NCBI GenBank assembly: GCA_963790365.1
Contig: CAWBOU010000047.1
Span: 71,429 to 135,428 of the forward strand
DNA from: an uncultured delta proteobacterium
GTDB lineage: Bacteria > Desulfobacterota > Binatia > JACPRU01
Length of the DNA stretch: 64,000 bases
Direction of reading: 5' to 3'
Part shown: in pieces, positions 1 through 64,000 of the stretch
Layout of the letters: the number at the start of each line of letters is the position of its first letter
Numbering within the stretch: the stretch's first letter is position 1
The notes under the pieces: generated by a model
What the model was told of the DNA's origin: nothing
The model's database searches: none
Seen by the model: the letters and a program-made list of their open reading frames with translations, nothing else
Program-made: the position numbers and the translations under genes

Positions 1-890
1 CCGCGCGCGTACCAGCGGAGGTGCTTCCGCGCGAGGATCGGCGCGATCGTCTTCCCAGCGTAGACGACCTCGTGCGCCGCGAGATGCGCCTCGACGACCT
101 CGCTCCACTCCGCGAGCGTGACGGGCACGCGCCGGCCGGCGAGGAGATCGCGGAAGATCCACGGATTGCCGAGCGCGCCGCGGCTCACCATCACCGCGTC
201 GGCGCCGCTCTCGGCGAGCATGCGCGTCGCGCTCTCGGGATCGAAGACGTCGCCGTTCCCGACCGTGACGATCGGGCGCGTCGCCGCCGCGCGCGCGGCA
301 TCCAGACCGGCGCGGATCGCGCCGCGGTCGGCCGGCGTGCCGTAGTCGTCGGAGCGCGCGCGGCCGTGGATCGTCACCATGTCGGCGCCCGCGGCGGCGA
401 TCCGTGCGGCGACGTCCGCGACGTTCACGCGCTCGCGCGTGAAGCCGATGCGGATCTTCGCGGAGATCGGAAGAGAGGTCGTCCGGCGCGCGAGCTCCAT
501 CGTCCCGGTTACCCGCTCCGGGTCGCACAGGAACGCGCTCCCCCACCCCGCGTTCACGATCTTCCGGACCGGGCAGCCCATGTTCACGTCGATCGCGTCG
601 AAGCCCATCGCGTCGAGCATCGCGATCGCGGCGGAAACCTGCTCGGGCGTGTTGCCCGTGAGCTGGACGCCGAGCCGCGGCTCGTCCGGGTGGCGCGCCA
701 TCATTTCGAGCGTTCGCGGGCTTTTCCGGAGGATCGCCTCGGCGGAGAGCATCTCGACGAACGTGAGCCCCGCCCCGAATTGCTGGCACAGGCGCCGGAA
801 CGGCACGTCGCTCACGGCCGCGAGCGGCGCGAGGAAGGCGCGGTTCGGCAGCTCGAGCGAGCCGAGCCGGATCGGGCGGTTCAAGTCCAC
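1..890 (-). CDS. dus: tRNA-dihydrouridine synthase (Dus family); 3' end runs off the left edge
   Basis: Own minus-strand translation from GTG at 890: [88 protein letters not shown], the Dus TIM-barrel pattern. Absent from the ORF track because it has no stop inside the window. Confidence 0.85.
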
Positions 891-895
891 GAACC

Positions 896-1146
896 TTGGA
901 CGTTGCCATGCCCCGGGGTTTTTCGGAAGAAAGGGTTGTGGCACCCCGAACCGTCAGCTTTCCCGAGATCGAGCGCATCCTCGAGGTGACCGACCGCCTC
1001 GGGCTCGACCGCGAGCGGGTGCGCGTGCCGCTGCGCGCCGAGCCGGGCGGGAGAATCACGCGCAATCGCGGCGGAATCGAGATCGTCGTCGACGCCGACC
1101 GGCCGTTCGACGACTGGCTTGCCGGCCTCGAAGGGAGCCTCTCGTC

Positions 1147-1150
<4 letters not shown>
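896..1150 (+). CDS. hypothetical small protein (start uncertain: TTG 896, ATG 908 or GTG 938)
   Basis: ORF-track ORF with GC3-rich codons. Its stop overlaps the GTG start of ltaE (GTGA at 1147-1150). No family recognised. Confidence 0.45.
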
Positions 1151-2178
<1,028 letters not shown>

Positions 2179-2210
2179 GAACGGCGGAGGATCCTGCCGA
2201 TGCCACGAAG

Positions 2211-2273
2211 GACTTACGAAGTATTTTTCCAGTGCTTGCCGAAGACTGTCTTGAGAAAAATACTTCGTAAGTC
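2211..2273. promoter_or_regulatory. AT-rich 18-bp perfect inverted repeat spanning the lipoprotein start codon
   Basis: Arms GACTTACGAAGTATTTTT (2211-2228) and AAAAATACTTCGTAAGTC (2256-2273) with a 27-nt spacer. TTG 2251 lies at the end of the loop. Confidence 0.6.
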
Positions 2274-2592
2274 TTTTCTCGCTCTTTTCCTCGCGCTTCC
2301 GCTGAGCGCGTGCATGCGTTCCGATCCGCGCGTCAGCGCGGCCGAAGACTTCCGGCAGACGGCATTCGGTCTCATCCGCGAGGACGAAGATCGTGCCGCG
2401 AAGCTCGCCGGGCTCCGGATCGGGATGACCGATAGCGAGGTGCTGAACGCCGCCGGCACCCCGACGAGCCGCGAGGGCCGCACCGCCAGCGACGACGTCC
2501 GCGTCGAAACGTGGACGTACGGGGGCCAGCTGAAGACGCTCGGCACCTTGACCTTCGAGGATCAAAAGCTGGTACAGGTGAAAGTCTACTGA
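2251..2592 (+). CDS. small lipoprotein (SmpA/OmlA-BamE-like size and shape)
   Basis: From TTG 2251 the product starts (M)RKILRKSFLALFLALPLSAC, a signal peptide plus lipobox. The ORF-track ATG at 2200 is an alternative start. Confidence 0.7.
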   Translation: MRKILRKSFLALFLALPLSACMRSDPRVSAAEDFRQTAFGLIREDEDRAAKLAGLRIGMTDSEVLNAAGTPTSREGRTASDDVRVETWTYGGQLKTLGTLTFEDQKLVQVKVY

Positions 2593-3038
2593 TGCTCCGC
2601 CGCCTCGCCATCGCCGTTGCGCTCGTTTCTTCGATCGCCGTCGGCGCAGGCGCCGCGTTCGAGCCGAGCCTCGAGAAGGCGCTCGACTCGAGCCAATACG
2701 TCTACATCTCGTCGACACGGAAGGACGGCAAGCTCTCCAAGCCGGCGGAGATCTGGTTCCTCTGGCACCGCGGCGCGGTCTACGTGGCCACGCCGAAGAC
2801 CGCGTGGCGCGTGCGGCGGATCGAGGCCGGCCGCCCGCAAGCGAAGATCTGGGTCGGCAAGCCGGACGGGCCGTCGTTCGTCGCGACCGGCGCGCTCGTG
2901 AACTCGCCCGAAGTGAACGCCGTCATGTTCGAGACGTTCGCGAAGAAGTACGCGGATCACTGGAAGTCGTACGAGGAACGATTCCGAACCGGGCTCAAAG
3001 ACGGAAGCCGTGTCCTCGTCCGCTACACGCCGAACTAA
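2592..3038 (+). CDS. secreted hypothetical protein
   Basis: ATG 2592 overlaps the upstream TGA by 1 nt. Begins MLRRLAIAVALVSSIAVGAGA (signal-like), followed by a well-composed 125-aa domain. Family not recognised. Confidence 0.7.
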   Translation: MLRRLAIAVALVSSIAVGAGAAFEPSLEKALDSSQYVYISSTRKDGKLSKPAEIWFLWHRGAVYVATPKTAWRVRRIEAGRPQAKIWVGKPDGPSFVATGALVNSPEVNAVMFETFAKKYADHWKSYEERFRTGLKDGSRVLVRYTPN

Positions 3039-4227
3039 ATTTTCTTGGCGACGGCGTCATGGACGCCAATGGCGGTCGTCGCCGGGGACCGCTCGAGGCG
3101 GCCTCGTCGTGGTCGCCCTCGCCCTCGCGCTCGCCAGCTCGGCCCTCGCCGCCGAGCGCATCCGCATCGGCACGAGCGGCGACTATCCCCCCTTCTCCAT
3201 CGGCGAATTCTCCCCCTCCCGCGCTTCGCGCGACCTCCCGACGGGAGGTGGTGCCGGCTTCGACGTCGAGGTCGCGCGCATGTTCGCGGAGAACATCGGG
3301 GCCGAGATCGAGTGGCTGCGCTTCACCTGGCCCGAGCTCGCCGACCGCATGCGCGCCGGCCACTTCGACGTCGTGATGAGCGGCGTCACCTGGCGACCGG
3401 AGCGCGACGCGATCGGCTGGATGACCCGGGCGGTGGCGGTCGGCGGGCCGTGCATCGTCGGCGCGGCGGCGCCGACGCGTGTCGCGGTCAATCGCGGCGG
3501 CGTGCTCGAGCGCTGGGCGCGCGACCGGTTCGACGAGCGGTTGCTGCTGTTGATCGACGACAACCGCTCGCTGCCGGCGCGTCTCCGCATCGGCGAGGTC
3601 GACGCCGTCGTCACCGACAGCTTCGAGAAGAGCGCGTTTCCGGCTTCGGTGCCCGCGCGCTGCGAGCCGCCGCGCGACCGCAAGGTCTACTGGGTGAGCC
3701 AGTCGCGCGCGGATTTTCTCGGCCCCCGGCTCGATCGCTGGCTCGCCGCGAACGAGCGACGCATCGACGCGCTCCGCGCGCGCTGGCTCGGTGCGCCGGC
3801 GCCGCGCGACGACGTCGACGACCTCGTCGATCTCGTCGGCCGCCGGCTCGCCCTGATGCCCGCGGTCGCTGCGGCAAAGCGGACACGCGGTCTGCCGACC
3901 GAGGATGCGGCGCAGGAGGCGCGCGTGCTCGAACGGATCGGCGGAGCCGCACCGGAGGCCGTGCCGTTCTTCGCGACGCAGATCGCGCTCGCCAAGCGCG
4001 TCCAGGATCGATCGACCGAAGAGACGGCCACGCTCGACCTCGAGCGCGACCTCCGCCCGGCGATCGAGAGGCTCGACGGCCGGATCCTCGCTGCCCTCGC
4101 GCGCGTGCGCGGCGTGCCGATCGCGCGCGAGCGCCTCGCGCTGCTCGCCGGCGTCCTCACCGCGGACGAGATCGAAGGGCTCCACCGCGCCCTCGCGATG
4201 CGAGCCGGGGCGAGTCATGGCGGCTGA
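3010..4227 (+). CDS. fusion of a periplasmic family-3 solute-binding / cyclohexadienyl-dehydratase(PheC)-like domain with an AroQ-type chorismate mutase domain
   Basis: Signal-like LVVVALALALASSALAA, then ERIRIGTSGDYPPFS..FDVEVARMFAE..HFDVVMSGVT (SBP_bac_3/PheC pattern). C-terminal DLVDLVGRRLALMPAVAAAKRTRGLPTEDAAQEARVLERI..FFATQIALAKRVQ (CM_2 pattern). The start at ATG 3010 is uncertain. Confidence 0.8.
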   Translation: MSSSATRRTKFSWRRRHGRQWRSSPGTARGGLVVVALALALASSALAAERIRIGTSGDYPPFSIGEFSPSRASRDLPTGGGAGFDVEVARMFAENIGAEIEWLRFTWPELADRMRAGHFDVVMSGVTWRPERDAIGWMTRAVAVGGPCIVGAAAPTRVAVNRGGVLERWARDRFDERLLLLIDDNRSLPARLRIGEVDAVVTDSFEKSAFPASVPARCEPPRDRKVYWVSQSRADFLGPRLDRWLAANERRIDALRARWLGAPAPRDDVDDLVDLVGRRLALMPAVAAAKRTRGLPTEDAAQEARVLERIGGAAPEAVPFFATQIALAKRVQDRSTEETATLDLERDLRPAIERLDGRILAALARVRGVPIARERLALLAGVLTADEIEGLHRALAMRAGASHGG

Positions 4228-5272
4228 TCGGATCGCGAGCCATCTCCGCACGCAGGCCAGTTGGTGCGCGCGGCTCGGCTCGCCGCTGTATGCGTTCCTC
4301 CTCGAGCGCGCGGCGGTCGACGCCGAAACCGGTGGCGCCGTCGGCGACCTGCTCGTCCCGCACGCCGAGCACGCCGCGCCGAACGCGCTCGGCCTCCGCT
4401 TCATGGGCGCGCTCCATCGGCTCGTGCTCACCGGGCGCGCTCCGGCGCTCGCCCGCCACTATCCTTCGGCCGGCGGCACGGTCGGCGACCTCGAGGCGGC
4501 GTGGACGGACTTTCGCGATACCGTCGCGCGAGAGGTCGACGCGATCCGACCGCTCCTCGAGCGGAACGTGCAGACGAACGAGGTCGGACGCGCCGCCTCG
4601 CTCTTCGGCGGCTTCCTCCGCGCCGCGGAGAGCGGCCTGCCGCTTCGGCTCCTCGAGGTCGGCTCCTCCGCGGGGCTGAACCTCCGCTGGGACCGCTTCC
4701 GCTACGAATGGCGCGGCTGGGCGTTCGGCCCCGCGGATTCGCCGGTTCGCTTCGCCGAGCCGTTCGCGGGCGCCGCGCCGGCGCGGGTGCCCGCGGTCGA
4801 GATCGCCGAGCGGCGCGGCTGCGACGCGAGCCCGATCGACCCGGTGAGCGAGGACGGGCGGCTCACGCTCCTCTCCTACGTCTGGCCGGATCAGGCGGAG
4901 CGTTTTGCGCGGCTCCGCGGCGCCCTCGACGTCGCCGCGTCGATGCCCGCGGCCATCGATCGAGCAGATGCATGCGAGTGGCTCGCGGCGCGGCTCGCGA
5001 CGCCGGCGCCCGGGGTCGCGACGGTCGTGTTCCACTCGATCGTCCTCCAGTATCTCGGCCGCGAGGGCGCGGCGCACCTCCGCCGGATCCTCGAGGAGGC
5101 CGGCGCGCGCGCGACCGCGGAGGCGCCGCTCTTCTGGCTCCGGCTCGAGCCCGAGCAGAGCGACGGAGAATGGATCTACCCGGTCCGGCTGACGAGCTGG
5201 CCCGGCGGCGCGGACCGCAAGCTCGCGATCAGCTCGCCCCACGGCCCGCCCGTCGAGTGGAGCGGTACCTAG
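4217..5272 (+). CDS. DUF2332-family protein
   Basis: ATG 4217 inside ORF 3905..5272. Sequence MAADRIASHLRTQASWCARLGSPLYAFLLERAA..LLEVGSSAGLNLRWDRFRY..VVFHSIVLQYL is typical of DUF2332. Confidence 0.8.
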   Translation: MAADRIASHLRTQASWCARLGSPLYAFLLERAAVDAETGGAVGDLLVPHAEHAAPNALGLRFMGALHRLVLTGRAPALARHYPSAGGTVGDLEAAWTDFRDTVAREVDAIRPLLERNVQTNEVGRAASLFGGFLRAAESGLPLRLLEVGSSAGLNLRWDRFRYEWRGWAFGPADSPVRFAEPFAGAAPARVPAVEIAERRGCDASPIDPVSEDGRLTLLSYVWPDQAERFARLRGALDVAASMPAAIDRADACEWLAARLATPAPGVATVVFHSIVLQYLGREGAAHLRRILEEAGARATAEAPLFWLRLEPEQSDGEWIYPVRLTSWPGGADRKLAISSPHGPPVEWSGT

Positions 5273-5275
5273 CGC

Positions 5276-5425
5276 ATCTCACCTCTCCCCGTTGGGGAGA
5301 GGTCGGCGCGCAGCGCCGGGTGAGGGGGAGGAGACCGGGGGCGTCTCCCCCTCACTCGCGCCTTCGGCGCCGCCCAAGATGCTCCTCGCCGGTTCGGAGC
5401 GGGCGCTCCCCAACGGGGAGAGACG
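5276..5425. repeat. composite REP-like element, family A
   Basis: Hairpins CCTCTCCCCGTTGGGGAGAGG (5282-5302) and CTCCCCAACGGGGAG (5406-5420), plus inverted GGGTGAGGGGGAG / CTCCCCCTCAC (5318-5356). Related copies at 37858 and 57083. Confidence 0.75.
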
Positions 5426-5435
5426 TTGGGAAACT

Positions 5436-6587
5436 CTAAAGCAACTCCGCGATCTTTGCTCGCTGGTAGACGCCGTCCCCGAACAGCTGCTGGTTGTGCA
5501 GCTGGCGCTTGAACCAGATCTGCACGTCGCACTCCCAGGTGAAGCCGATGCCGCCGTGGAGCTGCACGGAGCGGTTCGAGCAGAACGCCGCCGCGTCGGA
5601 CGCGGACGACTTCGCCATGCGCGCGAACAGCTCGGCCTTGTCGGGCTCCGTGTCGATCGCGCACGCGGCGTTCAGCGCCTGTGAGCGCGCGTCGTCGACC
5701 GCGAGCATCATGTTGACGATCGGGTGCTTCACCGCCTGGAAGAAGCCGATCTGGCGGTCGAACTGCTTCCGCACCTTGGCGTACTCGGCGGTCGTCTGGA
5801 GCTGCCACTCCCCCGCCCCGCCCATGTCGGCCGCGATCACCGTGAGGATCGCCGGAAGAGCCTTGTCGAGCGCCTTCGGCGCGTTCGGCGCGGCGGCGAC
5901 GACGTTCGCCTTCGGTACGGTGACGCCGGAGAGCTCGACGGACGCCTGGTCGCGGGTGAGGTCGACGATCCGATCCGGCCGGATCGTCACGCCCGGCGTG
6001 TCCGCCGGCACGACGTACATTCCGACGCCTTCTTTGGACCGCGCCGAGACGACGAAGAACGACACTTTGCGCGCGTCCTGCACGAACGACGCGACGCCGT
6101 CGAGCACCGCGCCGTCGCCCTGCGCCTTCGCCGAGACGTCGGTCTCTTCGAAGTCCCACGAGCCGGCCGCGTTCGTGATCGCGAGCGTCGCGCTCTCGCC
6201 GCCGGCGATCTTTTCGAGCCAGGCATCCGCTTCCTTCGTGTTCGCTTCACGCAGCGCGAACGTGGCGTTCAGCGTCGCGATCAGCGGCGAGGGGGCCGCA
6301 TGACGGCCCATCTCTTCCGCGAGCGCGGCGACCGCGACCATCTTCATGCCCGCGCCGCCCGCGCGCTCCGGCACGGCGAGCGCCGTCCAGCCGAGGCCGA
6401 CCATCTCCTTCCAGAGCTTCTCGTCGTAAGGTGCCGGCGGCACCGGCGACTCGTACGCCTCCTGGTGGCTCGCCGCGACCGTCTTGCGGAGCTTGTCGAC
6501 GGGACAGTTCTCGTCGAGGAAGCGCCGAACCGAATCGCGGAGCATCACCTCGTCCGCGCCGAAACCGAAATCTTTGGGCTGTGCCAT
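5436..6587 (-). CDS. acyl-CoA dehydrogenase family protein
   Basis: ATG 6587 (MAQPKDFGFGADEV..) with GGAG 8 nt upstream. Ends ..QLHGGIGFTWECDVQIWFKR, an ACAD C-terminal pattern. Confidence 0.9.
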   Translation of the reverse strand: MAQPKDFGFGADEVMLRDSVRRFLDENCPVDKLRKTVAASHQEAYESPVPPAPYDEKLWKEMVGLGWTALAVPERAGGAGMKMVAVAALAEEMGRHAAPSPLIATLNATFALREANTKEADAWLEKIAGGESATLAITNAAGSWDFEETDVSAKAQGDGAVLDGVASFVQDARKVSFFVVSARSKEGVGMYVVPADTPGVTIRPDRIVDLTRDQASVELSGVTVPKANVVAAAPNAPKALDKALPAILTVIAADMGGAGEWQLQTTAEYAKVRKQFDRQIGFFQAVKHPIVNMMLAVDDARSQALNAACAIDTEPDKAELFARMAKSSASDAAAFCSNRSVQLHGGIGFTWECDVQIWFKRQLHNQQLFGDGVYQRAKIAELL

Positions 6588-6602
6588 GTTTGATCTCCGT
6601 CT

Positions 6603-6678
6603 AGCGGCGTTTGAGCCGCCGAGCAGCAACGCTTACCTCGAGCGCGGACGAGCGGTCGGCCGGCTCCAAACGCCGCGG
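6603..6678 (-). other. intergenic long-loop hairpin between the two ACAD genes
   Basis: GCGGCGTTTGAGCCG (6604-6618) pairs with CGGCTCCAAACGCCGC (6661-6676), with one bulge. It lies directly after the upstream TAA stop. Confidence 0.35.
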
Positions 6679-6680
6679 CC

Positions 6681-7889
6681 TTACTTCGACTTCGCCATGC
6701 CGAGCACGCGTTCGCCGAGGATGTTTCGCTGAATCTCGTTCGACCCCGCGGCGATCGTCATGCCGAAGGAGTTCATGTAGGCGAGCGGCCATTGTCCGCC
6801 GTCGGGCGCGCTCTCGTCGCCGATGTAGAGGCTCGAGGCGATGCCCTCGATCTCGAGCGCGACCTGCGAGAGATCCTGCGAGAGCTCGGTGATGATGAGC
6901 TTCGACGAAAGCGGGATCCGCATCGGATGGTCCGTCAGCGATTCCACGCGCGTTCGGCGGAACGTCTGGCCGAAACCGTTCGCGCGGACGGCGATCTTCA
7001 CGATGCGGTCGCGAATCGCCCCGTCTTCCCAGGCGCTCTTGCCGTTCCGCTTCGTCCGCTTGGCAAGCTCGATCAAGGCTGTCACGCGATCCTCCAGAGA
7101 AGTGCCGCCGCCCGAGCCCGCGCCTTCCGCGGCGCCGCGCTCGTAGAGGAGCGTCGTCATCGCCACCGTCCAGCCTTTGCCGACTTCGTCGAGGCGGAGC
7201 TTGTCGGAGATCTCGAGATCCTCGAACAGCACCTCGTTGAAGCCGGTCTCGCCGGTCATCTTGATGAGCGGCCGCACGGTCACGCCCTTCGCGTCCTTGA
7301 TCGGCACGATGAAGTACGTGAGGCCGTCGTATTTGTGATCGCGGCTGTGGCGCGCGAGCAGGATCATCCAGCTCGCGAAATGCGCGAGGCTCGTCCACAC
7401 TTTGTGGCCGTTGATGATCCACGTGTCGCCGCGCCGCTCGGCCCACGTCTGCGCGCCCGCGAGGTCGGAGCCGGAGCCCGGCTCGCTGAAACCCTGGCAC
7501 CAGATCTCGTCCGACGAGAGGAGCGACGGCAGGAAGCGGCGCTTGTTCTCCTCCGAGGCGTGATTGAGGATCGTCGGCGCGGCCATGCCGAGGCCGATCA
7601 CGTTGATCATGAACGGCACCTGCGCTCGCGCCATCTCGTTCGAGGCGATGCGCTGGAAGCCCTTGTGGCCGTGCCCGCCGTATTCTTTCGGGTAGTCGGC
7701 GCCGACGAGGCCCGCGCCGTGGCACTTCTTCTGCCAAGCGCAGAGATAGACGCGCTGCTCCTCCGTCATGACCTCGATCGCGTTCTGCGGCATGCGGAAG
7801 GTCGGCGCCGGCGGGCGGTTTTCCTTCAGCCAGCGGCGGCAGTACTCGCGAAACTCGGCTTGCTCGGGCGTGTCTTTCGCTTCGGACAT
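6681..7889 (-). CDS. acyl-CoA dehydrogenase family protein
   Basis: ATG 7889 (MSEAKDTPEQAEFREY..). Contains CQGFSEPGSGSDLAG..WIINGHKVWTS..AAGSNEIQRNILGERVLG, ACAD motifs. Confidence 0.9.
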   Translation of the reverse strand: MSEAKDTPEQAEFREYCRRWLKENRPPAPTFRMPQNAIEVMTEEQRVYLCAWQKKCHGAGLVGADYPKEYGGHGHKGFQRIASNEMARAQVPFMINVIGLGMAAPTILNHASEENKRRFLPSLLSSDEIWCQGFSEPGSGSDLAGAQTWAERRGDTWIINGHKVWTSLAHFASWMILLARHSRDHKYDGLTYFIVPIKDAKGVTVRPLIKMTGETGFNEVLFEDLEISDKLRLDEVGKGWTVAMTTLLYERGAAEGAGSGGGTSLEDRVTALIELAKRTKRNGKSAWEDGAIRDRIVKIAVRANGFGQTFRRTRVESLTDHPMRIPLSSKLIITELSQDLSQVALEIEGIASSLYIGDESAPDGGQWPLAYMNSFGMTIAAGSNEIQRNILGERVLGMAKSK

Positions 7890-8006
7890 CGGGTTCCTCG
7901 TCGCGCTGTTGGGGATCCGGCTAGGTAAGTCGGCGGCCGACCCTGAGTCAACGAGGATTCGGCCGGGATTCTCGCGCCCCCGCCTGTCGTGGTAGACGGG
8001 CCGGTC

Positions 8007-9189
8007 ATGGCCGATCTCTTCCACCCCACCGAGGAGCACCGCGAGCTCCGCCGCACGCTCCGCGAGTTCGTCGAGAACGAGGTCGATCCGCAGGCGATGG
8101 CCTCGGATCGAAGCGAGACGTTCAACCTCTCGCTCTTTCGCCGCCTCGGCGAGCTCGGCGTGCTCGGCATCACGGTCGACGAGAAATACGGCGGCGCCGG
8201 GCATGGACGCCGTCGCCGCGGTGATCGTGCACGAGGAGCTCGCGGCGTCCGATCCCGGCTTCTGCCTCGCCTACCTCGCGCACTCGATGCTCTTCGTGAA
8301 CAACTTCTTCCACAACGCGAGCGACGAGCAGCGCGCGCGCTACCTGCCCGACGCCTGCTCCGGCAAGAAGGTCGGCGGCATGTGCATGTCGGAGCCGGGC
8401 GCCGGCACGGACGTGCTCGGCATGCAGCACGACCGCCGTCCGCAAAGGCGACCATTACGTGCTCAACGGCCGGAAGATGTGGATCACGAACGGCGCGATC
8501 TCGCGATACGGAGCTCGGCGACGTCTTCCTCGTCTACGCGAAGACCGGCGACCGCGGGCCGCGAAGCCTCTCGCTGTTCCTCGTCGAGAAGGGCTTCTCC
8601 GGGTTCCGGCTCGGGCAGAAGATCAAGGACAAGCTCGGCATGCGCGCCTCGACGACCGCCGAGCTCGTGTTCGACGGACTGCGCCGTACCGGTCGCGAAC
8701 CGCATCGGCGAGGAGGGCGCCGCCGTCATGCACATGATGCGGAACCTCGAGCTCGAGCGGCTGACGCTCGCGGCGATGAGCCTCGGGCTCGCGCGGCGGT
8801 GCGTCGAGGTGATGAACCGCTACGCGTCCGAGCGGAAGGCGTTCGGCCAGCCGATCCGCGAGTTCGGCCAAGTCCAGCGCCACATCGCCGACTCGTACGC
8901 GAAGTGGATGGCCGGACGGAGCTACGTCTACCAGGTCGCCGGCAAGCTGGATCTCGGCGCGACCGGCAACCGCGTCGACTCCGACGGCGTGAAGCTCTTC
9001 TGCTCGGCGATGGCGAAGGAAGTCGCCGACTCGGCGATCCAGGTGCTCGGCGGGTACGGCTACGTCGGCGAGTACCAGGTCGAGCGGCTCTGGCGGGACG
9101 CGAAGCTCCTCGAGATCGGCGGCGGCACGATCGAGGCGCACCAGAAGAACATGACTCGCGATCTCGCGTCCGCGACGACGCTCGAATGA
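8007..9189 (+). pseudogene. isovaleryl-CoA dehydrogenase-like gene split over 5 frame segments (4 net +1 shifts), or assembly indels
   Basis: Segments: MADLFHPTEEHRELR..EKYGGAG (frame 0) | MDAVAAVIVHEEL..MSEPGAGTDVLGMQ (frame 1) | TTAVRKGDHYVLNGRKMWITNGAI (frame 2) | DTELGDVFLVYAKTG..ELVFD (frame 0) | DCAVPVANRIGEEG..YQVERLWRDAKLLEIGGGT (frame 1). Confidence 0.8.
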
Positions 9190-9632
9190 CCGAGCTTCGG
9201 CGCGCGACGCCGAGCGACGCCGACGCGGTGCTGGCGATGATGCGCGAGTACTACGCGTTCGATCGCCTCGAGTTCGAAGCAGCGGCGGCACGCGCGGCGC
9301 TGGACGGCTTGCTCGCCGATCCCGAGCGCGGAGAGGCCTGGCTCGCCGAGCACGACGGCGTACCGGTCGGCTACGGCGTCCTCTGCCTCGGCTGGAGCCT
9401 CGAGTTTCACGGGCGCGACGCGTTCGTCGACGAGATCTTCGTGGCGGAGAGCGCGCGCGGCACCGGCATCGGCCGCGAGCTTCTCGCGCGCCTCGAGGAG
9501 CGCTGCCGCGCGCTCGGCGTCCGCGCGCTCCACCTCGAGGTCGATCACGAGAATCGGCGCGCGCTCGAGATGTACCGCCGCGCGGGCTTCGTCGACCACG
9601 ACCGATTGCTGATGACGAAACGGATCGCGTGA
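9186..9632 (+). CDS. GNAT family N-acetyltransferase
   Basis: ATG 9186 overlaps the upstream stop (ATGA). Contains VDEIFVAESARGTGIGRELL..MYRRAGF (acetyl-CoA binding Q/RxxGxG/A pattern). Confidence 0.85.
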   Translation: MTELRRATPSDADAVLAMMREYYAFDRLEFEAAAARAALDGLLADPERGEAWLAEHDGVPVGYGVLCLGWSLEFHGRDAFVDEIFVAESARGTGIGRELLARLEERCRALGVRALHLEVDHENRRALEMYRRAGFVDHDRLLMTKRIA

Positions 9633-10861
9633 AGCACGCGACGACCCGCGAGGCCGTCGCCGCGCTGTTTCTCGAGCGGCAGCGACTCGACAAGCCGCGC
9701 GCGCGGAAGCTCTCGGCCGCCTCGCTCGTCGACTTCGCGCGCGCGACGGGCGGCATCCAGCTCGATTCGATCAACATCGTCGACCGCGCCCACCTGCTCA
9801 CGCTCTGGAGCCGCTTCGGCGAGTTCGATCGCCGGCGTTTCGAGGCGCTCGCGTACGAGCGCCGGCTGCTCTTCGAGTACTGGGCGCACGCCGCCTGCCT
9901 GATCGCCGCCGACGACTTCCCCGCGTGGCGCCGCGCGATGCTCGACTACCGCGAGGGAGACCGCGGCTGGTCGACGTTCCTCCGGCGGAATTCGCGCGTC
10001 CTCGCCGAGGTGGAGTCGGCGATTCGCGACCGCGGACCGCTCGGCAACGCGGACTTCGAGGGACGGCGGCCGCGCGGCGCGAGCCCGGGATGGTGGAGCT
10101 GGAAGCCGGAGACGCACGCGCTCGACTTCCTCTGGATGAGCGGACGGATCCTCGTGTCGCGCCGCGTCCACTTCCAGAAGCGCTACGATCTCGCCGAGCG
10201 TGTGCTCGGCGCGGCGCTCGACGGTGAGCCGCCGACGATGGAGGCCTTTCGCCGCTGGCATCTCCGGCGCGCGCTCTCCGCGATGGGCGCAGCCACCGAG
10301 ACCGACCTCCGCATGTACCTCACGTTCCCGCGCACCGCCGCTGCCGAGCGACGACGGACGCTCACGGCAATGATCGCAGACGGAGAGGTCGTCGAGGTCT
10401 CCGTGGCGGGCGATGCCGCACGCTGGTTTGCGCTCCGCGAAGACATGCGGGCGCTCGACCGCGCTGCGCGCCGCTCGATGCCCTCGATCGGCACGACGTT
10501 CCTCTCACCGTTCGACTCGTTCCTCTGGCACCGCGAGCGGACGATCCGGCTCTTCGACTTCGACTACCGGATCGAGGTCTACACGCCCGCCCCCGCGCGG
10601 CGGCACGGCTACTACGTGCTCCCGATCCTGCAGGACGGGCGGCTCGTCGGGCGCGCGGACCTACGGAACGATCGCGCCGCGCGTCGGCTCGAGGTGCCGC
10701 GGATCGCGCTCGAGCCCGCGGCGGAACGCACGACGTCCGCCGCGGGAGTGGCCGATGCGCTTCAGTCGCTCGCGCGATTCGTGGGCGCGACGTCCATCCG
10801 GATCGACGCGGCCTCGCCTGCACGGTTCGGGCGCGAGCTCCGCAAAAAAAATCCTTCGTAA
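9629..10861 (+). CDS. winged-helix YcaQ/AlkZ-like (DUF1006) DNA glycosylase family protein
   Basis: GTG 9629 overlaps the GNAT stop (GTGA). Contains GGIQLDSINIVDRAHLLTLWSR..FEYWAHAACLI..HGYYVLPIL, typical of the YcaQ family. Confidence 0.85.
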   Translation: MKHATTREAVAALFLERQRLDKPRARKLSAASLVDFARATGGIQLDSINIVDRAHLLTLWSRFGEFDRRRFEALAYERRLLFEYWAHAACLIAADDFPAWRRAMLDYREGDRGWSTFLRRNSRVLAEVESAIRDRGPLGNADFEGRRPRGASPGWWSWKPETHALDFLWMSGRILVSRRVHFQKRYDLAERVLGAALDGEPPTMEAFRRWHLRRALSAMGAATETDLRMYLTFPRTAAAERRRTLTAMIADGEVVEVSVAGDAARWFALREDMRALDRAARRSMPSIGTTFLSPFDSFLWHRERTIRLFDFDYRIEVYTPAPARRHGYYVLPILQDGRLVGRADLRNDRAARRLEVPRIALEPAAERTTSAAGVADALQSLARFVGATSIRIDAASPARFGRELRKKNPS

Positions 10862-10872
10862 GCATTTTTTTT
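10844..10872. terminator. A8T / AT8 hairpin between convergent genes (weak bidirectional terminator candidate)
   Basis: AAAAAAAAT (10844-10852) pairs with ATTTTTTTT (10864-10872); loop CCTTCGTAAGC. It overlaps both stop codons. Confidence 0.4.
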
Positions 10873-11773
10873 AGGCGGAGAGGCGGTGCCGGTCGGCTTG
10901 ACGGGTCAGTCGCTCGACCGCATCGGCGATCCGCGGCCAGGCCGGTCGCGGGAGATCGTGGCCCATGCCCTCGATCACCAGGAGCTCGGCGCCGGAGATC
11001 GACCGGGCGGTGTCGAGCCCGGCTTCGAGCGGCACGAGCGGGTCGGCATCCCCGTGCACGACGAGCGCCGGGATCCGGAGCCGCTGAAGCGCGTCCCGCC
11101 GGCTCGTGGCCGTGAGGAGCGCGACGAGCTGCCGGAGCGCTCCCTCGGGGTGATGGCCGCGGTCGTAGGAGCGGCGCTCGCGCTCGCGGATCCCCTCTTC
11201 GTCGAACGGGAAGCCCGGGCTGCCGATCGTGCGGAAGAGATTCACCACCCGCTCGATGTTGCCCTCGCGGTCGGGCGGTCGCGGCGTGAGGAGCGCGGCG
11301 GCGGCTTCGGCACGGGCGGGCGGCAGCGAAGGGTCGCCCGTGCTGGAGAGCATCGAGGTGAGCGAGCGGACGCGGCCGGGCTCGAGGATCGCCATCGTCT
11401 GCGCGATCATGCCGCCGAGCGAGGCGCCGACGACGTGCGCGGAGGACAGGCCGAGCACGTCGAGCACGCCGAACGCGTCGCGCGCCATGTCCTCGAGCGT
11501 GTAGGGAATCTCGAACGGCGCGCGCGCCATGATCCGCACCATCACGTCGAACGGATCCGGCGCGCCGAGATGGTCGAGCTTGGACGAGAGGCCGACGTCG
11601 CGATTGTCGAAGCGGACGACGAAGTGTCCGCGGTGCGCGAGGTCCTCGCAGAACGGCTCGTCCCACAGGATCATCTGCGCGCCGAGCCCCATGATGAGAA
11701 GCAGCGGGCGCGCGTTCACGTCACCGAACGTGTCGTATTCGATCTCGAGATCGTCGACCCGAGCGCGGGGCAT
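10871..11773 (-). CDS. alpha/beta hydrolase
   Basis: 300-aa ORF with PLLLIMGLG, nucleophile elbow VGASLGG and HGDADPLVP..GMGHD. Confidence 0.9.
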   Translation of the reverse strand: MPRARVDDLEIEYDTFGDVNARPLLLIMGLGAQMILWDEPFCEDLAHRGHFVVRFDNRDVGLSSKLDHLGAPDPFDVMVRIMARAPFEIPYTLEDMARDAFGVLDVLGLSSAHVVGASLGGMIAQTMAILEPGRVRSLTSMLSSTGDPSLPPARAEAAAALLTPRPPDREGNIERVVNLFRTIGSPGFPFDEEGIRERERRSYDRGHHPEGALRQLVALLTATSRRDALQRLRIPALVVHGDADPLVPLEAGLDTARSISGAELLVIEGMGHDLPRPAWPRIADAVERLTRQADRHRLSA

Positions 11774-11827
11774 GACCGCCCGCCATGAGGCGTTCCCGGG
11801 CCCGCGTCAATGACTCGGGAACCGATG

Positions 11828-11866
11828 CACCCCCTCAGGGGGTCGGGCGTAAGCCCGGGGGGTGAG
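11828..11866. repeat. REP-like element, family B
   Basis: CACCCCCTCAGGGGGTCGGGCGTAAGCCCGGGGGGTGAG (two nested hairpins). Copies at 16011 and 17095. Confidence 0.75.
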
Positions 11867-11870
11867 TCGC

Positions 11871-12320
11871 CTAGGGCGGGCCGAGCGGAAGCTCGGCTTG
11901 CGGATCGGGCTCGGCGGAGGAGCGACGAAGCGCGGCGAGCTCCTCGTCTCGTTTGCGAAGCTCCTCTTCGAGCATGCTGCAGCGGACCTCGTACATGCGG
12001 ACCTGACCGAGCTCCTGCACGAGCGCGGTGAGGCGCTTCTCGAGCTTCCGGCGGTTCGCGCGCTCGCGCTTGAGCTCGCGCTCGAAATCGACGGCCGGGG
12101 GCGCGGCCTGGTTGGCGACGACCGCTGGCTTCTTCGCGGGCTGCGCCGGGGCGCGGCGCTTCGCCGGTCGCGGCGTCTTCTTCGGGGCCGGCCGTATCCG
12201 CTTTTCGGCTTTCCGGATCGGAGCTTTCCGCTTCGCGGCAGCCTTCGGCTTCTTCCTTGCGGCCTGCGGCTTCCTCTTCGCGGCCTTCGGCCGGGCGCGC
12301 TTCTTCCCGCCTCGCTTCAC
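11871..12320 (-). CDS. Lys/Ala/Pro-rich (histone-H1-like) protein with C-terminal coiled coil
   Basis: GTG 12320: VKRGGKKRARPKAAKRKPQAARKKPKAAAKRK..AKKPAVV, then DFERELKRERANRRKLEKRLTALVQELGQV..LEEELRKRDEELAALRR. It ends just before the REP. The overlapping-frame ORF 11716..12423 runs through the REP and into the next gene, so it was rejected. Confidence 0.55.
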   Translation of the reverse strand: MKRGGKKRARPKAAKRKPQAARKKPKAAAKRKAPIRKAEKRIRPAPKKTPRPAKRRAPAQPAKKPAVVANQAAPPAVDFERELKRERANRRKLEKRLTALVQELGQVRMYEVRCSMLEEELRKRDEELAALRRSSAEPDPQAELPLGPP

Positions 12321-12436
12321 TTCGCGGGTTCTTAGCGAGGAAGCGCGCGGCGCAAAAGAGCCGGCCTGACTTTTTCGGCCTCGGGTGGTCTCCGGCGACG
12401 ACGCTCTTGGGCGTCGGTGACACCGTCGCCAGGAAA

Positions 12437-13366
12437 TCAGTAGAGGGAGGGCTCTCCGGGTGGCCGCGTCCGCCAGCGCTTGTGCATCCAGATCCAGTGG
12501 TCGGGATGGCGGCGGACCATCTCGGCGAACACGCGGTTCAGGCGCGTCAGGTTCTCGAGCGTGTCGCTCGCACGGTCCCCGCCGTGCACGAGCTCGACCT
12601 CGGGCAGGATGACGATCTGGTGGCGAAGCGAGCCGTCCTGCCGCACGAGAAAAACGGGATAGACCGGCGAGCCCGACATCTGCGCGAGACGCGCGAGCCC
12701 GGGGTGCGTCGACGCCGGCACGCCGAAGAAGTCCGCGAACACGCCCCAACGCCCGGTCGCGTTCTGATCGTAGGGCACGGCGACGATCCCGTTCGAGTGG
12801 AGGACCTTCACCGCCTCGCGCGCGGCCGAGCGCTTCGAAATGAGCCCCGTGCCCGCGCGCGAGCGCTCGGCATCGACGAAGCGGCCGAACACGGGGTTCC
12901 GGAACGGGCGATGGATGAAGTGGACGGGCGTGCCGTACATGCCCATCGCGTGCGCGAGAAGCTCCCAGTTCCCGTAGTGTCCCGTCAGCACGAGGATGCC
13001 GGTCGTGCCGATGACGTGATTGTTCGCATCCCAGTACGCCTTGTCGGCGAACGTCACGCGCTCGGCGACGTTCGCCTTCGTCACCTCGTGCATGTGGCAG
13101 AACTCCGCCGCCATGCGCCCGTAGTTCCGGCACGCCGCGCGGATGATCTCGAGGTGCCCGGCCTCGCTGCGCTCGGGGAATGCGATCCGCAGGTTGACGA
13201 GTGCCGTCCGCCGCTGCGGGCGCGCGACGCGGTAAGCGAGCCCGCCGAGCGCCTCGCCGAGCCGGAACGCGCGCGGCAGCGACAGCGAGCGAATGATCGC
13301 CACCGGAAGCGCCACGCCGAGGCGGTACTCGAGCTCGGCGAGGAACGAGGCTTTCGCGCGTGACAT
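12437..13366 (-). CDS. lysophospholipid/lipid A biosynthesis (LpxL/HtrB-type) acyltransferase
   Basis: 309-aa ORF with LTGHYGNWELL (HX4E-type motif region), ..VPYDQN.., ..HPDHWIWMHKRW. Confidence 0.9.
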   Translation of the reverse strand: MSRAKASFLAELEYRLGVALPVAIIRSLSLPRAFRLGEALGGLAYRVARPQRRTALVNLRIAFPERSEAGHLEIIRAACRNYGRMAAEFCHMHEVTKANVAERVTFADKAYWDANNHVIGTTGILVLTGHYGNWELLAHAMGMYGTPVHFIHRPFRNPVFGRFVDAERSRAGTGLISKRSAAREAVKVLHSNGIVAVPYDQNATGRWGVFADFFGVPASTHPGLARLAQMSGSPVYPVFLVRQDGSLRHQIVILPEVELVHGGDRASDTLENLTRLNRVFAEMVRRHPDHWIWMHKRWRTRPPGEPSLY

Positions 13367-13417
13367 CGGGCCCTCTCTCTACCTTGCGAAACGTGACCAC
13401 GGTAGATTCCGCCCGCG

Positions 13418-14290
13418 ATGCGGTTGGATATCGGAGACTGCGCAATCCGCGGATACGAGGCAGGCGACGTTGCCGCGCTCGTGCGCCATGCGGACAATCG
13501 CCAGATCTGGCTGAACCTACGCGACCGCTTCCCCCATCCGTACACGGCGATCAGCGCTTCCCGCTGGCTCGAGCAGGTGGCGCTCGAGCAGCCGACCGTC
13601 AGCTTCGCGATCGCCACGCCCGAGGAGCTGATCGGCGGCATCGGCTTCGTGCTCGGTAGCGACGTGTTCCGCGAAACGGCGGAGATCGGCTACTGGATCG
13701 GCGAGCCGTTCTGGAATCGCGGCATCGCCACGCGCGCGGTGCGCGCATTCACGGAGTGGGGCTTCGCCGAGCTCGCGCTCCGGCGCATCTTCGCCGGCGT
13801 CTTCGAAACGAACCTCGCGTCCGCCCGGGTGCTCGAGAAGTGCGGTTACGTCTGCGAGGGACGCCTGCGGAAGAGCATCCTCAAGGACGGTCGCGTCCTC
13901 GACGAGCTGCTGTACGCGAGCGGTCAGAGAGGCGTGAGGGACGCTCCTCCTCGGCTCTCTCGACGAGATAACCGCGATCCTCGAGCCGGAGAGGAACGTC
14001 CCCTACCCGCGCGAAACGCTGGTGCGTTGCGCGCGGTGCGCGAGCACTTCGTCGCGATCGCCGACGAGCGTGCCCATCACCCAATCCCAGAACGGCACCG
14101 TCACGTTGAAATTCCACTTCTGCATGAGGCGCGGGTCGTGGTGGATCCCGTGATAGCGGCGGAGCCAGCGCACGAGGCCGAGCTCGCCGATCGGGTTCCC
14201 CTTCGGCAGGTGATACGAGAGATGGAGCCACTCGTAGCTCGTCGCGTACATCATCGTCGTCGCCACATAGAGGAGCGCGACGTTCAGTGA
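13418..14290 (+). CDS. GNAT (RimJ/RimL-like) N-acetyltransferase; the 3' end is probably artefactually extended
   Basis: IGYWIGEPFWNRGIATRAV..RIFAGVFETNLASARVLEKCGY..GRVLDELLYA is a complete RimJ-like core ending near 13925. The ORF then reads through 288 nt of the convergent gene. A +1 frame would stop at TGA 13935-13937, just before a hairpin. Confidence 0.65.
   Translation: MRLDIGDCAIRGYEAGDVAALVRHADNRQIWLNLRDRFPHPYTAISASRWLEQVALEQPTVSFAIATPEELIGGIGFVLGSDVFRETAEIGYWIGEPFWNRGIATRAVRAFTEWGFAELALRRIFAGVFETNLASARVLEKCGYVCEGRLRKSILKDGRVLDELLYASGQRGVRDAPPRLSRRDNRDPRAGEERPLPARNAGALRAVREHFVAIADERAHHPIPERHRHVEIPLLHEARVVVDPVIAAEPAHEAELADRVPLRQVIREMEPLVARRVHHRRRHIEERDVQ
13938..14003. terminator. imperfect 20-bp inverted repeat between convergent genes
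   Basis: GGGACGCTCCTCCTCGGCTC (13938-13957) pairs with GAGCCGGAGAGGAACGTCCC (13983-14002). It abuts the TAG of the 14003..14749 gene. Confidence 0.4.
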
Positions 14291-14749
14291 GGCTACCCAC
14301 CAGAGGATCGCGCCGAGCGGCAGCAGTGTGACGAAGATCAGGAAGAGCCCGTAGGCGGGGATCAGCACGAGGTGAAACTCGCGCCAGTCGCGGATCGCCA
14401 TGTCGTCCGTGACGTAGATCATGTGGTGCTCGGGCGTATGGCGGTCGTAGAGAACGGGCGCGAGGAAGAATCGCCGATGCAGCAGATCGCGATGGATCCG
14501 CCACTCGTTCGCGTTCGTGAACGCCCACGTGAGCGGGATCACGAGCCAGACCCACGGGCTCGGGTCATTGAGCGAAGCGAGACACGAGACAATGACCGTG
14601 ATCGAGAACGCCGAGGGCAATGTGACGTGGACCCAGGGGTTGTACCAGGCCGGTGCGGCGGCCAGGACCTCGGCGCGAAGCGCGTCCCGTTTCTCGACCG
14701 GGAGAAGCTCTTCCTGAGGCTTCTGATATCCCTTCTTCACGGGTCGCAT
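14003..14749 (-). CDS. fatty acid hydroxylase / sterol desaturase superfamily membrane protein
   Basis: Histidine boxes HRDLLHR, HHMIY and HGIHH, plus several hydrophobic helices. Confidence 0.85.
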   Translation of the reverse strand: MRPVKKGYQKPQEELLPVEKRDALRAEVLAAAPAWYNPWVHVTLPSAFSITVIVSCLASLNDPSPWVWLVIPLTWAFTNANEWRIHRDLLHRRFFLAPVLYDRHTPEHHMIYVTDDMAIRDWREFHLVLIPAYGLFLIFVTLLPLGAILWWVASLNVALLYVATTMMYATSYEWLHLSYHLPKGNPIGELGLVRWLRRYHGIHHDPRLMQKWNFNVTVPFWDWVMGTLVGDRDEVLAHRAQRTSVSRG

Positions 14750-14843
14750 GGGGCGCCATCCATAGGCGTCAATCAGCCGCCCTGCGTCAAGGCCCAGTTC
14801 GCCCGACGGAGGGGGCGGTGAGCTCGCTTGACGCCGCGCGCGA

Positions 14844-16005
14844 GTGCCGCGTAGAGCCTTCGCGGTGAGCCTGCTCTTCCGCCTGATCGCGGTCGTCGTC
14901 GGCGTCCTCGCAGTCCTCTACGGCATCGTCTGGTCGATCTATGGAGGCGGCGAGCCGCTGCCCGATCGGACCTCCTCGCCGAGCCTCCCGGCCGCCGCGC
15001 TCGAGGTCGTCGCGGACCTCGAGTAGCCGCCGGGGAACATCGCGGTCTCCGACACGGGCGCGTGTTCTTCACGTTCCACCCCGAGGGCGCGCCGCTGATC
15101 AAGGTCGCCGAGCTCGTCGACGGCAAGCCGATGCCGTTCCCGACCGAGGAGTGGCAGCGGCAGGCCCCTAGCATCCCCTACTTCCAGACGCCGCTCGCGA
15201 TGCGGATCGATCGACAGAATCGCCTCTGGGTGCTCGACCACGCGAGCTACGCCACGGGCACGCCGCGCATCCTCGCGTTCGCGCTCGACAGCCGCGAGCT
15301 CGTTACGAGTACGAGTTCCCGTACGAGGTCGCCGGCCTCGGCTCGATGCTGAACGACTTCCAGGTCTCGCCGTCCGGCGAGCGGATCTACATCGCGGAGG
15401 CGAGCCCGTTCCTCCGCACGCCGGCGATCGTCGTGCTCGACGTGCCCGGGAAGAAAAGCCGCCGCGTCCTCGATCGCGACCGCACGGTGATGCCGAAGGA
15501 CTACGTGATCCAGGCGCCCGGCCGCGACATGATCGTCCTCGGCGTCTACGTGCTCCGGATCGGCGTCGACTCGATCGCGCTCGATCGCAAGGGCGAGTGG
15601 CTCTACTTCGGGCCCGTGAACGGCGACCTCCTCTATCGCGTCCGCGCCGAGGACCTCGACGACGAATCGCTGCCGCAGGAGAAGCTCGTCACGAAGGTCG
15701 AGGACTACTCCGAGAAGACGCTCTCCGACGGCATCGCCACGGATCTCGACGGCAACGTGTACCTCACCGACATGGAGCACTCCGCGATCGTGCAGGTGAC
15801 GCCCGATCACAAGCTCCACACGGTCTTCAAGGACGACCGCCTGCGCTGGCCGGACGGCCTGTCCTTCGGCCCCGATGGATGGCTCTACGTGACGGCGAGC
15901 GCGCTTCACCACGTGATCCTGAAGAGCTCCGCGGACATGCGCGCGGCCGCTCCTTTCCAGATCTTCCGCCTCCGGCCGGGACCGCAGGGGATCCCTGGGC
16001 ATTGA
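14844..16005 (+). pseudogene. major-royal-jelly/yellow-type (L-dopachrome tautomerase-related) beta-propeller gene with an in-frame TAG and two net -1 frame changes
   Basis: TM/signal VSLLFRLIAVVVGVLAVLY..LEVVADLE, TAG (15024-15026), PPGNIAVSDTG | RVFFTFHPEG..RLWVLDHASY..ALDSRELV | EYEFPYEVAGLGSMLNDFQVSP..YLTDMEHSAIVQV..WPDGLSFGPDGWLYVT. Confidence 0.75.
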
Positions 16006-16010
16006 CAAAT

Positions 16011-16052
16011 GCTCACCCCCCGGGCTTTCGCCCGACCCCCTGAGGGGGTGCC
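16011..16052. repeat. REP-like element, family B (inverse orientation)
   Basis: CTCACCCCCCGGGCTTTCGCCCGACCCCCTGAGGGGGTG is the reverse complement of the 11828 copy. Confidence 0.75.
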
Positions 16053-16054
16053 TC

Positions 16055-17092
16055 TTGTCTGACGTCCGTCACTCCACCGTCTCGTCGAACGGCATTCGCA
16101 TCCACGTCGCCGAGCAGGGCGAGGGGCCGCTCGTGCTGCTCGTGCACGGCTTTCCCGAGCTCTGGTACTCGTGGCGCCATCAGCTGGCGGCGCTCGCCGC
16201 GGCAGGCTATCGCGCGGTCGCCTACGACCAGCGCGGCTACGGGCTCTCGTCGAAGTTCTGGAACCCGTCCGAGTTCCGCATCTCGAAGCTCGTCGGCGAC
16301 GCGCTCGGCGTCGTCCGCGCGCTCGGCGAGGAGAAGGCCGTGATCGTCGGACACGACTGGGGTGCGCCGGTCGCATGGAGCGCGGCGTGGATGCATCCCG
16401 AGGTCTTCCGCGCGGTCGTCGGCATGAGCGTCCCGTTCAGCGGCCGCGCGCTCGTCGCGATCCCGGGCTCGGCGTTCGGCGAGCTCCGCCCCTCCGAAGC
16501 GCACCGCCGCGTCGCCGGCGAGGGACAGGACTTCTACCAGGAATACTTCGGCGCGCTCGGTCCGATCGTCGACGAGATCGAGGCGGACCTACGCGGCTGG
16601 ATCCGCGACCTCGTGCACAGCTTCTCCGGCGACGCGCCGCTCCCGCCCGGGCTCGATCTCGGGAAAGTCGACGTCGTCCAGCTGATCCGCTCGAGCGGGG
16701 CTTGCATTCCGCACGGCACGCGCATGCGCGATCGCTTCGCCAAGCCGGAGCGGCAACCCGACTGGTTCACCGAGCGCGACCTCGACTTCTTCGCGACGGA
16801 GTTCGAGCGCACCGGCCTCCTCGGCGGGCTCTGCTTCTACCGCGCGATGGAGGAAAGCTGGGAAGAGCTCGCGCCGTTCGAGAAGAAGCCCGTGCGCGTG
16901 CCTGCGCTCTTCATCGGCGCGCGGCGCGACGCGGCAACGATCTGGGGCCGCGAGGCGATCGCCCGCGCGAAGGAGTACCTGCCGGAGCTCGTCGCGTCCG
17001 TCGTCCTCCCGGACTGCGGTCACTGGATCCAGCAGGAGTGCCCTGCCGAGACGAATCGCGCGCTGCTCGATTTCCTCGGTCAGCTTCGCTGA
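16055..17092 (+). CDS. epoxide hydrolase-type alpha/beta hydrolase
   Basis: TTG start. Contains LLVHGFPELWYSWRHQ, nucleophile HDWGAP, and C-terminal DCGHWIQQE. Confidence 0.9.
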   Translation: MSDVRHSTVSSNGIRIHVAEQGEGPLVLLVHGFPELWYSWRHQLAALAAAGYRAVAYDQRGYGLSSKFWNPSEFRISKLVGDALGVVRALGEEKAVIVGHDWGAPVAWSAAWMHPEVFRAVVGMSVPFSGRALVAIPGSAFGELRPSEAHRRVAGEGQDFYQEYFGALGPIVDEIEADLRGWIRDLVHSFSGDAPLPPGLDLGKVDVVQLIRSSGACIPHGTRMRDRFAKPERQPDWFTERDLDFFATEFERTGLLGGLCFYRAMEESWEELAPFEKKPVRVPALFIGARRDAATIWGREAIARAKEYLPELVASVVLPDCGHWIQQECPAETNRALLDFLGQLR

Positions 17093-17094
17093 CG

Positions 17095-17173
17095 CACCCC
17101 CACACCCCCTCAGGGGGTCGGGCAAAAGCCCGGGGGATGAGGAATCGGGGTCGGGCGAAGCCCGGGGGTGAGT
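17095..17173. repeat. REP-like element, family B (about 1.5 copies)
   Basis: CACCCCCACACCCCCTCAGGGGGTCGGGCAAAAGCCCGGGGGATGAG followed by GGGTCGGGCGAAGCCCGGGGGTGAG. Confidence 0.75.
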
Positions 17174-17174
17174 C

Positions 17175-18601
17175 CTACTTCTTCGGCTTCGACCACTCCG
17201 TGTGGAACGAGCCCTTCTTGTTGTCGATCCGCTCGTACGTGTGCGCGCCGAAGAAGTCGCGCTGCGCCTGAATCAGATACGCCGGGACGCGCGCACGGCG
17301 GAACGTGTCGAAGTAGCCGAGCGACGCGGCCATCGCGGGCGCGGTGATGCCGAGTCGGATCGAGAAGCCGACGGTCGCTTCCCAGCCCTCGATGCGCTTG
17401 CGGATCTCCTTGCGAAAGCCGTCGTCGAGCAGCAGGTTCGCAAGCTCGGGATTCTTCGCTGAACGCCTCGCGGATCTTGTCGAGGAAGATCGCGCGAATG
17501 ATGCAGCCGCCTTTCCAGATGCGCGCCAGCTCGGCGAGCTTGAGGCCGTACTCGAGCTCCTGCGAGGCACGCCGCAGGAGATCGAAGCCCTGCGCGTACG
17601 AGCAGATCTTCGACGCGTAGAGCGCCTCGCGGATCTGCTCGATCGCCTTCTTCTTCCCGCTCCGCAGCGGCTTCGGCATCGGCGTCTTGTAGGCCTTCGC
17701 CGCCTCGACGCGGATGTCCTTGATCGAGGAGAGGATGCGCGCGTCGACCGCGGCGGTGATCGTCGGGATCGGCACGCCGAAGTCGAGCGCCGCCTCACCG
17801 GTCCACTTGCCCGTGCCCTTCTGCCCCGCCTTGTCGAGGATCAGGTCGACGAGCAGCTTTCGGGAGCCCTGGTCGTCCTTGAAGTTCACGATCTTCGCGG
17901 TGATCTCGATCAGGAACGACTTGAGATCACCCTCGTTCCACTCGGCGAACATGTCGGCGATCTCGGCGGAAGACAAGCCCGAGTCCGTGACGCAGCAGGT
18001 CGTAGGCTTCGGCGATGAGCTGCATGTCGCCGTACTCGATGCCGTTGTGCACCATCTTCACGAAGTGGCCGGCGCTCCCGACGCCGAAATAGGTGACGCA
18101 CGGCCCGCTGTCGGCCTTGGCCGCGATCTTCGTGAGGATCGGCTCGAGGTGGTCGTAGGTCTTGCGGTCGCCGCCCGGCATGAGGCTCGGTCCCCAGAGC
18201 GCGCCTTCCTCGCCGCCGCTCACGCCCATGCCGAAGAACTTGATGCCGGTCGGATCGAGCTCGGCGATCCGCCGATCCGTGTCGGGGTAATGCGAGTTGC
18301 CGCCGTCGATGATGACGTCGCCCGGCTCGAGGTGCGGACGGAGCGCTGCCGCGACGTCGTCGACCGGACTTCCGGCCTTGACCATGAGAAGTATGCGGCG
18401 CGGCCGCTCGACCTGCGCGGCGAGCTCCGCGAGCGTCTTCGCGCCGACGAAGCGCTTGCCCGCGGCGCGACTGCCGAGAAACGACTCCGTCTTGTCCCAG
18501 TCGCGATTGTAGACCGCGACCGAGAAACCATTCCGCTCGACGTTCATAGCGAGGTTCTCGCCCATCACGCCGAGGCCGACGAGACCGAACTCTTGCGCCA
18601 C
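17175..18601 (-). pseudogene. gnd: 6-phosphogluconate dehydrogenase (decarboxylating) with two single-base insertions, or assembly indels
   Basis: GTG 18601 preceded by GGAGA: VAQEFGLVGLGVMGENLA..GGNSHY..MVHNGIEYGDMQLIAEAYDLLRHGLGL | SSAEIADMFAEWNEGDL..WKGGCIIRA..IREAFS | KNPELANLLLDD..AQRDFFGAHTYERID. Shifts near 17976 and 17462. Confidence 0.85.
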
Positions 18602-18618
18602 GAAAATTCTCCTTTTGC

Positions 18619-19344
18619 TCAGGCGGCTTCGCCGGCCGACGCGCGATCGAGCCACCATACGAGCTCGCCGCGCGACGGGCGGACGCCGAGGATCGGATAC
18701 TGCTCGACCGCGGCCGGGTCGTCTTGGGAAGCGAGGCACTTGGCGATGATGTCTTTCTTGTCACCGCCGGCGACGAGCACCCAGACGCGCTTCGCCGCGT
18801 TCAACAGCGGGTAGGTGAACGTCATCCGCCGGGTGTTCAGCTTCGGCACTTCGTTCATCACCACGAGGCGGGTCCGCTCCTTCGTCGCGGCCGTGCCCGG
18901 GAACAACGACGCCGTGTGACCGTCCGGCCCGATGCCGAGGAGGATCAGATCGACCGCGGGGATGCCGTCCGTCCCCGCCGGCACGCGCTCGCGGATCTTC
19001 CGCTCGTAGGCTTCCGCCTCGCCGGCTTCGGCGCGCATGCGGTGCGTGACGATCGGGATCTCGTGGAGGAGCGCCTTCTCGACCATCGCGAAGTTGGAGT
19101 CCGAGTGGTCGGGCGGCACCGCGCGCTCATCGCCGAAGAACACCTCGGCGCGCGCCCACGGCACGGCGGCGGCGAACGGCGGCTTCGCGAGCGTCTCGTA
19201 GAGACGCTTCGGGGTGGAGCCGCCCGAGAGCGCGATCGTCACGGGAGGGGTCGGCGATTCCGCGACGAGCGCGGCGAGCGCCTCGGCCACGCGACCCGAG
19301 ACGTCCTTCGCGTCGGCCGCGATCACCAGCCGCCGCTCGCTCAC
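18619..19344 (-). CDS. pgl: 6-phosphogluconolactonase
   Basis: GTG 19344 overlaps the zwf TGA (GTGA). Contains IALSGGSTPKRLYE..FFGDERAVPPDHSDSN..LLGIGPDGHTASLFPG. Intact frame. Confidence 0.85.
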   Translation of the reverse strand: MSERRLVIAADAKDVSGRVAEALAALVAESPTPPVTIALSGGSTPKRLYETLAKPPFAAAVPWARAEVFFGDERAVPPDHSDSNFAMVEKALLHEIPIVTHRMRAEAGEAEAYERKIRERVPAGTDGIPAVDLILLGIGPDGHTASLFPGTAATKERTRLVVMNEVPKLNTRRMTFTYPLLNAAKRVWVLVAGGDKKDIIAKCLASQDDPAAVEQYPILGVRPSRGELVWWLDRASAGEAA

Positions 19345-20940
19345 ATCTCGTCCAGCGAGCGCCAGCGTGCGGTCGTCCCTTCGAGCAAGCGATTCGCCTC
19401 GTCGGGTCCGTCGCGTGAACGGATAGTAGTTCGGGAACGTCGGCGGCGGCAGCGCCGCCCAGCCCTCGATGGATCGAGCTGATGAAGCGCCACGCGTACT
19501 CGACCTCGTCGGAGCGCGTGAACAGCGACGGGTCGCCGCGCAGCGCGTCGAGCAGCAGCCGCTCGTAGGCCTCCGGCGAGCGCTGCTGGAACGCCTCGCC
19601 GTAGATAGAAGTCCATGTCGACTTCCTCGAGCTGGATCTTCATGCCCGGCTGCTTGCACGCGAACGAGAGGCTGATGCCCTCGTCGGCTGGATGCGCATC
19701 ACGAGCCGGTTCGAGCGCGGGATCGCCGTGCTCGACCTCGTCGTCGTCGACCGCGCTGGCGGAAGAGATGCATCGGCGGCTGCTTGAAGCTCACCGCGAT
19801 CTCGGAGACGCGCTTCGTCAGCCGCTTGCCGGTGCGCAGCAGGAACGGCACGCCCGCCCAGCGCCAGTTGTCGATGTGGATGCGGAGCGCGACGTAGGTC
19901 TCGGTGATCGACTTCGGGTCGACGCCCTCTTCCTGGCGGTAGCCCTTCACGACCTTGCCGTCGATCTCGCCGACACCGTACTGGCCGCGCACGGTGTCGG
20001 CCGCGACCTCCTTCGTGGTGAGCGGCAGGATCGCCCGCAGCACCTTCACCTTCTCGTCGCGGATCGACTGTCGCCTCGAGCGCCGACGGCGGCTCCATCG
20101 CGATCAGGCAGAGGAGCTGCAGCATGTGGTTCTGCACCATGTCGCGCAGCGCGCCGGCGGTGTCGTAGTAGGCGCCGCGCCGCCCTCCATGCCGAGCGTC
20201 TCGGCGACGGTGATCTGCACGTTGTCGACGTACTTCTGGTTGAAGAGCGGCTCGAAGATCGAGTTGCCGAAGCGGAAGCGACAGGATGTTCTGGACGGTC
20301 TCTTTCCCGAGGTAGTGATCGATGCGGTAGATCTGGCTCTCGTCGAGCGACGGACGTGACGTCGCGGTTCAGCTGCGCGCGCGCTCTCGAGGTCGCGCGC
20401 CGAACGGCTTCTCGATGATGACGCGCGACCAGGCGGCGTCGCCGCGGGCGGACGCACGAGGCCGGCCTCGGCGAGGCTGCTTGATGATCGTCGCGAAGAA
20501 CTCCGGCGCGACCGAGAGGTAGAAGAGCCGGTTGCCCGGCAGCGAGGCTTCCTTCTCGAGCCCCTCGACGCGCTCACGCAGACCGCGGAACGACTCCGGA
20601 TCGTCGGCGTTGCCCGGCGAAGTAGTGGAGCGAGCGAACGAGCGGGTGCTCCGCCGTCACGTTCGGGTCCGCATGCTCCTTCAGCGCTTCGAGCATCACC
20701 TCGCGGAACTGCTCGTCGCTCATCGGGCTTCGCGAGAACCCGACCACCTTGAAGCGTATCGGGGAGGAAGCCGTCCTGATGGAGGTGATAGAGGGCGGGG
20801 ATCAGCTTGCGTTTGCTGAGATCACCCGACGCTCCGAAGATGACCACCGTGAAGGGGTCGTGAACGCGGATCTGTTCCGAGCCCGCGCTTGCCGGCGCAG
20901 AGACCGAAACCGAGGCTTTGGGGCGGGTCGTCGGTTCCAA
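19341..20940 (-). pseudogene. zwf: glucose-6-phosphate dehydrogenase broken into about 15 frame segments, or assembly indels
   Basis: TTG 20940 after GGAGGAGG. Recognisable pieces in changing frames: [20 protein letters not shown]; [17 protein letters not shown]; [17 protein letters not shown]; LAEAGLV; [11 protein letters not shown]; [21 protein letters not shown]; [12 protein letters not shown]; [20 protein letters not shown]; [18 protein letters not shown]; GPDEANRLLEG..DEM. Confidence 0.85.
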
Positions 20941-21009
20941 TCGAAGCCTCCTCCGCGCTCGTATCGTCGCGCGAGGCCCGCGGTGTCAACAGGTCGCGCG
21001 TCAACATCA

Positions 21010-21037
21010 CGGGCGCCGGCGATTTCGCCGGCGCCCG
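21010..21037 (-). terminator. GC-rich stem-loop downstream of the 21077..21433 gene
   Basis: CGGGCGCCGGCG attt CGCCGGCGCCCG, a perfect 12-bp stem with no clear U-tract. Confidence 0.45.
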
Positions 21038-21076
21038 TGGCGTCGATCGGACCGACGATCTCCGCTGAGGTCGGGA

Positions 21077-21433
21077 CTACCAGCCGCGGCGATGATCGTA
21101 CCGCCAGTCGAGGCGATCGCCGCGACGGTCGAGACGCTCATCGATGCGGTCACCGCGCCGATCGTACCACTCCTCGATCCGATCGCCCCTCTCGTCGAGG
21201 TAGCGAGCGCGCCGATAGTCGCCACGCGCCGCGGCACGTTCCGAGAGCCGATCGTAGTGATCCTCGATGCGATCGCCGCGCCGGTCGAGGCGCGCGTCGA
21301 TGCGATCGCCACGACGGTCCCAGCGGTGCTCGACGCGGTCGCCGCGGTCGCGGCAGAATTCGTCGGCCTGCGCCGCGCCCGCCGTCAGGAGAAAAGCCAA
21401 GCTTCCGGTTGCCAACAGGATTCGCGTCTTCAT
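21077..21433 (-). CDS. small secreted protein made of DRRGDRI(D/E) repeats
   Basis: ATG 21433: MKTRILLATGSLAFLLTAGAAQA signal, then six RGD-containing repeats (RDRGDRVE, DRRGDRID x3, DRRGDRIE, ERGDRIE, DRRGDRLD). Confidence 0.65.
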   Translation of the reverse strand: MKTRILLATGSLAFLLTAGAAQADEFCRDRGDRVEHRWDRRGDRIDARLDRRGDRIEDHYDRLSERAAARGDYRRARYLDERGDRIEEWYDRRGDRIDERLDRRGDRLDWRYDHRRGW

Positions 21434-21560
21434 GCCCGATAGACCGCGCTCGCGCCGAAACGGTTCACGCGAGCCGAATGCCGAGCGGCCGCAACATCGT
21501 CTCATTGGTGCGGTCCGATGCAGCGCGTCGCTCGGTGAGACGATCGGAAGCAGCGTCCCC

Positions 21561-22103
21561 TCAGGGGAGTGACTGGCTGGTCGACGGAATCGACCGCTCG
21601 CCACGATCGGTGAGGATCCGTCCGCTCGCCACGCGAACCGTCGGACGCTCGCTCGTGTCGGCGTCGACCGCGCAGCTCCTCACGGACAGCGTGAACGGTT
21701 GCTGGCTGCGCGGCGGGACGACGCCCGCGAAGGGGAACTCACGCGACTGACACGACGGCGGCTGGCCGGCGCCGCCGGCAGTGAAGGGAAAGTTCGTTTC
21801 GTAGGAAAGCGCCGTCCCCTGACGGACCTGCAGCGGCTCATCGCAAGGATTCCCGACCGATGCGGTCACGACGAAGTCGACGTGCTCGATGTCGGAGTCG
21901 CGGGAGACGGTCGCGCGCCGGATCGCGACCTGCGCGTCGACCGTGAAGCCGGCGCAGACCGGCGCGCCCTGCGGGAGCGCTCGCGCCGGCGGCTTGTCGC
22001 TCCGAAAGTGAGGCTGCGCGAGCGCGAGCTCGGCGATCCCGACGAGCGTGACGACGAGCGGCGCCCTCACGGCGCCGGGGATTCGCTGAACGACGGCACG
22101 CAT
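21561..22103 (-). CDS. secreted hypothetical protein (last gene of the 34.4-21.6 kb operon)
   Basis: N-terminus MRAVVQRIPGAVRAPLVVTLVGIAELALAQP (signal-like), four Cys, no family recognised. Alternative GTG start at 22070. Confidence 0.6.
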   Translation of the reverse strand: MRAVVQRIPGAVRAPLVVTLVGIAELALAQPHFRSDKPPARALPQGAPVCAGFTVDAQVAIRRATVSRDSDIEHVDFVVTASVGNPCDEPLQVRQGTALSYETNFPFTAGGAGQPPSCQSREFPFAGVVPPRSQQPFTLSVRSCAVDADTSERPTVRVASGRILTDRGERSIPSTSQSLP

Positions 22104-23719
22104 CCCGACAGGTCCGAGCTACAGACCTCGCCGACCGGGCAGCAGCAACACGTCTGCCCGCAGTTCTCCGCGGTCTCGTCGGGGCAGCCGCCGGTCGCCG
22201 CGCAGCAGCCGGCCTCGCTGTTGCAGACGGCCGCCTGCTCGTCGGCTCCGTTCGGGCAATCCGACTGCGTGTTGCAAACGAGGTTTCTCGCGATGCAGGT
22301 TCCCTCGCCGCACTCGAACTGGTCGTTCGGGCAGTTGCCCTCGCCCGGCACGTCCCCGCCGCCGTCGCCGCCGCCACTGCTCGCCGCGATCCCGCCCGCG
22401 ACCGCGCCGGCAACGACCGCCACGCCGGCGATCACCGCGGTGGTCGTGCTGACGCCGATTCCACCACCCGCCGTCGCGGCCGTTCCCGTGGCGGCGACCG
22501 CGCTCTGTGCGGACGGCGCCGCGCCTTCGACGGCGGCGACAATCCCGGCCGTAGAAAGGAAAATCAGCGGCAGCAAGGCAAGCTCGCGGCGCGCGAGCTC
22601 GAAGTCCGGATCCTCGCGGAGCGCCTGCTCGAGCTCGCGTCGCGCGCCCTCGTAGTCGCCGCGATCCTTGGCGTCGAGCCCGTTCGAGAACGCGATCATC
22701 GCCGGCATGCTCTTCGTCTGCTGCTCTTTCACTTCCGCGATGACCTGCGAATCGAGCGGCCGCACGACGACGGGCGCCGCCACGGGCCGCCGCGGCGCGG
22801 GCGACGGAGCCGCGGACGGCTGCGTCACCCAGGCCGGCACCTCCTCCTTCGGCTCCGCCGGCTTCGGTTCGGCGCGCTCCAGCGCGGCCGGCTTCTCGCC
22901 GTAACCGAGATCGGCGAGGATCCGCAGCGCGAGCGCTTTCTCGAGCTCGAAGAAATCGTCGATTCCCCCGCTCGCTTCCTGCGTGCCGAGAATCGCGGCC
23001 GTGCCGCTCTCCGCGACGACCGAGTCGAGGCGCAGCTCGCTCTTCGACGGATCCACGTAGCTGCCGGTCGTCACTTTGCCGGCGCCGAGCAGCTTGCCGA
23101 CCTTCGGCGCCGTGCGCTCGTCGACGAGGCCGCTCTGTCCGACCTTCATCTCCTGGAGCATCGCCTGCAGGCGATCGCGCTCGACGACGCGCAGCTCTTT
23201 CACCTTGGAGACGTCGTCGATGAGGAGCGCGGTGAGGCCCTTCTGCAGCGGCGTCAGCTCCGCGGAGCCGAGGTTGCGGTAGTACGTGATCGCCACGGTG
23301 CGTGGATCGCCGGGCCCGAGCCGCTGCTCCTTGGCGATCTGCTCGCGCGCGAGCTGCTCGTTCGCCTCGCGGATGAGCAGCGTGAGATGGCGCCGCACGT
23401 CCTCGGGAAGCTCTTGTTCCCGCTCTTCCGGAGTCGACGGCGCGAGCTTCGTGTAGGTGTCCCAGGCGGCAATCGCGTCGCTCGTGCGTCCGAGCCGCAG
23501 ATGGGCGAGACCGAGGTAGAGCGCGACCGGGCTCGACTTCGGCGCGAGCGCGCGGGCCTGCCCGAGCACGCGGGCGGCCTCTTCGTAGTTGCCCGCCTTG
23601 TACGCGTCGATGCCGGTCTCGATCGCGCCCGCGGCGTTCGACGGCGACGCGGCATGGAGCGCGGGCCCGAAGGCGATTCCCAGTGCGAGCCAAACGGCCA
23701 AGGCCTGTCGCGAGCGCAT
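22067..23719 (-). CDS. TPR + CsgG/LpoB-like domain protein with Gly/Ala-rich hydrophobic segment, C-terminal LDL-receptor class A module and Cys-rich tail
   Basis: ATG 23719 overlaps the upstream TGA. Signal [23 protein letters not shown]; TPR (YKAGNYEEAARVL..ALYLGLAHLRLGR); VAITYYRNLG..LRVVERDRLQAMLQEMKVGQSGLVD..GKLLGAGKVTTGSY; CPNDQFECGEGTCIARNLVCNTQSDCPNGADEQAAVC. Confidence 0.85.
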   Translation of the reverse strand: MRSRQALAVWLALGIAFGPALHAASPSNAAGAIETGIDAYKAGNYEEAARVLGQARALAPKSSPVALYLGLAHLRLGRTSDAIAAWDTYTKLAPSTPEEREQELPEDVRRHLTLLIREANEQLAREQIAKEQRLGPGDPRTVAITYYRNLGSAELTPLQKGLTALLIDDVSKVKELRVVERDRLQAMLQEMKVGQSGLVDERTAPKVGKLLGAGKVTTGSYVDPSKSELRLDSVVAESGTAAILGTQEASGGIDDFFELEKALALRILADLGYGEKPAALERAEPKPAEPKEEVPAWVTQPSAAPSPAPRRPVAAPVVVRPLDSQVIAEVKEQQTKSMPAMIAFSNGLDAKDRGDYEGARRELEQALREDPDFELARRELALLPLIFLSTAGIVAAVEGAAPSAQSAVAATGTAATAGGGIGVSTTTAVIAGVAVVAGAVAGGIAASSGGGDGGGDVPGEGNCPNDQFECGEGTCIARNLVCNTQSDCPNGADEQAAVCNSEAGCCAATGGCPDETAENCGQTCCCCPVGEVCSSDLSGCVPSFSESPAP

Positions 23720-25725
23720 CACTCCACCCCTTCCGGAATCGTGACGGTGCCGAGCACGAGCGGGAGCCCGGCGAACGTGAACGACCCGTTCGGCCCGGCC
23801 GCGGTCACCGCGGTCAACCGCTGCGTCGAAACCGGCCGCGTCGGTACCGCCGTATCGTCGTCGTCCCCACAGCTCGCCTGAAGCGCCGCTGCGGCGAGCA
23901 GCATCGCGAGCACGAGCGCGCGCTTTCGCCGCGACGGCGCCGCGGCGGCGAGGAAGACGATCCCGATCACATCGAGCCAGCCCGGGTACCGCGCGGGCGT
24001 CAGACCGGCGAGGACCACCCGCGGGCGGCCGGCGAAGAATTCCGGCGTGCCCACGAGACCGACCGTCAGCTCGAACGTCGCGGTTCCGCCGGGCTCGAGC
24101 ACGAGCGGATCGACGAAGCAGAACTCGCTCGGGCGGGCAGGCACGGCTTTGGCGCGCCGGTTGAACGCGCCGGAAGCACCGACGATGATCGCGGTATCGA
24201 AGAACTCCGGCCGTCCGAAATCGATCGCGGCGCACGAGACCCCGACCGCGACGCTCGACCGGTTGTGGAGATCGAAGCGCCCGGCGACGACGGTCTCGTC
24301 CTCCGAGCCGAGGGCACGCACCGGCGCCTCGGTCGTGGCATCGCTGTCGGGATCGGGCGTGGGGCTCGGGCCCTGAGTCGGGGTCGAGGTCGGGCCGAAC
24401 GGCGGCGTCGCGGTCGGGCTCGGGCCGGGCGTGATCGGCGGCCCGCTCGTCGGCGTCGACGTCACGGTCGGTGTCGGCGTGGGCGATGGTCCGAAGGTCG
24501 GCGTCGGCGACGGTCCGAAGGTCGGCGTCGGGGTCGGCAGGGAGAGCGGATTGTCGAACGCGAGCACGCGATTGTACTCGTTGTCCGCGACGTAGACGTT
24601 CCCCAACGAGTCGATGGCGACTCCGGTCGGGCCGCAGAGCGCGTCCGCGCTCGGGCTCGCGCAATCCCCGGTGTTGAAGCTGCCGTTCTGGCCGAACACG
24701 AAGTCCGCGGTGGTGTCGATGGTGCCCGGATCGAGGTAGACGAGGACGCGGTTGTTGCCGAAATCGGCGGCGAAGAGATTGCCCGCCGCGTCGACCCCCA
24801 AGCTCGAAGGGTCGCAGAGTCGATCCGCCGTCGGACCCCCGTCCTCGTTGCACGCGCCGTCCACGAACGTGCCCTGCCCGATCGGGAACGACGGCGAGCT
24901 GCTAGCGAGCGGGTCGGCGAACTTGAGGATCCGGCTGTTGCCCGCATCCGCGATGAACAACTCGCCGAGCGGGTCGAGCACGACCCCGCCGGAGGCGCAG
25001 AGGACGTCGGGCCCGAGCGGCCCACCTTGGTTGCACAGGTTCGTCGCGAAGCTCCCACTCTGACCGAAGACCCGATCCGCCAACGCATCCCCGGCGATCG
25101 GCGCGTCGTATTCGAGCACGCGGTTGTTCCCCGCATCCTTCACGTAGAGGTTCCCCGCGCTGTCGAGCGCGAGGGACACCGGGAAACACAAGCTCCCGGC
25201 ATCGATTCCGTTGGTGTTGCAAGAGGTCGTCGCGAAGCTTCCGCCTTGCCCGAACACCCGGTCCGCAACCCCGCCGGACGTGAACGGGCTGTCGTACTCG
25301 AGCACCCGGTTGTTGAACGCGTCCGCTACGAACAGATTCCCGGCGCCGTCGACGGCGACGCCGATGGGATTACAGAGAGTGGACGCGCTCGGACCCGATG
25401 CCTGGTTGCAGTCCACGGCATCCGCGGTCGGCTGCCCGATGATCAGGTCGGGCAACGCGCCGTTCGTGAACGTGGTCGCGTTCGCCCAACCGAGCACGCG
25501 GTTATTGTTGGAGTCGACGACGTAGAGGCGGTTCGACGAGTCCACCGCCACCGCCGCGGGCGCGCTGAGCCCGCCTCCGTCAGGCGGGTTCGAATCGGCC
25601 GAAACGAAGTCGGTCTGGCCGAGGACGCGATCCGCGGTCGTGTCGCCCGGCGCCGCTCGGCCGGTGACCGGCAGGAGAGCAAGCACCAGGATCGCGAGAC
25701 AAGCGCTGGATCGGCGCTCATTCAT
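23719..25725 (-). CDS. NHL-repeat beta-propeller protein with Pro/Thr-rich linker and C-terminal domain
   Basis: ATG 25725: signal [24 protein letters not shown]. Six or more repeats of the type G(V/L)A(V/L)D..GNL(Y/F)VAD..NNRVL.(Y/F)D. PT-linker [30 protein letters not shown]. Confidence 0.85.
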
Positions 25726-26959
25726 GACGCAGAGCCTCGATGGGATAGATCGCGGACGCTCGTCGTGCGGGATGAAACCCGAAGACGAGCCCGAACGTGA
25801 TGGAGATGATCGAAGTCCATAACATCGCCGACGCGGACACGTAAATCGGGAAACTCGCGAACGCACGGAGCGCGAGCGCCGTGACGAGCCCGAAGAACGT
25901 GCCTGCGATACCCGCGCCGAGCGCGAGCGCGGCCGATTCCGCGAGAAACTGGAGCTGCACGTCGCGTGCGCTCGCGCCGACTGCCCGGCGGACACCGATC
26001 TCGGCCGTGCGCTCGGTGACCGTCGCGAACATGACGTTCGAGATCCCGATGCCGCCGACGAAGAGCGCGAGCGCGGCGATGCCCATCAATGCGAGCTCGA
26101 GCGTCGCGCGCGCTTGCCGCCCGCGCTCGAGGAGCTCGATCGGCGCGACGACCTCGTACGCGCCGCGCCCTCGGGACGAGCGGTCGAGGACGCTTCGCAC
26201 GAGCGTCGCCGCCGCGGGCACGTCGGTCGTGCGCTCGAGGTCGAGCGCGATCTCGGTGAGCGGCCAGCGCTGCTGCGTCGTGCCTGCCGGGGCGAGCAAT
26301 TCGATCGGCACGTAGACGTCGCGATTCACGTCGCGCGCGCGCACCACCGCCTTCTCCGCACGAAGCTCGGCGCGGTCGGCGAGCACGCCCACCACGCGGA
26401 GATGCATCGCGCCCGCCTGCAGCCGCCGTCCGATCGGGTCGGCGAGGCCGAAGAGCTCGCGCGCGACGCCGGCGCCGAGCACGCAGACGGCATGTCGCCG
26501 GCGTCCGTCCTCGGGGGCGAGATAACGCCCGGAGGCGAGCCCGAGCCGAAACGTCGCGTACGACTCCGCCGTCGTGCCGACGATGCGCGCGTCCGCGCGG
26601 CGGCCGCCGGCGAAGACTTGCGCTCGCCGCTCGTCGCTCGGCGCGATCGTCGCGAGGCTCGGAATCGCGCTCGCGAGACGGGACGCGTCGCCGAGGGTCA
26701 GGGGCACACCCCCGGCAGACGCCTCCGCACCGGCCGCACGCACGAAGATCGACGTCGCACCCGCCTCTTCCACCTGGCGGACGACTTCCTGCCGCGCGCC
26801 TTCGCCGATCGCGGCGATGACGATGACGGTCGCGATGCCGACCGAGATGCCGACCGCGCTCGCCGCCGCCCTTCCGCGATGGGCGCGAAGGCCCTGCCAC
26901 GCGAGAACCGCGAGCCGGCGCCAGGGGATCCCCGTCCGCTCAGCCGTCGAGGCGACCAT
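25718..26959 (-). CDS. ABC transporter permease, FtsX/MacB/DevC type
   Basis: 413 aa: N-terminal TM, large periplasmic domain, and C-terminal FtsX-like helices ([27 protein letters not shown]). Confidence 0.85.
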
Positions 26960-27611
26960 CTTCGAGCTCGAGCACGCGCGTCGCGAAAGCCGCGACCGCG
27001 GGGTTGTGCGTGACGACGACGACGCTCGTGCCCGAGGCGTGGAGGCCGCGGAACACTTCCATGACCTCCGCCCCGGTCCGCGCGTCGAGGTTGCCGGTCG
27101 GCTCGTCGGCGAGAAGCAGCGCCGGCTCGTTCACCACCGCGCGTGCAATCGCCGCGCGCTGGCATTCACCTCCCGAGAGCTCGGACGGCCGGTGGCCGGC
27201 TCGATGCGCGAGACCGACCGCTTCGACCGCGCGGAGCGCACGCCGACGCGCCTCCGCGAGCGACGCGTCCGAGTAAAGGAGCGGTACCTCCACGTTCTCG
27301 AGGACGGACAATCGCGGGATCAGGTGGAATCGCTGGAAGACGAACCCGATCTCCGCGTTCCGGAGCGCGGAGACGCGCACGTCGTCGAGCGCCGCGACGT
27401 CGTCCCCGCGGAACCGCACGCAGCCGGTCGTCGATCGATCGAGGCAGCCGAGCAGATGGAGCAGCGTCGACTTGCCGGCGCCCGAAGGTCCCGTGATCGC
27501 GAGGAACTCACCCTCGGCGACGTCGAGGGACACGTCGTTCAGCACTCGCACCGAGCGCACGCCGGCGCCGTACGTCTTCGACACGTTCGCGAGCGACGCG
27601 AGCGGGGTCAT
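26940..27611 (-). CDS. ABC transporter ATP-binding protein (MacB/LolD/DevA type)
   Basis: ATG 27611 (ATGA overlap). Walker A GPSGAGKST, signature LSGGECQR, Walker B LLLADEPTGNLD. Confidence 0.9.
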   Translation of the reverse strand: MTPLASLANVSKTYGAGVRSVRVLNDVSLDVAEGEFLAITGPSGAGKSTLLHLLGCLDRSTTGCVRFRGDDVAALDDVRVSALRNAEIGFVFQRFHLIPRLSVLENVEVPLLYSDASLAEARRRALRAVEAVGLAHRAGHRPSELSGGECQRAAIARAVVNEPALLLADEPTGNLDARTGAEVMEVFRGLHASGTSVVVVTHNPAVAAFATRVLELEDGRLDG

Positions 27612-29053
27612 GGTTTCGCCGTCCGCGGTATGAGGCTCACCTCGTCGCCCTCTTCGAGGCCGGCGACGACCGCGACGAAGTCGTCGTTGCTCTCCGCGAC
27701 CTGCACCTCGCGATCGACGAACGTGCCGCCCGACTTGACCGCGCACAGTCGCCGCCCGTCGCGCTCGAAGATCGCTTCGATCGGCACGAGCATCGCGTTC
27801 GCCGCCCGGCCGAGCGCGATCGCGACTTCCGCGGTCATCCCGGGCCGGAGCCGCGGGTCACTCCCGTCGAGCCGCACGCGGACCTCGAAGTGCTTGTCTT
27901 CGCGAGCACCGGCCCGGTCCGTGGCGAGGTTGCCGACGAAGTCGACGACGCCCGCGAGCCGGAGATCGGGGAACGCGTCGAGCGTGATCTCGGCGCGTTG
28001 CCCGGCGGCGAGGCGGTGGACGTCGAACTCGCGAATCGCGGTCTCGACCCCCATCTCCGAGGTGTCCGGGATCGTCATGATCGGCTGGCCCTGCCACACG
28101 GAATCGCCGATCTGAATCTTGCGGTACTCCGAGCCCATCGGGATCGCGTCGTAGACGAGGAATCCGTCCGTCGGCGCGAGGACCTCGAGCCGGCGGACGT
28201 CCGCTTCGGAGCGCGCGAGATCGGCACGCGCGGCCTCGAGCGCCATTTCCGCCTTCGCGGCGAGCGCTTCCTGCCGCACGCGCTCGTGCGTCGCGCTTTC
28301 CGTCAGGCGGGAGACTTCCTGCTTCGCGCGTTCGAGCGCGGCGCGCGAGCGCTCGATCTCGGCCGGCTGGCGGTACTTGAGCAGGTTCTCGTGCTGCGCC
28401 GCCGCGAGCGCTCGCGAGCGCTGGGCCTCCGACAAGCGCGAGTGCGCCTCCTCGAACTCCTTCCGAGTGACGAAGCCCTGCTTCAGGAACTCGTCCGCGT
28501 CGGCGGCCGCCTGCGAAGCCTGGAGGAGCTGCTCGTCCGCTTGATCGAGGCGCGCCTTCGCTTCGCGCACGGTGAGCGGCGCACTGCCCTCCTCGAGCGT
28601 GCGGAGGTCGATCTCCGCGAGCCGAGCACGCATCTCCGCGTCCTGGATCGCCTGGGCGGATTTCCCCTGGAGGAGCGCCGAGTCCGCGCGCGCCTGCGCG
28701 AGGCTCGCCTCGGCTTCCTTCACCGCGCGCGAGAACTTCGTCACTTCCTCCGCGAAAGGCGCCGCGTCGAACTGCACGAGGAGGTCGCCCTTGCGGACGA
28801 ACGTGCCCTCCTGCGCGAGACGGATCACCTTCGCGCGGTTGCTCTGGATGTCGGACGCGATCGTCACCGAGCGCGGCGCGACGAGCGTGCCGCGCTCGAC
28901 GATGCGGCTCTCGAGGGGGCCGCGACGAACACGGGCGGTAGGCTCTGCGACCGAGACGCGCCCGCCACTGCCGACGCGACCGCCGAACACGAGGGTCGCC
29001 CCGATGAGCCCTACGGCCGCCCAGGCGAGCGTTCTCTTTCCCCCGTGATCCAT
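27608..29053 (-). CDS. HlyD/MacA/DevB-type periplasmic adaptor
   Basis: 481 aa: N-terminal TM, long coiled-coil centre, barrel/lipoyl halves (GDLLVQFD .. APTDGFLVY .. GMTAEVAI). Confidence 0.85.
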   Translation of the reverse strand: MDHGGKRTLAWAAVGLIGATLVFGGRVGSGGRVSVAEPTARVRRGPLESRIVERGTLVAPRSVTIASDIQSNRAKVIRLAQEGTFVRKGDLLVQFDAAPFAEEVTKFSRAVKEAEASLAQARADSALLQGKSAQAIQDAEMRARLAEIDLRTLEEGSAPLTVREAKARLDQADEQLLQASQAAADADEFLKQGFVTRKEFEEAHSRLSEAQRSRALAAAQHENLLKYRQPAEIERSRAALERAKQEVSRLTESATHERVRQEALAAKAEMALEAARADLARSEADVRRLEVLAPTDGFLVYDAIPMGSEYRKIQIGDSVWQGQPIMTIPDTSEMGVETAIREFDVHRLAAGQRAEITLDAFPDLRLAGVVDFVGNLATDRAGAREDKHFEVRVRLDGSDPRLRPGMTAEVAIALGRAANAMLVPIEAIFERDGRRLCAVKSGGTFVDREVQVAESNDDFVAVVAGLEEGDEVSLIPRTAKP

Positions 29054-29054
29054 C

Positions 29055-30464
29055 TCAGGAACAGACCGAGCCGAGCGGGTCGTCTCCGACGAGCGTCCGC
29101 AAGAGCTCCTCGAGGCGACCCGAGCTGCGCCGTACCCGGAGCGAGGCGAGAATCCGCTCGATCCGCAGCGCAGCCTCGTCGCGCTGCGCCTTGGCGAGCG
29201 CGTCCTCCGCCTCGAGGACGTCGAGCAGGCTCGCGTACCCGCGATCGAATCGGAGGTTCGCGAGCTCCACGTTGGCCGAAGACGCCTGCACGTTTCTCTC
29301 CTGCACGGCGATCCGGCGCTCGATCGTGGCGAGACGACGCACCGCCTGTCGCACTTCGAGCGTCACGCGCTGCTGGATCTGCGCGGCTTCGCGCTTGCGC
29401 GTCGCGAGCTCGAGGCGTGCCTGCTCGGCTTGGGCGCGCCCGACTCGCCAGTCGAGCGGATTCGTGCCGGACACGAGGAAGCGAACGCCCGACTCGTCGA
29501 GCGAGGTGCTCTGCTCGAACGTCGGCCCGACGCCGACGAGCGCGAAGTTCACTCCGACGCGGAGGTCCGGGTAGATGTTTCGCTGCGCCACGCGCGCGCG
29601 AAGCTCGGCCTCCGCCGCCTGGTCGATCGCCTCGGCGATCTCCGCGCGCCGCTCGAGCGCCGCGGCGATGAGCGTTTCTTCGCCTTCCTCGACCTGCACG
29701 ACGAGCGGCTCCGGCACGATCGCGAGCGGCTCGCCCGGCGCGCGCCCGAGGAGCACGTCGAGCTCGTCGCGGGCCGACTCGGCGGACTCGCGGGCGTCGA
29801 GGAGATCGTTCTCCGCAGCGGCCTCCTGCCCCTGCGCGCGGAAGACCTCCATGCGCGTCGCGAGCGCCTTCGCGAGACGCGCGTCGGCGACGCGCGCGTG
29901 ATGCTGCGCGCGCTCGAGCTGGCGCTCGAGGATCGCGATCTCGGAGTCGAGACCGACGATGCGATAGAACGCCTCCGCGACGTCCATCGCGACCTGCTCG
30001 GCGGTCAGTCGGAGCTGCCGCTCCGCCGAGCCGACGCGTCGCGAGGCCTCCACGACCCGCGCGGTGTTCGTCAGCGGGCCGAAGTCGCGGAACAACGCCT
30101 GCGAGAGCGTCACCCCGGAGAACGAGCGATGGAAATCGTCCTCCGTCGAGGCGGTTCCGGCGCCGAGCTCGACGATCGTGCCGGTCGAGAACTTCTTGTT
30201 CACGCTGACGGCGCTCGACTGTGACGTCTCGGTATCGGAGCCGAGCCCGCTCGTCGCGAGCGGAACGAGATGCACGGCGAATTCCGCGTTCGCGACGTCG
30301 ATGCCGTAGCGAGCCGAGCGCACGGAGTCGCAGCCGTCGTGGATCCGCCGATTCGATTGCAGCGCCGTGCGGAGCGCGTCGGTCAGCGCAATCGGCGTGG
30401 GCTCGGCGGCACAGAGCTCGGCGAAGGTGACCGTCGCGGCAAGCACGAGAGCTCGATTCTTCAT
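29055..30464 (-). CDS. TolC-family outer-membrane channel
   Basis: 469 aa with a signal peptide and a duplicated coiled-coil/beta architecture (LTDALRTALQSN.., LLDVLEAEDALAKAQRDE). Confidence 0.85.
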   Translation of the reverse strand: MKNRALVLAATVTFAELCAAEPTPIALTDALRTALQSNRRIHDGCDSVRSARYGIDVANAEFAVHLVPLATSGLGSDTETSQSSAVSVNKKFSTGTIVELGAGTASTEDDFHRSFSGVTLSQALFRDFGPLTNTARVVEASRRVGSAERQLRLTAEQVAMDVAEAFYRIVGLDSEIAILERQLERAQHHARVADARLAKALATRMEVFRAQGQEAAAENDLLDARESAESARDELDVLLGRAPGEPLAIVPEPLVVQVEEGEETLIAAALERRAEIAEAIDQAAEAELRARVAQRNIYPDLRVGVNFALVGVGPTFEQSTSLDESGVRFLVSGTNPLDWRVGRAQAEQARLELATRKREAAQIQQRVTLEVRQAVRRLATIERRIAVQERNVQASSANVELANLRFDRGYASLLDVLEAEDALAKAQRDEAALRIERILASLRVRRSSGRLEELLRTLVGDDPLGSVCS

Positions 30465-31174
30465 GATGACGTCTCGAGAAGCTTCTTCAGGCGCTCCTCG
30501 GCCTCCACGTCGTTCGCGTTCAGCTCGAGCGCCTTCTTGTAGCCTTCGATCGCCGCGTCCGTCTTGCCGGCCTTCTCGGCGGCGAGCGCGGCGTAGTAGT
30601 GCTCCGCCGCGCGGAGCGATTTGTTGTTCGCCACTCCGGCGCCGCTCGCGCGCTTCGCGACCGCGAGGCCGAGACCGCGTACGAGCTGGTCGGAGAGCTT
30701 GCCGGCGACGGTCCGCGGCGACCCGGGCGAGCCGCGCTCCGTCACCGAACGGAGCACCACGCCGCTCTCGACGTCGACGATCCGCGCATCGACGCTGAGC
30801 GAGCCCGCGATCGCCATGAAGCCGCCGAAGATCATCGTCTGCGCACCCAGGATCTTACCCAAACGAATTTTCGTCTCGTCCGCGGCGAGGTCGGAGCTCC
30901 CGAGCTTTTGCTCCGCGAGGACGTTCGCGAGCTTCTGCCGTTCGACCACGACGAGCTGCTTCGATTCCACGAGCCGCGTGGTGATCGCGTCCGGCAGCCA
31001 CTCGCGGAGGAAGTCCAGCCGCTTCCGGCCCTCGATGGAGTTGTTGTCGAACGGAATCACGGCGACGGTCTGGCGCCGCGTGGCCACCTTCACCTTGGCC
31101 TTCGCTTCGGCGGCGAGCGCCTCGCCGCCCGCGAGAGCGATCGCCGTCCCGAGCACCAGGATGCCGAGCTTCAT
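30461..31174 (-). CDS. CsgG/LpoB-like domain + TPR protein
   Basis: ATG 31174 (ATGA overlap). Signal MKLGILVLGTAIALAGGEALA; VAVIPFDNNS..LVVVERQKLANVLAEQKLGSSDL..LGKILGAQTMIFGGF..DARIVDVESG; C-terminal TPR (AEHYYAALAAEKAGKTDAAIEGYKKALELN). Confidence 0.8.
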   Translation of the reverse strand: MKLGILVLGTAIALAGGEALAAEAKAKVKVATRRQTVAVIPFDNNSIEGRKRLDFLREWLPDAITTRLVESKQLVVVERQKLANVLAEQKLGSSDLAADETKIRLGKILGAQTMIFGGFMAIAGSLSVDARIVDVESGVVLRSVTERGSPGSPRTVAGKLSDQLVRGLGLAVAKRASGAGVANNKSLRAAEHYYAALAAEKAGKTDAAIEGYKKALELNANDVEAEERLKKLLETSS

Positions 31175-33084
31175 TCTTTCGACTCGAGCAGGCGCTGACC
31201 CTTCGCGAACGAGCTCCCGGAGACGCCCTTGGCCACGGCGAAGCCGTCCTCGACCGAGGTGAGCTCGAGCTTGCCGATCGTTTTCTTCCTCGTGCCCACG
31301 ACTTTCCCGTTCACCTCGACCGGCACTTCGTCGCCGATCACGTTGAAGCGCTGCCCGGCTTTCGCGCCGTGCTTCTTGCCGATGCCGACGACGATCTCTT
31401 CGCCTTCGACCGAGGCGATCGTGCCCTTGAGCGGATACTCGCCCCGCAGCTTTTCTTCGATCGTCGTGGCGACCTTCTCGGCGAACGTGCCGATCTCTGC
31501 GGGATCCGCGAGCGTCTCCTGCACCGTCGAGCGGACCGCCGTCGTTTCGGTATCGACCAACCGGAGCTGCAGGCGGCTCTGGCCGCCCGCCGGCTGGAAA
31601 CCGCCGAGACCGACGACGGACGCCGCGAAGAGCTTGCCGAGCTTCAATTGCGTTGCCGGATCCGCGAGCTCCGAGGAGCCGAGCTTCAGCTCCTGGAGGA
31701 GCTTGTCGAGGGTCTCGCGCTCGACGAGCGTGACTCGGCCCGATTTCTCGAACCCCTGCGTGAGGCCGATCAGGAACGCATCGTCGAGCCCGTCGCGCGC
31801 GAGCGGCCCGAGCTCCATCTTCAGATCGACGAGCGAGATGACGAGCTTCCGCGGCTCCCACTCGTCCGCGGGCTTCGCCGTCGCGGCGCCGCTCTTGTAG
31901 GCCTTGGCGAGGTCGTCGACGAGCTTGTCGGTGAATTTCTGCCGCTCGAGATCGAGCTTCTCGCGCTCGGTCCGCTCGATCTTCGTGAGGAGAGCGGCGA
32001 CGAGCTCGTCGTCGGGCGCGAGCGCCTTGGCCGCGGTGAGCGTCTTCTTCGCCTCGGCGGTCTTGCCGGCCTTCTCGAGCGCGGCTCCCTGATTGCTCCG
32101 CGCCGCGACGAGGAACGGCTCCTTCTCGATCGCCTGGTCGTACGTGCGGATCGCCTCTTCGGGCTCGGTCTCGCGGGTGACCAACGCGAGATTGTTGAGC
32201 GCCATCGCCGACTGCCAGCCGAACTGCGCTTGTTTCTGTCCGGCTTCCTCGAACGAGGCCTTCGCGAGCTCGAGCTTCCCGCCGCGAGCGGCGATCTCAC
32301 CGCGGACGATCGCCGCCGGCGCGCTGTCGGCGCCCGCCTTCTTCGCCTGCGCCTCGGCTTCATCGAGGTTGCCCTTCCGCAGCGCGACCGCCGCGAGCCC
32401 CTCGGCCGCGACCTTTCCGCCCGTGCCTTCGAGCTTGCCGAGCGCGCGGAACGCCTTCTCCGCTTCGGCGAGGTTGCCTTTCTCCAGCATCGCGTAGGCG
32501 GCGCCCGCGCGCGCCTCGACGCTGTTCGGGTCCGCCATCAGCGCATCGCTGAACACGTCGGCGGCGAGCTGCGGGTTGCCGCGCGCGAACTGCTTCTCGC
32601 CGACGGAGATCAGCACCTTCTGCGAGGCGAGCCCGCCGCCGCGCACGACGTCGCCGATGATGCCGTCCGGCGAGACGACGTAGGTGAGCGGCACTCCATC
32701 GCGGGCGCCGTACGTCGAGAACGTCTCGCCCTTCGTGTCCGCGCACACCGGGTACCGCAGCGAGTGGGCGTTCACGAACTCGACCAGCTCCTTCGGCGGA
32801 TCGCCGGCCACCGACACGACCGCGAGGCCGTTATCGCCATGCTTGGTCGCGATCGTGCCGAGCGTGACGGCGAGATTCCGCGACGGCTCCGAGCCGAGCG
32901 ACATGAACGAGACGATCGCGATCGGCGACTCGTGGAGCGACTCGAGCGAGATCTCCTTGCCGGTCACCGTGGTCAGGCGGAACGGCGGTGCGGGCTTGCC
33001 GACCTCGAGGTCCGCGGCCATGGATGCCACGGCGTAGAAGAGGAAACTGGGAAGGAGTGAAAGGAGGCGGGAAGCATTCGTCAT
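31171..33084 (-). CDS. thioredoxin-fold (TlpA/redoxin-like, Cys-less) + TPR + CsgG/LpoB-like domain protein
   Basis: ATG 33084 (ATGA overlap with the kinase stop). GKPAPPFRL..IAIVSFMSLGSEPSRNL (SEPS where redoxins have CxxC); TPR block; VISLVDLK..VTLVERETLDKLLQELKLGSSEL..LGKLFAASVVGLGGF. Confidence 0.8.
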   Translation of the reverse strand: MTNASRLLSLLPSFLFYAVASMAADLEVGKPAPPFRLTTVTGKEISLESLHESPIAIVSFMSLGSEPSRNLAVTLGTIATKHGDNGLAVVSVAGDPPKELVEFVNAHSLRYPVCADTKGETFSTYGARDGVPLTYVVSPDGIIGDVVRGGGLASQKVLISVGEKQFARGNPQLAADVFSDALMADPNSVEARAGAAYAMLEKGNLAEAEKAFRALGKLEGTGGKVAAEGLAAVALRKGNLDEAEAQAKKAGADSAPAAIVRGEIAARGGKLELAKASFEEAGQKQAQFGWQSAMALNNLALVTRETEPEEAIRTYDQAIEKEPFLVAARSNQGAALEKAGKTAEAKKTLTAAKALAPDDELVAALLTKIERTEREKLDLERQKFTDKLVDDLAKAYKSGAATAKPADEWEPRKLVISLVDLKMELGPLARDGLDDAFLIGLTQGFEKSGRVTLVERETLDKLLQELKLGSSELADPATQLKLGKLFAASVVGLGGFQPAGGQSRLQLRLVDTETTAVRSTVQETLADPAEIGTFAEKVATTIEEKLRGEYPLKGTIASVEGEEIVVGIGKKHGAKAGQRFNVIGDEVPVEVNGKVVGTRKKTIGKLELTSVEDGFAVAKGVSGSSFAKGQRLLESKE

Positions 33085-34391
33085 CGAGTCTCCTCGGCGA
33101 CCAGCGCGAGCTCGATCTGTACGCGCTGATTCGGTTTCACCACGGCGGTCTGACGCGCGGTGTAGTAACCTGCCTTGCGTAGCTCGACCTCGTAACGCCC
33201 GGGCGGAACTTCGAGCGTGAACGGCGTGCGGCCGACCATCTTGCCGTCGACGTAGACGTCCGCACCGTCAGGGTCGGTGATGGATTCGACGAAGCCGCGC
33301 TCGACGACCGCCGGCGGCGCCGGCGGTGGTTGCGGAGGCGCCGTGTCCGGGGCACGCGCGGGCTTCGCCGCGAAGCGAAGGTAGAGCGCGGCCCCGAGGG
33401 CGAGCACGAGCGCGAGCGCGACCACACTGCCGACGAGCCCACCCCGCCCGCGCGCCGGCAGGGCCGCGGGCGCCGGCTTCCCGGGCGCGGCTGTCGACTG
33501 GAGCAGCTCCGTCGCGTCCGCGGCGGGCGTCGCGACCGTCTGTTGCGCGGCTTGCGGCGCCGGTTGCCTCGCCGCGATCCGCTCGAACGCTTCGCGCGCA
33601 GCGCCCGCGTCGGCGGGACGGCGCTCGCGGTCCTTCTCGAGGAGGCTCATCACGAGGTCGCGGAGATCCTGCGGGACCGCAGGAGGGAGCGGCGGCGGCG
33701 CCTCGTTCAGGTGCTTGAACATCATCGCTTCGAGGGTGCCGGGAAACGGCGGGGCACCCGCGAGCATCTCGTAGGTCATCGCGCCGAGCGAATAGAGATC
33801 GGCGCGGCCGTCGATCTCCTCGCCGCGCCACTGCTCCGGTGGCATGTACCGCGGCGTACCGACGACGAAGCCCGTGCTCGTGAGGTTCGCGCCGTCGTTC
33901 GCGAGCTTGGCGATGCCGAAGTCCGCGACCTTGACGTGGTCACCGCCCGCCGTCTTGATCACGAAGACGTTCGGCGGCTTGAGATCGCGGTGCACGATTC
34001 CGAGCGGCGGCTTATGCGCGTCCGCGAGCGCATCGCAGATCTGTTGGGCGATTCGCGCCGCGCGTTGCGGCGGCAGCGGCGCTTCTCGCTTCAGCAGCTC
34101 ACCGAGCGTCTCGCCGCGAATCAGCTCCATCGCGAAGTAGAGCGCGCCCTCCGGGGTTCGCCCCGCGTCATAGACGGTGACGGCGTGAGGATTCGACAGG
34201 CTCGCCGTGACGCGGACCTCACGGAGGAAGCGTCGGGCGAACACTTCGTTCGACGCATGCGCGGCGTGCACGGTCTTCAGGGCCACTTCGCGAAGCGCCT
34301 CTCCGTCGGGACCGAGCTGCTCGGCGCGGTAGACGGTGCCCATCCCGCCCTCGCCGAGCGTCCCCAGAATGCGGTACTTGTCGACGATCAA
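33081..34391 (-). CDS. Ser/Thr protein kinase with TM segment and C-terminal PEGA domain
   Basis: TTG 34391: [50 protein letters not shown]; [22 protein letters not shown]; PEGA-like [34 protein letters not shown]. Confidence 0.85.
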
Positions 34392-34474
34392 TCGGGATTC
34401 TCTTTCGACGCTACAACACCGGTTGCGCCGGTCGCAAGATCGGCAAATGTCTCTACCGAGGAGGTTCCGCGACG

Positions 34475-36075
34475 ATGAACGACCGAGAGCTCTGGGATCG
34501 CTACCGCCGTCATCTTTGTGTCGTCGACAGTCTCGGGCTCGAGCTCGATCCGTCGCGGATGCGCTTCGGCGACGACTTCTTCGACCGCATGGCGCAACCG
34601 ATGGCGCAGGCGTTCGACGAGATGGAGGCGCTCGAGCGCGGCGCGATCGCGAACCCCGACGAGAATCGCATGGTCGGGCACTACTGGCTTCGCGCGCCCG
34701 AGCTGGCGCCGACGCCGGAGCATCACTCGGGCGATCCGAGAACACGCTGGCGGCGATCCACGGCTTCGCCGCGGACGTCCACGCCGGGCGCATCCGCCCG
34801 GAGAAGGCCGACCGCTTCCGCAGGATCCTCGTGGTCGGCATCGGCGGCTCGGCGCTCGGTCCGCAGCTCGTGGCCGATGCGCTCGGCGGGCGCGCAGGAC
34901 GCGATGCGGCCGTCGTTCCTCGACAACACCGATCCGGACGGCATCGACCGCGTGCTCGGCGGCCTCGGCGACGAGCTCGCGGCGACGCTCACCGTCGTCA
35001 TCTAGCAAGTCCGGCGGCACCAAGGAAACGCGCAACGGCATGCTCGAGGCCGCGCGCCGCGTATCCGCGCGGGGGCTCACGTTCGCCCGGCACGCGGTGG
35101 CGGTGACCGGCGAGGGCAGCGAGCTCGACCGCCACGCGGTCGCGGAGAAGCTGGCTCGCGCCGCTTCCCGATGTGGGACTGGGTCGGCGGCCGCACGTCC
35201 GAGCTTTCCGCGGTCGGTCTCCTGCCGGCGCGCGCTGCAGGGGATCGACATCGACGCGCTCCTCGCCGGGCGCGCGGGACATGGACGTCGCGACGCGGGT
35301 CGGCGACGTCAAGCGGAACCCCGCGGCGCTGCTCGCGCTCATGTGGCATCACGCCGGGGACGGCCGAGGCAAGAAGGACATGGTGATCCTGCCCTACAAG
35401 GACCGCTTGCTCCTCATGCAGCAAGTACCTCCAGCAGCTCGTGATGGAGTCGCTCGGCAAGGAGCTCGATCGCAAGGGCCAGGTCGTGAACCAGGGCATC
35501 GCCGTCTACGGCAACAAGGGCTCGACCGATCAGCACGCCTACGTGCAGCAGCTCCGCGACGGCGTGAACAACTTCTTCGTCACGTTCATTGAGGTGCTGA
35601 ACGATCGCGCAGGCGACATCGATGGCCGTCGATCCGGGCGTGACGAGCGGCGACTACCTGCTCGGCTTCCTGCTCGGCACGCGACGCGCGCTCTTCGAGA
35701 AGGACCGCGAGTCGATCACGATCACGGTGCCCGAGGTGAGCCCGCGCACGCTCGGCGCGCTGATCGCGCTCTACGAGCGCGCGGTCGGCTTCTACGCGAT
35801 CGCTCGTCGACATCAACGCCTATCACCAGCCCGGCGTCGAGGCGGGCAAGAAGGCGGCGACGGCCGTGCTCGAGCTGCAGGGACGCGTGCTCGCCCACCT
35901 GAAGGGGGGCGGGTCCGGCACGGCGGAAGCGATCGCCGCGGCCGTCGGCGCGCCGGAGGCGGCCGAGACGATCCTGCACGTCCTTCGACACCTCGCCGCC
36001 AACGGCCGCGGCGTGGAGGCGTCGGTCGCCAAGTCCCCGTTCGAACAGAGCTTTCGCCTCGCCCAGGCTCGTTAG
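34475..36075 (+). pseudogene. pgi: glucose-6-phosphate isomerase in about 12 frame segments, or assembly indels
   Basis: Pieces in successive frames: [27 protein letters not shown] | ITRAIRE | [24 protein letters not shown] | [16 protein letters not shown] | SKSGGTKET.. | [22 protein letters not shown] | [12 protein letters not shown] | ..[18 protein letters not shown] | [31 protein letters not shown] | [15 protein letters not shown] | [15 protein letters not shown]. Confidence 0.85.
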
Positions 36076-36123
36076 CAACGCTACGGGGGTCGTAGCGCCT
36101 CGGCGGGCGGAGGCACTGCAGCT

Positions 36124-36657
36124 TTGGACATTTTCGATCTCGCCGGCGTTCTGTGGCCCGTTCTCATCTTCGCCCCACTCACGCTGCGGACCCTCGGCAG
36201 CTGGTCGTGGGCGGCCTGGCTGCCCCCGCGGCTTCGCGCGATCGAGAACCGTCGTGCGCTCGCGTTCGTGGAGAAGCTGGTCGGCATCGTCGCCGAAGAG
36301 AAACGATCGGGACGGGTCGCCGTGAACGAGCGGGCGTTGCGTGAGGAATTCTTCGATGCGGCCGACGGCATCGCGCGCGTCCTGCCGGAAGCGGAGCAGG
36401 AGCTCACCCGCGCCGCGGTGCAACCGGTGAGCGATCGGCTCCGCGCGTTCGCGACGAAGGCTCTCGAGCGGGCGCTCGCGAACGGTCTCCAAGGAAGCGC
36501 CGAGGAGCTCGCGCGACGCGATCGCGTCGCGCGCGCGTGCCTCGAGATCCTCCGCAAGCTGCCGAGCCCCACGAGCACGAGCGTGCTCCGCCAGGCCGCA
36601 GCCGCTCCTGCCGACGACGTCGGCGACGGAGAGCACAAGATCTACCGCGCACGCTAG
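36124..36657 (+). CDS. hypothetical protein with N-terminal hydrophobic segment
   Basis: TTG start; GC3-rich codons. LAGVLWPVLIFAPLTL followed by a helical, Ala/Glu/Arg-rich body. The antisense ORFs 35722..36636 and 36081..36638 look like off-frame artefacts. Confidence 0.5.
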   Translation: MDIFDLAGVLWPVLIFAPLTLRTLGSWSWAAWLPPRLRAIENRRALAFVEKLVGIVAEEKRSGRVAVNERALREEFFDAADGIARVLPEAEQELTRAAVQPVSDRLRAFATKALERALANGLQGSAEELARRDRVARACLEILRKLPSPTSTSVLRQAAAAPADDVGDGEHKIYRAR

Positions 36658-36703
36658 CGCGGCCCTCGTTGCCGCAGCCGCCGCCCCGTGAAACGGTGGC
36701 GCG

Positions 36704-37618
36704 ATGCCGGCACCGGCCGAAAACGTGGGTCGCGGCGCGGCCCTGCTGGTCGTCGCGGCACTGCTCTTCGCCTGCGCCGGCGCGGCGGTGAAGGAGGTCT
36801 CGGCGACCGTTTCGACCGAGATGGTCGTCTTCTTCCGCTCCGCGCTCGCGCTCGTCCCGCTCCTGCCCTTCTTCTTCCGCGCGGGCCGACGCGGGCTCGC
36901 GACGCAGTGCTTTCGCCTCCATCTCGTGCGCGCGCTCGCCGGCCTCGCGGCGATGTACTGCTTCTTCTACGCGATCGCGCGGCTCCATCTCGCCGAGGCG
37001 GTCGTCCTCAACTACAGCGCGCCGCTCTTCATCCCGTTCGTGGCGCATTTCTGGCTGAAGGAGAGAGTGCCGGGAACGGTCGGCTGGGCGGCCGCGATCG
37101 GCTTCGCCGGCATCGTGCTGATCCTGAAGCCGGGGCTCGGCCTCGTCTCGCCGGCGGCGATCGTCGGCCTCGTCGGCGGAGTGCTCGCCGCGCTCGCGTT
37201 CGTCGGCATCCGCCGCTTGGCGGAAACCGAGCCGACGACGCGCATCGTCTTCTACTTCAGCACCGTCTCGACCGTCGTCTCGGCGGTGCCGCTGCTCGCC
37301 ATCTGGCAGACGCCGCCGGCCTCGGCCTGGGGGCTGCTGCTCTTGATCGGCCTCTTCGCTAGCGCCGGGCAGATGGCGATGACGCACGCCTACGCGTACG
37401 CGCCGGCGGCGAGGATCGGACCGTTCTCGTACGCGACGGTGGTGTTCGCCGCGCTCCTCGGCTGGGCGCTCTGGACCGAGGTGCCGGACGCGCTTTCGTT
37501 CGGCGGCGCCGCGCTCGTGTGCGTCGCCGGCGTGCTCGCCACGCGGCGTGACGCGCCCGCCGAGCCGATCGCGGTCAGCGAACCGGCGGTCGAGCCACCG
37601 GTCGTAGCGACGCGATAG
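36704..37618 (+). CDS. DMT superfamily (EamA-type) transporter
   Basis: 304 aa, about 10 hydrophobic helices, duplicated EamA pattern. Confidence 0.85.
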   Translation: MPAPAENVGRGAALLVVAALLFACAGAAVKEVSATVSTEMVVFFRSALALVPLLPFFFRAGRRGLATQCFRLHLVRALAGLAAMYCFFYAIARLHLAEAVVLNYSAPLFIPFVAHFWLKERVPGTVGWAAAIGFAGIVLILKPGLGLVSPAAIVGLVGGVLAALAFVGIRRLAETEPTTRIVFYFSTVSTVVSAVPLLAIWQTPPASAWGLLLLIGLFASAGQMAMTHAYAYAPAARIGPFSYATVVFAALLGWALWTEVPDALSFGGAALVCVAGVLATRRDAPAEPIAVSEPAVEPPVVATR

Positions 37619-37857
37619 AGATTCTTGTCCTCGACCGCAACGGCGAGATCGACGGGTCCTGTCGCTCCGCAGCCCATCGGGTGCTCACGACGTCACTCGG
37701 GAGCGTTCGCAAGCAGGCGGCGCGGCGTCGCCTTGCGTATGGTGGCAGTGCTTTGCGCTCGGCGGCAGATTCGTCCACGTCGCTGGGCGCCCAACGGGCG
37801 CCCGCTGCGCGCCACCCGTCGCTCTCACGGCCGGTCGTGATCGCCGAGCGCCTCTTT

Positions 37858-37912
37858 CACCTCTCCCCTTTGGGGAGAGACGGCAAAGCCGTCGGGTGAG
37901 GGGGAGACCACC
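37858..37912. repeat. REP-like element, family A
   Basis: CACCTCTCCCCTTTGGGGAGAGA..GGGTGAGGGGGAG. Inverse of the 57083 copy. Confidence 0.75.
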
Positions 37913-37916
37913 TCGA

Positions 37917-39027
37917 TTACCCCGTATGGCACTCGGCGCACTTCGTCGGGCCGCCGTCCTTCTTATGACAATCGATGCATTGCGTGTGGTACGCGTCCTC
38001 GAAGCTCGGGCAGGCCTTGTTCTTCTTCCCCACCGTCGCGCCGTTGCACTCGTTCGCGGTGTGGCAGCCCGAGGAAGAGCACGAGTACGAGGGCACCGCC
38101 CCGCCCTTCGCCTTCACCGGGTGATGACACGTCTCGCACTTGATCGAGTAGTCTTCCCAATGCGCCTTGTGCGTGAACGGCGTGGCCGGCCGCTTCTTCG
38201 CGGTGCCGGCGATCGGCTCGAGGTTCACGTTGTCGGGCCCGTTGCCGGCCGGCTTCTTCGCCGGTGCCGCCTTCGGCTGCGGCGGCCGGCTTCGCGGCGG
38301 GCGCCTTCGTGCCGCCCTCCGCGGCCGGTGCCTTCGCAACTTCCGTCTTCTTGTCGGCGGGAGCGGCCTTGGCCGGCGCCGGCTTCGCCGCGGGATCCGC
38401 GAGCCGCGCGGTCTCGACCCAGCCCTCGATCGCGCCGCCGTCGATCACCTGCGTGCGGACGCGCGACCAACCCTCGCGATCCTCCAGCACCTCGACGTCG
38501 GTGCGGCCCTGGAACTCGCCGAGCACCGCGCCACTCGGCGACGAGGCGAGCTCGGTGCCGCGCGCGGCGACCGCGCGGCGTGCGAGCCGGATCGGCGTCG
38601 GCTCGGCGACGGGCGCGGGCTTGTCGGCGACCGCGGCGGGCGGCTCCGGCTTCGGCTCGTCGACCACGACGGTCTTGCCTGCGGCCTCGTCCTTCGGCTC
38701 GGCGGCCGGCGCCGCCGGCTCGGTCTTCGGCGGCGCCGCCTTGGCGACTTCCTTCGGCGCCGCTTTCCCGTCGGCGCTTTCCTTCGCCGCGGCGCTCTCC
38801 TTTGCCTCGTCCTTGGCAGCCGAGTCTTTCGCCGGCTTCTCCTTGCCGGGCTTCGGCGTGTGCGCCGAGAGCGCGGCGCCGACCCGCGTCGCGGCCTTCG
38901 GCGTCTTCAGCCGAGTTTCGACGATCGGCGTGCGCCCCGCCGCGCCGCTTTCCTGGTCGCGCCCGCACGCAACCAGCACGAGAAGCGCAAGCCCGACCGA
39001 AACACCCGCTCGTCGAAGGCCGCTCAT
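37917..39027 (-). pseudogene. lipoprotein: bacterial SH3-like domain + Ala/Pro/Lys linker + tetrahaem cytochrome c3-like domain (one frame change near 38285)
   Basis: ATG 39027 after GGGAGAG (ATGA overlap with the upstream stop). [21 protein letters not shown] lipobox; ..LGEFQGRTDVEVLEDREGWSRVRT..GWVETARL. After the shift: FTHKAHWEDYSIKCETCHH, CSSSGCH, CIDCH, CAECH. Confidence 0.75.
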
Positions 39028-42000
39028 TCGCTCTCCCGCAGGCGAACGCCGGGCGCTTCGCGGAGCCTCACGCCCGGCCCCTCGCGCAGCTTGATGCCGG
39101 GCGCCTCGCGGAGCTTGATCCCGGGCTGCTCGATCACCGGCTGGCCGCGACGAACGCGCTCGACGCCTTCCGGCGGCGGCGCGGCCTCCGCGGCGACCGT
39201 CTGGAACGTGAGCTCCTTGCCGTCGTCGGGCGCGAAGTCCGTGACGGTGTAGAGCTCGCCGTTGCGCACGTAGAGCCGTCGCATCTCGTCCGCCGTGAAC
39301 GGGCGGCCGCCGCGGCGGCCGAAGACGGCGACCTGGTTGCCGGTCTCGTCGACCGCGCGATCGCGGTCGAGGCCCTTCGAGAGCGCGATCGCCGGGCCGT
39401 GCGTCGGGAACGATGGCGATCAAGTGCGGCTGCGGCCTCGGGCTGAAGCCGAAGTGCCCGGAGCTTCCCGTCGGCGACGTGAGCTGCAGCACGCGGAGGC
39501 CGTTCTTGCCGTCCGCGACGTAGGCGAAGAGGCTCGCGTTCGTCATGCCGACTGCGGACGCGCGCGCGTCGTTCATCTCGCCGCCCGCGTCGAACGTCTC
39601 GACGAGCTTCGGCGTCATCGGCTTCTCGACGTCGACGATCGCGATGCCCTGCGCGCCCGCTGCGACGTACGCGTACGTGCGCGCCACGTAGACGTCGTTC
39701 GCCGCGGCGATCGGCACCTTCGCGTCGGGCACAACGACCGGTTTGTCATGCTCGGTGATGTCGAGGACCTTGAGGCCCTCGGCGTCGGCGACGAACGCGT
39801 AGCGGAACTGGCGATCGATCGCCCGCGGCTTGACGATCGCGGGCGCGCCGATCTCGGCGGTCACGCGGGGATGGAGCGGATCGTCGAGGTCGACGACGAC
39901 GAGCCCGCGGTCGCAGAGCACGTAGGCGTACGTGCCGGTGATCGCGACGTTGCCGCGCCGTCGAGGACGCCGCCCGGGTTGAACGTCAGCGGCGCGCTCG
40001 AGGAAGTTGTTCGCGGGATTGCCGTCGAGCAGCGTCGCGGCGTGCACGAGGATCAAGCCCTCCTCGCGGTCGGTCACGTAGAGGTAGCGCGTAGAGCGGA
40101 TGGATCGGCTGCTCCTCGTTCTCGGCGAGCCGGTCCGCGCGGGATCGACCGCGAGCGTCGCCGGCGCCGCGACCGAGGTCGCGTCCTTCGTCTTCACGTA
40201 GAGGCGCTGCCCGAGCGGCGAGACGGGCGCCGTGGTGATGCGCTCCGAGAACGCCCTTGTTGTCGATGTTGGCGACGTCGTAGACGCGAAGGCCGCCCGG
40301 CCCGTTCGCCGCGTAGAGGTACTCGCCGCGCAGCTGCAGGCTCTGCACCTCGTCACCGCGGCCGCACAGCCAGGAGACTCGAGGATGTCGTTGCCGGGGT
40401 GCTCGATGACCTCGTCGAGCTCGCGATCGCGCTCGACGTGGCGGCGGTATCGCATCGGGATAGGCGAGCGGTGGAGCTGGCTGCCGATCACCGCCTGCGG
40501 CTCGTCGCCCTCGGTGACCGCCACCGCCTCGAGCCCTTCGTCCTCCGAGCCCGACGTACGCGAAGCGGCCGAAGAAGTTCACGAAGCTGCGTGCCGTGGA
40601 GCAGCAGCTGCGCCATCCACGCGTTGTTGTCGCCTCGGTCGGAGACGTGGCAGTCCGTGCAGACCTTCGTCTCCGTGCGCGCGCACGGTGTGCGGCACGT
40701 GCGTGTTGAACGCCTGGCCGGTGAAGCCCTCCGCGGAGATCGTCTGCTGCTGCGAGTAGAACCACTCGCGGTTCTGCGTTCTGCGAGCTCACGAGCACGC
40801 GCGCTCGACGAGCGCACCGGCGAGATCCGGCTGCCCGCGGCGGTGCCGTCGCTGCCGAGCATGAAGACGTCGTCGCGCAGCACCTGGAAGTTGTAGCCGG
40901 TCCAGTTGCGGAGCTTCTCGCCCTCGTTGTGGAGAGTTCGTGCGGCGGTTCGCCTGCTGCGAGCAGATGGCAGCCGAAGCAGCTCGTCATCCACGAGGTG
41001 TGGCACGTGAAGCAGGTCATCTTGTCGTCGCCGTGCGCGAGCGCGCTCGCGTCGTCCGGCACGTCGCCCCACGTCTTGCCGTCTCTGCGGATGGTCTTCG
41101 CGAGGCGCGAGGCCTCGTTGTAGTGCGCGCTCGCGGGATCCACGGTGTCGCGCGTCTGCACGACTTCCCACTCGACGTTCGGCGTCACCGCCGAGCGCTG
41201 GAAGAGCTTGGCGCCCTTCTTGAAGAACGCGCTCGCCGAACGCCGTGCGGTTGTACTTCTTCAGCGGATTTCCGCCCGCGGGCCCGCGGGTCTTCCAGTC
41301 GCGCGCCGTCGGATCGGCGAGCGCGGAGATCGAGCCGTGGCAGTCGATGCACTGGATCTCGATCGCGTTCCGCACCTCGCCGTAGAGCTTGCCGTCGCCG
41401 TGCGCGTCCTGCTCGAAGTGGCAGTCGACGCAGTGCATCCCCTTCTCGAGGTGGATGTCCTTGAGATGCACGGCCTTCTTGAAGCGCTCGGGATCGTCCC
41501 ACGGGATCGTCTTGCCGCGCGCGTCGAGCAGGTTGCCCTTGCGATCCTGCTTGTAGACGTTCCGGAAGATCCAGCCGTGGCCGTGGAAGTCGGCGAACTG
41601 CGTCTTCGTGAGCTTCGGGTTCAGATCCGTCAGGTTCGCGAGGAACTCCGGCGTCGGACCAAGGCCGCGGAGCGCCGCGCGGCCTCGGGTTCGCCGTCTC
41701 GAGCGTCGACGCTGCTCGCTCGCGGCGAGCGCCTCTTCGGCTCGCGCTGATACGAAGCGCTCGCCGTCGGTCTCGTTGTCCCACCAGGTCGTGCCGTAAT
41801 ACGTGTTCACGACGTTCGTGCCCGGATGCATGTGGCAGACGACGCACTGGCTCGACGGGATCGCGCTCGTGAACTGTGCCGGATCGGGTGGCCGGGCTCG
41901 TCCTTCGGGATCGTCGGGTCGACCGTCGCCGTCTGGCCGCGGTTGCCGAACTGGGCCCACGGGCCGGAGTGCACCGGGTCGCGATCGTTCGCGTAGACGA

Positions 42001-42956
42001 CGTGGCAGCCGGTGCAGCCGCTCGAGCGGTAGTCGCCGGGGTGATCGTTCGTGCCGAGCATGTGGAGGATCGGGTCGAGCAGACGCGTCTTCTGCAGGCC
42101 GAAGAAGACCGGGTCCGTGCGATTCGCCGTGCCGAGGCCGCGCTGGCTGAGTCGCCGCTCGGGCGCCCCGGAGGATCCGGCTCGAGCACGTTGATGTTGC
42201 CGATCTCGAGGGCTTCCGCCCGCCGCGCTCGAAGAAGCGGAGGATGTTGCCGGGCTGGCTGATCTCCCACCGCGCGAGCGGCGCGAGGAACGGCAGGATC
42301 CCGCGCTTTTTCGTCGCCTCCGCGTCGGGCGCATCTTTGGCGACGAGCGCCTGCGGCTTGCCGTCGCGGCCGTAGCTCTCGCCGAAGCGCGGGTCCTTCA
42401 CCGGGATCGAGCCGTTGTTGTAGAGCGCCGCGCCCCAGAGGCTCGCCCCGTGGGTCATCATGCTCGTCTTCACGCGCGCGACCTGATCCGCGTGACATCC
42501 GTCGAGCCCGCACGTGCGGTCCGCGACGCGGAGATCCCCGGGGTTCATGAACTGTACGAACTCGGGGCTCTCCTTCAGGAACGCCGCGTTCGAGCGGACG
42601 GGGTTCGCGCTCGTCTTGAAGACGTCCGCCTGAAGCGGCGCGACGTGGGCGGTCTCCTTGTCCTTGGCGCCGATGGTCCCCCCGTGACAGTCGACGCACG
42701 CGAGCGGGATGTCCGCCTCGTGCATCGACGCCGAGTCCGTCGAGGTGTGACAGGAGACGCAGCCCTCGTTCTTGCGCGTGACGTCGTCCGACGATTGGCT
42801 CATCAGGTCGACGGTCGGCGCCTTCGCGGTCTCCGCCGCGGCGGGGGTGTCCGCGCTCGCAGGCTCCGGCGCCTCGTCGGCGGTCGTCGCCACCGGCGCG
42901 ACGATCAGAAAGAGCGCGAGGAGAGTGCGCGACAGGGGGAAAGTTCTTCTTACCAC
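39024..42956 (-). pseudogene. about 1300-codon multihaem cytochrome c fused to an LVIVD-repeat beta-propeller, read through at least a dozen frame changes (or assembly indels)
   Basis: Signal MVRRTFPLSRTLLALFLIVAPVA. Haem sites CVSCH, CVDCH, CGLDGCH, CTGCH, CVVCH, CVDCH, CIDCH, CFTCH, CFGCH, CTDCH. Then, with no stop, GEYLYAANGPGGLRVYDV, GTYAYVLCDRGLVVVDLDD, YAFVADAEGLKVLDI, YAYVAAGAQGIAIVDV, FAYVADGKNGLRVLQL. C-terminus has 4x PG(I/V)(K/R)LRE. Confidence 0.7.
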
Positions 42957-44713
42957 GTGAGCGTCACGGCCAAGAAGGTCGAGAACAGCGTCTGGTCGCG
43001 GAGTATCTCGCGAAGCCCCTCGAACGGCGTCAGCGCGGCGGCGCTCGCGACGAGGATCACGTTGTCGATGAGCAGCGGCCGGTACTGGATGCCGATCGAG
43101 TAATCGAGGCCGATGTTCGGATCGATGTCGGCCTGCTCGAGCACGAGCTCGAGCGAGTCGGTTTCCGCAAAGCGGAGATAGTTCACGTTGACGACGGCGC
43201 GGAGCTTCGGCGTGAGCTCCATGTCGAAGCCCACGTTCGAGACGATGACGCCGGGGTTCACGAAGTTCGGCTGGCCCTCGAACTTGCTCGTCCGGAGGCT
43301 CGGCAAGAGCGAGAAGCGTTGGTCGAGCGCGACCGGCGCGCCAGTCAGCGGTAGGCCCTGGCGGTTCCAGTAGCTGAACCCGCCGCCCGCGAACGCGCTG
43401 TTGTCGGAGATCGTGTCGAAGCCGTTCGCATCGTCGTCGAGCGGATCGTCGTCGCCCGAGGCGTAGAGCACCGAGATCTTCGGGCGCAGCCAGTCGCGGT
43501 CGAACGAGAGCTCGAGCGCGGCGAGCTGCGCGTTGATGTCGACCTGGCGGCCGGCGATCGGATTGAAGTCGTCTTCGCCGACGACCCAGTAGAAGGCGTG
43601 ACTGACGTTCAGCCAGCCGACGTGCCCCTCACCCGCCCAGCCGGCGTAGTAGGCGTCGATGTCGTGGAAGCGGACGCTGCCGTCGGGGATGACCGAGCCG
43701 ACGACCGCCGGGCGCACGAGGAACCCGTTCTCGTCGAAGTGCGTCTCATCCGCGTGGTCCGCGTTGTAGTGGAACGAGAACTGGGTGGTGTAGCCGTACC
43801 AGAACGTGTCCTGGCGGTAGAGATTCGCGATGGCCACGTCCTGCTGGCGATCCTCGAACGCGTCGAAGCTGTCGAGGCGGTTCAAGCCGCTGTTCGTGTC
43901 CTTCTCGAGCGGGCGGAAGTACGCGAGGTTGTACTGCCACTGGTTCGCGCCCCAGTTGCCGAAGAGGCGCGCGCCCGCCTGGTTGTCCGCGAAGATGAAG
44001 CCGCGGAAGTCGCTGGTGAAGCCCTGCACGCCGAGGCGCGTCGAGATGAAGTCGTAGTAGTCGTTCAGATCGCCGAGGTGGTACTCGACGAGGGCCTCCT
44101 GGATGCCGACGAAGCCGTCGAATCGCGTGGTGCCCTCGCGCGGATCGATCTCGAGGACGTTCTCCTCGCCCGCGTCGACGTAGCTGATGTTGAAGACCGG
44201 CGTGAAGCGGATCTCCCAGTCGCGCGGCTTGAACGCGGATTGGCCTTTGAAGAACTCGAACGAGGTGACGAAGTTCTGGTTGAAGACGAGGATCTCACTC
44301 TGACCGAAGAAGTCGTCGCGATCCGCCTCGGCCGCCGGAATGCCGCTCGGCTTCGGAATCCGCGACGCCTCGAAGAGCGTGTCGGAGACGCCGGTGAACG
44401 CGAGGAAGATGTCCTGCCCGAGGATCGGGTAGTCACCCTTCGCCACGTTCTGGTTGTACGGGTCGTACCAGCGGCCCTCGACCAAGGGATGCTCGCCCGG
44501 CGTCGACTCGTAGCGCTGCCAGCGCGGGAAACCGATGCGCCATCGGTCGGGCAGCGGCAGGAAGTCGTCGTCCGTCGCGCTCTGCATGCGCCGCGGGCGG
44601 CCGGCGGCGCCGAGCGTCTGGCCGAAGTCGGGGCCGGCCTCTTGCGCGGCCGCGACGAGCGGCGACGAGAGGCACGCGAGAAGCACGGACACTGCCGTCC
44701 TTCGAGCATTCAT
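42950..44713 (-). CDS. outer-membrane beta-barrel (porin-like) protein
   Basis: Signal MNARRTAVSVLLACLSSPLVAAAQ; alternating beta-strand-like composition rich in Y/F/W/G/N/D; terminal ..FLAVTLTW (aromatic C-terminus). Overlaps the cytochrome start by 7 nt. Confidence 0.75.
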   Translation of the reverse strand: MNARRTAVSVLLACLSSPLVAAAQEAGPDFGQTLGAAGRPRRMQSATDDDFLPLPDRWRIGFPRWQRYESTPGEHPLVEGRWYDPYNQNVAKGDYPILGQDIFLAFTGVSDTLFEASRIPKPSGIPAAEADRDDFFGQSEILVFNQNFVTSFEFFKGQSAFKPRDWEIRFTPVFNISYVDAGEENVLEIDPREGTTRFDGFVGIQEALVEYHLGDLNDYYDFISTRLGVQGFTSDFRGFIFADNQAGARLFGNWGANQWQYNLAYFRPLEKDTNSGLNRLDSFDAFEDRQQDVAIANLYRQDTFWYGYTTQFSFHYNADHADETHFDENGFLVRPAVVGSVIPDGSVRFHDIDAYYAGWAGEGHVGWLNVSHAFYWVVGEDDFNPIAGRQVDINAQLAALELSFDRDWLRPKISVLYASGDDDPLDDDANGFDTISDNSAFAGGGFSYWNRQGLPLTGAPVALDQRFSLLPSLRTSKFEGQPNFVNPGVIVSNVGFDMELTPKLRAVVNVNYLRFAETDSLELVLEQADIDPNIGLDYSIGIQYRPLLIDNVILVASAAALTPFEGLREILRDQTLFSTFLAVTLTW

Positions 44714-44715
44714 TT

Positions 44716-46302
44716 CTATCGTTCCGGTTGGCGGTTGAACTTCAGGTACGGAATCCGTTCTCCGGCGAAGAAGAAGTTGTCGATGCGGATCGCGTCGGGC
44801 GGCTCGAAGCCTTCGGCACCCTCGGCGGCGATCACGTCGTTGTTCTCGACGCCGTCGCCCGAGACGCCGAGCCCGCCGATCAGGTTGCCGGCGCCGTCGT
44901 AGAGCGGCACGGCGCCCGGGAAGAACGTGAGGCCGTTCTGCCGTCCGGGCACCGGCGGCGCGTTGCCGAGGCGCGTCGCCTGCTCGGGACGCTGGTTCTG
45001 CAGCGCGAGGTTGAAGAGCGGGCCGGGCGCGGTGCCGTCGATGCCCGGCGGGAAGACCGGCTGCGAGAGGAAGCCGAGCGCGGTCGTCGTGGTCGCCGTA
45101 CCGTTCGGGACGCCGGGGATCGCGTCCTGCGGCGCGGGCCCTTCCGGCCGGCTGTAGTAAACCACGGAGCGCGCCTTCGCAGGCACGACGTCGACCGCGT
45201 CCGTCAGGCAGTCCTCCATCCGGAAGTGGCCGAGGATGAGGCCATCGAGATCCGTGATCGTGATGATCACGACGGCGGTCGTGCCGCCGGGCAGACGGAC
45301 CGCCGCGCGCGTGCGGTTCGAGCTCGCCACCGCCTGCTGAACGATGCGATCGACCGCTTCCGCGGGGAAATTGCCGCGAGGGCTGCTGCGCGGCCCGATC
45401 AGATAGCCGAACGGATCGACGTTGCCGTCACGCGGCGCGACCGTGATCGCGCCCGAGCCGTCGCCGGGCGGCGCACCCGCTGGACGGTCGAACGTCGCGA
45501 CGAACGGCAGGCGGATGCCGAACAGCACGACCGCGCCCTCCGGCGGAATGTCCACGGGAAAGCGGAAGCCGGCCGAGCCGGAGAACGCGGCGAACTCGCT
45601 CGCGTCGAAGGACAGGCTCGGCGCGTAGGCACCGACGCCGCCGACGAGCCGGCCGTTCTTGTAGAGCGGCACCGCGCCCGGGAGCAGCGTGATGCCCGGG
45701 CTCGGGAAGCTGCCGTCGATGTTCGTCGAGCGCGGATATGCCTGTCCGGGATTGAAGCTCGTGTCCCCCGTCTCGATCGGCGCGCCGCGGTTCGTCGCGT
45801 TGATCTGCCAGAGCGGCCCTTGGTCGGTCCCGGGAACCCCGGAGGTCGTGAGCTGCGGCGCGATCACCGTCGGGCCGCAGCTGCCGCCGCTCGACGGACA
45901 GACGGACGGGAGCAGCGGCGCCGAGAACGTCGGCGGGAAGTGGAAGGCGCCGAGGAACTGCACGGTGCGCGAGCTGAGCGGCGCCTGGCTGTTCGAGAAG
46001 AACGAGGTCGTGCGGGCGAGGCTGACGGCGATGTTCTGCACGTCGCGGCCCGCGCCGGGATAGGCGAAGACGCCGAGGATCGAGCCCTGGCGGTCCGTCA
46101 CGGCGAGCGCCAGGTCGCTCGCGGCGACCGCCGCCGCGCCCTGCTGGAGGACCTGCGAGACGTCGCCGGCGGTGAGCGGCGTGACCGGGCCGAACGTGGG
46201 CGTTTCGAGATCGCTCCCGCTGCCGCCGCAGCCGATCGCGATCGCCGCGACGAGAACCGCGAATCGTCGCGAAGTGCGCCCCAGGATCGCCGGCTCCCCC
46301 AT
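44716..46302 (-). CDS. lipoprotein with two GlcG/HbpS-like (DUF336) domains
   Basis: ATG 46302 after GGAGGAGG. MGEPAILGRTSRRFAVLVAAIAIGC lipobox. Two copies of (LA)VTD..G.ILG.. and PGAVPLY..G.L(V/I)GG(V/L)G(A/V); the second is PGAVPLYDGAGNLIGGLGVSGDGVENNDVIAAEGA. Confidence 0.75.
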   Translation of the reverse strand: MGEPAILGRTSRRFAVLVAAIAIGCGGSGSDLETPTFGPVTPLTAGDVSQVLQQGAAAVAASDLALAVTDRQGSILGVFAYPGAGRDVQNIAVSLARTTSFFSNSQAPLSSRTVQFLGAFHFPPTFSAPLLPSVCPSSGGSCGPTVIAPQLTTSGVPGTDQGPLWQINATNRGAPIETGDTSFNPGQAYPRSTNIDGSFPSPGITLLPGAVPLYKNGRLVGGVGAYAPSLSFDASEFAAFSGSAGFRFPVDIPPEGAVVLFGIRLPFVATFDRPAGAPPGDGSGAITVAPRDGNVDPFGYLIGPRSSPRGNFPAEAVDRIVQQAVASSNRTRAAVRLPGGTTAVVIITITDLDGLILGHFRMEDCLTDAVDVVPAKARSVVYYSRPEGPAPQDAIPGVPNGTATTTTALGFLSQPVFPPGIDGTAPGPLFNLALQNQRPEQATRLGNAPPVPGRQNGLTFFPGAVPLYDGAGNLIGGLGVSGDGVENNDVIAAEGAEGFEPPDAIRIDNFFFAGERIPYLKFNRQPER

Positions 46303-46366
46303 GTCCTCCTCCCCGATGCGGCGGGTAACACGCCCGCTCACGCACGGTCAACGAGAGTCAAACGAG

Positions 46367-46450
46367 AGGGGACGTTGCGCTCTTGTTGTCCTTTTCGCCG
46401 CTTCTCCAACGGGCGTCCCGGAAAAGGACAACAAGAGCGCAACGTCCCCT
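46367..46450. repeat. 30-bp perfect inverted repeat (large hairpin) between the FHA-cytochrome gene and the DUF336 gene
   Basis: AGGGGACGTTGCGCTCTTGTTGTCCTTTTC (46367-46396) is the exact reverse complement of GAAAAGGACAACAAGAGCGCAACGTCCCCT (46421-50); 24-nt loop. Confidence 0.9.
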
Positions 46451-46462
46451 TCACTCTTTCCG

Positions 46463-49400
46463 TCACGACCAGGCGATGACTTGCTCCTGCTTCTCGACGA
46501 ACGGCACGCCGATCTTTTCGATCCAGCCGCGCGGCGGGTCCGCGCCGATGAGCGCGAAGACGTGCACGCAGTCGAGCGTGCGCGGCCCGGCGGCGAGCTT
46601 CAGCACGGCACCCTCGGCGCGCAGCTCGGTCACCGACGACTCCCAGACGATCTCGATCCGGCCGGCCTTCGAGAGCTCCTCGATCTGCTCGAGATTCCGC
46701 TTCTTCACGCGCGCAAACGCGTTCTTGCGGTAGGAGAGCCAGACGGTCGTGCCCTCCGCCTTGCCGAGCGCGACGGCCGCCTCGATCGCGCTGTCGCCGC
46801 CGCCGACGACGAGCACCTTCTTGCCCTTCCAATCCCCGGCGTCGATCAGGTTGTAGGAGACGAGGCCCGCCTCTTCGCCCGTGCAGCCCAGACGACGCGG
46901 GTTCCCGCGCGTGCCGATCGCGAGCACCACGTTCGCGGCGGTGTACTCGCCCTTCGCGGTCTTCACCTTGAGGAGCTCGCCCTCGCGGCGGATCTCGCTC
47001 ACTTCCTCGTGCTGCTGCACCTCGAGGCCGGTCGCCTTCACGACCGCTTCCCACACCGCGATCAGCTCGTCCTTCTCGGCGTCCATCATGGGAAGCTTGC
47101 CGTAGAGCGGAACCTTCACGGGCTCGGCGAGCACCGCCTTGTCGCGCGGGTACGCGCGGATCGTGCTCGCGACCGTGTCGCGCTCGAGGACGAGGTAGCG
47201 GAGACCCGTGGCCTTCGCCTCGAGGCCGGCGCCGAGGCCGGCGGGCCCGGCGCCGACGACGATCACGTCGTAGTGCGGCGCAGCGACTCGCTTCTTCTTG
47301 TCCTTGATGTACCGCACGACGTCGGTGCCCTGGTTCACCGCCGATTTGATCAGCGCGGCACCGATCACCTCGCCAACGAAGAAGAGGCCCGGCATCGGCT
47401 TCGCCTCGAGGTGGTCGTCCGTGTCCGGCCGCTCGACCGTGCGCACCAGCGGCGCGGTGCTGACGCGGATCGCACCCGTCGGACAGCCCTGCTCGCAAAC
47501 CGCGCAGCCTTCGAGCGCGATGCAGCTGTCGGGATTGACGACGGTCGACTTGCCGTGGTCGTCGCCCGCGAGCACCTGCTTCGGGCACGAGTTGTAGCAG
47601 CTGCTGCACGAGATGCAGGCTTCGACGTCGACCGTCGGGAAGGGCATGACCTCGCCCTTCGGAGTGTCTCCCTCGGGCGGCGCTCCGGCCGGCGCCTGGC
47701 CCGGCCCGGCCGCGGCCTGCTCCGGCTCGAGATAGCGCCGCGCGACGCGCATGTCCGTGTAGAGGTAGGCGAAGCCGCCGAGGATGAGCGTCGCGAGCCC
47801 GATCAAGAAGCGATCGAAGCCGCGTGCGGGCGGGGCCGCGGCCGCGGCGGTCTCGCCGCCGTCGAAGCTGTGGTGCGAGCGATGGCAATCGAGGCACGCG
47901 ACCGTCGCCTTCTTCTCCTCGTGGCAGGTCACGCACGCGTCCATCGTCATCACGTAGACGTCGGGCGAGCGGAACACGCTCGCGTACGTCCCCTCCTCCC
48001 ACACCGGCGCGTGGCAGCTCTGGCAGAGCTCCTCGCCATGATCGCGATGCGCGAACCGCGTCCACGCGAACGCGCTCGGCGGGAGCTCCTGCATCTCCCC
48101 GTCCTCGCGCGTGTGGCATTCGAGACAATCCGGGCCCTTCTTCTGCTGCGCGACCTTCTCGTCCGCCGAGACGGCCTTCTCGTGGCACTCGATGCACTGT
48201 GCGTGGCCGGGCATCGCGAACGTGCGGCCGTCGTCCACGTTCGCGTGGCAGCCCGTGCAGTTGTCGAACCTCGCCTCCCCTTTCGTTTCCGCATCGTGAG
48301 CCGCGTGCGCGAAGCGGAGACCGATCTCGACCTTGCGGAACGGCTCGGCGAGCTTGGCGATCGCGGCGGTGCCGCCGGCGACCGTGGCCGCCGCGCGCAT
48401 CGGCCGCGCGTCGAAGTCGCGCGGCTCGTCGCGCCCGAGGTGGCAGCTCCAGCAGACGTCCTTGCCGCCGGCGATCGGGAAATTCCGGCCGCGATGGTCG
48501 GTGTGGCAATCGAGGCAGTTGTCCTGGATACCTGGTTCGTTCGCGAGCGCGCTCGCGTGGCAGTCCGCGGTGACGCAGCTGCCACTCATCGCGAGCTGCG
48601 TCTGACGAGTGCCGATGCCCTCGAAGCCGGCGTGGCAGCTGCCGCACTTCTCGCGCGACTCGAGCTCGGCATGCTCGGCGTGGAGCGGCCCGGCCGAGAG
48701 CAGCGCCGGATACTGCATGCTGAAGCCGAGCGAGACGATCGCGGCGAGGAGCATCATGCCGAGGCTCGCCCACTGTCGCGGCGTGCCGGGCACGCGCACC
48801 GGGCGAAGGCTCACGCCCTTCATGATGCGGCTGATCCGCTGCTTCGCCTCGGCGCTCTTCGCGAGCTCCGGGATCGGCTCCGCCTTCTTGCCCTTGCCCT
48901 TCGCGGCCGGCGCTTCCCCACCCGCGGCCGGTGGCGCGGCGGAAGGCGGTGCGGCAGGAGGCGGCGGAGCCGCGGCCACCGCGCCGATGCGCGTGAGCTG
49001 CGTGCCCTCCTCGACCGCGGACGCGACGCCGGCTCCGCCGAGCTCCACCGCGACGCGCGCATCGCCGAGCCGGAGCTCCTCGCCGCCGCGAAGCGGAAGC
49101 GACTGCACGCGCTCCGTGGAATCGCCGACGAACGTGCCGTTCCGGCTGCCGATGTCCTTCAGGACCCAGCCATCCGGCGTGCGCAGGACCGTGCAGTGAT
49201 TCCCCGAGACCGAGGGATCGTCGATCCGGAGCATCGCGGCCGAGCTGCGGCCGATCGTCACCTCTTGCGTGCCGGCCGGGACCTCGAGCACGCTGCCGGA
49301 CGCGAGGATGCGGAAGCGGAGCACGGGCGGGGCGTCGGCCGCCGGCACTGCGTCGGTGGCGGGCAGCGGCGCATCCGCCGGAGCCGCCTCGGCTTCAGCC

Positions 49401-50164
49401 TCGCGCGGGCGGATCGCGGTGAGCGATGGCATCGAGAGCGCGAACGTGGACTCGCCCACCTTGATCGCGAACGTCTGCTCGGAGGCCTCGACCTTGGCGC
49501 CGCCGCCCATCTCGACGCGGATCTGAGTGCCGCCGCCGAGCCGCACGATGTCTCCATGCGCGAGAACGCCGTGGTAGATCCTTTGCGGAGGCGTGCCGAC
49601 GTAGATGCCGTTTCGGCTGTTCTCGTCGTAGATCGCGTAGCCGCCCTTCTCGCGCTTGATCGTCGCGTGAAGGCGCGAGAGCGACGGGTCGTTCAGCGGC
49701 ACGTCGTTCGTCGGCAGCCGCCCGAGCGTGATCTTCTCCTTCGGCGGCGAGAAGACCTGGCCGCGATCCGGCCCGGAGACGACCGTGAGCACGATCGGCA
49801 GGTCCGACGGCAGCTGCGCGATGACGGTCGCGCCTTCGGCCTTCACGGCCGCGGCCTGCCCGGCGAGGATCGCGACGCGGAGGCGCGCCTTGCCGACGAG
49901 AATCGTCTCGCCGTCGGCGAGCCGCCGGCGCTTCACCCGATCCTGCGAGCCCTCGACGAACGTGCCGTTCCGACTCTCGAGATCGACGAGCGCGAAGCCG
50001 TCGCCGTCGCGCTCGATCGCGGCGTGCTTGCGCGAGATCTGATCGTCGTCGAGCTCGACGTCGGCTTCGACACGCCCGATCGTGAGCCGCTCACCACGCA
50101 GCTCGAACTCATGCCGTTTCTTTTCAGCATCGAACCAGGCGAGCTTCAGTCGCGTCGAAGGCAT
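46463..50164 (-). CDS. 3x FHA, TM, about 10-haem cytochrome c domain, TM, 2x[4Fe-4S] ferredoxin, FAD/NAD(P)-binding oxidoreductase fusion protein (1233 aa)
   Basis: Uninterrupted ORF. FHA patterns at aa 25-95, 143-215 and 300-372. Hydrophobic helices at aa 465-483 and 785-802. Nine CxxCH plus CVTADCH between them. CISCSSCYNSCP and CIALEGCAVCEQGCP. VIVVGAGPAGLGAGLEA and VLVVGGGDSAIEAA. Confidence 0.9.
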   Translation of the reverse strand: MPSTRLKLAWFDAEKKRHEFELRGERLTIGRVEADVELDDDQISRKHAAIERDGDGFALVDLESRNGTFVEGSQDRVKRRRLADGETILVGKARLRVAILAGQAAAVKAEGATVIAQLPSDLPIVLTVVSGPDRGQVFSPPKEKITLGRLPTNDVPLNDPSLSRLHATIKREKGGYAIYDENSRNGIYVGTPPQRIYHGVLAHGDIVRLGGGTQIRVEMGGGAKVEASEQTFAIKVGESTFALSMPSLTAIRPREAEAEAAPADAPLPATDAVPAADAPPVLRFRILASGSVLEVPAGTQEVTIGRSSAAMLRIDDPSVSGNHCTVLRTPDGWVLKDIGSRNGTFVGDSTERVQSLPLRGGEELRLGDARVAVELGGAGVASAVEEGTQLTRIGAVAAAPPPPAAPPSAAPPAAGGEAPAAKGKGKKAEPIPELAKSAEAKQRISRIMKGVSLRPVRVPGTPRQWASLGMMLLAAIVSLGFSMQYPALLSAGPLHAEHAELESREKCGSCHAGFEGIGTRQTQLAMSGSCVTADCHASALANEPGIQDNCLDCHTDHRGRNFPIAGGKDVCWSCHLGRDEPRDFDARPMRAAATVAGGTAAIAKLAEPFRKVEIGLRFAHAAHDAETKGEARFDNCTGCHANVDDGRTFAMPGHAQCIECHEKAVSADEKVAQQKKGPDCLECHTREDGEMQELPPSAFAWTRFAHRDHGEELCQSCHAPVWEEGTYASVFRSPDVYVMTMDACVTCHEEKKATVACLDCHRSHHSFDGGETAAAAAPPARGFDRFLIGLATLILGGFAYLYTDMRVARRYLEPEQAAAGPGQAPAGAPPEGDTPKGEVMPFPTVDVEACISCSSCYNSCPKQVLAGDDHGKSTVVNPDSCIALEGCAVCEQGCPTGAIRVSTAPLVRTVERPDTDDHLEAKPMPGLFFVGEVIGAALIKSAVNQGTDVVRYIKDKKKRVAAPHYDVIVVGAGPAGLGAGLEAKATGLRYLVLERDTVASTIRAYPRDKAVLAEPVKVPLYGKLPMMDAEKDELIAVWEAVVKATGLEVQQHEEVSEIRREGELLKVKTAKGEYTAANVVLAIGTRGNPRRLGCTGEEAGLVSYNLIDAGDWKGKKVLVVGGGDSAIEAAVALGKAEGTTVWLSYRKNAFARVKKRNLEQIEELSKAGRIEIVWESSVTELRAEGAVLKLAAGPRTLDCVHVFALIGADPPRGWIEKIGVPFVEKQEQVIAWS

Positions 50165-50174
50165 CGTCGGAATC

Positions 50175-51245
50175 TCAGTAGTAGAAGACCGACACGATGT
50201 GGATCAGCGAAAACGCCGCGAGCCCCGCGGAGAGCGGAATGTGCGCGGTGAGCCACACCTTCAGCAGGTAGTCGTATCGCAGCTGCGGATAGAGCGAGAC
50301 TTCGAGCTTCTCCTTGTCGAAGACGAGCCGCATCGCCTTGCGGAAGTCCTCCTGCTCGCCGGCAGGGATCTCCTTGACGATCAGCCGCAGGCGATCCGGC
50401 CGGCTCGTGTCGCGCTCGAGCGTCGCCGGGCCCCAGATCCAGGGGAGCGACGGCTTCATCGCGATGCCCGGAATCGACATCTCGACGTCGTACACGCGGC
50501 GGAACGCGTCGGACTTCCCGGTCGCGAGACCCTTCAGCTCTTCGAGGACCTGCTTCAGCTCGTCCCGCAGCTCCTCCGGCGACCGCGCCGCCTTCTCCTC
50601 GATCTCCGTGAGCCTCGGCGGGATGCGGCGGTAGAGGACCACACCGAGGAGCCCGGTCAGCACGACGGCGACGAGCAGCACGAAGGCGATCGCGGCGATC
50701 GGGTTCGCGAAGCGGAAGCCCGCGTGAAGGAGGATCAGCACGACGGCGAGCACGCCGAGCGCGAGATGCCACTCGTACCAGACCTGCAGACGCCCGCCCC
50801 ACTCGCGCCGCTCGAAGACGAGCCGCGGCGCGCCGCTGCTCGTCTTCAGGAGGCGCACGCGGATCGTCCTCGTCACCTTGTGGCGCTTCAGGATCTTCTT
50901 CACCTCGCTCCGGAGCTGCCGCAGGTCCTGCTTCGGATTCTGCATCAGCGAGCGCTCGACGCCGCGAAGGTCGTTCTGCGCCTTGCGCTCGCGGCTCACG
51001 AGGTCCCTGCGCTTCTCCGCGTCGATGAGGATCGGCCGGCTCGCGCGCTCGATCTGCCGACGCCGCCATCCGTAGAGACCGGCGACGATCATCGCGAGCG
51101 TGCCGAAGATGCCGAGCCACACGCCCGTCGCCGAGCGGCCGGAAGGCGCGAGCGGACGAACCGAGGCGTCCTGCGTGTACCAGATGGCGCACGCGATCGC
51201 GGCGAGCACCGCGATCGACACCACTCGCAACCTGAGAGCGCTCAC
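50175..51245 (-). CDS. 5-TM membrane protein with two H-x13-H helices (candidate dihaem b-type cytochrome)
   Basis: 356 aa. Helices around aa 8-24, 41-60, 160-177, 183-205 and 331-353. His160/His174 and His335/His349 are each spaced by 13 residues inside helices. Starts 4 nt after the upstream stop. Confidence 0.75.
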   Translation of the reverse strand: MSALRLRVVSIAVLAAIACAIWYTQDASVRPLAPSGRSATGVWLGIFGTLAMIVAGLYGWRRRQIERASRPILIDAEKRRDLVSRERKAQNDLRGVERSLMQNPKQDLRQLRSEVKKILKRHKVTRTIRVRLLKTSSGAPRLVFERREWGGRLQVWYEWHLALGVLAVVLILLHAGFRFANPIAAIAFVLLVAVVLTGLLGVVLYRRIPPRLTEIEEKAARSPEELRDELKQVLEELKGLATGKSDAFRRVYDVEMSIPGIAMKPSLPWIWGPATLERDTSRPDRLRLIVKEIPAGEQEDFRKAMRLVFDKEKLEVSLYPQLRYDYLLKVWLTAHIPLSAGLAAFSLIHIVSVFYY

Positions 51246-51249
51246 GCCG

Positions 51250-52794
51250 CTACTCCCGAGCGGAAATGATGCGATCCAGCTCGTCGGCGCGCAGCCGCTG
51301 GATCGCCCCCGTTGGACAGTTGCTCACGCAGGCGGGGAACAGATGTCCCTTGTCGAGATCGCACTTCACGGGGATGCGCTTCAGCTTCGGCCGCTTGTCC
51401 GTCGCTTCCGGGACGTCGGCGCGGCGCCGGCCGTCGCGGCGCAGCACGACGTCGATCAACGAGGGCACCGCCGGCCGATCGATCTCGTCGGTGTCGACCA
51501 TCGTGATGTTCCCGTAGGGACACCGCTGCGCACATCCGCTGCAGCCGATGCAGCTCTCGGTGAAGTAGATGTCACCGTCCTTGTCGCGCTTGATGCCGCC
51601 CGACTTGCAGAGGAGGCACGACGGATCCTGACAGAAGCGGCACGCCGTCGGGATCATCAGCTCTTCGAAGTGCACGCCCTTCCGGATCAGGCGCGAGAAG
51701 CCGTCTTCGTGCGCGGCCGCGCAGGCCTTCACGCAGTTGTCGCAGCGAACGCACGTATCTTCGTTGATCACGATGACGTCGAGGTTCGGCATGACCTCGG
51801 CGCGAAGCTCCATGCGCCTGCCGACGAACGTGACGTTCGCGACCATGTCGGCGTCGAGGCGCCGTACTTGATCGACGGCCCCGGCCTCCGCCGCGGCCGC
51901 GGGATTCGACATCACGATCTCGCGGAACGCCTTGCCCGCGAGGACGAGCGCTTCGACGCGGCCGAGCGCCGTGGCGGTCGCGGAGCGAGGCGCCCCGTTG
52001 AGGACGCCGACGTCACCGAAACAGTCGCCTTCGACGAGATACGAGAGGACCCTCGTTTCGCCGTCGGCCTCGCGCTGGGCGATCTTCACGAAGCCGGTGG
52101 AGATCACGAAGACGTCGTCGGAAGGCTGTCCCTGCTCGAAGATCGTCGCGCCGACCTCGAACGTGCGCGTCGACGCCGCGCGGAGCACGTTCTCGAACTC
52201 CTTCTCGCTCGCCGAGCGCAGCACCGGCACGCGACGCACGAGCGTGCGGATCACCCGGAACACGTACCGCTCCATGATCGCCGCGCGGAAGCTTTCGGTC
52301 GTCGAGACGAGCTCTTGGACGATGAACTGCGGGATCAACATCAAGAGCGCCGGCGTCTTCGTCACGACGCTCGCGAGGTGTGCGTTCATGGAAAGCACAG
52401 AGTGCTCGCCGAAGAACGAGCCTTCGGGAAGATCGTCGACCGGCAGCGCGACGGTGCGATCGATGTCGGCGGAGTAGTTCGTCGACATCCCCGCCTGCCC
52501 GCGCAGGATGAAGAAGAGATGCTCGCCGAAGCTGCCTTCCTGGAAGACGCTCGTGTCGGCCGGAACTTCCCAGAACTCCGCGTGCTCGCCGAGCGCATCG
52601 CCGACGGAAACCTTGACCGGCCCCTTCGCGCCCGGCCGCGTCTCGTACGGCTTGTCGAGCAGGTCCTTGAAGAGCGCGAGGCCTTGGAAGAAGCGCAGCT
52701 TCTCGTCCGCGGAGAGGCTCAGCTGCTTCACCGCCGGCGATCGCGTCAGCGCAAAGCTCGGTCGATGAGCTTCGCTCGACTCCAGGAGTGCCAT
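51250..52794 (-). CDS. two cyclic-nucleotide-binding domains fused to a multi-cluster [4Fe-4S] ferredoxin domain
   Basis: ATG 52794 (MALLESSE..). cNMP-like FQEGSFGEHLFFILRG..FFGEHSVL, and a canonical second domain IFEQGQPSDDVFVISTG..CFGDVGVLNGAPRSATATA. CVRCDNCVKAC, CRFCQDPSCLLC, CIGCSGCAQRCP, ..ACVSNCP. Confidence 0.85.
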   Translation of the reverse strand: MALLESSEAHRPSFALTRSPAVKQLSLSADEKLRFFQGLALFKDLLDKPYETRPGAKGPVKVSVGDALGEHAEFWEVPADTSVFQEGSFGEHLFFILRGQAGMSTNYSADIDRTVALPVDDLPEGSFFGEHSVLSMNAHLASVVTKTPALLMLIPQFIVQELVSTTESFRAAIMERYVFRVIRTLVRRVPVLRSASEKEFENVLRAASTRTFEVGATIFEQGQPSDDVFVISTGFVKIAQREADGETRVLSYLVEGDCFGDVGVLNGAPRSATATALGRVEALVLAGKAFREIVMSNPAAAAEAGAVDQVRRLDADMVANVTFVGRRMELRAEVMPNLDVIVINEDTCVRCDNCVKACAAAHEDGFSRLIRKGVHFEELMIPTACRFCQDPSCLLCKSGGIKRDKDGDIYFTESCIGCSGCAQRCPYGNITMVDTDEIDRPAVPSLIDVVLRRDGRRRADVPEATDKRPKLKRIPVKCDLDKGHLFPACVSNCPTGAIQRLRADELDRIISARE

Positions 52795-52843
52795 GAGATG
52801 GGACCGTCTACCCGACTGCGACGCGCGACGGCAAGGAGCGCGG

Positions 52844-53626
52844 ATGTCAGTGCCGCCTCTCATCTGCTATGGGGCGCCCGTGGCTGCCCCCTCGCCCATC
52901 GACGACGCGCTCCGTCCCGTCGGCGAGCTCGCGGCCGGTTACGTCGACGACGGCATGCGCGTCGGCCTCGGAACCGGACGCGCCGCGTCGGCGTTCGTTC
53001 ACGCGCTCGCGCTGCGCGCGCGTGAGGGGCTCGACGTCGTCGGCGTGCCGACGTCCGAAGCGACGCGACGACTCGCCGAATCTCTGGGGCTCCGCGTCAC
53101 GGAGCTCGACGGCGTCGGCGAGCTCGATCTCACCGTCGACGGCGCGGACGAGGTCGATCCCCATCTCGATCTGATCAAGGGGCTCGGCGGCGCCCTCGTG
53201 CGCGAGAAGATCGTCGCGGCTTCGTCGGCCCGGCTCGTGATCGTCGTCGGCGGCGAAAAGCTCGTCTCTCGCCTCGGCGTGAAGACGCCGGTGCCGGTCG
53301 AGATCGTGCAGTTTTCCCGGCCGCTCTGCGAGCGGCTCATTCGCGCGCTCGGCGCCGAGCCGCGCCTGCGGATGACCCCCGCCGATTCGAAAGCGCCGTA
53401 CGTCACCGACAACGGAAACTTCATCTTGGATTGCCACTTCGCCGGCATCGACCATCCCCGCGCTCTGGAAGTCGCGCTGCGGGAGATCCCGGGGGTCGTC
53501 GGCACCGGCCTGTTCCTGAACATGGCGGAGCGGGTTCTCGTGCAGGAAGGCAACACGGTGCGCGTCCTCATGGCGCAACCGTCGCAGAGCGGAGCGACCT
53601 TGCATCCGATCGGGAAAGGGAAATAG
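52844..53626 (+). CDS. rpiA: ribose-5-phosphate isomerase A
   Basis: ATG 52844. [46 protein letters not shown]. Confidence 0.9.
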
Positions 53627-53636
53627 GCCTGCGACG

Positions 53637-55688
53637 ATGACCGCCGAACAGCTCGATCAGCTCGCGATCAACACGATTCGCTTCCTTTCGGCGGACGCCG
53701 TGCAGAAGGCGAACTCCGGTCATCCCGGCCTCCCCATGGGTGGCGCGGCGATGGCCTATGCGCTCTGGACGCGATTCCTTCGCCATTCCCCGACGCAGCC
53801 CGATTGGCCGGATCGCGACCGCTTCATCCTCTCCGGCGGCCACGGCTCGATGCTCCTCTACTCCCTCCTCCATCTCACCGGCTACGACCTGCCGATGGAG
53901 GAGATCCAGTCGTTCCGGCAGTGGAAGAGCCGGACGCCCGGCCACCCCGAATCGCACATCACGAAGGGCGTGGAGGCGACCACGGGCCCGCTCGGCCAGG
54001 GTCTTTCGAACGCGGTCGGCTTCGCGATCGGCGAGGCGCACCTCGCCGCCAGCTTCAATCGCCCCGGGCACGCGATCGTCGATCATCGCACCTGGGTGAT
54101 CGCGAGCGACGGCGACGTCATGGAGGGCGTCGCCTCCGAAGCCTGCTCGCTCGCCGGGCACCTTCGCCTCGGCAAGCTGAACGTCCTCTACGACGACAAC
54201 CAGATCTCGCTCGCGGGCACGACGTCGCTCTCGTTCAGTGAAGACGTCGGCAAGCGCTTCGAGGCGTACGGCTGGCACGTGCAGCACGTCGCCGACGGCA
54301 ACGACCTCGAGGCGGTCGACCGAGCCTGCAAGCGAGCGCTCGAGGCGACCGACCGGCCGTCGATCATCTGCGTCCGGACGATCATCGGCTACGGCGCGCC
54401 GCACAAGGCGAACACGTTCGAGGCGCACGGCTCGCCGCTCGGTCCCGACGAGCTGAAGGCCGCGAAGGAGAATCTCGGCTGGCCGCTCGAGCCCGCGTTC
54501 CTCGAGCCGCCCGAGGCGCTCGCGAAATTCCGCGCGTCGGTGGAAGCCGGCAAGCTGCTCGTCGCCGAGTGGACGAAGCGCTTCGACGCGTATCGCCAGG
54601 CGCATCCCGATCTCGCCGCGGAATTCGAGCGCCGCATGGCGGGCAAGCTGCCGGACGGCTGGGACGCCGAGATTCCGACGTTCCCCGCCGACGAGAAGGG
54701 GCTCGCGACACGGAAAGCTTCCGAAGCGGTGATCCAAGGGCTCGCGAAGAAGCTCCCCGAGCTCTTCGGGGGCTCGGCCGATCTCAACCCCTCGACGTTC
54801 ACGTGGATCAAAGGCGCAGGCGACTTCGAGAGCCCGGCCGCGTCGAAAGACGGCGCGCAGGGTGCGGTCGGCGGCCCGTGGGGCTACGACGGACGGAACC
54901 TCCATTTCGGCGTCCGCGAGCACGGGATGGGCTCCGCGGTGAACGGCCTCGCGTATCACGGCGGCTTCATCCCCTACGGCTCCACCTTTCTGATTTTCTC
55001 CGACTACATGCGCGCCGCGATCCGGCTGTCCGCGCTCTGCGAGCTCGGCTCGCTCTGGATCTTCACGCACGATTCGATCGGCCTCGGCGAGGACGGGCCG
55101 ACGCACCAGGCGGTCGAGCACTATGCCGCGCTGCGCGCGATCCCGGGCCTCCTCTTCATCCGTCCGGGCGACGCGAACGAGACGGCCGTCGCGTATCGCG
55201 CCGCGATCGAGAATCGCCATCGCCCGACGGTCTTCGCGCTCACGCGCCAGAACGTGCCGACGCTCGACCGCACGAAGTTCGCCTCGGCGGACGGGGTGCG
55301 GAAAGGCGCGTACGTGCTGAACCCCGACGTAACGAACCCCGAGGCGATCTTGATGGCGACCGGCTCCGAGATAGGGCTGATCGTCACGGCCGGTGAGACG
55401 CTCGCGAAGAAGGGCGCCCGCGTGCGGCTCGTGTCGATGCCGTGCTGGGAGCTCTTCGCCGAGCAGCCGGACGGCTATCGCGAGAGCGTCCTCCCCGCCG
55501 GCGTGAAGCGCCGCCTCGCGGTCGAGAGCGGCGTGTCGCTCGGCTGGCATCGCTGGGTCGGCGACGCGGGCGAGCTCGTCACGCTCGAGCGCTTCGGCGC
55601 CTCGGCCCCCGCCCCGCGCCTGATGAAGGAATTCGGATTCACGACGGAGAACGTCGTCGCCCGCGCCGAGAAGCTGCTCGGCCGCTAG
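53637..55688 (+). CDS. tkt: transketolase
   Basis: 683 aa. [57 protein letters not shown]. Confidence 0.95.
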
Positions 55689-55714
55689 ATTTCTCGACGA
55701 AACGGAGATCGCGC

Positions 55715-57082
55715 ATGTCGAATCCCCTCCTCGAGCTCCAACGCCTCGGCCAATCGCCCTGGCACGACAACATCCGCCGCGAGCTTCTCACCAGCGGCAA
55801 GCTCAAGAAGATGATCGACGACGGCGACATCACGGGCCTCACGTCGAATCCGACGATCTTCGAGCAGGCGATCGCTCAATCGTCGGACTACGACGCGGAT
55901 CTCGCGAGCCTCGCCAAAAAAGGAAAGTCGTCCGAGGAGATCTTCGACCAGCTCGCCTGCGACGACGTCCGCGACGCGTGCGACCTCTTCGCCGACGTCC
56001 ATCGCCGGACCGAGGGCAAAGACGGGTTCTGCTCGATCGAGGTCGCGCCGAAATTCGCGCGCGACACGGTCGCGACGATCGCCGAGGCGCAGCGGCTCTG
56101 GAAGAAGGTCGACCGCCCGAATCTGATGGTGAAGATTCCGGCAACCCGCGAAGGCATCCCCGCGATCGAAGAGTCGATCGCCTCCGGCCTCAACATCAAC
56201 GTGACGTTGATCTTTTCCCTCGAGCGTTACGACGAGGTGATGAATGCGTACCTCTCCGGGTTGATCCGCCGCGTGCAGCGCGGCGAGGCGGTCGACCGCA
56301 TCGCTTCCGTCGCGAGCTTCTTCGTGAGCCGCGTCGACACACTCGTCGACAAATTGCTGGACGAGAAGATCACGAGTGGCGACGGAGACGCCGCACAGCT
56401 CGAGGGTCTGCGAGGAAAGGCCGCAATCGCGAATGCGAAGCTCGCATTTCAGGCGTTCCGTCGGAAGTTCGCGACCGAGGCGTACGCGGGCACGGCCGCG
56501 CGCGGCGCGCGCGTGCAGCGCCCGCTCTGGGCGAGCACCTCGACGAAGAATCCGAAGTATCCCGACGTGTACTACGTCGAGGCGCTCGTCGGACCGGACA
56601 GCGTCGACACGCTGCCCCCGGCGACGATCGTCGCCTACAAGGACCACGGACGGCCCGAGCTCCGGATCGAGAGCGAGATCGACGGTGCGCGCCAGGTAAT
56701 GTCCGACCTCTCCCGAGTCGGCATCGACATGGATGCGGTGACGAAGAAGCTCGAGGAAGACGGCGTCGCGTCCTTCGCGAAGTCGTTCGACTCGCTGATC
56801 GCGACGGTCGAGGAGCGCCGGGCGAAGGCGGTGACCGCGAAGCCGAAGGGAGCGAAGCCGAAGGCAGCCGCGAAGGCGAAGAAGAAAGCCGCGCCGAAGC
56901 GAAAGGCCGCGCCCAAGAAGGCGAAGGCGGGCAAAGCGAAGAACGTCGCAAAACCGAAGAAAGTCTCGAAGCCGAAGAAGCGCGCCGTCAAGACGAAGGC
57001 GCGGAAGAAGCCGGCGAAGCGGCGGCCGGCGGCGAAGAAGGCAAAGCGACGCGCGGTGAAGCGCCCGCGCAAGAAGCGCTAG
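55715..57082 (+). CDS. tal: transaldolase with an approximately 85-aa Lys/Ala/Pro-rich C-terminal extension
   Basis: ATG 55715 after GGAG. LGQSPWHDNIRRELL..TSNPTIFEQAI..MVKIPATREGIPAIEE..NVTLIFS; the core ends near ..FDSLIATVEERRAK and continues AVTAKPKGAKPKAAAKAKKKAAPKRK..KRPRKKR. Confidence 0.9.
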   Translation: MSNPLLELQRLGQSPWHDNIRRELLTSGKLKKMIDDGDITGLTSNPTIFEQAIAQSSDYDADLASLAKKGKSSEEIFDQLACDDVRDACDLFADVHRRTEGKDGFCSIEVAPKFARDTVATIAEAQRLWKKVDRPNLMVKIPATREGIPAIEESIASGLNINVTLIFSLERYDEVMNAYLSGLIRRVQRGEAVDRIASVASFFVSRVDTLVDKLLDEKITSGDGDAAQLEGLRGKAAIANAKLAFQAFRRKFATEAYAGTAARGARVQRPLWASTSTKNPKYPDVYYVEALVGPDSVDTLPPATIVAYKDHGRPELRIESEIDGARQVMSDLSRVGIDMDAVTKKLEEDGVASFAKSFDSLIATVEERRAKAVTAKPKGAKPKAAAKAKKKAAPKRKAAPKKAKAGKAKNVAKPKKVSKPKKRAVKTKARKKPAKRRPAAKKAKRRAVKRPRKKR

Positions 57083-57140
57083 GCTCCCCCTCACCCGCCG
57101 GCTTCGCCGGCGACCTCTCCCCAACGGGGAGAGGTGGGGT
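57083..57140. repeat. REP-like element, family A
   Basis: CTCCCCCTCACCC..ACCTCTCCCCAACGGGGAGAGGT. Confidence 0.75.
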
Positions 57141-57652
57141 CAGCGCGCGATCCGCCGCGCCGACTCGTCCGGCGTGACGAGCGTGATGTTCGGGCGCTCG
57201 GCGACCGAGACCGGGCTCGGCCCGACTCCGAGGCGCGGCAGGTGGTGACGGCCGTGTCGGCCATGGTGGTGATGACCGCCACCGCCGACGAAGACGACCG
57301 GCGGCACCGGCTCGACGACGGGCACCACGACGGGCTCGCGGAGGCTCCGTTCGAGCTCGCGGTTGCGCGCCGCTTCGCGCTCGGCGGCGCGGAGCCGCAT
57401 GATCTCGCGGCCGTGCGCCGCGGCGTCGGAGATCACGGTCGTCGTCCCCTCGCTCGCGGTGAGCTCGATGCGCTCGAGGAGCACGCTTCCCGCCGGCGGA
57501 CGATCGCCGATGTAGAGCGTGCCTTCCGGCGTCCGCCATTTCTGGAAGACGTCCGTGCCGGCGAACGCGGAAATCGCCGTCGACGCCAGCAGAAGAAAAA
57601 GCGCGAGCCGCTTCACGCTCTCGAACGTGCGTCCGTTGGCGCAGGGAGTCAA
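57140..57652 (-). CDS. secreted DUF4124-like protein with His-rich tract
   Basis: Signal VKRLALFLLLASTAISAFA (GTG 57616 is a likely true start). DVFQKWRTPEGTLYIGDRPP resembles the DUF4124 motif. GGGGHHHHGRHGRHH. Confidence 0.65.
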   Translation of the reverse strand: MTPCANGRTFESVKRLALFLLLASTAISAFAGTDVFQKWRTPEGTLYIGDRPPAGSVLLERIELTASEGTTTVISDAAAHGREIMRLRAAEREAARNRELERSLREPVVVPVVEPVPPVVFVGGGGHHHHGRHGRHHLPRLGVGPSPVSVAERPNITLVTPDESARRIAR

Positions 57653-57714
57653 GCGCGAGCGTCACGGCTATCGTGTAAATCCGCGATTTGTTACGTCAGA
57701 TCGCTGACCCGCTC

Positions 57715-58794
57715 ATGCTCCCCCCTCTCCTCCTCGCGCTCGTCGCCTCGCTCCTCTTCTCCGCCTGCTCGGGCGGCGACGCGTCCGGCAAGCCCGAGGG
57801 GCAGATGCCTCCGGTCTTCGTCGAGACGTTGGTGATGAAGCCGTCGGCCATCCGCGACGTCGCCGCGCTGGTGGGGCAGCTCGAGGCCGAGGAATCCGTC
57901 GACGTCCATGCCGAGATCCGCGGGATCATCGAGGAGATCGGATTCGAGGACGGCGCGCGAGTCGAGACCGGCGCGCTCCTCTTCCGGTTGCGGGACGCCG
58001 AGCAGGGTGCCGAGGTCGCCGCGGCGGAGGCGCGCGAGCGGCTCGCCGCGGATACGCACCGGCGGTTCCGCGAGCTCGCCGAGCAGGAGATCACGTCGAA
58101 GTGGGAGCTCGCGCGAATGACGCGCGAGCTCGACGTCGCTCGCGCGGAGGTCGAGCGCGCGCGCGTGCGATTCGCAAAGACGCGCATTCGCGCGCCGTTC
58201 GCCGGCCGGCTCGGCGCACGGAAGGTTTCGCCCGGAGATGCGATCGATTCGGACACGTCGCTCGTCGACATCCACGCGACCGAGCGACTCCGGCTGACGC
58301 TCGCGGTCCCCGAGCGCTTCGCGCCGGTCGCTCGCGTCGGCATCCCCCTCGAAGTCGCCGTCCAGGCGTACCCAGGCGAATGGTTCAGGGGGGAAGTGTA
58401 CTTCGTCGCACCGGCGGTCGACGCCGCGAACCGGCAGCTCTCGATGAAGGGCCTCGTCCAGAACGCGGATGGGCGTCTCTGGCCGGGGCAATTCGCGGAG
58501 ATCCGCACCGAGCTCGCCCGCCGTGACGACGCGCTCGTCGTGCCGGACTCCGCGCTCGTCTATGAAGGACGGTCGTCGTTCGTCTGGCGCGTCGGCGACG
58601 ATCGGAAGGCCGAGCGGGTCGACGTCGAGACCGGGATCCGTGGCGAGGGCAAGATCGAGCTCCGGAGCGGCGTCGCGGTCGGCGACGAGGTCGTCGTCGC
58701 CGGGACGAACAAGCTCTTCCCCGGAGCGACGCTCGCGGCGAGCCCGCCGCCGGCGAGCGCGAGCGCGCCGGCGGACGCCGAGCGAGGCTCGTGA
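57715..58794 (+). CDS. efflux RND transporter periplasmic adaptor (MFP) lipoprotein
   Basis: ATG 57715: MLPPLLLALVASLLFSAC lipobox. ..IRAPFAGRLG.. hairpin and barrel motifs. The ORF-track TTG at 57688 is an alternative start. Confidence 0.85.
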   Translation: MLPPLLLALVASLLFSACSGGDASGKPEGQMPPVFVETLVMKPSAIRDVAALVGQLEAEESVDVHAEIRGIIEEIGFEDGARVETGALLFRLRDAEQGAEVAAAEARERLAADTHRRFRELAEQEITSKWELARMTRELDVARAEVERARVRFAKTRIRAPFAGRLGARKVSPGDAIDSDTSLVDIHATERLRLTLAVPERFAPVARVGIPLEVAVQAYPGEWFRGEVYFVAPAVDAANRQLSMKGLVQNADGRLWPGQFAEIRTELARRDDALVVPDSALVYEGRSSFVWRVGDDRKAERVDVETGIRGEGKIELRSGVAVGDEVVVAGTNKLFPGATLAASPPPASASAPADAERGS

Positions 58795-61700
58795 AGCTTT
58801 CCGAAGTCTCGATCGAGCGCCCCGTCCTCGCGACCGTGATGTCGGTCGTCATCGTGATCTTCGGCGCGATCTCGCTGACGCGCCTGCCGAATCGCGAGCT
58901 TCCGGACATCGACACGCCGGCCGTTTCGGTGACCACCGTCTACCCCGGCGCCGCCGCCGAGGTGATCGAGACGTCGATCACGCAGCCGCTCGAGGATCAG
59001 CTGATCGCGATCGAGGGCGTGAAGCATCTCATTTCCGTCAGCCGCGAGCAGGTGTCCGACATCACCGTGCAGTTCGAGCTCGGGCGCGACGTGGATCTCG
59101 CCGCGAACGACGTGCGTGACCGCGTCGCTCGCGCGCGCCGCGATCTGCCCGACGACGTCGACGACCCGATCGTCGCCAAGCGCGAGGCCGACGCGAGCCC
59201 GATCATGTGGCTCGGGCTCGCGAGCCCGAACCGGAACCCGATCGAGGTCTCGACGATCGCGGAGACGCAGATCAAGGACCGTCTCGCGAAGCTCCCCGGC
59301 GTGTCCGAGGTGATCCTCGCCGGCGAGAGCCGGTACTCGATCCGCGTCTGGATCGACAACCCGCGGCTCACGGCGCACGGCTTGACCGTCTCCGACGTCT
59401 CGGGGGCGCTGCAGCGCGGAAACGTCGAAGTGCCGGCGGGTCGGATCGAAGGCGTCGGACGCGAGCTCACCGTGCGCGCGCTCGGCGAGCTCCGCGACGC
59501 GAAGGACTTCGGCGCGCTCGTCGTCGCCGAAGTCGGCGGCCGTCCCGTTCGGCTCCGCGACGTGGCCCGAGTCGAGGTCGGTGCCGAGGACGACCGCAAG
59601 GTCGTCCGCTACCAAGGCGAGCCGGCCGTCGCGCTCGGCATCATCCGGCAGTCGAAGTCGAACACTCTCGACATCGCCGAGGCCGTGAAGCGCGAGATCG
59701 CCGCGATCCAGAAGGAGCTGCCGCCGGATCTCGTGCTCGAGTCGGCATTCGACTCGTCGATCTTCATCGATCGCTCGATCGCCGACGTCCGCGAGACGAT
59801 CTTCGTCGCGGTCGTCCTCGTCGTCCTGGTGATCTACCTCTTCCTCCGCTCGCTGCGCGCGACGCTGATCCCGATCGTGGCGATCCCGATCTCGATCATC
59901 GGCACGTTCACCGCGCTCGACTTTCTGGGCTTCACGATCAACACGCTCACGCTGATGGGCATGACGCTCGCGATCGGCGTCGTCGTCGACGACGCGATCG
60001 TCGTGCTCGAGAACATCGCGCGGTGGATCGAGGAGGGCACGCCGCCGATGGAAGCGGCGCGGAAGGGCATGGCGGAGATCTCGTTCGCCGTCATCGCCGC
60101 CACGGTCGCGGTGATCGCGGTCTTCGTGCCGCTCGCGTTCCTCTCGACCACGACCGGCAAGCTCTTCCGCGAGTTCGGTCTGACGGTCGCCGTCTCGGTG
60201 GGGATCTCCGGCTTCGTCGCGCTGACCCTGTCGCCGATGCTCTGCGGCCGCGTGCTCCGCCGCCACCAAGCCGAGCACGGCATCAAGGCGTGGCTCGAGC
60301 GCGCTTTCGACGGGATGGCGAACGCCTACGCCCGCACGCTGCGGCCCGCGCTCCGCTTCGGCGGCACGACGATGCTCGCGGGCGTCGGCTGGGTCGCGCT
60401 CGGTTTCGTTCTCTACTCGACAGCCGGGCGCGAGTTCATCCCCGAAGCCGATCGCGGGACCATGTGGGGCTTCGCGCGTGCGCCGGAAGGCAGCACGGTC
60501 GCCTACACGGACCGCTACATGGCGCAGATGGACGCGGCGTTCCGCGCGGTGCCGGAGATGGCGAGCGTGTTCTCGGTCGTGAGCCTCGGCCTCGGCACAC
60601 CCGGCATCGTCAGCGAGGGCGGCGTCTTCGCGATGCTCGATCCCTGGGAGGAGCGCGAGCGCTCGCAGAAGGAGATCGCGAACGACCTCCGCCAGACGCT
60701 TTGGAAGATTCCCGGAATGTTCGCGTGGGTGTTCAGCCCCTCGGCGCTCGGCCAGGACTCGTTCGCAGGCGGGCTGTCGCTCGTGATCCAGGGGCCCGAC
60801 GCGAGCGTGCTCGCGCGCGCGGCGAACGACATCGTGATCCGCGCGGGAGCCGTGCCCGGCATCGTTCAGCCGCGCACGGATCTTCTCGTCAACAAGCCGC
60901 AGCTCCTCGTCGAGATCGATCGCGACCGCGCCGCGGATCTCGGCATCTCCGTTCGCGATCTCGCGTCGACGCTCCAGGTGCTCTTCGGCGGCGTCGACGT
61001 CTCGACGTTCAAGCTCTTCGGCGAGACGTACAAGGTGATGGTGCAGCTCCCGGTCGACGACCGCGCGAGCGAGCGCGACCTCTCGCGGGTCTACGTACAC
61101 GGCGAGGGTGGAAGGCTCGTGCCGCTCTCTTCGGTCGTCTCGGTTCGCGAGTCGGCGGCGCCGCGCGAGCTCCCGCACTTCGACCGGCTCCGCTCCGCGA
61201 CGATCTCCGCCGACATCGCTCCCGGAGCCACGCTCGGCGCGTCGCTCGAGGCTCTCCGCGCGATCGCCGAGGACGTCGTGCCCGACGGCGAGGGCTACCG
61301 GATCACGTTCTCCGGCGAGTCGGAGGAGTTCTACGAGTCCGGCAATGCGCTCCTGTTTGCCTACGGCCTCGCGATCGTGATCGTGTACCTCGTGCTCGCG
61401 GCGCAATTCGAGAGCTTCGTCCAACCGCTGATCGTGCTCGTGGCCGTCGCGCTCTCGTTCACCGGTGCGCTCGTCACGCTCGCCCTCACGGGCTCGACGA
61501 TCAATCTCTTCAGTCAGATCGGGCTCGTGCTGCTCGTCGGCCTCGTGACGAAGAACTCGATCCTCATCATCGAGTTCGCGGATCAGCTGCGCGCGCGGGG
61601 TGTCTCGCTCGAGGAGGCGACGTTCGAAGCCTCTCGACTCCGCTTCCGCCCGATCCTGATGACCGCGCTCTCCACGATCCTCGGGATCTTGCCGATCGCG

Positions 61701-61883
61701 CTCGGTCTCGGCGCCGGCGGCGAATCGCGGGCGCCGCTCGGCATCGCGGTCGCCGGCGGCATGCTCTTCTCGACGATCCTCACGATCTACGTGGTGCCCG
61801 CGATCTACCTCGCGGTCGGCAGACTCTTCGCGCGCCTCGAGCGGCGGCGCGCCGTCGAGCCTCTGCCTACGTCCGCGATCTGA
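58791..61883 (+). CDS. efflux RND transporter permease (AcrB/HAE family)
   Basis: 1030 aa; GTG overlaps the MFP stop (GTGA). FSIERPVLATVMS.., ..LGMTLAIGVVVDDAIVVLENI.., 12-TM organisation. Confidence 0.95.
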   Translation: MKLSEVSIERPVLATVMSVVIVIFGAISLTRLPNRELPDIDTPAVSVTTVYPGAAAEVIETSITQPLEDQLIAIEGVKHLISVSREQVSDITVQFELGRDVDLAANDVRDRVARARRDLPDDVDDPIVAKREADASPIMWLGLASPNRNPIEVSTIAETQIKDRLAKLPGVSEVILAGESRYSIRVWIDNPRLTAHGLTVSDVSGALQRGNVEVPAGRIEGVGRELTVRALGELRDAKDFGALVVAEVGGRPVRLRDVARVEVGAEDDRKVVRYQGEPAVALGIIRQSKSNTLDIAEAVKREIAAIQKELPPDLVLESAFDSSIFIDRSIADVRETIFVAVVLVVLVIYLFLRSLRATLIPIVAIPISIIGTFTALDFLGFTINTLTLMGMTLAIGVVVDDAIVVLENIARWIEEGTPPMEAARKGMAEISFAVIAATVAVIAVFVPLAFLSTTTGKLFREFGLTVAVSVGISGFVALTLSPMLCGRVLRRHQAEHGIKAWLERAFDGMANAYARTLRPALRFGGTTMLAGVGWVALGFVLYSTAGREFIPEADRGTMWGFARAPEGSTVAYTDRYMAQMDAAFRAVPEMASVFSVVSLGLGTPGIVSEGGVFAMLDPWEERERSQKEIANDLRQTLWKIPGMFAWVFSPSALGQDSFAGGLSLVIQGPDASVLARAANDIVIRAGAVPGIVQPRTDLLVNKPQLLVEIDRDRAADLGISVRDLASTLQVLFGGVDVSTFKLFGETYKVMVQLPVDDRASERDLSRVYVHGEGGRLVPLSSVVSVRESAAPRELPHFDRLRSATISADIAPGATLGASLEALRAIAEDVVPDGEGYRITFSGESEEFYESGNALLFAYGLAIVIVYLVLAAQFESFVQPLIVLVAVALSFTGALVTLALTGSTINLFSQIGLVLLVGLVTKNSILIIEFADQLRARGVSLEEATFEASRLRFRPILMTALSTILGILPIALGLGAGGESRAPLGIAVAGGMLFSTILTIYVVPAIYLAVGRLFARLERRRAVEPLPTSAI

Positions 61884-61890
61884 GGGACTC

Positions 61891-62556
61891 ATGCCGACGA
61901 CACGACTGCTCCTCGTTCGACACGGCGCGACCACGCTCTCTGCGGAGGACCGCTTCGCGGGAGCCACGAACGTCGACCTCTCGGAAGACGGGCGCAGCCA
62001 GGCGCGCGCGCTCGCGAGACGGCTCAGCCACGAGAAGCTCCACGCCGTCTACGCGAGCCCGCTACGCCGGACGATCGAGACGGCCTCGATCATCGCCGAG
62101 CCGCACGGGCTCGCCCCGGAGCCGCGGGACGGGCTTCGCGAGATCGACCACGGTCGGTGGGAGCAGCTCAAGCGAGCCGAGGTGGAGGAGCGCTTCCCGG
62201 AGGAATATGCGGCGTGGGAAGCCGACCCCTTCACCTTCGCGCCGGAGGGCGGCGAAACCGGGCTCGCCGTGATGGCGCGGGCGATGCCGGTGCTGCGCGC
62301 GATCGTCGAGAAGCACCCGGGCGAGCGGGTGCTCGTGGTCTCGCACAAGGCGACGATCCGTCTCGCGCTCGCGAGCCTCCTCGGCTTCGATCCGCGCGGG
62401 TACCGCGATCGGCTCGACCAGCTGCCCTGTTCCCTCAACATGCTCGACTTCAAGGACCCGGTGCGGGCACGCCTCGTCCTCTACAACGACGTCTCCCACT
62501 ACACGGTCGAGCCCGAAAAGACGGGCCCACGACTGTCGAAATGGTTCGGTGACTGA
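61891..62556 (+). CDS. histidine phosphatase (phosphoglycerate-mutase-like) family protein
   Basis: LLLVRHGAT..SPLRRTIETA..VVSHKATIR (RHG..H motif set). Confidence 0.85.
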   Translation: MPTTRLLLVRHGATTLSAEDRFAGATNVDLSEDGRSQARALARRLSHEKLHAVYASPLRRTIETASIIAEPHGLAPEPRDGLREIDHGRWEQLKRAEVEERFPEEYAAWEADPFTFAPEGGETGLAVMARAMPVLRAIVEKHPGERVLVVSHKATIRLALASLLGFDPRGYRDRLDQLPCSLNMLDFKDPVRARLVLYNDVSHYTVEPEKTGPRLSKWFGD

Positions 62557-62559
62557 GCG

Positions 62560-63423
62560 ATGAGCACGACCGCCCCCTACTGCCGCGAGCTCGGCCTCGA
62601 GGTCGAAGCCATCGACGCGAACGGCGCGAAGCTTCGCCTGCCCTACCGCGACGGCAACTCGAATCCGGGCAAGGCACTGCACGGCGGCGTCGCCGCTTCG
62701 CTGATCGACATCGCCGGCGGGCTCGTGTCGCTGGCCGGCGCACCGGAAGGTCCGGTCGCGCACGGGGCGATCGACGTCTCCGTCAGCTACCTCGCGGCCG
62801 CGATCGGCGAGGAGATCGTCGCCGACGCCCGCGCTCTCCGGCGAGGCAAGGAGATCACCTACGTCGAGGTCGACGTCGCCACCGCGGGCGGGAAGGCGAT
62901 CGCCAAGGGCATCGTCGTCCATCGCGTGCTGCCGGAAGCGCTCGCCGCGGGCGCGCGCACGTTCGGCGCGCCGCCGAGCGCCGACGAGATCTCGGCGAAG
63001 TCGGTGTCCGACTACGGCCGCGCGTTCATGAAGGTGCCGTTCATCGCCAGGCTCGGCATGCGGAACGAAGGGTTCGAGGACGGCACGGCGCGCGTGCGGC
63101 TGCCGTTCGCCGAGGCGAACACGCTCGACGGGCAGCGGCTTCACGAGGGCGCGATCCTCGCGCTCATGGACACGACCGGCGCGCTCTCCTCCTGGTCGAT
63201 CACCGGCATGGACTTCCGCTACAAGGCCTCGACCGTCGCGGTTCACGGTCAGTTCGTCGCGCCGGCCGCGGGCGAAGACTTGCTCGCGGTATCGCGGACC
63301 GTCCGCAGAGAAGAAGAGATCTTCTGGAACTCGGTCTCGGTGCTCGGCGCGAGCTCGAACACGCTCGTCGCCCGCGGCGACGTCCTCTACCGCATCGTCG
63401 TACCGAAGGAGGAAGGCTCGTGA
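62560..63423 (+). CDS. double hot-dog PaaI-type thioesterase
   Basis: Two halves, each with the (A/G)LHGG(V/A).. / ..HEGAILALMDT.. pattern of the PaaI/4HBT fold. Confidence 0.75.
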   Translation: MSTTAPYCRELGLEVEAIDANGAKLRLPYRDGNSNPGKALHGGVAASLIDIAGGLVSLAGAPEGPVAHGAIDVSVSYLAAAIGEEIVADARALRRGKEITYVEVDVATAGGKAIAKGIVVHRVLPEALAAGARTFGAPPSADEISAKSVSDYGRAFMKVPFIARLGMRNEGFEDGTARVRLPFAEANTLDGQRLHEGAILALMDTTGALSSWSITGMDFRYKASTVAVHGQFVAPAAGEDLLAVSRTVRREEEIFWNSVSVLGASSNTLVARGDVLYRIVVPKEEGS

Positions 63424-63893
63424 CGCTCGCCGGCTCCTGTCAGTGCGGCAAGGTGCGCTTCCGCTGCCGGTCGGAGACGCCCTACCCATACATGTATTGC
63501 TACTGCTCGATCTGCCGGAAGCTTCAGGGCGCGTTCGGCTGCAACGTGATGGGCAAGCGCGAGACGCTCCGCGTGACCGGCAAGCGCCATCTCAAGATGG
63601 TCCACGCCGTGATGCGCGAGCGCGGCAAGCGGGCCACGCGGAGCTCGGGCGAGCGCTGGTTCTGCCGCGAGTGCGGCACGCACCTCTACGTGCTCGACGA
63701 TCGCTGGCCGGACGGCGTGTGGCCGAACGCATGCGCGCTCGACACGAAGCTCCCGAACCCGCCCGAGATCGTCCACATCCTCCTCGATTCGAAGGCGAGC
63801 TGGGTGCCGACGCCCGGACGCGGGCCGCGGTACGAGCACTACCCTCCGCTCTCGATCGCGGAGTGGCACGAGAAGAAGATCAAACGCCGCTAG
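63420..63893 (+). CDS. GFA (glutathione-dependent formaldehyde-activating / CENP-V-like) family zinc protein
   Basis: GTG overlaps the upstream stop. CQCGKVRF, CYCSICRK, CRECGTHL Cys clusters. Confidence 0.8.
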   Translation: MTLAGSCQCGKVRFRCRSETPYPYMYCYCSICRKLQGAFGCNVMGKRETLRVTGKRHLKMVHAVMRERGKRATRSSGERWFCRECGTHLYVLDDRWPDGVWPNACALDTKLPNPPEIVHILLDSKASWVPTPGRGPRYEHYPPLSIAEWHEKKIKRR

Positions 63894-64000
63894 CGAATCC
63901 CGCGCCAGCGGCGCGACTCGAGCACGAGCAGCGTCGCGAACAGGAACACCGCGACGAACAAAACGAAGAACACGACGTCCTTCGTGTCGACCGCGCCCCG
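63890..64000 (-). CDS. C-terminal fragment of a membrane protein (gene continues beyond the right edge)
   Basis: Own translation: ..GAVDTKDVVFFVLFVAVFLFATLLVLESRRWRGIR-stop; the stop shares the CTAG with the GFA stop. Family not identifiable. Confidence 0.35.
   Translation of the reverse strand, partial: RGAVDTKDVVFFVLFVAVFLFATLLVLESRRWRGIR

Follow-up and report, generated by a model that had tools for sequence, protein, structure and literature searches.

Bacterial pseudogenes have an established deletion bias, as Mira, Ochman and Moran reportedly described in 2001, and Strainberry and Strainy are reported to address the consensus sequences that arise when strains collapse in a metagenome assembly. 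Indel errors, a dependence on coverage and truncated proteins are common in MAGs built from long reads (PMC9262707; preprint 10.1101/2021.08.23.457338), and the IDEEL test has been used to gauge the indel frameshifts and truncated proteins of Nanopore or PacBio CLR assemblies (Sereika et al. 2022, PMC9262707; proovframe, 10.1101/2021.08.23.457338). The DNA analyzed here, a stretch of 64,000 nucleotides (contig C47, positions 71429-135428; hereafter “the window”), provokes a question that bears on all of these: do the numerous frameshifts in seven of its genes belong to the organism or to the assembly? Judging from sequence comparisons, we put the probability that they are errors of the assembled consensus, and not part of the organism’s DNA, at roughly 93%.

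The MAG to which the window belongs comprises 4.61 Mb in 69 contigs, with a GC content of 68% and an estimated completeness of 65.8%; broken marker genes may have depressed the latter figure. The closest public zwf and pgi proteins carry the name Candidatus Binatia, and the MAG is a high-contiguity genome of a Candidatus Binatia-like bacterium, evidently assembled from long reads. With a codon-usage model trained on 609 long ORFs taken from this genome, a six-frame Viterbi procedure was run on every contig. We also used a frameshift-aware protein-to-DNA aligner, for which intact relatives served as guides.

Between positions 8007 and 42956, seven genes, together ~12 kb long, harbor 57 frameshifts and a single in-frame stop (Table 1). 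Insertion-type events outnumber deletion-type events by 47 to 10, and the remaining ~52 kb of the window contain none of either kind. The Viterbi analysis revealed rapid frame switching on a single strand in six intervals: 7947-9185 (+), 14856-15971 (+), 17178-18620 (-), 19344-20873 (-), 34389-36065 (+) and 37941-42923 (-). The rest of the window resolved into long segments in a single frame. When read across their frame segments, all seven genes were full length by comparison with intact relatives or Pfam profiles. The stitched product of the IVD-like gene, delineated by three-frame translation and Viterbi, has full-length Acyl-CoA_dh_N, _M and _1 domains, and that of gnd covers positions 1-290 of the 290 in the 6PGD profile and also matches NAD_binding_2. 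In frameshift-aware alignments, the MRJP-like gene (which has a Pfam MRJP match) is 61% identical over 380 amino acids to an intact, 386-residue ortholog from a related MAG (G003), zwf is 76% identical in amino-acid sequence to a family-level ortholog, and pgi matches the intact JGI protein P0121 over all 529 residues at 90.7% identity. The indels of zwf, established by protein-guided and DNA alignment, are 13 one-base insertions, one two-base insertion and two one-base deletions. The stitched SH3-cytochrome c3 protein matches Cytochrom_CIII and SH3_3 in Pfam. Finally, the large cytochrome-LVIVD gene (15 insertions, 6 deletions) is 72% identical over 1254 amino acids to a single-frame, 1284-residue ortholog (G004:C30); the aligned CXXCH motifs are retained, and the stitched protein has Pfam matches to LVIVD and cytochrome c3/c7.

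A preliminary description of this DNA had named the same broken genes, and our Viterbi and frameshift-aware analyses matched its list almost item by item. Identical counts were recovered for the IVD-like, MRJP-like (with its stop), gnd, pgi and SH3-c3 genes, and the “about 15” and “at least 12” shifts that it gave for zwf and cytochrome-LVIVD became 16 and 21. Its observation that shifts of both signs occur, with insertions dominating in pgi, IVD, gnd and zwf, agrees with the totals for the window. A possible lesion at the 3' end of a GNAT gene, near 13940, shows as a weak signal, 84 nt long, in a different frame.

Table 1. Frame-broken genes and intact features in the window (positions counted from its first nucleotide).
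Feature	Coordinates	Strand	State
IVD-like acyl-CoA dehydrogenase (ACAD)	8007..9189	+	4 insertion-type shifts, at ~8198, 8432, 8501 and 8675
MRJP/SGL-like beta-propeller gene	14838..16005	+	2 deletion-type shifts (~15052, 15306); in-frame stop at 15024
gnd (6-phosphogluconate dehydrogenase)	17175..18620	-	2 insertion-type shifts, at ~17460 and 17966
pgl (6-phosphogluconolactonase)	18619..19344	-	intact, single frame; flanked by broken gnd and zwf
zwf (glucose-6-phosphate dehydrogenase)	19341..20940	-	16 indels between 19413 and 20757; no stop
Clean 13-kb stretch	21077..34391	-	no short frame segments (Viterbi); whole-ORF Pfam matches
pgi (glucose-6-phosphate isomerase)	34475..36075	+	11 one-base insertions between 34721 and 35799; no stop
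SH3-cytochrome c3 (class III) gene	37941..38981 (about)	-	1 insertion-type shift near 38280 (Viterbi)
Multihaem cytochrome-LVIVD gene, ~1280 aa	39027..42956	-	21 shifts between 39414 and 42211; no stop
rpiA, tkt, tal (non-oxidative pentose-phosphate branch)	52793..57082	+	all single-frame, intact

The stretches that had been described as unbroken (1-8000, the pgl gene, the clean 13 kb, and 42950-64000) proved to carry no frameshifts. Frame changes at ~1140, 2590 and 4220 were considered as hidden frameshifts in the first 8 kb and were rejected: they are ordinary stop/start overlaps at gene boundaries. The pgl product matches positions 8-225 of the 225 in the Glucosamine_iso/6PGL profile. The clean 13 kb encode TPR/CsgG lipoproteins, an NHL-repeat protein, a MacB-ABC-HlyD-OEP exporter and a Ser/Thr kinase-PEGA protein. 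From 42.95 to 64 kb, the sequence is unbroken and composed of long single-frame segments; here lie rpiA, tkt and tal, whose intactness had likewise been claimed and which have full-length Pfam matches (Rib_5-P_isom_A, Transketolase_N/pyr/C and TAL_FSA, respectively). Under a uniform rate of 57 events per 64 kb, the Poisson probability of observing none in the last 21 kb is ~7e-9, and that of observing none between 21.1 and 34.4 kb is ~7e-6. The clustering of frameshifts in the window is far above chance.

Are the broken genes in the process of decay? Compared with an intact JGI metagenome contig (L020), zwf is 95.4% identical at the nucleotide level, with 16 indels and 81 substitutions. Seventy-two of these substitutions lie in the coding sequence, apportioned 19, 14 and 39 over codon positions 1, 2 and 3. 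This comparison shows a gene under purifying selection up to the present, rendering 16 real breaks of its frame implausible. The marks of a pseudogene (stops, a deletion bias, evenly spread substitutions) were not found; there is the single stop and the excess of insertions. A large protein collection yielded no intact copy from the same strain: the best matches to the stitched queries were 91% identical for zwf and 87% for pgi, the latter rising to 90.7% when the alignment was frameshift-aware. The nearest zwf DNA is 95% identical, and the nearest pgi protein 91%.

The identity of the inserted bases is informative. In zwf, the inserted base is usually unlike both of its neighbors; nine of the 13 single-base insertions supply a synonymous alternative of the adjacent third-codon base (e.g., GGG+C, TAT+C, ACA+G and GTC+G), compared with a null expectation of 0.23-0.31 (P = 0.0006-0.005). 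A protein-guided test on zwf, pgi and the cytochrome gene together gave 25 of 39 (null, 0.415; P = 0.004), and pgi by itself gave no such signal (5/11, P = 0.49). Among single-base indels that distinguish duplicated contig ends (see below), 132 of 269 were synonymous alternatives, the null being 0.31 (P = 4e-10). The enrichment (49-64% vs. null values of 31-42%) accounts for only part of the indels. Because the inserted base is a synonymous alternative of its neighbor more often than chance allows, the data suggest that reads from diverged strains were merged into one consensus. Homopolymer errors were entertained as the cause and rejected, as the zwf insertions are not extensions of runs and homopolymer-type events constitute 87 of the 269 duplicate-end indels. 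Inspection by eye of the 16 zwf indel contexts disclosed no shared sequence or methylation motif.

The same defect pervades the genome. Across the whole MAG we counted 2401 suspect frame switches, distributed among 5-kb bins with a mean of 2.47 and a variance of 20.3 (variance-to-mean ratio, 8.2); 440 of the 889 bins were empty, compared with ~75 expected under a Poisson model. The switches congregate in 175 patches with a median length of 1.26 kb, located on nearly all of the 69 contigs, such that 71% of the events fall in 6.1% of the bases. Insertion-like switches number 1522 and deletion-like ones 879. A control set of real gene boundaries showed the reverse direction (153 insertion-like vs. 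409 deletion-like). The GC content of the patches is 70.5%, vs. 68.0% elsewhere. A strong enrichment of patches at contig ends was looked for and discounted: the enrichment is modest, with 35 of 138 ends affected vs. ~24 expected. The frameshift defect is genome-wide and unrelated to gene function; it is not specific to the pentose-phosphate pathway.

Self-megablast of the MAG showed that many contig ends repeat a locus that is already present on another contig, and that C22 and C52 have fold-back ends. All of these duplicated ends lie outside the window, and the argument from them applies to it by analogy. The two copies of a locus frequently conflict in their numbers of frame switches: 15 on C1 vs. 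3 on C6, 2 on C41 vs. 12 on C46, 2 on C59 vs. 10 on C49, 11 on C40 vs. 3 on C50, and, in one further pair, 0 vs. 5. Copies are identical for kilobases, with mismatches and gaps restricted to patches. In most pairs, 50-62% of the patch mismatches occupy third codon positions, a bias which indicates that the divergent patches of those pairs are likely to be real differences between co-assembled strains. Some duplicates (the C65/C64, C42/C33 and C22/C32 ends) are 11% divergent, and their mismatches are distributed evenly among the codon positions; these pairs are plain noise.

Sibling MAGs of the family were compared as well. In the high-contiguity siblings G005 and G006 (~20 contigs apiece), frameshifts number 12, 1 and 6 in the zwf genes and 1 and 3 in the pgi genes, with no stop in any of them, and G002 has one transketolase copy in five pieces. 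In the fragmented siblings (G001, G003, G004 and G007), the genes are single-frame. All told, three of the family's four high-contiguity MAGs have a broken zwf, and the tally for pgi is also three when the distant PGI genes of G005 and G006 (36% identical) are included. The possibility that the frameshift positions are conserved across MAGs was dismissed: the 12 sites in the G005 zwf and the 16 in the window overlap no more than chance predicts. High-contiguity siblings are broken at other positions. On this comparison of sequences, the defect tracks the type of assembly and not the lineage.

How might such a consensus come about? Most of it is clean, interrupted by patches of ~0.5-7 kb in which indels, mostly one-base insertions, occur about once every 100 bases. 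In our proposal, reads from more than one haplotype would have been piled up and polished together wherever co-occurring strains or close relatives diverge, and both alleles would be kept in tandem at polymorphic sites (for the most part synonymous third positions of codons), giving rise to a one-base insertion. We found no published description of such tandem retention. Where coverage is very thin, as at contig ends, ordinary random read noise may be added. The preliminary description had suggested a locally bad consensus, possibly of conserved genes collapsed from several strains, as one of two readings between which it did not choose. A locally bad consensus is favored by the genome-wide patches, the disagreeing duplicates, and the insertion-dominated indels with their link to synonymous sites. 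The notion of collapse survives, but that of conserved genes as such does not: tkt and AcrB genes, which are no less conserved, are clean in the window, and the affected stretches look like strain-divergent islands.

A simpler account invokes nothing but the noise of low-coverage or unpolished long reads, with no strain mixing; the patches would lie at places covered by one to three reads or by no polishing reads. The three pairs of contig ends that differ evenly over codon positions comport with it, as do the somewhat higher frequency of patches at contig ends, their elevated GC content, and the reported dependence of long-read MAG consensus quality on coverage (PMC9262707). Random errors, however, should ignore codon position, whereas the insertions here are enriched at synonymous third-position sites and the patch mismatches of most duplicate pairs are biased in the same manner; moreover, homopolymer-type events are in the minority. 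We thus regard noise without strain mixing as rather unlikely to be the whole explanation. Both it and strain mixing are artefact readings, and both probably contribute.

Two further accounts would place the frameshifts in the organism. The preliminary description had offered a genuine recent inactivation of G6PDH, 6PGDH and PGI; extended to all of the affected loci, the IVD-like ACAD and the large cytochrome would be lost as well and the non-oxidative branch kept. The frameshifts are, after all, present in the deposited sequence, and gnd, zwf and pgi are affected where pgl and rpiA-tkt-tal are spared. Yet 16 to 21 indels in a gene devoid of nonsense codons, accompanied by third-position-biased substitutions, do not resemble gene decay, and the insertion bias is opposite to the deletion bias of bacterial pseudogenes. 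Loss of particular functions is also difficult to square with patches throughout the genome whatever the function, with duplicated loci that conflict in their frameshift counts, and with genes that are intact in the short-read-like sibling MAGs. Even on its own terms, the loss of these enzymes is weakened by a second zwf on C13, itself with one frameshift, and by a second gene of the PGI family, on C12. Pseudogenization is, in our estimation, very improbable. Programmed recoding, whereby the cell itself restores the frame through ribosomal frameshifting or transcriptional slippage, would accommodate the open segments and the full length of the genes once the frame is restored. But 11-21 shifts per gene would be without known precedent, no slippery motif or homopolymer is common to the sites, and the sibling MAGs break elsewhere; single-frame orthologs effectively refute this idea, to which we accord almost no credence.

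A more speculative extension of the consensus-error reading is that the patches are footprints of population structure, each one a 1-3 kb island of divergence among Binatia strains, arising, for example, via imported recombination tracts at zwf, pgi, gnd, the ACAD and cytochrome-LVIVD. We advance this idea tentatively and consider it unlikely. If it were true, the noisy MAG would hold a hidden map of strain-variable loci, and the recurrent breakage of zwf and pgi would mark real divergence hot spots in central carbon metabolism.

The consequences of consensus error for the use of this genome are practical. Gene callers would return fragments or pseudogenes for zwf, gnd, pgi, the IVD-like dehydrogenase and the 1280-aa multihaem cytochrome, and a metabolic model would wrongly lack both the glucose-6-phosphate isomerase step and the oxidative branch of the pentose-phosphate pathway. 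If the frameshifts are consensus errors, the bacterium should not be read as being without these enzymes: its zwf-pgl-gnd and pgi, and its genes for the IVD-like ACAD, the MRJP-like protein, SH3-cytochrome c3 and cytochrome-LVIVD, most likely work. We would therefore annotate the oxidative pentose-phosphate genes, pgi, the IVD-like gene and the cytochrome locus as present and probably functional. The same caveat applies to ~6% of the MAG and to the sibling high-contiguity MAGs of the family. Tandem synonymous alleles could serve as a practical diagnostic of collapsed-strain consensus errors, and their occurrence favors strain-aware polishing or frameshift-aware annotation.

In comparison with known systems, the window has affinities to three. 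Like long-read indel artefacts, it displays many one-base indels that split normal genes and may lower the completeness estimate, and the defect is present in contiguous long-read MAGs and absent from short-read ones. Classic Nanopore errors, however, are homopolymer-length errors spread over the genome; those in the window are mostly non-homopolymer insertions, gathered in patches of 0.5-7 kb with 10-20 kb of error-free sequence between them. The resemblance to collapsed-strain consensus lies in duplicate ends that differ mainly at third codon positions and, probably, in the presence of more than one haplotype and in errors situated where haplotypes diverge. A point of difference from descriptions of that phenomenon is the tandem two-allele insertion, which we propose here on the strength of codon-position statistics. 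As in the pseudogenes of decaying bacterial genomes (e.g., those of recent host-restricted lineages), frameshifted genes adjoin intact ones. Real pseudogenes, though, have few lesions each, with stops, deletions and relaxed substitutions, whereas the genes described here have up to 21 indels apiece, almost no stops, an insertion bias and a conserved sequence. From these comparisons, we conclude that the frameshifts are almost certainly not a real biological feature but a caveat for the use of this genome.

The roughly 1280-aa cytochrome-LVIVD protein encoded in the window is conserved in three further genomes of the class, where it occupies one uninterrupted open frame (52–72% identity). Cytochrome-LVIVD is a real gene family of wide occurrence, even though the window copy carries 21 frameshifts.

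Genes with multiple frameshifts, insertion-dominated and stop-free as in the genome under study, also occur in two high-contiguity MAGs of the same family (G005 and G006). Across the three sibling loci listed in the table, we counted 12 and 6 frameshifts in zwf and 3 in pgi. The genome under study harbors a second zwf copy and a distant second PGI-family gene outside the window. In its frameshift-dense patches, GC content is slightly higher genome-wide than in the remaining genome (70.5% vs. 68.0%).

Two contig ends of this MAG are fold-backs, i.e., inverted self-repeats (C22:1-5979 and C52:72330-78018; identity about 89%, with about 200 gaps), and many further contig ends carry a locus that is duplicated on a second contig (C1/C6, 12 kb; C21/C69; C33/C42; C41/C46; C65/C64; C59/C49). 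Part of the MAG sequence is thus redundant.

Features in the window, elsewhere in the genome under study (G000) and in other genomes (G, genome; C, contig)
Feature	Location	Strand	Remark
Second zwf	G000:C13:40714-41551		one split, two frames
Second PGI-family gene	G000:C12:82202-82969		within 570-aa open frame
GNAT ORF, 290 aa	window 13418-14290	+	extends well beyond GNAT domain end
Fatty-acid hydroxylase gene	window 14025-14855	-	antisense to GNAT ORF 3' part
CsgG-like/TPR lipoprotein genes (3)	window 22070-23719, 30464-31180, 31174-33084	-	unbroken
Cytochrome-LVIVD	window 39027-42956	-
Cytochrome-LVIVD relatives	G004:C30; G009:C42; G020:C14		single open frame
HbpS-like protein	window 44719-46341		adjoins 1233-aa gene
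1233-aa gene	window 46466-50164	-	unbroken
cNMP-binding 4Fe-4S protein	window 51253-52863		adjoins 1233-aa gene
Sibling frameshifted loci	L030, G005:C14:161300-164300; L034, G006:C20:11500-14000; L033, G006:C7:96800-99300

Near 13940, the 3' end of the GNAT ORF may contain a frameshift; the 3' part lies opposite a fatty-acid hydroxylase gene on the other strand. A MacB-ABC-HlyD-OEP exporter is flanked by three CsgG-like/TPR lipoprotein genes, one with an LDL-receptor class A domain and another fused to AhpC/TSA and FlgT_C domains. The 1233-aa product has an unusual domain architecture, in which three FHA domains are chained to multihaem CXXCH regions resembling cytochrome c7/c3, to a 4Fe-4S dicluster domain and to a pyridine-nucleotide disulphide oxidoreductase.

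Follow-up and report, generated by a model that had tools for sequence, protein, structure and literature searches.

Real gene decay in bacteria, as in Mycobacterium leprae, proceeds gene by gene, is rich in substitutions, is biased towards deletions and spares the essential genes. The homopolymer errors that remain in long-read assemblies are spread more evenly and consist mainly of deletions within runs of one base. For nanopore and PacBio CLR data, residual indel errors in homopolymer length are described in PMC9262707 and in the proovframe preprint (10.1101/2021.08.23.457338). In the PacBio assembly of Trypanosoma brucei Lister 427 it was the collapse of two alleles that led to INDEL errors, seen as apparent frameshifts near allelic variants (PMC8445201). 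The window analyzed here, a stretch of 64,000 nucleotides from a Binatia MAG of 4.6 Mb, contains a zwf gene, coding for glucose-6-phosphate 1-dehydrogenase, whose reading frame is broken 16 times. Judging from the deposited sequence, these breaks are very probably an artefact of assembly, of whatever kind, and not mutations in the organism, because they belong to about 200 patches of breaks spread over the genome, even within the essential gene rpoB.

The zwf gene lies on the minus strand (19341..20940), from a TTG start at 20940 to a TGA stop at 19343-19341, with a conceptual product of about 529 aa. It is followed on the same strand by pgl (6-phosphogluconolactonase, 18619..19344), whose GTG start at 19344 shares the tetranucleotide GTGA with the zwf stop, and by gnd (6-phosphogluconate dehydrogenase, 17175..18622, the start being approximate). 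As stated in the initial annotation, pgl is unbroken over its 726 nt and shares GTGA with zwf; its product matches 8–225 of the 225 positions of the Pfam profile Glucosamine_iso (E = 7e-63), and alignment with the closest intact homologous locus, L019, shows zero indels across the first 190 nt. In gnd, three-frame translation and the codon-model path place two isolated breaks, near 17460 and 17967, and the stitched product covers the complete Pfam 6PGD profile (1–290 of 290 positions) as well as NAD_binding_2. There is little doubt that zwf, pgl and gnd form an ordinary operon in the organism. The identity of zwf itself is clear: the stitched product of 529 aa has 8,000 scored homologues at E <= 1e-50, and PF00479 (G6PD_N) and PF02781 (G6PD_C) are both present in all 120 homologues listed. 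In the broken gene, positions 3–266 of the G6PD_C profile are matched by four pieces in differing frames. The conserved G6PDH blocks named in the initial annotation as lying in changing frames were all recovered (six of six motifs), among them the NADP-binding motif GASGDL and the substrate and catalytic motifs EKPFG and RIDHYLGKE, by three-frame translation and alignment to relatives. The best match is an intact G6PDH of 528 aa from a JGI metagenome, with 91% amino acid identity over 100% of the length; a search of the region with relatives by plain tblastn under-reports the identity (32–46%) owing to the breaks. The intact homologues listed reach 91% identity at the protein level and 95.5% at the nucleotide level (L019), an independent assembly of the zwf locus was not found, and a scan of JGI metagenome contigs for zwf gave 74% amino acid identity at best. 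A second G6PDH gene is found elsewhere in the genome, at C13:40714-41551. Cross-talk of zwf with this paralogue, or with another repeat, was considered as a source of the breaks and rejected, since no second copy of the zwf patch at 85% identity or above exists in the genome.

The breaks in zwf were placed by frameshift-aware, dynamic-programming protein-DNA alignment to relatives, and the indels were also classed by a three-way nucleotide alignment with the intact genes of L019 (95.5% nucleotide identity) and L020 (86%). Together they define a patch from 19413 to 20755 (minus strand), with 16 breaks in 1.35 kb, where about 15 and at least 12 had been counted. Thirteen are single-base insertions, near 20755, 20612, 20478, 20399, 20377, 20348, 20278, 20068, 19757, 19728, 19604, 19462-19468 and 19413, which bears out the earlier description of the breaks as mostly of this kind; one is a two-base insertion (20438-20439), and two are deletions of a single A (about 20187 and 19685). 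The comparison with the closest intact zwf, proposed in the initial annotation as a way to classify each indel, thus yields 14 insertions against 2 deletions. The deletions are the only indels to fall in AA dinucleotides, and the one near 19685 drops the first base of a codon that varies between Asn and Asp. The spacing suggested at first sight, one break about every 100 nt, is right as an average (mean near 90 nt) and wrong as a regularity: distances range from 22 to 313 nt, and we therefore discarded periodicity. Similarly, the last break is indeed close to the pgl start, at 69 nt and not about 50. Substitutions on the branch leading to the window sequence are evenly spread over the codon positions (10/11/12), with 10 synonymous and 23 non-synonymous, a pattern that fits consensus errors and relaxed selection equally well. 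Their excess inside the patch as compared with its flanks is not significant (Fisher p = 0.59).

We further analyzed the distribution of such breaks with a codon-model Viterbi scan over the whole MAG, counting frame switches that stay on one strand and have no stop codon close by. The scan yields 2,167 switches, concentrated in 219 patches of 0.4–5 kb (median 0.8 kb, about 8 switches per kb); 71% of the 2-kb bins contain none, and the maximum is 16 per bin. Patches take up about 5% of the MAG, and within them a base is added or lost roughly every 90–120 nt; the remainder is clean. The single-copy essential gene rpoB has 15 breaks (C39:18054-19752) and is about 90% identical to its relatives between them; the adjoining rpoC has none. 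Among the genes struck are also polA, clpA, lepA, pgi and gnd. The assembly is otherwise clean, and the patches run across gene borders, as would be expected if strains had been collapsed: one (C12:200538-204738) crosses UDP-glucose dehydrogenase, two epimerases and LepA, another (C49:64509-67062) ClpS and ClpA, and a third (C12:34134-36117) PolA, an ECF sigma factor and its anti-sigma factor. The uniqueness that the initial annotation implied for the damage in zwf does not hold even within the window, where, besides the two breaks in gnd, three further patches are present. Glucose-6-phosphate isomerase (pgi, plus strand, 34475..36075, Pfam PGI), aligned to P0121 (88% amino acid identity) and L021, has 11 insertions of one base each, within 34721–35799, and no deletion. 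A small patch with four switches lies in an acyl-CoA dehydrogenase gene (plus strand, 8199..8676), the stitched product of which matches Acyl-CoA_dh_N, Acyl-CoA_dh_M and Acyl-CoA_dh_1, and a large one with about 17 switches in a multihaem cytochrome/propeller gene (minus strand, 39411..42213). The earlier view that the noise is non-uniform is consequently correct; the sharp boundary to which it pointed is, however, no border between zwf and pgl but the place where one of some 219 patches ends. The same scan gave 0–0.12 switches per kb in control genomes of the same class (G003, G007, G009, G020), 0.47 in the window's own genome (69 contigs, completeness 65.8%), and 0.62–1.13, clustered and about 75% of the +1 type, in G002, G005 and G006, which are genomes of the same family with few contigs and low completeness. 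Set against the control rate, the 16 breaks in 1.35 kb of zwf exceed what chance would give. The pattern tracks the type of assembly, not the lineage.

The kind of error is equally distinctive. Genome-wide, net +1 switches outnumber net −1 switches by 3:1 (1604 vs 563). Of the 35 single-base insertions examined in zwf, pgi and rpoB, not one simply lengthens a homopolymer, where 27.5% would do so at random (p = 1.3e-5), so that the concentration of indels in runs of identical bases that marks homopolymer errors is not what is found here. In zwf, the extra base is in 5 of 12 cases the one that L020 carries at an adjacent site variable between L019 and L020 (chance 0.08–0.10 per site, P = 0.001–0.004). 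In pgi, three doublets, GA[G C], GA[A C] and GA[C A], occur where relatives have both Asp and Glu. A pure model of doublets at natural SNPs leads one to expect an enrichment at synonymous third positions; with homopolymer cases set aside, the insertions show 43% there versus 33% at random, which is not significant (p = 0.15). That related genotypes are present in the data becomes clear at another locus. A stretch of 12.2 kb is present there in two versions, C1:59106-71327 and C6:10081-22278, which are 96.6% identical; 20 frame switches fall in the version on C1 and 2, at other places, in that on C6. Here a second genotype and an intact version of a patched stretch are thus found together, at a locus other than zwf, and the breaks are accordingly no constant feature of the locus.

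As the specific cause of the breaks in zwf we favor, with moderate confidence, a consensus blended from two strains. Two co-occurring, slightly different strains would have had their reads collapsed, within patches, into one consensus by a step that tolerates indels. At a strain-variable site such a step may write both alleles side by side, which gives a +1 insertion, or neither of them, which gives a −1 deletion, so that each seemingly inserted base would be the allele of the other strain. It would follow that the extra base never copies its neighbor and that the flanking codons read perfectly, and also that the patches end abruptly, without regard to where genes begin or end. The reads would be expected to show two clean alleles per site, and the doublets would have been made by a software step. 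DAG-type consensus may convert mismatches into pairs of indels; an explicit statement to this effect was not found in the literature that we examined.

A locally poor consensus without any mixing of strains, for instance in stretches covered by only one to three long reads, in stretches not reached by short-read polishing, or in gaps filled with nearly raw long-read sequence, is a possible but less likely explanation. The size of the patches (0.4–5 kb) matches the scale on which long-read coverage fluctuates, contig ends carry a patch somewhat more often than random 3-kb windows do (24.6% vs 15.1%), and the unmerged overlap of C64 and C65 (87.9% identity, 272 gap positions in 6 kb) resembles raw-read noise; moreover, the codon positions of the insertions are near random, and the zwf substitutions are random in this respect as well. 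However, random long-read errors normally favor homopolymers, whereas none of the 35 insertions extends one (p = 1.3e-5), and 5 of the 12 extra bases in zwf coincide with a natural allele at an adjacent variable site (P about 0.004). The overlapping contig pairs, for their part, show that diverged genotypes are in the data. A dropout of short reads in GC-rich DNA is also unconvincing as a cause, the G+C content of the patches being only about 1.5 points above that of other coding DNA, so that a strong effect of this kind is not evident.

Explanations that take the DNA as true fare much worse. It is highly unlikely that zwf is a real and very recent pseudogene, marking decay of the oxidative branch of the pentose-phosphate pathway, perhaps backed by the paralogue on C13. 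The breaks are truly in the deposited sequence, a second G6PDH gene exists, and the even spread of the substitutions over codon positions, with 10 synonymous to 23 non-synonymous, is as expected without selection. Against this, a pseudogene calls for damage specific to zwf with the essential genes intact, whereas about 219 similar patches exist which cross gene borders and include the single-copy genes rpoB, polA and clpA. The mutation spectrum in zwf is also not that of natural decay: 16 indels accompany only about 32 window-branch substitutions, and the excess of insertions (14:2) is unlike bacterial gene decay. Furthermore, gnd and pgi, of the same pathway, would need to have undergone the same odd decay with pgl left untouched, and the pattern follows the type of assembly rather than the lineage. 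The protein keeps all motifs and shares 91% of its residues with an intact homologue, and the argument of the initial annotation that conservation between the breaks speaks against long-term decay remains valid; of the two branches that it left undecided, pseudogene and artefact, the present data support the latter and not the former. The sequence might, on the contrary, be true and its expression rescued, by programmed frameshifting or by an RNA edit deleting a base at thousands of sites. The sole point in favor of this idea, which we regard as exceedingly unlikely, is that rpoB and other broken essential genes would need such a rescue if the sequence were true. The 35 insertion sites examined share no common motif, the sites are patchy and cover only parts of genes, relatives at 86–95% identity have ordinary intact genes, and one duplicated stretch is present both broken and unbroken within the same bin. 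To our knowledge, no such recoding system exists in bacteria. Only marginally less remote, and still extremely improbable, is the broader proposal that the extra bases in the roughly 200 patches are real and either rescued by recoding or RNA editing, or else scars left by error-prone repair of tracts of recombination between strains; in the latter variant, heteroduplex mismatches between the strains would have been turned into tandem allele doublets.

The breaks in zwf are thus a matter of data quality and hold no biological news. Within the sampled family, the window's genome and at least G002, G005 and G006 contain thousands of patchy frame errors, which depress estimates of completeness, generate false pseudogenes, split genes and seemingly novel short ORFs, and mislead any scan that looks for decaying genes, for recoding or for small proteins; storms of frameshifts in such genomes should be discounted unless they are supported by reads. 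If the blended-strain mechanism is true, the patches mark where coexisting strains differ and could be put to use by strain-aware reassembly.

Compared with the systems described at the outset, zwf resembles the bacterial pseudogenes of Mycobacterium leprae or of recent symbionts in that a conserved gene has many frameshifts beside intact neighbors, and differs from them in that the patches ignore gene borders, are biased towards insertions and include rpoB. With the residual homopolymer errors of long reads it has in common that ORFs of contiguous long-read MAGs are interrupted by indels of one base, which lowers completeness as estimated from marker genes; unlike them, the present errors comprise no pure homopolymer extension among 35, favor insertions by 3:1 and are confined to patches. 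The collapsed alleles of Trypanosoma brucei Lister 427 differ in that they belong to homologous chromosomes and are proven at the level of reads, whereas the partners here would be putative co-occurring strains of a metagenome, and the form of error with both alleles written side by side is one to which the 5 of 12 allele coincidences and the avoidance of homopolymers point. The likeness is nevertheless close: in each case two similar sequences would have been merged, the genes being intact in each separate allele, and the errors are limited to the stretches in which the two differ, heterozygous ones in the trypanosome and, on the reading favored here, strain-variable ones in the Binatia genome.

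The oxidative pentose-phosphate operon zwf-pgl-gnd occupies 17.2–21.0 kb of the window on the minus strand: zwf begins with a TTG at 20940 and ends with a TGA at 19343–19341, pgl extends from a GTG at 19344 to 18619, with GTGA common to the zwf stop and the pgl start, and gnd (17175–18622), which contains two frame breaks, lies directly downstream of pgl. Three-frame translation recovers all six G6PDH motifs named in the initial annotation, in changing frames, and pgl is intact, as stated there, with 726 nt free of breaks and a match to the Pfam family Glucosamine_iso over the whole profile. Directly upstream of zwf lies a small intact ORF (21077–21604, minus strand). Its product, about 118 aa if the start is MKTRILLATGSLAFLLTAGAAQA (signal-peptide-like) and about 95 aa after the signal, consists of repeats with the pattern DRRGDRI(D/E)xxxD; we recognise no family for it.

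Ordinary tblastn is inadequate for the frame-broken zwf; we therefore used a purpose-written protein-to-DNA alignment permitting frame moves. Against three relatives it places 15–17 frame moves in the gene, and when the frames are followed the amino acid identity, as judged by eye, is about 75–80%. An intact 528-aa G6PDH from a JGI metagenome matches the stitched product from end to end at 91% identity, and several of the product's close matches carry the source label Candidatus Binatia. Two intact homologues served as nucleotide comparators, L019 on a 1.8-kb JGI contig (95.5% identity to zwf) and L020 in a Binatia MAG at NCBI (86%). The three-way alignment reveals 13 single-base insertions, one two-base insertion and two deletions, each of one A out of an AA pair; all of the breaks fall between 20755 and 19413, at irregular spacings of 22–313 nt. 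The first 190 nt of pgl show no indel against L019, with substitutions at about 6%. The number and kinds of breaks and the indel-free start of pgl thus bear out, in every material point, the initial observation of a repeatedly broken zwf overlapping an intact pgl. The L019 contig (metagenome 3300065475, contig Ga0606646_0172005) holds an intact 528-aa zwf in the same zwf-pgl order with a 4-nt overlap, and is about 99% identical to the window over the first 190 nt of zwf, so that closely related populations occur in other samples; a protein homologue search and a scan of JGI metagenome contigs found no independent assembly of the exact locus.

zwf is not special, as breaks also occur in gnd and in patches across the genome. 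A codon model trained on 844 long ORFs of this genome, applied as a seven-state Viterbi path (three frames per strand and non-coding) to all 69 contigs, identified 2,167 same-strand frame switches without a nearby stop codon. Whereas 71% of 2-kb bins are free of switches, the others contain up to 16, and the clustered switches form 219 patches (median 0.8 kb, maximum 5 kb, about 8 switches per kb) that together cover about 5% of the genome. Four lie within the window, in an acyl-CoA dehydrogenase (8199–8676, plus strand, 4 switches), zwf, pgi (34475–36075, plus strand, 11 single-base insertions at 34721–35799) and a multihaem cytochrome gene (39411–42213, minus strand, about 17 switches); in annotating the window, the breaks in pgi, acyl-CoA dehydrogenase, multihaem cytochrome and gnd should be read through. 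Elsewhere gene borders are crossed, by one large patch spanning UDP-glucose dehydrogenase, two epimerases and LepA, another covering ClpS and ClpA, and a third covering PolA, an ECF sigma factor and an anti-sigma factor. A second, more distant G6PDH paralogue (contig C13:40714–41551) is split by one switch near C13:41334. The family match of the single-copy rpoB falls in four pieces, with 15 breaks in the first 1.7 kb of the gene (C39:18054–19752, outside the window) and about 90% identity to relatives between them; the patch extends upstream to about C39:21288, and the adjoining rpoC (C39:11648–15682) is a single open frame of 1416 aa. The broken rpoB beside an open rpoC repeats the picture of zwf and pgl, here in an operon where a pseudogene is out of the question.

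We consider it very probable that the cluster of breaks in zwf is an assembly artefact and not biology. In the in-house codon-model scan, 178 kb from four related genomes (G003, G007, G009 and G020) gave 0–0.12 apparent switches per kb, never clustered, which sets the background of all these counts at about 0.06 per kb (11 events). On the other hand, 180 kb from three same-family genomes with few contigs and low completeness (G002, G005 and G006) gave 0.62–1.13 per kb, clustered and about 75% of them +1; such switches are seen at G002:C12:1–20000, G005:C14:120001–180000 and G006:C14:110001–170000 (loci L031–L039). The zwf genes of these three, too, are in part recovered as fragments; the family model finds it full-length and open in G003, G007 and G004, the last a 390-contig assembly with additional partial matches on other short contigs. 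The genome under study has 4.6 Mb in 69 contigs and a completeness of only 65.8%. The pattern therefore follows assembly type, not lineage; judging by G002, G005 and G006, the fault seems to lie at the level of the data set from which the family's species representatives come.

The artefact probably stems from alleles blended in the consensus: in many places an extra base can be read, together with the one beside it, as two alleles of one position, as in the doublets AC[G C], GG[C G] and TA[T C], or in ACA/CAG written as ACAG. In zwf, 5 of 12 insertions equal the L020 base at an adjacent site differing between L019 and L020, a coincidence with a chance of 0.08–0.10 per site (P = 0.001–0.004). 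Three doublets in pgi are Asp/Glu third-position pairs where relatives show both residues, and one of the two deletions in zwf falls on the first base of a codon for which relatives have Asn or Asp. As a direct sign of mixed genotypes, several pairs of contig ends overlap unmerged at 87.9–99.5% identity: C1:59106–71327 with C6:10081–22278 (12.2 kb, 96.6%), C42:153706–160962 with C33:9896–17195 (7.3 kb, 97.7%), C30:24854–29842 with C54:16256–21239 (5 kb, 99.5%) and C64:5913–11913 with C65:1–5983 (6 kb, 87.9%). Some loci are thus represented in the bin more than once, in diverged versions that are either unmerged haplotigs or variants from different strains, despite a reported contamination of only 0.42%. 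In the C1/C6 stretch, frame switches number 20 in the C1 version and 2 in the C6 version; C1 falls into 36 short coding-frame segments, C6 into 17 of up to 1.9 kb, so that a patched stretch is visible unbroken in a second version within the bin, and the data contain diverged genotypes.

Across the genome there are 1604 net +1 switches to 563 net −1, and insertions and deletions number 14 and 2 in zwf, 11 and 0 in pgi, and 12 and 3 in rpoB. A real zwf pseudogene, which we regard as highly improbable, would require the same insertion-biased process to act on rpoB and about 200 other places. Substitutions on the window branch of zwf are spread randomly over codon positions (10/11/12, vs. 6/3/24 on the L019 branch), which fits errors and relaxed selection alike, and they show no significant excess inside the patch over its flanks. 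Recoding or RNA editing is without support and can practically be dismissed. Plain noise from low-coverage or unpolished long reads is a possible, though less likely, source: patch sizes fit it, patches are mildly enriched at contig ends (24.6% vs. 15.1%) and the C64/C65 overlap is very noisy, but the coincidences with alleles at the extra bases and the avoidance of homopolymers speak against it. When one algorithm was used to classify 35 single-base insertions and 1,520 random ones simulated in the intact L019 gene, pure homopolymer extensions amounted to 0 of 35 against 27.5% expected (p = 1.3e-5), and the breaks thus differ from classical long-read homopolymer error; by the same classification, enrichment of insertions at synonymous third positions was not significant.

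For an assembly artefact with indel errors linked to alleles there is a published precedent: for a heterozygous trypanosome, a collapsed long-read assembly contained INDEL errors and apparent frameshifts that nearby allelic variants had produced (PMC8445201).

Follow-up and report, generated by a model that had tools for sequence, protein, structure and literature searches.

The closest known analogue of the locus analyzed here is the T6SS TagQRST-PpkA-PppA-Fha pathway, a threonine-phosphorylation pathway comprising an outer-membrane lipoprotein, a periplasmic protein, a COG4591/COG1136 ABC complex, a membrane kinase, PP2C and FHA (PMC13584744). The FHA-bearing ABC transporter Rv1747 is phosphorylated by PknF, according to PMC8339232. 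On the scaffold side, FlgT with the lipoproteins FlgO and FlgP forms the H-ring, a periplasmic ring (PMC7990780). The window, a 64,000-nt stretch of a Binatia (Binatota) genome, holds ten genes (g1–g10) that join a kinase, scaffold-type proteins and a pump. The initial annotation did not recognize this gene set as a described system, and we likewise found no description of it in the literature or in curated family libraries. Our best, though tentative, explanation is that the operon is composite and couples an exporter to a trans-envelope module for scaffolding and kinase signaling.

All ten genes lie on the minus strand (21561–34391), and an ORF check returned exactly the coordinates and tight or overlapping junctions given in the initial annotation, and the same ten genes emerged from a separate, GC3-based gene caller (Table 1). 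ATGA overlaps join g1/g2 (33081/33084), g2/g3 (31171/31174), g3/g4 (30461/30464) and g5/g6 (27608/27611). A 1-nt gap separates g4 from g5, and the remaining junctions overlap by 20 nt (g6/g7), 8 nt (g7/g8), 1 nt (g8/g9) and 37 nt (g9/g10). Gaps of ≤1 nt thus characterize 9/9 block junctions versus 9/29 same-strand junctions elsewhere in the window (run of nine, p ~3e-5, assuming independence). Crude scans of 20500–36000, compatible with the existence of internal promoters, found neither a sigma70-like nor a minus-strand terminator-like site. The leader upstream of g1 is shared with a divergent plus-strand ORF (34475–35005) without a family match; because no sigma70 consensus was found, the g1 promoter is assigned from position alone. 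Judged from sequence, the block probably behaves as one operon-like, translationally coupled unit.

Table 1 Features of the ten-gene block (window coordinates)
Feature	Position	Strand	Basis
Leader and probable promoter region, 83 nt, upstream of g1	34392..34474	-	Gene map and sequence
g1, bitopic Hanks-type Ser/Thr kinase, 436 aa, TTG start	33081..34391	-	Pfam, TM segment
g2, secreted protein, 637 aa	31171..33084	-	Pfam, alignment of homologues
g2 C-terminal half, aa 400-637	31171..31887	-	AlphaFold2 model, Foldseek, Pfam
g3, secreted protein, 237 aa	30461..31174	-	Pfam, PDB profile search
g4, TolC-family outer-membrane factor, 469 aa	29055..30464	-	Pfam OEP 1.2e-31, two stretches
g5, membrane-fusion (periplasmic adaptor) protein, 481 aa	27608..29053	-	Pfam HlyD_D23 and HlyD_3
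g6, ABC ATPase, LolD/MacB/DevA group, 223 aa	26940..27611	-	ABC_tran 3.4e-33
g7, MacB-type (type VII ABC) permease, 413 aa	25718..26959	-	MacB_PCD 3.2e-30, FtsX 1.3e-13
g8, secreted six-bladed NHL β-propeller, 668 aa	23719..25725	-	NHL 4.3e-37, six stretches
g9, third conserved scaffold protein, 550 aa	22067..23719	-	Pfam, tblastn
LDLa module in g9, aa 462-495	22235..22336	-	PF00057 36.1 bits vs cut-off 24.1
g10, orphan secreted protein, 180 aa	21561..22103	-	In-frame GC3 0.86

The kinase runs from a cytoplasmic kinase domain (Pkinase, 1.4e-45) through one TM helix (aa 318–336) and a Pro-rich linker to a periplasmic PEGA domain (aa 372–432; 9.8e-16). Catalytic motifs of g1 (Gly-loop, a further 15 motif residues and PPE) and of the ATPase g6 are intact. 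Among relatives, the g1 orthologue is the kinase immediately preceding g2 (STK1, 218 bits, versus STK2, 148 bits), and PEGA is present in 57/59 module-linked kinases.

The motif VAV.PF / VVER..L..LL.ELKLG.S.L / LGK.LGA, proposed earlier to be common to three proteins, was found in g2, g3 and g9, whose motif regions detect one another by tblastn (E 1e-12 to 1e-6). Pfam CsgG matched above its gathering score (20.8 bits) in the three proteins (58.2, 25.4 and 34.3 bits), covering profile positions ~5–100 of 210, that is, the N-terminal α/β half only. The CsgG/LpoB/FlgO-type fold suggested in the initial annotation is right at the superfamily level according to Pfam, Foldseek and PDB profile searches. 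In g2, a signal peptide is followed by an AhpC/TSA-type thioredoxin fold, ~200 aa of TPRs, a charged linker and a FlgT-like half; the thioredoxin fold and the FlgT_C-like C-terminal domain had been overlooked. SxxS (SEPS) replaces CxxC in the thioredoxin fold, a position without Cys across an alignment of 15 g2 homologues, and the fold is predicted to be redox-dead. The g2 family matched 212 GTDB species and, in a set of 1.84 billion representatives searched at E ≤ 1e-30, falls into 303 clusters. In an AlphaFold2 model of the C-terminal half (pLDDT 81.5, pTM 0.73), a TolB-N/CsgG-N/FlgT-M-type α/β domain precedes a FlgT-C-type β-barrel domain; g2 matches Pfam CsgG at positions 44–96 of 210 and FlgT_C at 4.7e-4, under the gathering score. 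Foldseek against the PDB returned the LPHT ring 8z5n (1.3e-10), FlgT 3w1e (2e-10), TolB (~1e-6), CsgG (6e-4), LpoB (9.5e-4) and PelC and GNA1162 (4e-3). The modeled half therefore appears closest to FlgT of the Vibrio H-ring, then to TolB-N, CsgG, LpoB and PelC, with low TM-scores (0.35–0.40) that make ring formation an analogy only.

The small protein g3 combines a CsgG-N/LpoB-like α/β domain with one or two C-terminal TPRs (Pfam CsgG 9.1e-16, positions 5–100 of 210; LpoB 2.8e-4, 21.2 bits, below the cut-off of 22.3 bits), and its family profile matched CsgG in the PDB (3.7e-5) within the N-terminal part of CsgG. Its orthologues are mostly ~165-aa lipoproteins without TPR and with a conserved lipobox Cys; g3 in this window contains no Cys and, therefore, is no lipoprotein. 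The order in g9 is signal peptide, TPR, CsgG-N-like domain (1.9e-8), TPR, two hydrophobic Gly/Ala-rich segments (aa 379–397 and 428–446), LDLa module (Ldl_recept_a, 7.7e-9) and Cys-rich tail; from the hydrophobic segments, g9 appears membrane-anchored, with a putative topology. All 16 of its Cys fall within aa 463–540, the tail after LDLa holding 10 further Cys, and the module is conserved in a related locus, L085 (67% identity). The LDLa domain is, thus, the C-terminus of g9 and not a separate tenth gene, as had been assumed; g10 has no Pfam match. Unlike FlgO/FlgP, CsgG, LpoB and PelC, the window's g2, g3 and g9 carry no lipobox and have ordinary signal peptides.

By homology, g4–g7 make up a complete MacAB-TolC-type tripartite ABC efflux pump. 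NCBIfam placed g4 in the TolC and NodT subfamilies, both below cut-off. Anchored at its N-terminus and with a long stretch predicted to be coiled coil, g5 matched TIGR01730 RND_mfp with 131.7 bits (cut-off 94.9), whereas its scores for MacA (75 bits) and DevB (37 bits) did not reach the cut-offs. The best NCBIfam matches of g6 were LolD (247.8 bits) and the MacB N-terminal half (236.8 bits); its Walker A (GPSGAGKS) and LSGG motifs were confirmed by script and Walker B (LLLADEPT) was read off the translation. The permease g7 has four hydrophobic helices, the first two of which (TM1 and TM2) flank a large periplasmic domain, and matched the MacB permease half at 3.2e-44. Of the two exporter types named previously, MacAB is upheld and DevBCA was rejected on NCBIfam scores. 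The profile search proposed in the initial annotation matched Pkinase, PEGA, CsgG, TPR, OEP, HlyD, ABC_tran, MacB_PCD, FtsX, NHL and Ldl_recept_a, all in Pfam.

Comparing 81 related loci revealed a conserved core in several phyla, Binatota, Nitrospirota and Desulfobacterota among them. It consists of g2 and g3 together with a PEGA kinase, a g9-like protein and a periplasmic peptidase, and PP2C and FHA proteins often accompany it. The g3 gene lies directly downstream of g2 in 67/70 loci, the kinase directly upstream of g2 in 52/77 and a Trypsin_2 peptidase gene upstream in 56/68; a second CsgG-like (g9-type) gene occurs in 33/41 loci, PP2C in 16/41 and FHA in 13/41. The core peptidase is either the trypsin gene, which carries TPRs in the scanned Binatia, Nitrospirota and Hydrogenedentes examples, or, in beta-proteobacterial relatives, a caspase fused to the g2 N-terminus, providing a Rosetta-stone link from peptidase to g2. 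We count g9 as part of the core because, in Nitrospirota, the gene next in line behind g3 is similar to it (tblastn with L001 CsgG426, E 1.65e-61). It also matched c43, the gene heading the exporter operon in Binatia relatives (E 3.7e-50), the products of which share the g9 layout but differ in their Cys-rich ectodomains. Synteny reaches well past the exporter, with kinase-g2-g3 (plus a g9-like gene) retained across several phyla. Other lineages have something else beside this core in place of the pump: Nitrospirota a full-length CsgG with two or three small, curlin-like proteins, and Desulfobacterota a predicted outer-membrane β-barrel (from sequence features only). A sheath-like TssB-TssC fusion (2e-24 to PDB sheath proteins) adjoins a 2xFHA gene, divergent from the module, in 8/41 fully flanked loci, each of them of the deltaproteobacterial/Desulfobacterota type, and FHA-SLT lytic transglycosylases are present near related loci. 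The peptidase, PP2C and operon-linked FHA partners of relatives are absent from the window, leaving the signaling chain incomplete locally.

The pump is present in 3/41 fully flanked loci. Most of the informative Binatia relatives have it attached to the module, as does a single Desulfobacteraceae locus, with different gene orders. The window reads kinase, g2, g3, pump, NHL, g9, g10. In Binatia relatives, g9-like, OEP, MFP, ABC and FtsX genes run divergently from a Tryp, kinase, g2, g3 and PP2C series, which FHA follows in annotated loci; FtsX is followed by a second kinase in L006 and L007 and, in P0015, by a gene whose 591-aa product has no recorded Pfam family. In the Desulfobacteraceae locus (L080), OEP, MFP, ABC, FtsX, Tryp, g2 and g3 are co-directional and tightly spaced. 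Despite rearrangement, linkage was kept in no fewer than five further Binatia loci (L005–L008 and P0015; only ~50% protein identity). Binatia L093 has a DDE transposase gene at that position and no pump. The operon is composite in origin. What the initial annotation called a kinase-controlled secretion machine stands as an operon unit with pump linkage in Binatia and falls with regard to the pump as core; since the pump lies outside the conserved core, such a machine represents one lineage's version of a more general scaffold/signaling module. Pump coupling is lineage specific and could reflect regulatory convenience, not a physical tie.

Two further genes, g8 and g10, are lineage-specific riders. 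Behind its propeller, g8 continues with a linker rich in Pro/Thr and a β-rich domain; its tail is unusual, consisting of a hydrophobic segment, SRRKR and a second signal-like segment ending LQASC. The protein weakly matched NF058595 (‘lipo-invert C-terminal anchoring domain’) with an E of 7.8e-4. No full-length orthologue was found, as 5745 homologues span only the propeller (47–65% of the query), and the NHL protein is absent in all 84 related loci. The predicted all-β g10, with 4 Cys, matched nothing in Pfam, NCBIfam or PADLOC and gave an unusable AlphaFold model (pLDDT 45). Its only two homologues among 5.8 billion proteins (97% and 67% identity) confine it to near relatives; the L085 homologue likewise comes right after the LDLa tail of g9 and overlaps it by 1 nt.

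Several other readings of the locus were weighed. An unlikely one, though the strongest of these, is a damage sensor resembling the T6SS pathway, in which the g6/g7 ABC complex with MFP/TolC serves mainly as a signal transducer like TagTS/FtsEX, not as a product exporter, and informs the kinase of perturbations in the outer membrane or periplasm. Its components are of the same types as those of TagQRST-PpkA-PppA-Fha (PMC13584744), and the sheath-like TssB-TssC fusion beside the 2xFHA gene and the nearby FHA-SLT transglycosylases point the same way. Within the window, however, there is no T6SS core gene, PP2C or operon-linked FHA, the full MFP and TolC set favors real export, and the TagQ and TagR folds are unrelated to g2, g3 and g9. 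The periplasmic domain of PpkA is, moreover, unlike PEGA. Somewhat less probable still is a regulator of peptidoglycan or envelope growth, with the LpoB/TolB-N-like and TPR proteins and the PEGA kinase monitoring or activating cell-wall synthesis or outer-membrane tethering, as LpoB, CpoB and TolB do, and the pump a mere neighbor. The fold family does include LpoB and TolB-N, PEGA has been treated as a peptidoglycan-associating domain (PMC7159879) and related loci hold the FHA-SLT genes, yet no PBP, Tol-Pal or division gene occurs in the window or conserved neighborhood, the LpoB Pfam match stays below cut-off and FlgT, not LpoB, is the closest structure.

That the machine secretes the NHL propeller and/or the LDLa/Cys-rich protein, as proposed in the initial annotation, is improbable. 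Secreted g8, g9 and g10 do share the pump operon, MacB pumps eject small disulfide-rich peptides from the periplasm and Cys-rich tails are conserved in Binatia g9-type proteins. This cargo idea nevertheless gives way before the missing full-length orthologues of g8 and its absence from related loci, the kinase or 591-aa product encoded after FtsX elsewhere, the placement of LDLa in an apparently membrane-anchored scaffold protein and the restriction of g10 to near relatives; a 668-aa propeller would also be an implausible MacB substrate. We rate as equally improbable the chance or regulatory juxtaposition of a generic MacAB-TolC resistance pump inserted in an unrelated kinase/scaffold operon. 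The pump's absence from the module in most phyla and from L093 and the differing gene orders would fit, but linkage survives rearrangement in Binatia and recurs independently in Desulfobacteraceae, the core member g9 heads the pump operon of relatives with 4-nt overlaps and a PEGA kinase at the end, and an ATGA overlap joins g3 to g4 in the window. Least credible, by a wide distance, is a CsgG-type outer-membrane secretion channel built from g2, g3 and g9. Pfam CsgG is matched in all three, and Nitrospirota relatives have separate full-length CsgG and curlin-like genes, but the Pfam and PDB profile matches stop at the N-terminal part of CsgG, the model of the g2 C-terminal half shows no extended β-hairpins, and the best structural neighbors are FlgT and TolB-N. 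Lacking the membrane-barrel half of CsgG and a lipobox (g3 has no Cys at all), the domains are unlikely to be a secretion channel; they are of scaffold type, not pores.

The composite operon that we prefer joins two units, the core of a widely conserved envelope module (unit A; g1, g2, g3 and g9) and the MacAB-TolC-type pump (unit B; g4–g7). Modeled on FlgT/FlgO/FlgP, PelC and TolB-N, which share the fold and have a scaffold role, g2, g3 and g9 would build a periplasmic, possibly ring-like scaffold between the peptidoglycan/outer membrane and an envelope-spanning conduit, here the pump. The kinase may sense its assembly state through PEGA and pass it to the cytoplasm by a Thr phosphorylation relay, which in relatives would run via PP2C and FHA proteins, while the pump would eject a periplasmic or membrane-derived substrate by MacB mechanotransmission. 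The operon suggests that phosphorylation signaling is tied to a pump or to an outer-membrane conduit.

The ten genes (g1–g10, in transcription order) form a composite operon. ORF listing and translation placed them on the minus strand at 21561-34391, as in the initial annotation, and, independently, GC3 analysis by frame plot and by a crude gene caller recovered the same set. Nine genes start with ATG and g1 with TTG, all ten end in TGA and the junctions were those described before, comprising four ATGA overlaps, one 1-nt gap and overlaps of 1, 8, 20 and 37 nt. Gaps of ≤1 nt occurred at 9/9 operon junctions versus 9/29 same-strand junctions elsewhere in the window, and a run of nine such junctions has p ~3e-5 under independence. 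A consensus scan of the minus strand from 20500 to 36000 detected no sigma70-like and no terminator-like site. Evidence for a single transcription unit is weak but consistent; transcription would begin in the 83 nt that separate g1 from a divergent ORF at 34475 and stop short of a decayed zwf (glucose-6-phosphate dehydrogenase). This zwf, which is broken across at least three reading frames, represents either a pseudogene or local assembly indel errors and adjoins an intact 6-phosphogluconolactonase gene. G+C content of the window is ~70%, and the closest relatives of its proteins belong to Candidatus Binatia/Binatota MAGs. Rfam and tRNA scans of all 64 kb returned no Rfam family at gathering score and no tRNA gene.

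Pfam profiles bore out nearly all domain calls of the initial annotation (see table), while g1, g2, g3, g8, g9 and g10 had no NCBIfam equivalog. The product of g1 is a membrane Hanks kinase with all motifs of this type (Gly-loop, catalytic Lys, HRD, DFG and an APE-like motif read as PPE; Pkinase, 156 bits) and one TM helix, which places PEGA in the periplasm; from its motifs, we regard it as an active-looking receptor kinase. PADLOC returned only generic kinase-domain matches for g1 (PD-T4-6, mad6), a marginal PD-T4-6 match for g8 (33.6 bits) and nothing for g2, g3, g9 and g10, and a defense-system reading was rejected. In the thioredoxin-fold domain of g2, the CxxC position reads SEPS, and all 15 aligned homologues have SKPS or are otherwise Cys-free. 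Because these sequences lack catalytic cysteines, g2 is not a redox enzyme, which rules out a peroxiredoxin or TlpA-type thiol-disulfide oxidoreductase. Several public records still label g2-family proteins ‘peroxiredoxin’.

Features of the operon, the window and related loci (L numbers, related loci in other genomes; P0034, a homologous protein).
Feature	Location	Composition or match
g1		Pkinase + PEGA (Pfam)
g2		AhpC/TSA fold + TPR + partial CsgG + FlgT_C-like (Pfam)
g3		Partial CsgG + TPR (Pfam)
g4		OEP (Pfam)
g5		HlyD (Pfam)
g6		ABC_tran (Pfam)
g7		MacB_PCD + FtsX (Pfam)
g8		NHL, six repeats (Pfam)
g9		TPR + partial CsgG + TPR + Ldl_recept_a (Pfam)
g10	21561-22103 (-)	No domain match (Pfam)
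Thioredoxin-fold domain of g2, aa 28-143	32656-33003 (-)	Pfam 55.5 bits versus cut-off of 26
Tail of g8, aa ~580-668	23719-23990 (-)	Hydrophobic segment, SRRKR, signal-peptide-like segment ending in lipobox-like LQASC, ~55 residues
Split zwf	19640-20940 (-)	Pfam pieces in different ORFs: G6PD_N 1-31; G6PD_C 3-34, 48-70, 69-175
3xFHA redox protein, 1,233 aa	46463-50164 (-)	Three N-terminal FHA, multihaem c-type cytochrome motifs, 4Fe-4S clusters, pyridine-nucleotide disulfide oxidoreductase
Multihaem/LVIVD/HbpS-like cluster	37963-52794	
Caspase–g2 fusions	L024:9035-11881; L039:9053-11896; protein P0034	
Curlin-like genes	L067:3884-6875 (+); likewise L012, L013, L014, L025, L051, L061, L079	Nitrospirota
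TssB–TssC fusion, 522 aa	L042:4529-6097 (-); same gene cluster in L020, L023, L032, L043, L044, L048, L059, L062, L065, L080	Pfam VipA + VipB; PDB sheath proteins at 2e-24 (5n8n_B)
Second Ser/Thr kinase	L006:1-400; L007:1-400	
Kinase with two PEGA, 579 aa	L093:2909-4648	

Besides three secreted TPR/FlgT-like proteins (g2, g3 and g9), the operon encodes a complete MacB-type pump. As in MacAB–TolC (type VII ABC, mechanotransmission), all four parts are present: a TolC-family OMF (g4, OEP in two stretches), an MFP (g5, TIGR01730 above cut-off), an ATPase (g6, Walker A and LSGG intact) and a four-TM permease (g7). The latter contains MacB_PCD at aa 33-255 (3.2e-30) and FtsX at aa 294-405, with hydrophobic segments at 33-51, 289-307, 344-374 and 374-392 and the MacB periplasmic core domain between TM1 and TM2. 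In contrast to MacAB–TolC, ATPase and permease do not share one polypeptide, the pump genes lie within a kinase/scaffold operon and all NCBIfam equivalogs remained below cut-off (MacB, 151 and 237 bits versus 966; LolD, 248 versus 308; MacA, 75 versus 342), giving no assignment to MacAB, PvdRT or LolCDE. A comparison with DevBCA, drawn initially, did not hold: the DevB and DevA subfamily models scored 37 bits versus 129 and 183 versus 296, respectively, and a DevBCA-type glycolipid exporter was rejected. By these scores, the pump is closer to MacAB/LolD than to DevBCA.

For g2, g3 and g9, a common motif and a CsgG/LpoB/FlgO-type fold had been proposed. The motif is real, with the three regions detecting one another by tblastn, and the fold call stands at the superfamily level (Pfam, Foldseek), but the barrel-forming half of CsgG is absent. 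Although Pfam placed the N-terminal α/β core of CsgG above gathering score in all three proteins, the CsgG profile (PF03783, 210 positions) was matched only at 44-96, 5-100 and 30-97 in g2, g3 and g9, respectively, and a profile of 57 g3 orthologues matched PDB CsgG chains significantly only over residues 4-111. An AlphaFold model of g2 residues 400-637 from a 10-sequence alignment (pLDDT 81.5, pTM 0.73) consists of an α/β domain with a small β-barrel C-terminal to it and has no long hairpins. Foldseek against the PDB ranked the Vibrio LPHT-ring entry 8z5n and FlgT 3w1e on top (E ~1e-10, probability 1.00), followed by TolB (~1e-6, presumably through its N-terminal α/β domain), CsgG (4uv2 and 4q79, 6e-4 to 1e-3), LpoB (9.5e-4) and PelC and GNA1162 (4e-3). 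TM-scores were only 0.35-0.40, and from the predicted structure we assign the C-terminal half of g2 to a fold family in which FlgT is its nearest relative, without claiming a close structural match.

All three window proteins have ordinary signal peptides without a lipobox Cys, g3 containing no Cys at all and g2 a single one at position 114; in most g3 orthologues elsewhere, a lipobox Cys is present. Lacking the barrel-forming half and, in the window, a lipid anchor, these domains are read as scaffolds or adaptors rather than pores. That they form a CsgG-type pore is highly improbable: the N-terminal α/β domain is homologous to that of the CsgG curli channel (with CsgE/F and CsgA/B) by Pfam and PDB profile search, but a whole-profile match and a lipobox are both missing in g2, g3 and g9. 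As a further difference from the curli system, the window has no curlin-like genes. The Vibrio H-ring, a periplasmic ring around an envelope-spanning machine that contains FlgT with the lipoproteins FlgO and FlgP (PMC7990780), offers further parallels. On Foldseek, the C-terminal half of g2 has the FlgT_M plus FlgT_C arrangement (Pfam FlgT_C, 4.7e-4, below gathering score), g2 has small partner proteins from its own fold class that in most lineages are lipoproteins, and one relative gave a weak Pfam FlgO match. Unlike in the H-ring, FlgT_N is absent, the N-terminal part of g2 being a thioredoxin fold plus TPR, sequence identity is ~13% and no flagellar genes were found among the scanned window ORFs or in the conserved neighborhood. 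Here the fold forms part of one protein with TPRs and a dead thioredoxin fold, and its gene is linked to that of a kinase.

This kinase–scaffold linkage is conserved across phyla. Full-length g2 homologues share ~50% identity in other Binatia and ~30-34% elsewhere, and when one genome was scanned for each GTDB species, g2 relatives turned up in 212 species, spanning Binatota, Nitrospirota including Manganitrophaceae and Nitrospira, many Desulfobacterota including Desulfosarcina alkanivorans PL12, Magnetococcales, some beta-proteobacteria and bins labelled Bacteriovoracaceae; relatives from Hydrogenedentes came from a protein search. A search of 1.84 billion representatives with a profile of the FlgT-like half gave 303 clusters (50% identity) at E≤1e-30, in the main 620-660 aa long and with the module at the C-terminus. 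A magnetosome link, prompted by MamA matches and the taxonomic spread, was dismissed, as the MamA matches were TPR-only and Binatia and Manganitrophus are not known to be magnetotactic.

Gene neighborhoods were compared by tblastn across 84 loci; without duplicates, 81 remained, and every ORF in these was clustered. Synteny extends past the exporter genes: g3 lies directly downstream of g2 in 67/70 informative loci, the kinase gene directly upstream in 52/77 and a second CsgG-like gene of the g9 type occurs in 33/41. Upstream of the kinase gene, 56/68 informative loci carry a gene for a secreted Trypsin_2 peptidase, and PP2C and FHA proteins accompany the module in 16/41 and 13/41, respectively. 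Almost all linked kinases (57/59) bear PEGA, and the inspected peptidases have an intact catalytic triad, with TPRs in examples from Binatia, Nitrospirota and Hydrogenedentes that were absent in two scanned Desulfobacterota examples. Since the Nitrospirota gene after g3 matches window g9 (tblastn, E 1.65e-61), we count g9 as a core member. In beta-proteobacteria, g2 relatives carry an N-terminal caspase (Peptidase_C14) ahead of the thioredoxin–TPR–FlgT-like body, which ties a peptidase to g2; these loci have no separate peptidase gene and no kinase nearby, and their small CsgG-N-like gene lies upstream, not downstream.

Further envelope elements stand beside the core. As with the curli channel, Nitrospirota neighborhoods contain full-length CsgG (Pfam positions 9-202 of 210) and two or three tandem secreted Asn/Gly/Ser-rich curlin-like proteins. 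One to three curlin-like genes lie directly upstream of the peptidase–kinase–g2–g3 module in the tabulated loci, where genes for a 157-aa acidic protein and for full-length CsgG with a FlgT_C-like tail come next. In Desulfobacterota, a probable outer-membrane β-barrel, judged only by signal peptide, alternating sequence pattern and C-terminal Phe, is paired with the g9-like gene. FHA-SLT transglycosylases are a further such neighbor in other lineages. A TssB–TssC fusion occurs beside a two-FHA gene in 8/41 loci; in loci where neighbors were inspected, its flanking genes were not recognizable T6SS components. Most TssBC loci have the fusion co-oriented with the two-FHA gene and divergent from PP2C–peptidase–kinase–g2–g3, whereas it is placed elsewhere in L062 and L080. 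The sole FHA protein of the window, the 3xFHA redox protein, is encoded 12 kb from g1 within the multihaem/LVIVD/HbpS-like cluster. Multihaem cytochromes also lie just upstream of the module in a Nitrospirota relative, L001.

The initial annotation had wired the exporter to the kinase, which holds for linkage in some lineages but not for the core. In Binatia relatives (L005-L008 and the locus of the homologous protein P0015), the pump is linked through two divergent operons, one with a g9-like gene, OEP, MFP, ABC and FtsX, the other with the peptidase gene, kinase, g2, g3 and PP2C, followed by FHA in the two loci with gene annotation; at the P0015 locus, genes within the pump operon overlap by 4 nt. 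In L080 (Desulfobacteraceae), OEP, MFP, ABC, FtsX, peptidase, g2 and g3 are co-directional and tightly spaced, and in the window the pump and NHL genes lie between g3 and g9. Across all phyla, the pump is present in 3/41 fully flanked loci and, with the Binatia and L080 linkage, is a lineage-specific but recurrent partner rather than a core component. This low frequency would fit an unrelated neighbor, but the linkage survives rearrangement, which argues for a functional tie between pump and module, and an unrelated neighbor is very unlikely. Binatia relatives encode a second, longer Ser/Thr kinase with two PEGA domains. In L006 and L007, its gene directly follows the FtsX permease gene, and the visible part of its product is 71% identical to the two-PEGA kinase of L093 (Binatia). 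At that position, L093 has no pump but an IS-type DDE transposase gene, which together with three small ORFs lies between the two-PEGA kinase and the module.

Initially, the NHL propeller g8 and/or an LDLa protein encoded by the tenth gene were proposed as secreted cargo. An LDLa domain exists, with ~35 residues, six Cys and an acidic cluster (aa 462-495, Pfam 36.1 bits versus cut-off of 24.1; sequence CPNDQFECGEGTCIARNLVCNTQSDCPNGADEQAAVC), but it and a 16-Cys tail belong to g9, and g10 is an orphan. In all Binatia g9-type proteins, a Gly/Ala-rich hydrophobic stretch precedes a variable, Cys-rich ectodomain at the C-terminus, and a metagenome scan for g9 yielded only distant stand-alone g9-like genes. 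Two homologues of g10 were found in 5.8 billion proteins. One is encoded on an independent contig, where it immediately follows a g9 LDLa tail with 67% identity, so the g9–g10 pair is real but confined to near relatives; an AlphaFold model of g10 from three sequences reached only pLDDT 45. The g8 propeller has thousands of generic NHL homologues, of which none among the matches listed covers its C-terminal third. The g8 tail gave a weak NCBIfam NF058595 match (‘lipo-invert putative C-terminal anchoring domain’, E 7.8e-4, below cut-off), and a separate gene was rejected, with no plausible start codon before the basic n-region. With g8 lacking an orthologue in all 84 related loci (tblastn) and g10 restricted to near relatives, the cargo model is very unlikely.

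We class the system as a Hanks-kinase trans-envelope signaling module coupled to an envelope machine. The general model that we prefer, in which a scaffold and kinase signaling module is coupled to an exporter, is tentative, falling a little short of probable, and its mechanism is inferred. PelC and the N-terminal domain of TolB share the fold and form scaffolds. Since same-fold proteins, such as FlgT with FlgO/FlgP in the H-ring, do so, g2, g3 and g9 may assemble a periplasmic scaffold around or beside an envelope-spanning conduit; the kinase would sense the scaffold and signal via phosphothreonine, FHA and PP2C, and the pump would export a substrate. Against this model, no peptidase, PP2C or FHA partner is encoded in the window: tblastn found no degraded trypsin–TPR, PP2C or TssBC gene, and PP2C and FHA partners were absent from operon and window at E≤0.01 except for the unrelated 3xFHA protein. 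A cell-wall regulator, for which FHA-SLT transglycosylases in related loci might be cited, is quite unlikely. A broader reading, possible yet doubtful, is that the core represents a previously unrecognized multi-phylum trans-envelope system, in which a periplasmic FlgT-like ring or scaffold docks interchangeable outer-membrane conduits and couples their state to cytoplasmic phosphothreonine/FHA signaling. Its core would comprise a periplasmic peptidase, a PEGA kinase, a thioredoxin–TPR–FlgT-like protein, a small CsgG-N-like (lipo)protein and a TPR–CsgG-N–TPR protein; the conduits would be TolC pumps in Binatia, CsgG/curlin-like sets in Nitrospirota and the β-barrel in Desulfobacterota. In some lineages, this signaling might also govern a stand-alone TssBC sheath-like polymer, and the Binatia operon would be a natural ‘minimal’ fusion of scaffold, kinase and conduit as one unit.

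Of the systems described, the closest in logic is the TagQRST–PpkA–PppA–Fha pathway of the T6SS. In the Pseudomonas aeruginosa H1-T6SS, this threonine phosphorylation pathway (TPP) combines an outer-membrane/periplasmic sensor, a LolCDE/MacB-type ABC complex (COG4591 and COG1136), a bitopic Hanks kinase, PP2C and FHA (PMC13584744). Like it, g1 is a membrane Hanks kinase with a periplasmic domain, module relatives carry PP2C and FHA genes and some from Desulfobacterota a TssBC-like sheath gene. In contrast, no T6SS core genes were present among the window ORFs scanned, the operon has no PP2C and FHA, TagQ and TagR are replaced by unrelated FlgT/CsgG-N-like and TPR periplasmic proteins, the kinase ectodomain is PEGA, a peptidase belongs to the core and the ABC complex comes with MFP and TolC. 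A sensor of the TPP type, in which the ABC complex would act as transducer, is unlikely. PknF–Rv1747 of Mycobacterium tuberculosis is reported to pair a Hanks kinase with an ABC exporter under phosphothreonine/FHA control (PMC8339232, PMC5549992), providing a precedent for kinase control of an exporter; in that system, FHA is fused to the transporter, whereas the pump here contains none. The envelope is there of the monoderm type and without a periplasmic scaffold.

Every domain is known, but for the conserved combination we found no earlier description in the full-text literature, whose coverage leaves out most subscription journals, no curated family (NCBIfam) and no defense-system match (PADLOC). 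Its interest rests on breadth, the FlgT-like fold outside flagella and cultivable carriers. Hanks-type kinases are abundant in environmental diderms, but outside the T6SS pathway hardly anything is known of their periplasmic inputs; the module supplies a defined, recurrent periplasmic partner set for one family, the PEGA kinases. The modelled fold suggests FlgT-like domains at work away from flagella. Gene order ties the module to three kinds of outer-membrane conduit and, if the coupling is physical, this would be a new way to regulate or scaffold efflux and secretion. A role would be given to ~300 clusters (50% identity, E≤1e-30) now labelled ‘peroxiredoxin’ or ‘TPR protein’, and cultivated carriers, Desulfosarcina alkanivorans PL12 and Thermodesulfobacteriota strain B35, make the module testable.

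Follow-up and report, generated by a model that had tools for sequence, protein, structure and literature searches.

The LDL-receptor class A (LDLa) domain is a textbook module of animal receptors and is overwhelmingly metazoan. An earlier note on the window, the whole stretch of 64,000 nucleotides of Binatia DNA that was analysed here, reported a canonical LDLa module in a bacterial envelope protein. This raises the questions of whether the module is genuine, where it came from and what it may do in a bacterium. To our knowledge, the bacterial relatives of LDLa are unstudied, and a literature search on bacterial LDLa found nothing relevant.

The gene carrying the module occupies 22067..23719 on the minus strand (550-aa ORF, stop codon included), with its ATG at 23719 and a 1-nt overlap with the stop codon of the upstream gene. 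Translation of the minus strand of 22223..22333 gave exactly CPNDQFECGEGTCIARNLVCNTQSDCPNGADEQAAVC, corresponding to aa 463-499 of the protein; the plus-strand reading of the same interval gave an unrelated peptide and was rejected, which places the LDLa feature on the minus strand. A PF00057 profile scan, proposed in the earlier note as a check, scored 36.1 bits with the whole protein and 41.9 bits with the 37 residues alone (E-values of 7.7e-9 and 1.1e-10; gathering cut-off 24.1). The Pfam model was covered at positions 2-35 of 37 (3-35 when the 37 residues were scanned alone) and the module scored 40.7 bits in a whole-genome scan. The six Cys, at positions 463, 470, 475, 482, 488 and 499, have the canonical LDLa spacing that had been reported for them. 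A pattern of the PROSITE LDLRA_1 type, searched as a regular expression, had a single match, from Cys3 to Cys6, in the six-frame translation of the window (22223..22297, minus strand) and matched none of 200 codon-shuffled windows.

Matches to LDLR, VLDLR and LRP2 modules were obtained with phmmer against PDB sequences. An AF2 model built from 32 sequences had a pLDDT of ~81 over the module (an earlier model from four sequences was poor, with a pLDDT of 56), and Foldseek overlaid this predicted fold on solved LDLa modules with an rmsd of 0.5-1.5 A over 32-43 columns and a probability of 1.00. For 1ajj, 8yw0_E, 8ua4_R and 2kri_B the values were 0.5-1.3 A with target-normalised TM-scores of 0.81-0.84, the closest overlays being those on 1ajj and 8yw0_E (0.5-0.7 A). 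The profile score, the spacing of the Cys and the predicted fold all identify aa 463-499 as a true six-Cys LDL-receptor class A (complement-type) module. It shares its Cys spacing, a small hydrophobic Phe/Ile core and the D-x-...-DE residues of the calcium cage with animal LDLR, VLDLR, LRP2/megalin and the annelid haemoglobin linkers. In contrast to the arrays of the animal LDLR family, the window protein, a periplasmic or envelope protein of a bacterium, has a single module, and a short spacer (NSEAG, 5 residues; 5-6 in the family described below) joins it to a 10-Cys tail that is unrelated to LDLa.

This tail (aa 500-543; 22091..22222, minus strand) had been described as 51 residues with 11 further Cys, including a CCCC run. 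The run is real but the count is 10 (positions 505, 506, 512, 520, 524-527, 533 and 540), giving 16 Cys in the protein overall and a Cys share of ~25% in the tail, run included. No family in Pfam or NCBIfam covers the tail, and Foldseek found no structural match for its AF2 model, the pLDDT of which was only 53-74. A word-indexed search limited to the C-terminal region returned only the query and P0004, a homolog with 66% identity to the 550-aa protein (a second relative, P0003, is identical to it). This was too insensitive, and an exhaustive search with a profile of the tail was used instead, which identified 77 cluster representatives at E<=1e-3, with the window protein as the best match (76.5 bits). 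The family motif is CC-x4-GCPxE-x4-C-x3-CCCC-x5-C-x6-8-C, with x6 as the last spacing in the window protein, and all ten Cys are invariant in the tail alignment (A5). The tail is a conserved module new to Pfam and NCBIfam, which is named the CCCC knot here. C-terminal lipidation of a CaaX-like type was considered for the 'GCCASP' endings and was rejected as the proteins are exported and their endings heterogeneous.

Of the complete tails, 36 contained 10 Cys and 42 contained 12; odd counts were never seen. The two extra Cys always occurred together, with 0 mixed cases in 78. This parity, and the fact that neither additional Cys appears without the other, suggest that the tail is disulfide-paired. 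Disulfide connectivity in LDLa is C1-C3, C2-C5 and C4-C6, and at least 8 relatives had variant LDLa modules from which C1 and C3 were lost together, in agreement with the known C1-C3 bond. Proteins with the tail only had no Cys at the LDLa C6 position. Granulin/epithelin-type and other stacked-hairpin cystine ladders resemble the tail in packing an even number of Cys (10-12) into about 40-55 residues, some of them as adjacent CC pairs, and the tail, like them, is probably fully disulfide-bonded. Its Cys spacing, CC-x5-C-x7-C-x3-CCCC-x5-C(C)-x6-C(C), differs from that of granulin, and the Pfam scan contained no granulin match at E<=1.

These Cys statistics also bear on a different reading of the tail, in which it would form a thiolate metal site of the metallothionein or bufferin kind, possibly together with the acidic residues of the LDLa module, and would buffer or hand over copper or zinc in the periplasm. 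The enzymes of methylotrophy and alkane degradation are often copper-dependent. The high Cys content and CCCC run would suit such a site, the heads of some scaffold relatives match Pfam PF11617 (one of them being named 'MopE-related'), and the Binatota have been described as methylotrophs and alkane degraders (PMC8262859). However, the invariably even count and the all-or-none presence of the extra pair are the hallmark of paired disulfides, His and Met ligands are absent from the tail, and no copper-handling or MNIO-type maturation genes adjoin the gene. The tail is, moreover, fused to an obligately disulfide-bonded LDLa module and exported to an oxidising compartment. We regard the metal site as distinctly unlikely; the Cys counts favour a disulfide-locked, calcium-stabilised binding head.

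The tail is nearly always found at the extreme C-terminus, with a median of 4 residues beyond the last Cys. An LDLa module or LDLa variant directly precedes it in about 62 of 79 carriers according to a refined classification, and PF00057 was detected by Pfam scan in 48 of the 79; both results supersede a first LDLa regular expression that under-called the module (29 of 79). The resulting cassette is self-contained and ~85 aa in length. Its carriers are mutually unrelated, belonging to ~80 families of 'hypothetical' proteins that include lipoproteins and a TIR membrane protein. A degenerate pattern scan at the DNA level detected the tail in about 27 MAGs; it gave 30 hits, of which one was a poly-Cys artefact (L021) and another failed the protein regular expression (L034). 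The carriers come from at least 8 bacterial phyla and are all MAGs of free-living, environmental organisms, with names including Binatota, Myxococcota, Bdellovibrionota, Phycisphaerae, Desulfobulbaceae, Syntrophobacterales, Sulfuricella, Rhodocyclaceae, Thiocystis and Methylomirabilota. Judged from the carriers retrieved, the LDLa module with the CCCC knot is a rare, portable C-terminal domain pair on many unrelated proteins that are predicted to be exported or membrane-bound.

The rarity of LDLa in bacteria, also asserted in the earlier note, was borne out by the detection of PF00057 in only 2 of 201 phylum genomes, 6 of 301 class genomes and 0 of 14 controls. Bacterial LDLa is rare yet already labelled in databases. 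A second type is encoded in the class genomes by small lipoproteins (L004-L007 and L009) with two four-Cys 'CDG..DC.DGSDE' modules. These proteins, like the cassette carriers, are exported, contain calcium-cage modules and are labelled 'hypothetical', but their modules are in tandem and retain the Asp that follows C4, C1 and C3 are often missing, and the CCCC tail is absent.

The metazoan bias of LDLa and its sporadic bacterial occurrence could indicate a recent capture from an animal or other eukaryote, or a mere look-alike arising by convergence; the earlier note had suggested that the module was possibly acquired or convergent. Convergence is opposed by the match to nearly the whole Pfam profile and by the overlays of 0.5-1.5 A on solved modules, which argue for homology. 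Capture from a eukaryote is opposed by the spread of relatives over environmental MAGs of at least 8 phyla and by a clade signature of their own, in which Asn follows Cys4 in 56 of 62 members, C3-x4-C4 occurs as a short variant and the CCCC tail is fused to the module. The module is also closer to other cassette modules (39-67% identity, alignment A4) than to solved animal modules (30-39%), and the GC content of the cassette (0.696) is not anomalous for the gene (0.711). We consider both eukaryotic capture and convergence to be highly improbable. Acquisition is tenable solely as domain shuffling among bacteria.

The residues that define LDLa function in animals were compared with those of the module. 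In LDLa, four acidic side chains (C4+1, C5-1 and both residues of the D-E pair) and two backbone carbonyls make up the Ca2+ cage; in 1AJJ (LR5) it comprises W193, D196, G198, D200, D206 and E207. In the window protein Asp487, Asp493 and Glu494 are present while C4+1, one of the four side-chain ligands and an Asp in animal modules, is Asn483, a residue that the PROSITE pattern permits here ([DNH]). The D-E pair is present in 61 of the 62 members of the bacterial cassette clade. The module is proposed to hold one Ca2+ ion. Lysine docking of the LDLR type relies on an aromatic residue (Trp) at C4-2 and on acidic side chains at C4+1, C5-1 and C5+2. The corresponding residues are Leu480, Asn483, Asp487 and Asn490; Leu thus stands in for Trp, and Asn for two of the acidic residues. 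These positions vary within the cassette clade. Ligand capture in the manner of LDLR is therefore doubtful, and the head would not dock lysine as animal LDL receptors do.

The protein that bears the cassette consists of TPR, CsgG-like, TPR, hydrophobic-pair, LDLa and Cys-knot regions; its gene is supported by the ORF with its start codon and by the homologs P0003 and P0004. A signal peptide without a lipobox Cys is predicted at aa 1-24 (23648..23719, minus strand, as are all features that follow) from a hydropathy peak of 1.73 and reading of the sequence, with a putative cleavage site. N-terminal TPR repeats (aa ~25-98; 23426..23647) match Pfam TPR_2, TPR_19 and TPR_16 at aa 34-97. The alpha/beta domain at aa 152-220 (23060..23266) resembles those of CsgG/HfaB and of LpoB/TolB-N-like envelope lipoproteins (PF03783, PF13036), with which the protein also shares its envelope location. 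PF03783 (34.3 bits; cut-off 20.8) is matched in part, between positions 30 and 97 of the 210-position profile; unlike CsgG/HfaB, the protein has neither a lipobox nor the channel-forming part and is not a CsgG secretion channel. Paralogs are encoded in the same operon. A C-terminal TPR region (aa 332-383; 22571..22726; TPR_14, TPR_11 and TPR_Slam matches) is followed by two hydrophobic segments that are conserved in the homologs, at aa 379-397 (ELALLPLIFLSTAGIVAAV; 22529..22585) and aa 428-446 (AVIAGVAVVAGAVAGGIAA; 22382..22438), with Kyte-Doolittle means of 2.07 (19-residue) and 2.25, respectively. A Gly-rich linker recognised by reading of the sequence (aa 447-462, SSGGGDGGGDVPGEGN; 22334..22381) then leads to the LDLa module, and homologs have poly-Gly linkers at the same place.

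In homologs with the same core, the shared hydrophobic segment and Gly linker were found to lead into a different head, either Cys-rich (DUF4215-type, MopE-like or ICK-like) or non-Cys. By comparison with these homologs, the cassette of this Binatia protein replaces other Cys-rich heads on a TPR/CsgG-like scaffold. The carrier is an exported envelope protein, as had been proposed. The signal peptide and two conserved hydrophobic segments ahead of the Gly linker, together with the position of the cassette beyond the transmembrane helix of another carrier (P0127), indicate that the head is probably extracytoplasmic. The earlier note placed the module at the cell surface; the arrangement points to extracytoplasmic display, for which the simplest location is the periplasm, with an inner-membrane anchor. 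Hydropathy is the basis for proposing that the two segments may form a membrane hairpin, with scaffold and head both facing the periplasm; the intervening loop lacks positive charges that would set its orientation.

Several neighbouring genes recur beside members of the scaffold family. A small secreted protein of 180 aa (21561..22103), conserved beside scaffold-family genes, has no Pfam match but shows 52% identity to an ORF downstream of the homolog P0009 and 31% to an ORF upstream of P0027. The upstream gene (23719..25995) encodes an NHL-repeat protein (Pfam NHL match), the C-terminal domain of which (aa ~558-680) has BLAST matches to ORFs upstream of homologs in L016 and L049. Genes for a MacB-type ABC exporter (permease and ATPase), an HlyD-family adaptor and a TolC-like OEP are located in the same gene string (25718..30464; Pfam MacB_PCD/FtsX, ABC_tran, HlyD_D23 and OEP), and the same four genes precede P0009. 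The link with MacAB-TolC was present in the window and L013 and absent from L012, L048, L049 and L050, neighbourhoods being variable among relatives. In the subfamily of small N-anchored carriers, an upstream partner gene was present in 8 loci and encodes a PD40 propeller in L020.

MacAB-TolC exports the enterotoxin STII, a small disulfide-rich peptide. The exporter genes here and beside P0009 could point to the cassette as a C-terminal signal for sorting, secretion or attachment that a dedicated machine would recognise, for example with release at the Gly linker and export of the head by a MacAB-TolC-type system, or with anchoring of cargo. Its location at the very C-terminal end of widely differing cargo proteins, usually after a flexible linker, and strong conservation of the motif across phyla fit this proposal. 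Multi-substrate tags such as PEP-CTERM, MYXO-CTERM and the T9SS CTD, which consist of either a hydrophobic helix with a basic tail or a CTD beta-sandwich, differ, however, in their copy number, with many tagged substrates in each genome; among the 301 class genomes sampled the cassette occurred once in its own genome, twice in G205 and in none of the others. The tail has no hydrophobic stretch and the cassette has no hydrophobic helix followed by a basic tail. No partner gene common to all cassette carriers was found beside the carrier genes. P0009, moreover, has the exporter with a different head, while P0006 has the cassette with no exporter within 10 kb. A sorting signal is very unlikely on this evidence.

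It could also be argued that the cassette has no ligand and is a rigid, protease-resistant cap or spacer, with a role in keeping the scaffold stable or correctly oriented. The conserved LDLa residues are those of the core and calcium cage (Phe, Gly, Ile/Val, Cys, Asn and Asp-Glu) while would-be ligand-contact positions vary. A passive cap makes poor sense in P0127, a membrane protein with two TIR domains and a single transmembrane helix in which the cassette is the sole extracytoplasmic part, and the near-invariance of GCPGET...CCCC across phyla and carriers suggests a conserved interaction. We judge the cap to be unlikely.

Our preferred reading is that the LDLa module and CCCC knot form a disulfide-locked, Ca2+-holding, portable binding or recognition head at an extracytoplasmic C-terminus, and we hold this to be somewhat likelier right than wrong. 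The LDLa module is one half of a composite C-terminal cassette and a CCCC knot of 10 or 12 Cys the other. In the Binatia protein, the cassette stands at the end of a scaffold comprising, in order, the signal peptide, TPR, CsgG/LpoB-like domain, TPR, two hydrophobic segments and Gly linker, and the hydrophobic segments would form a membrane hairpin that leaves scaffold and head in the periplasm. Eight disulfides would lock the head, of which the LDLa module would contribute three and the tail five, and the head would hold one Ca2+. Such a head may be a compact, protease-resistant element for binding or recognising a putative partner. A bolder extension, which we consider doubtful, is that the cassette is an ancient bacterial equivalent of the LDLa ectodomain of animals, used for extracytoplasmic recognition on varied signalling and scaffold chassis, such as the TIR membrane protein, the lipoproteins and those N-anchored proteins that pair with beta-propellers. 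The Binatia TPR/CsgG-like scaffold would then be a 'head-swapping' receptor family in which the head (LDLa-knot, DUF4215, MopE-like or ICK-like) sets the envelope or environmental ligand that is sensed or captured.

The practical importance of these findings is modest because the cassette analysis has revealed no function yet. They show, nevertheless, that this bacterial clade of LDLa modules is no stray copy but one of the two halves of a conserved cassette. The CCCC knot is a new domain for database curators to define. The small size of the cassette and the diversity of its carriers, which include a TIR membrane protein, make it tractable for structural work and for study of how bacteria use LDLa-type calcium cages. 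For the Binatia, the locus points to a family of envelope scaffolds in which Cys-rich heads appear to be exchanged between relatives.

Translation of positions 22223-22333 on the minus strand gave exactly the peptide claimed in the earlier note, CPNDQFECGEGTCIARNLVCNTQSDCPNGADEQAAVC; the plus-strand translation is an unrelated peptide. The peptide forms residues 463-499 of a 550-aa product (ORF 22067-23719, minus strand), whose ATG shares one base with the preceding gene's stop codon and itself follows a purine-rich stretch, GGAAGGGGTGGAG. This segment is a true LDLa module, as had been proposed. PF00057 scored 36.1 bits on the whole protein and 41.9 bits on the 37 residues alone, both above the gathering cut-off of 24.1 bits. 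The PROSITE-type pattern had a single match across all six reading frames of the window and none in 200 codon-shuffled windows, and phmmer against PDB sequences returned only LDLa modules of LDLR, VLDLR, LRP1/2/8 and haemoglobin linkers. An AlphaFold2 model of the module (pLDDT ~81, 32-sequence alignment) has a predicted LDLa fold, and was overlaid by Foldseek on solved single LDLa modules at 0.5-1.5 Å over 32-43 columns (8yw0_E, 0.5 Å; 1ajj, 0.7 Å; 8ua4_R, 0.8 Å; 2kri_B, 1.3 Å; target-normalised TM-scores 0.81-0.84 for these four).

The LDLa protein begins with a signal peptide (aa 1-24) that lacks a lipobox; TPR repeats come next (aa ~25-98), then a CsgG/LpoB-like alpha/beta domain, partial in extent (aa 152-220), a second TPR (aa 332-383), two strongly hydrophobic segments (aa 379-397 and 428-446; Kyte-Doolittle means 2.07 and 2.25), a Gly-rich linker, and the LDLa module with its tail. 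As only profile positions 30-97 of 210 were matched, it does not qualify as a CsgG channel. Its 16 Cys comprise six in the module and ten beyond; the earlier count of 11 was therefore one too high, while the CCCC run is present at residues 524-527. The N-terminal core is common to ~70 homologs (those named by source are Candidatus Binatota or Binatia), in which the signal peptide is kept, as are the two hydrophobic segments. The module sits in an exported envelope protein. A cleaved signal peptide and a two-helix hairpin would leave both scaffold and Cys-rich head outside the cytoplasm, a topology that would fit a disulfide-filled head.

In the predicted Ca2+ cage, whose positions we take to follow the LR5 numbering of 1AJJ, the D-E pair (Asp493 and Glu494) and Asp487 before Cys5 are present. 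Cys4 is followed by Asn483 in place of Asp; the PROSITE pattern permits Asn here, and its carbonyl oxygen could be a Ca2+ ligand. Unlike animal LDL receptors, the module does not retain the lysine-docking residues, with Leu at the Trp position and Asn at C4+1 and C5+2. The suggestion of ligand capture at the cell surface stands in part: export is supported, but LDLR-type docking residues are absent and the placement would most simply be periplasmic.

Relatives sharing the scaffold carry different heads beyond the equivalent hydrophobic segment and Gly linker, including DUF4215-type 'CGNG...' Cys repeats, a MopE-like motif, ICK-like repeats and, in P0010, a non-Cys beta-rich domain; some are headless. 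Among scaffold relatives LDLa and tail were found only in P0004, P0005, P0006 and a second paralog in genome G205. A further protein, P0130 (310 aa), has an unrelated N-terminal domain, then a hydrophobic segment of the same 'GISTTAAVLGGVVAAGAVAGG' type and a Gly/Ser linker, and ends in the tail without LDLa. Hydrophobic segment, linker and Cys head together may therefore form a mobile unit in themselves.

A profile built from four tails and searched against 1.84 billion representatives identified 77 proteins at E<=1e-3. Tail carriers are 51 to 922 aa long with mutually unrelated N-terminal parts, and include lipoproteins with CarboxypepD_reg, small N-terminally anchored proteins and proteins with PD40, Big_2 or DUF4214 domains. 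The tail forms their extreme C-terminus, with a median of 4 residues beyond the last Cys. No Pfam family covers it in any of 79 carriers, no NCBIfam model matches the tail of the window protein, and every source name examined was 'hypothetical protein'. PF00057 lies immediately upstream in 48 of the 79; with variants included, an LDLa-type module precedes the tail in 62, always 5-6 residues ahead of its CC. Of the variants, 21 are a short form, C3-x4-C4, and at least eight are a four-Cys form lacking C1 and C3 jointly; this paired loss is as the canonical C1-C3 disulfide predicts. Within this cassette clade, Asn follows Cys4 in 56/62 and the D-E pair is kept in 61/62, whereas LDLa-like small lipoproteins of the same class have two 'CDG..DC.DGSDE' modules, Asp after Cys4 and no tail.

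Other architectures were also observed. In the 475-aa metagenome protein P0127, two TIR_2 domains precede a single TM helix, which a Pro/Thr linker connects to LDLa and the CCCC tail. Nothing but the cassette lies outside the cytoplasm in this TIR-domain membrane protein, which gives the cassette the look of a sensing ectodomain coupled to a TIR effector. Small (~215-450 aa) N-anchored proteins ending in short-form LDLa and tail are encoded at loci L018, L020, L024, L026, L031, L032, L033 and L041, in Sulfuricella, Sulfuricellaceae, Rhodocyclaceae, Desulfobulbaceae, Syntrophobacterales and other MAGs, each directly downstream of a conserved secreted partner gene (PD40 beta-propeller in L020, no Pfam match in L024). 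A third tail subtype (CC..TNGCPSEEL..CPG.CCCC..GA.C...G.W.CG[FI]) in Phycisphaerae and Myxococcota MAGs follows 'CGDGxC...GE...CPxDCP' repeats rather than LDLa (L025, in two adjacent genes, L036, L042, L044 and L015). Loci L004-L007 and L009 (genomes G370, G308, G404 and G409) encode a second, separate LDLa protein kind within the class, small and lipoprotein-like, with a C-terminal pair of four-Cys LDLa-like modules and no CCCC tail.

The Cys count of complete tails is 10 in 36 cases and 12 in 42, and is never odd; the two extra Cys strictly co-occur (0 mixed cases in 78). A thiolate metal cluster would fit this pattern less well than paired disulfides, and metal handling by the cassette is accordingly considered improbable. 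The modelled tail reached pLDDT 53-74 and had no structural match in the PDB by Foldseek, so no fold is claimed for it.

The earlier statement that LDLa is rare in bacteria was borne out: PF00057 occurred in 2 of 201 sampled genomes of the phylum, 6 of 301 of the class and 0 of 14 controls. Within the class sample of 301, only the window's genome (one copy) and the same-family G205 (two copies) had the tail. A degenerate DNA tail pattern found 30 stretches in ~27 of 185,579 species genomes, all MAGs, from Binatota, Polyangiaceae, Kofleriaceae and other Myxococcota, Bdellovibrionota, Phycisphaerae, Desulfobulbaceae, Syntrophobacterales, Sulfuricella and Sulfuricellaceae, Rhodocyclaceae, Thiocystis and Methylomirabilota; an Acidobacteriota locus (L034) matched at DNA-pattern level only. 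With so few copies in each genome, the cassette is unlike a general sorting tag; a role as sorting or export signal is considered quite improbable. Its patchy occurrence on diverse carriers speaks for shuffling of domains and their lateral spread between bacteria. Its GC of 0.696 is in line with the 0.711 of the gene, and the window module is 39-67% identical to modules of the cassette alignment, generally above its 30-39% identity to solved animal modules, which argues against recent animal capture. Where the module had been called possibly acquired or convergent, it is instead homologous to LDLa and bacterial; recent eukaryotic origin or convergence is very improbable indeed.

The genes from 21561 to 34841 are all encoded on the minus strand and closely packed, in the order PEGA-domain Ser/Thr kinase, AhpC/TSA-TPR-CsgG-like protein, CsgG/LpoB-like protein, TolC-like OEP, HlyD-family adaptor, MacB-type ATPase and permease, NHL-repeat protein, LDLa protein and a 180-aa secreted protein. 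Besides the LDLa protein, this string thus includes two CsgG/LpoB-like paralogs (31171-33084 and 30461-31861, minus strand), one with an N-terminal AhpC/TSA domain (thiol peroxidase or redoxin) and a FlgT_C-like end; a periplasmic redoxin beside a 16-Cys protein may be relevant to the latter's folding. Just downstream of the operon lies a secreted protein of DRRGDRI(D/E)-type charged repeats without a Pfam match (21077-21604, minus strand). The OEP-adaptor-ABC-MacB genes directly precede P0009, which has a different head, but in the loci inspected not P0006, P0041, P0038 or P0027. More consistent companions of the scaffold than the exporter genes are the 180-aa secreted protein, 52% identical to the ORF that follows P0009 and 31% to the one preceding P0027, and the C-terminal domain of the upstream protein, which also recurs beside scaffold genes. 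Additional CsgG-like paralogs recur near the genes of scaffold relatives, and none of the recurring neighbours is specific to the LDLa head. Peptidase_C14 (caspase-like) proteins, one with a fused CsgG-like domain, occur near scaffold genes in the contexts of P0041 (L048) and P0027 (L050).

We lean towards the reading that LDLa and the 'CCCC knot' tail would act jointly as one portable cassette, a Ca2+-stabilised, disulfide-locked recognition head; that the cassette is instead a passive structural cap has a small chance. Pfam-based pipelines already annotate LDLa in bacteria; the novelty lies in the composite LDLa-tail cassette and its unnamed tail, the tail being the more novel part.
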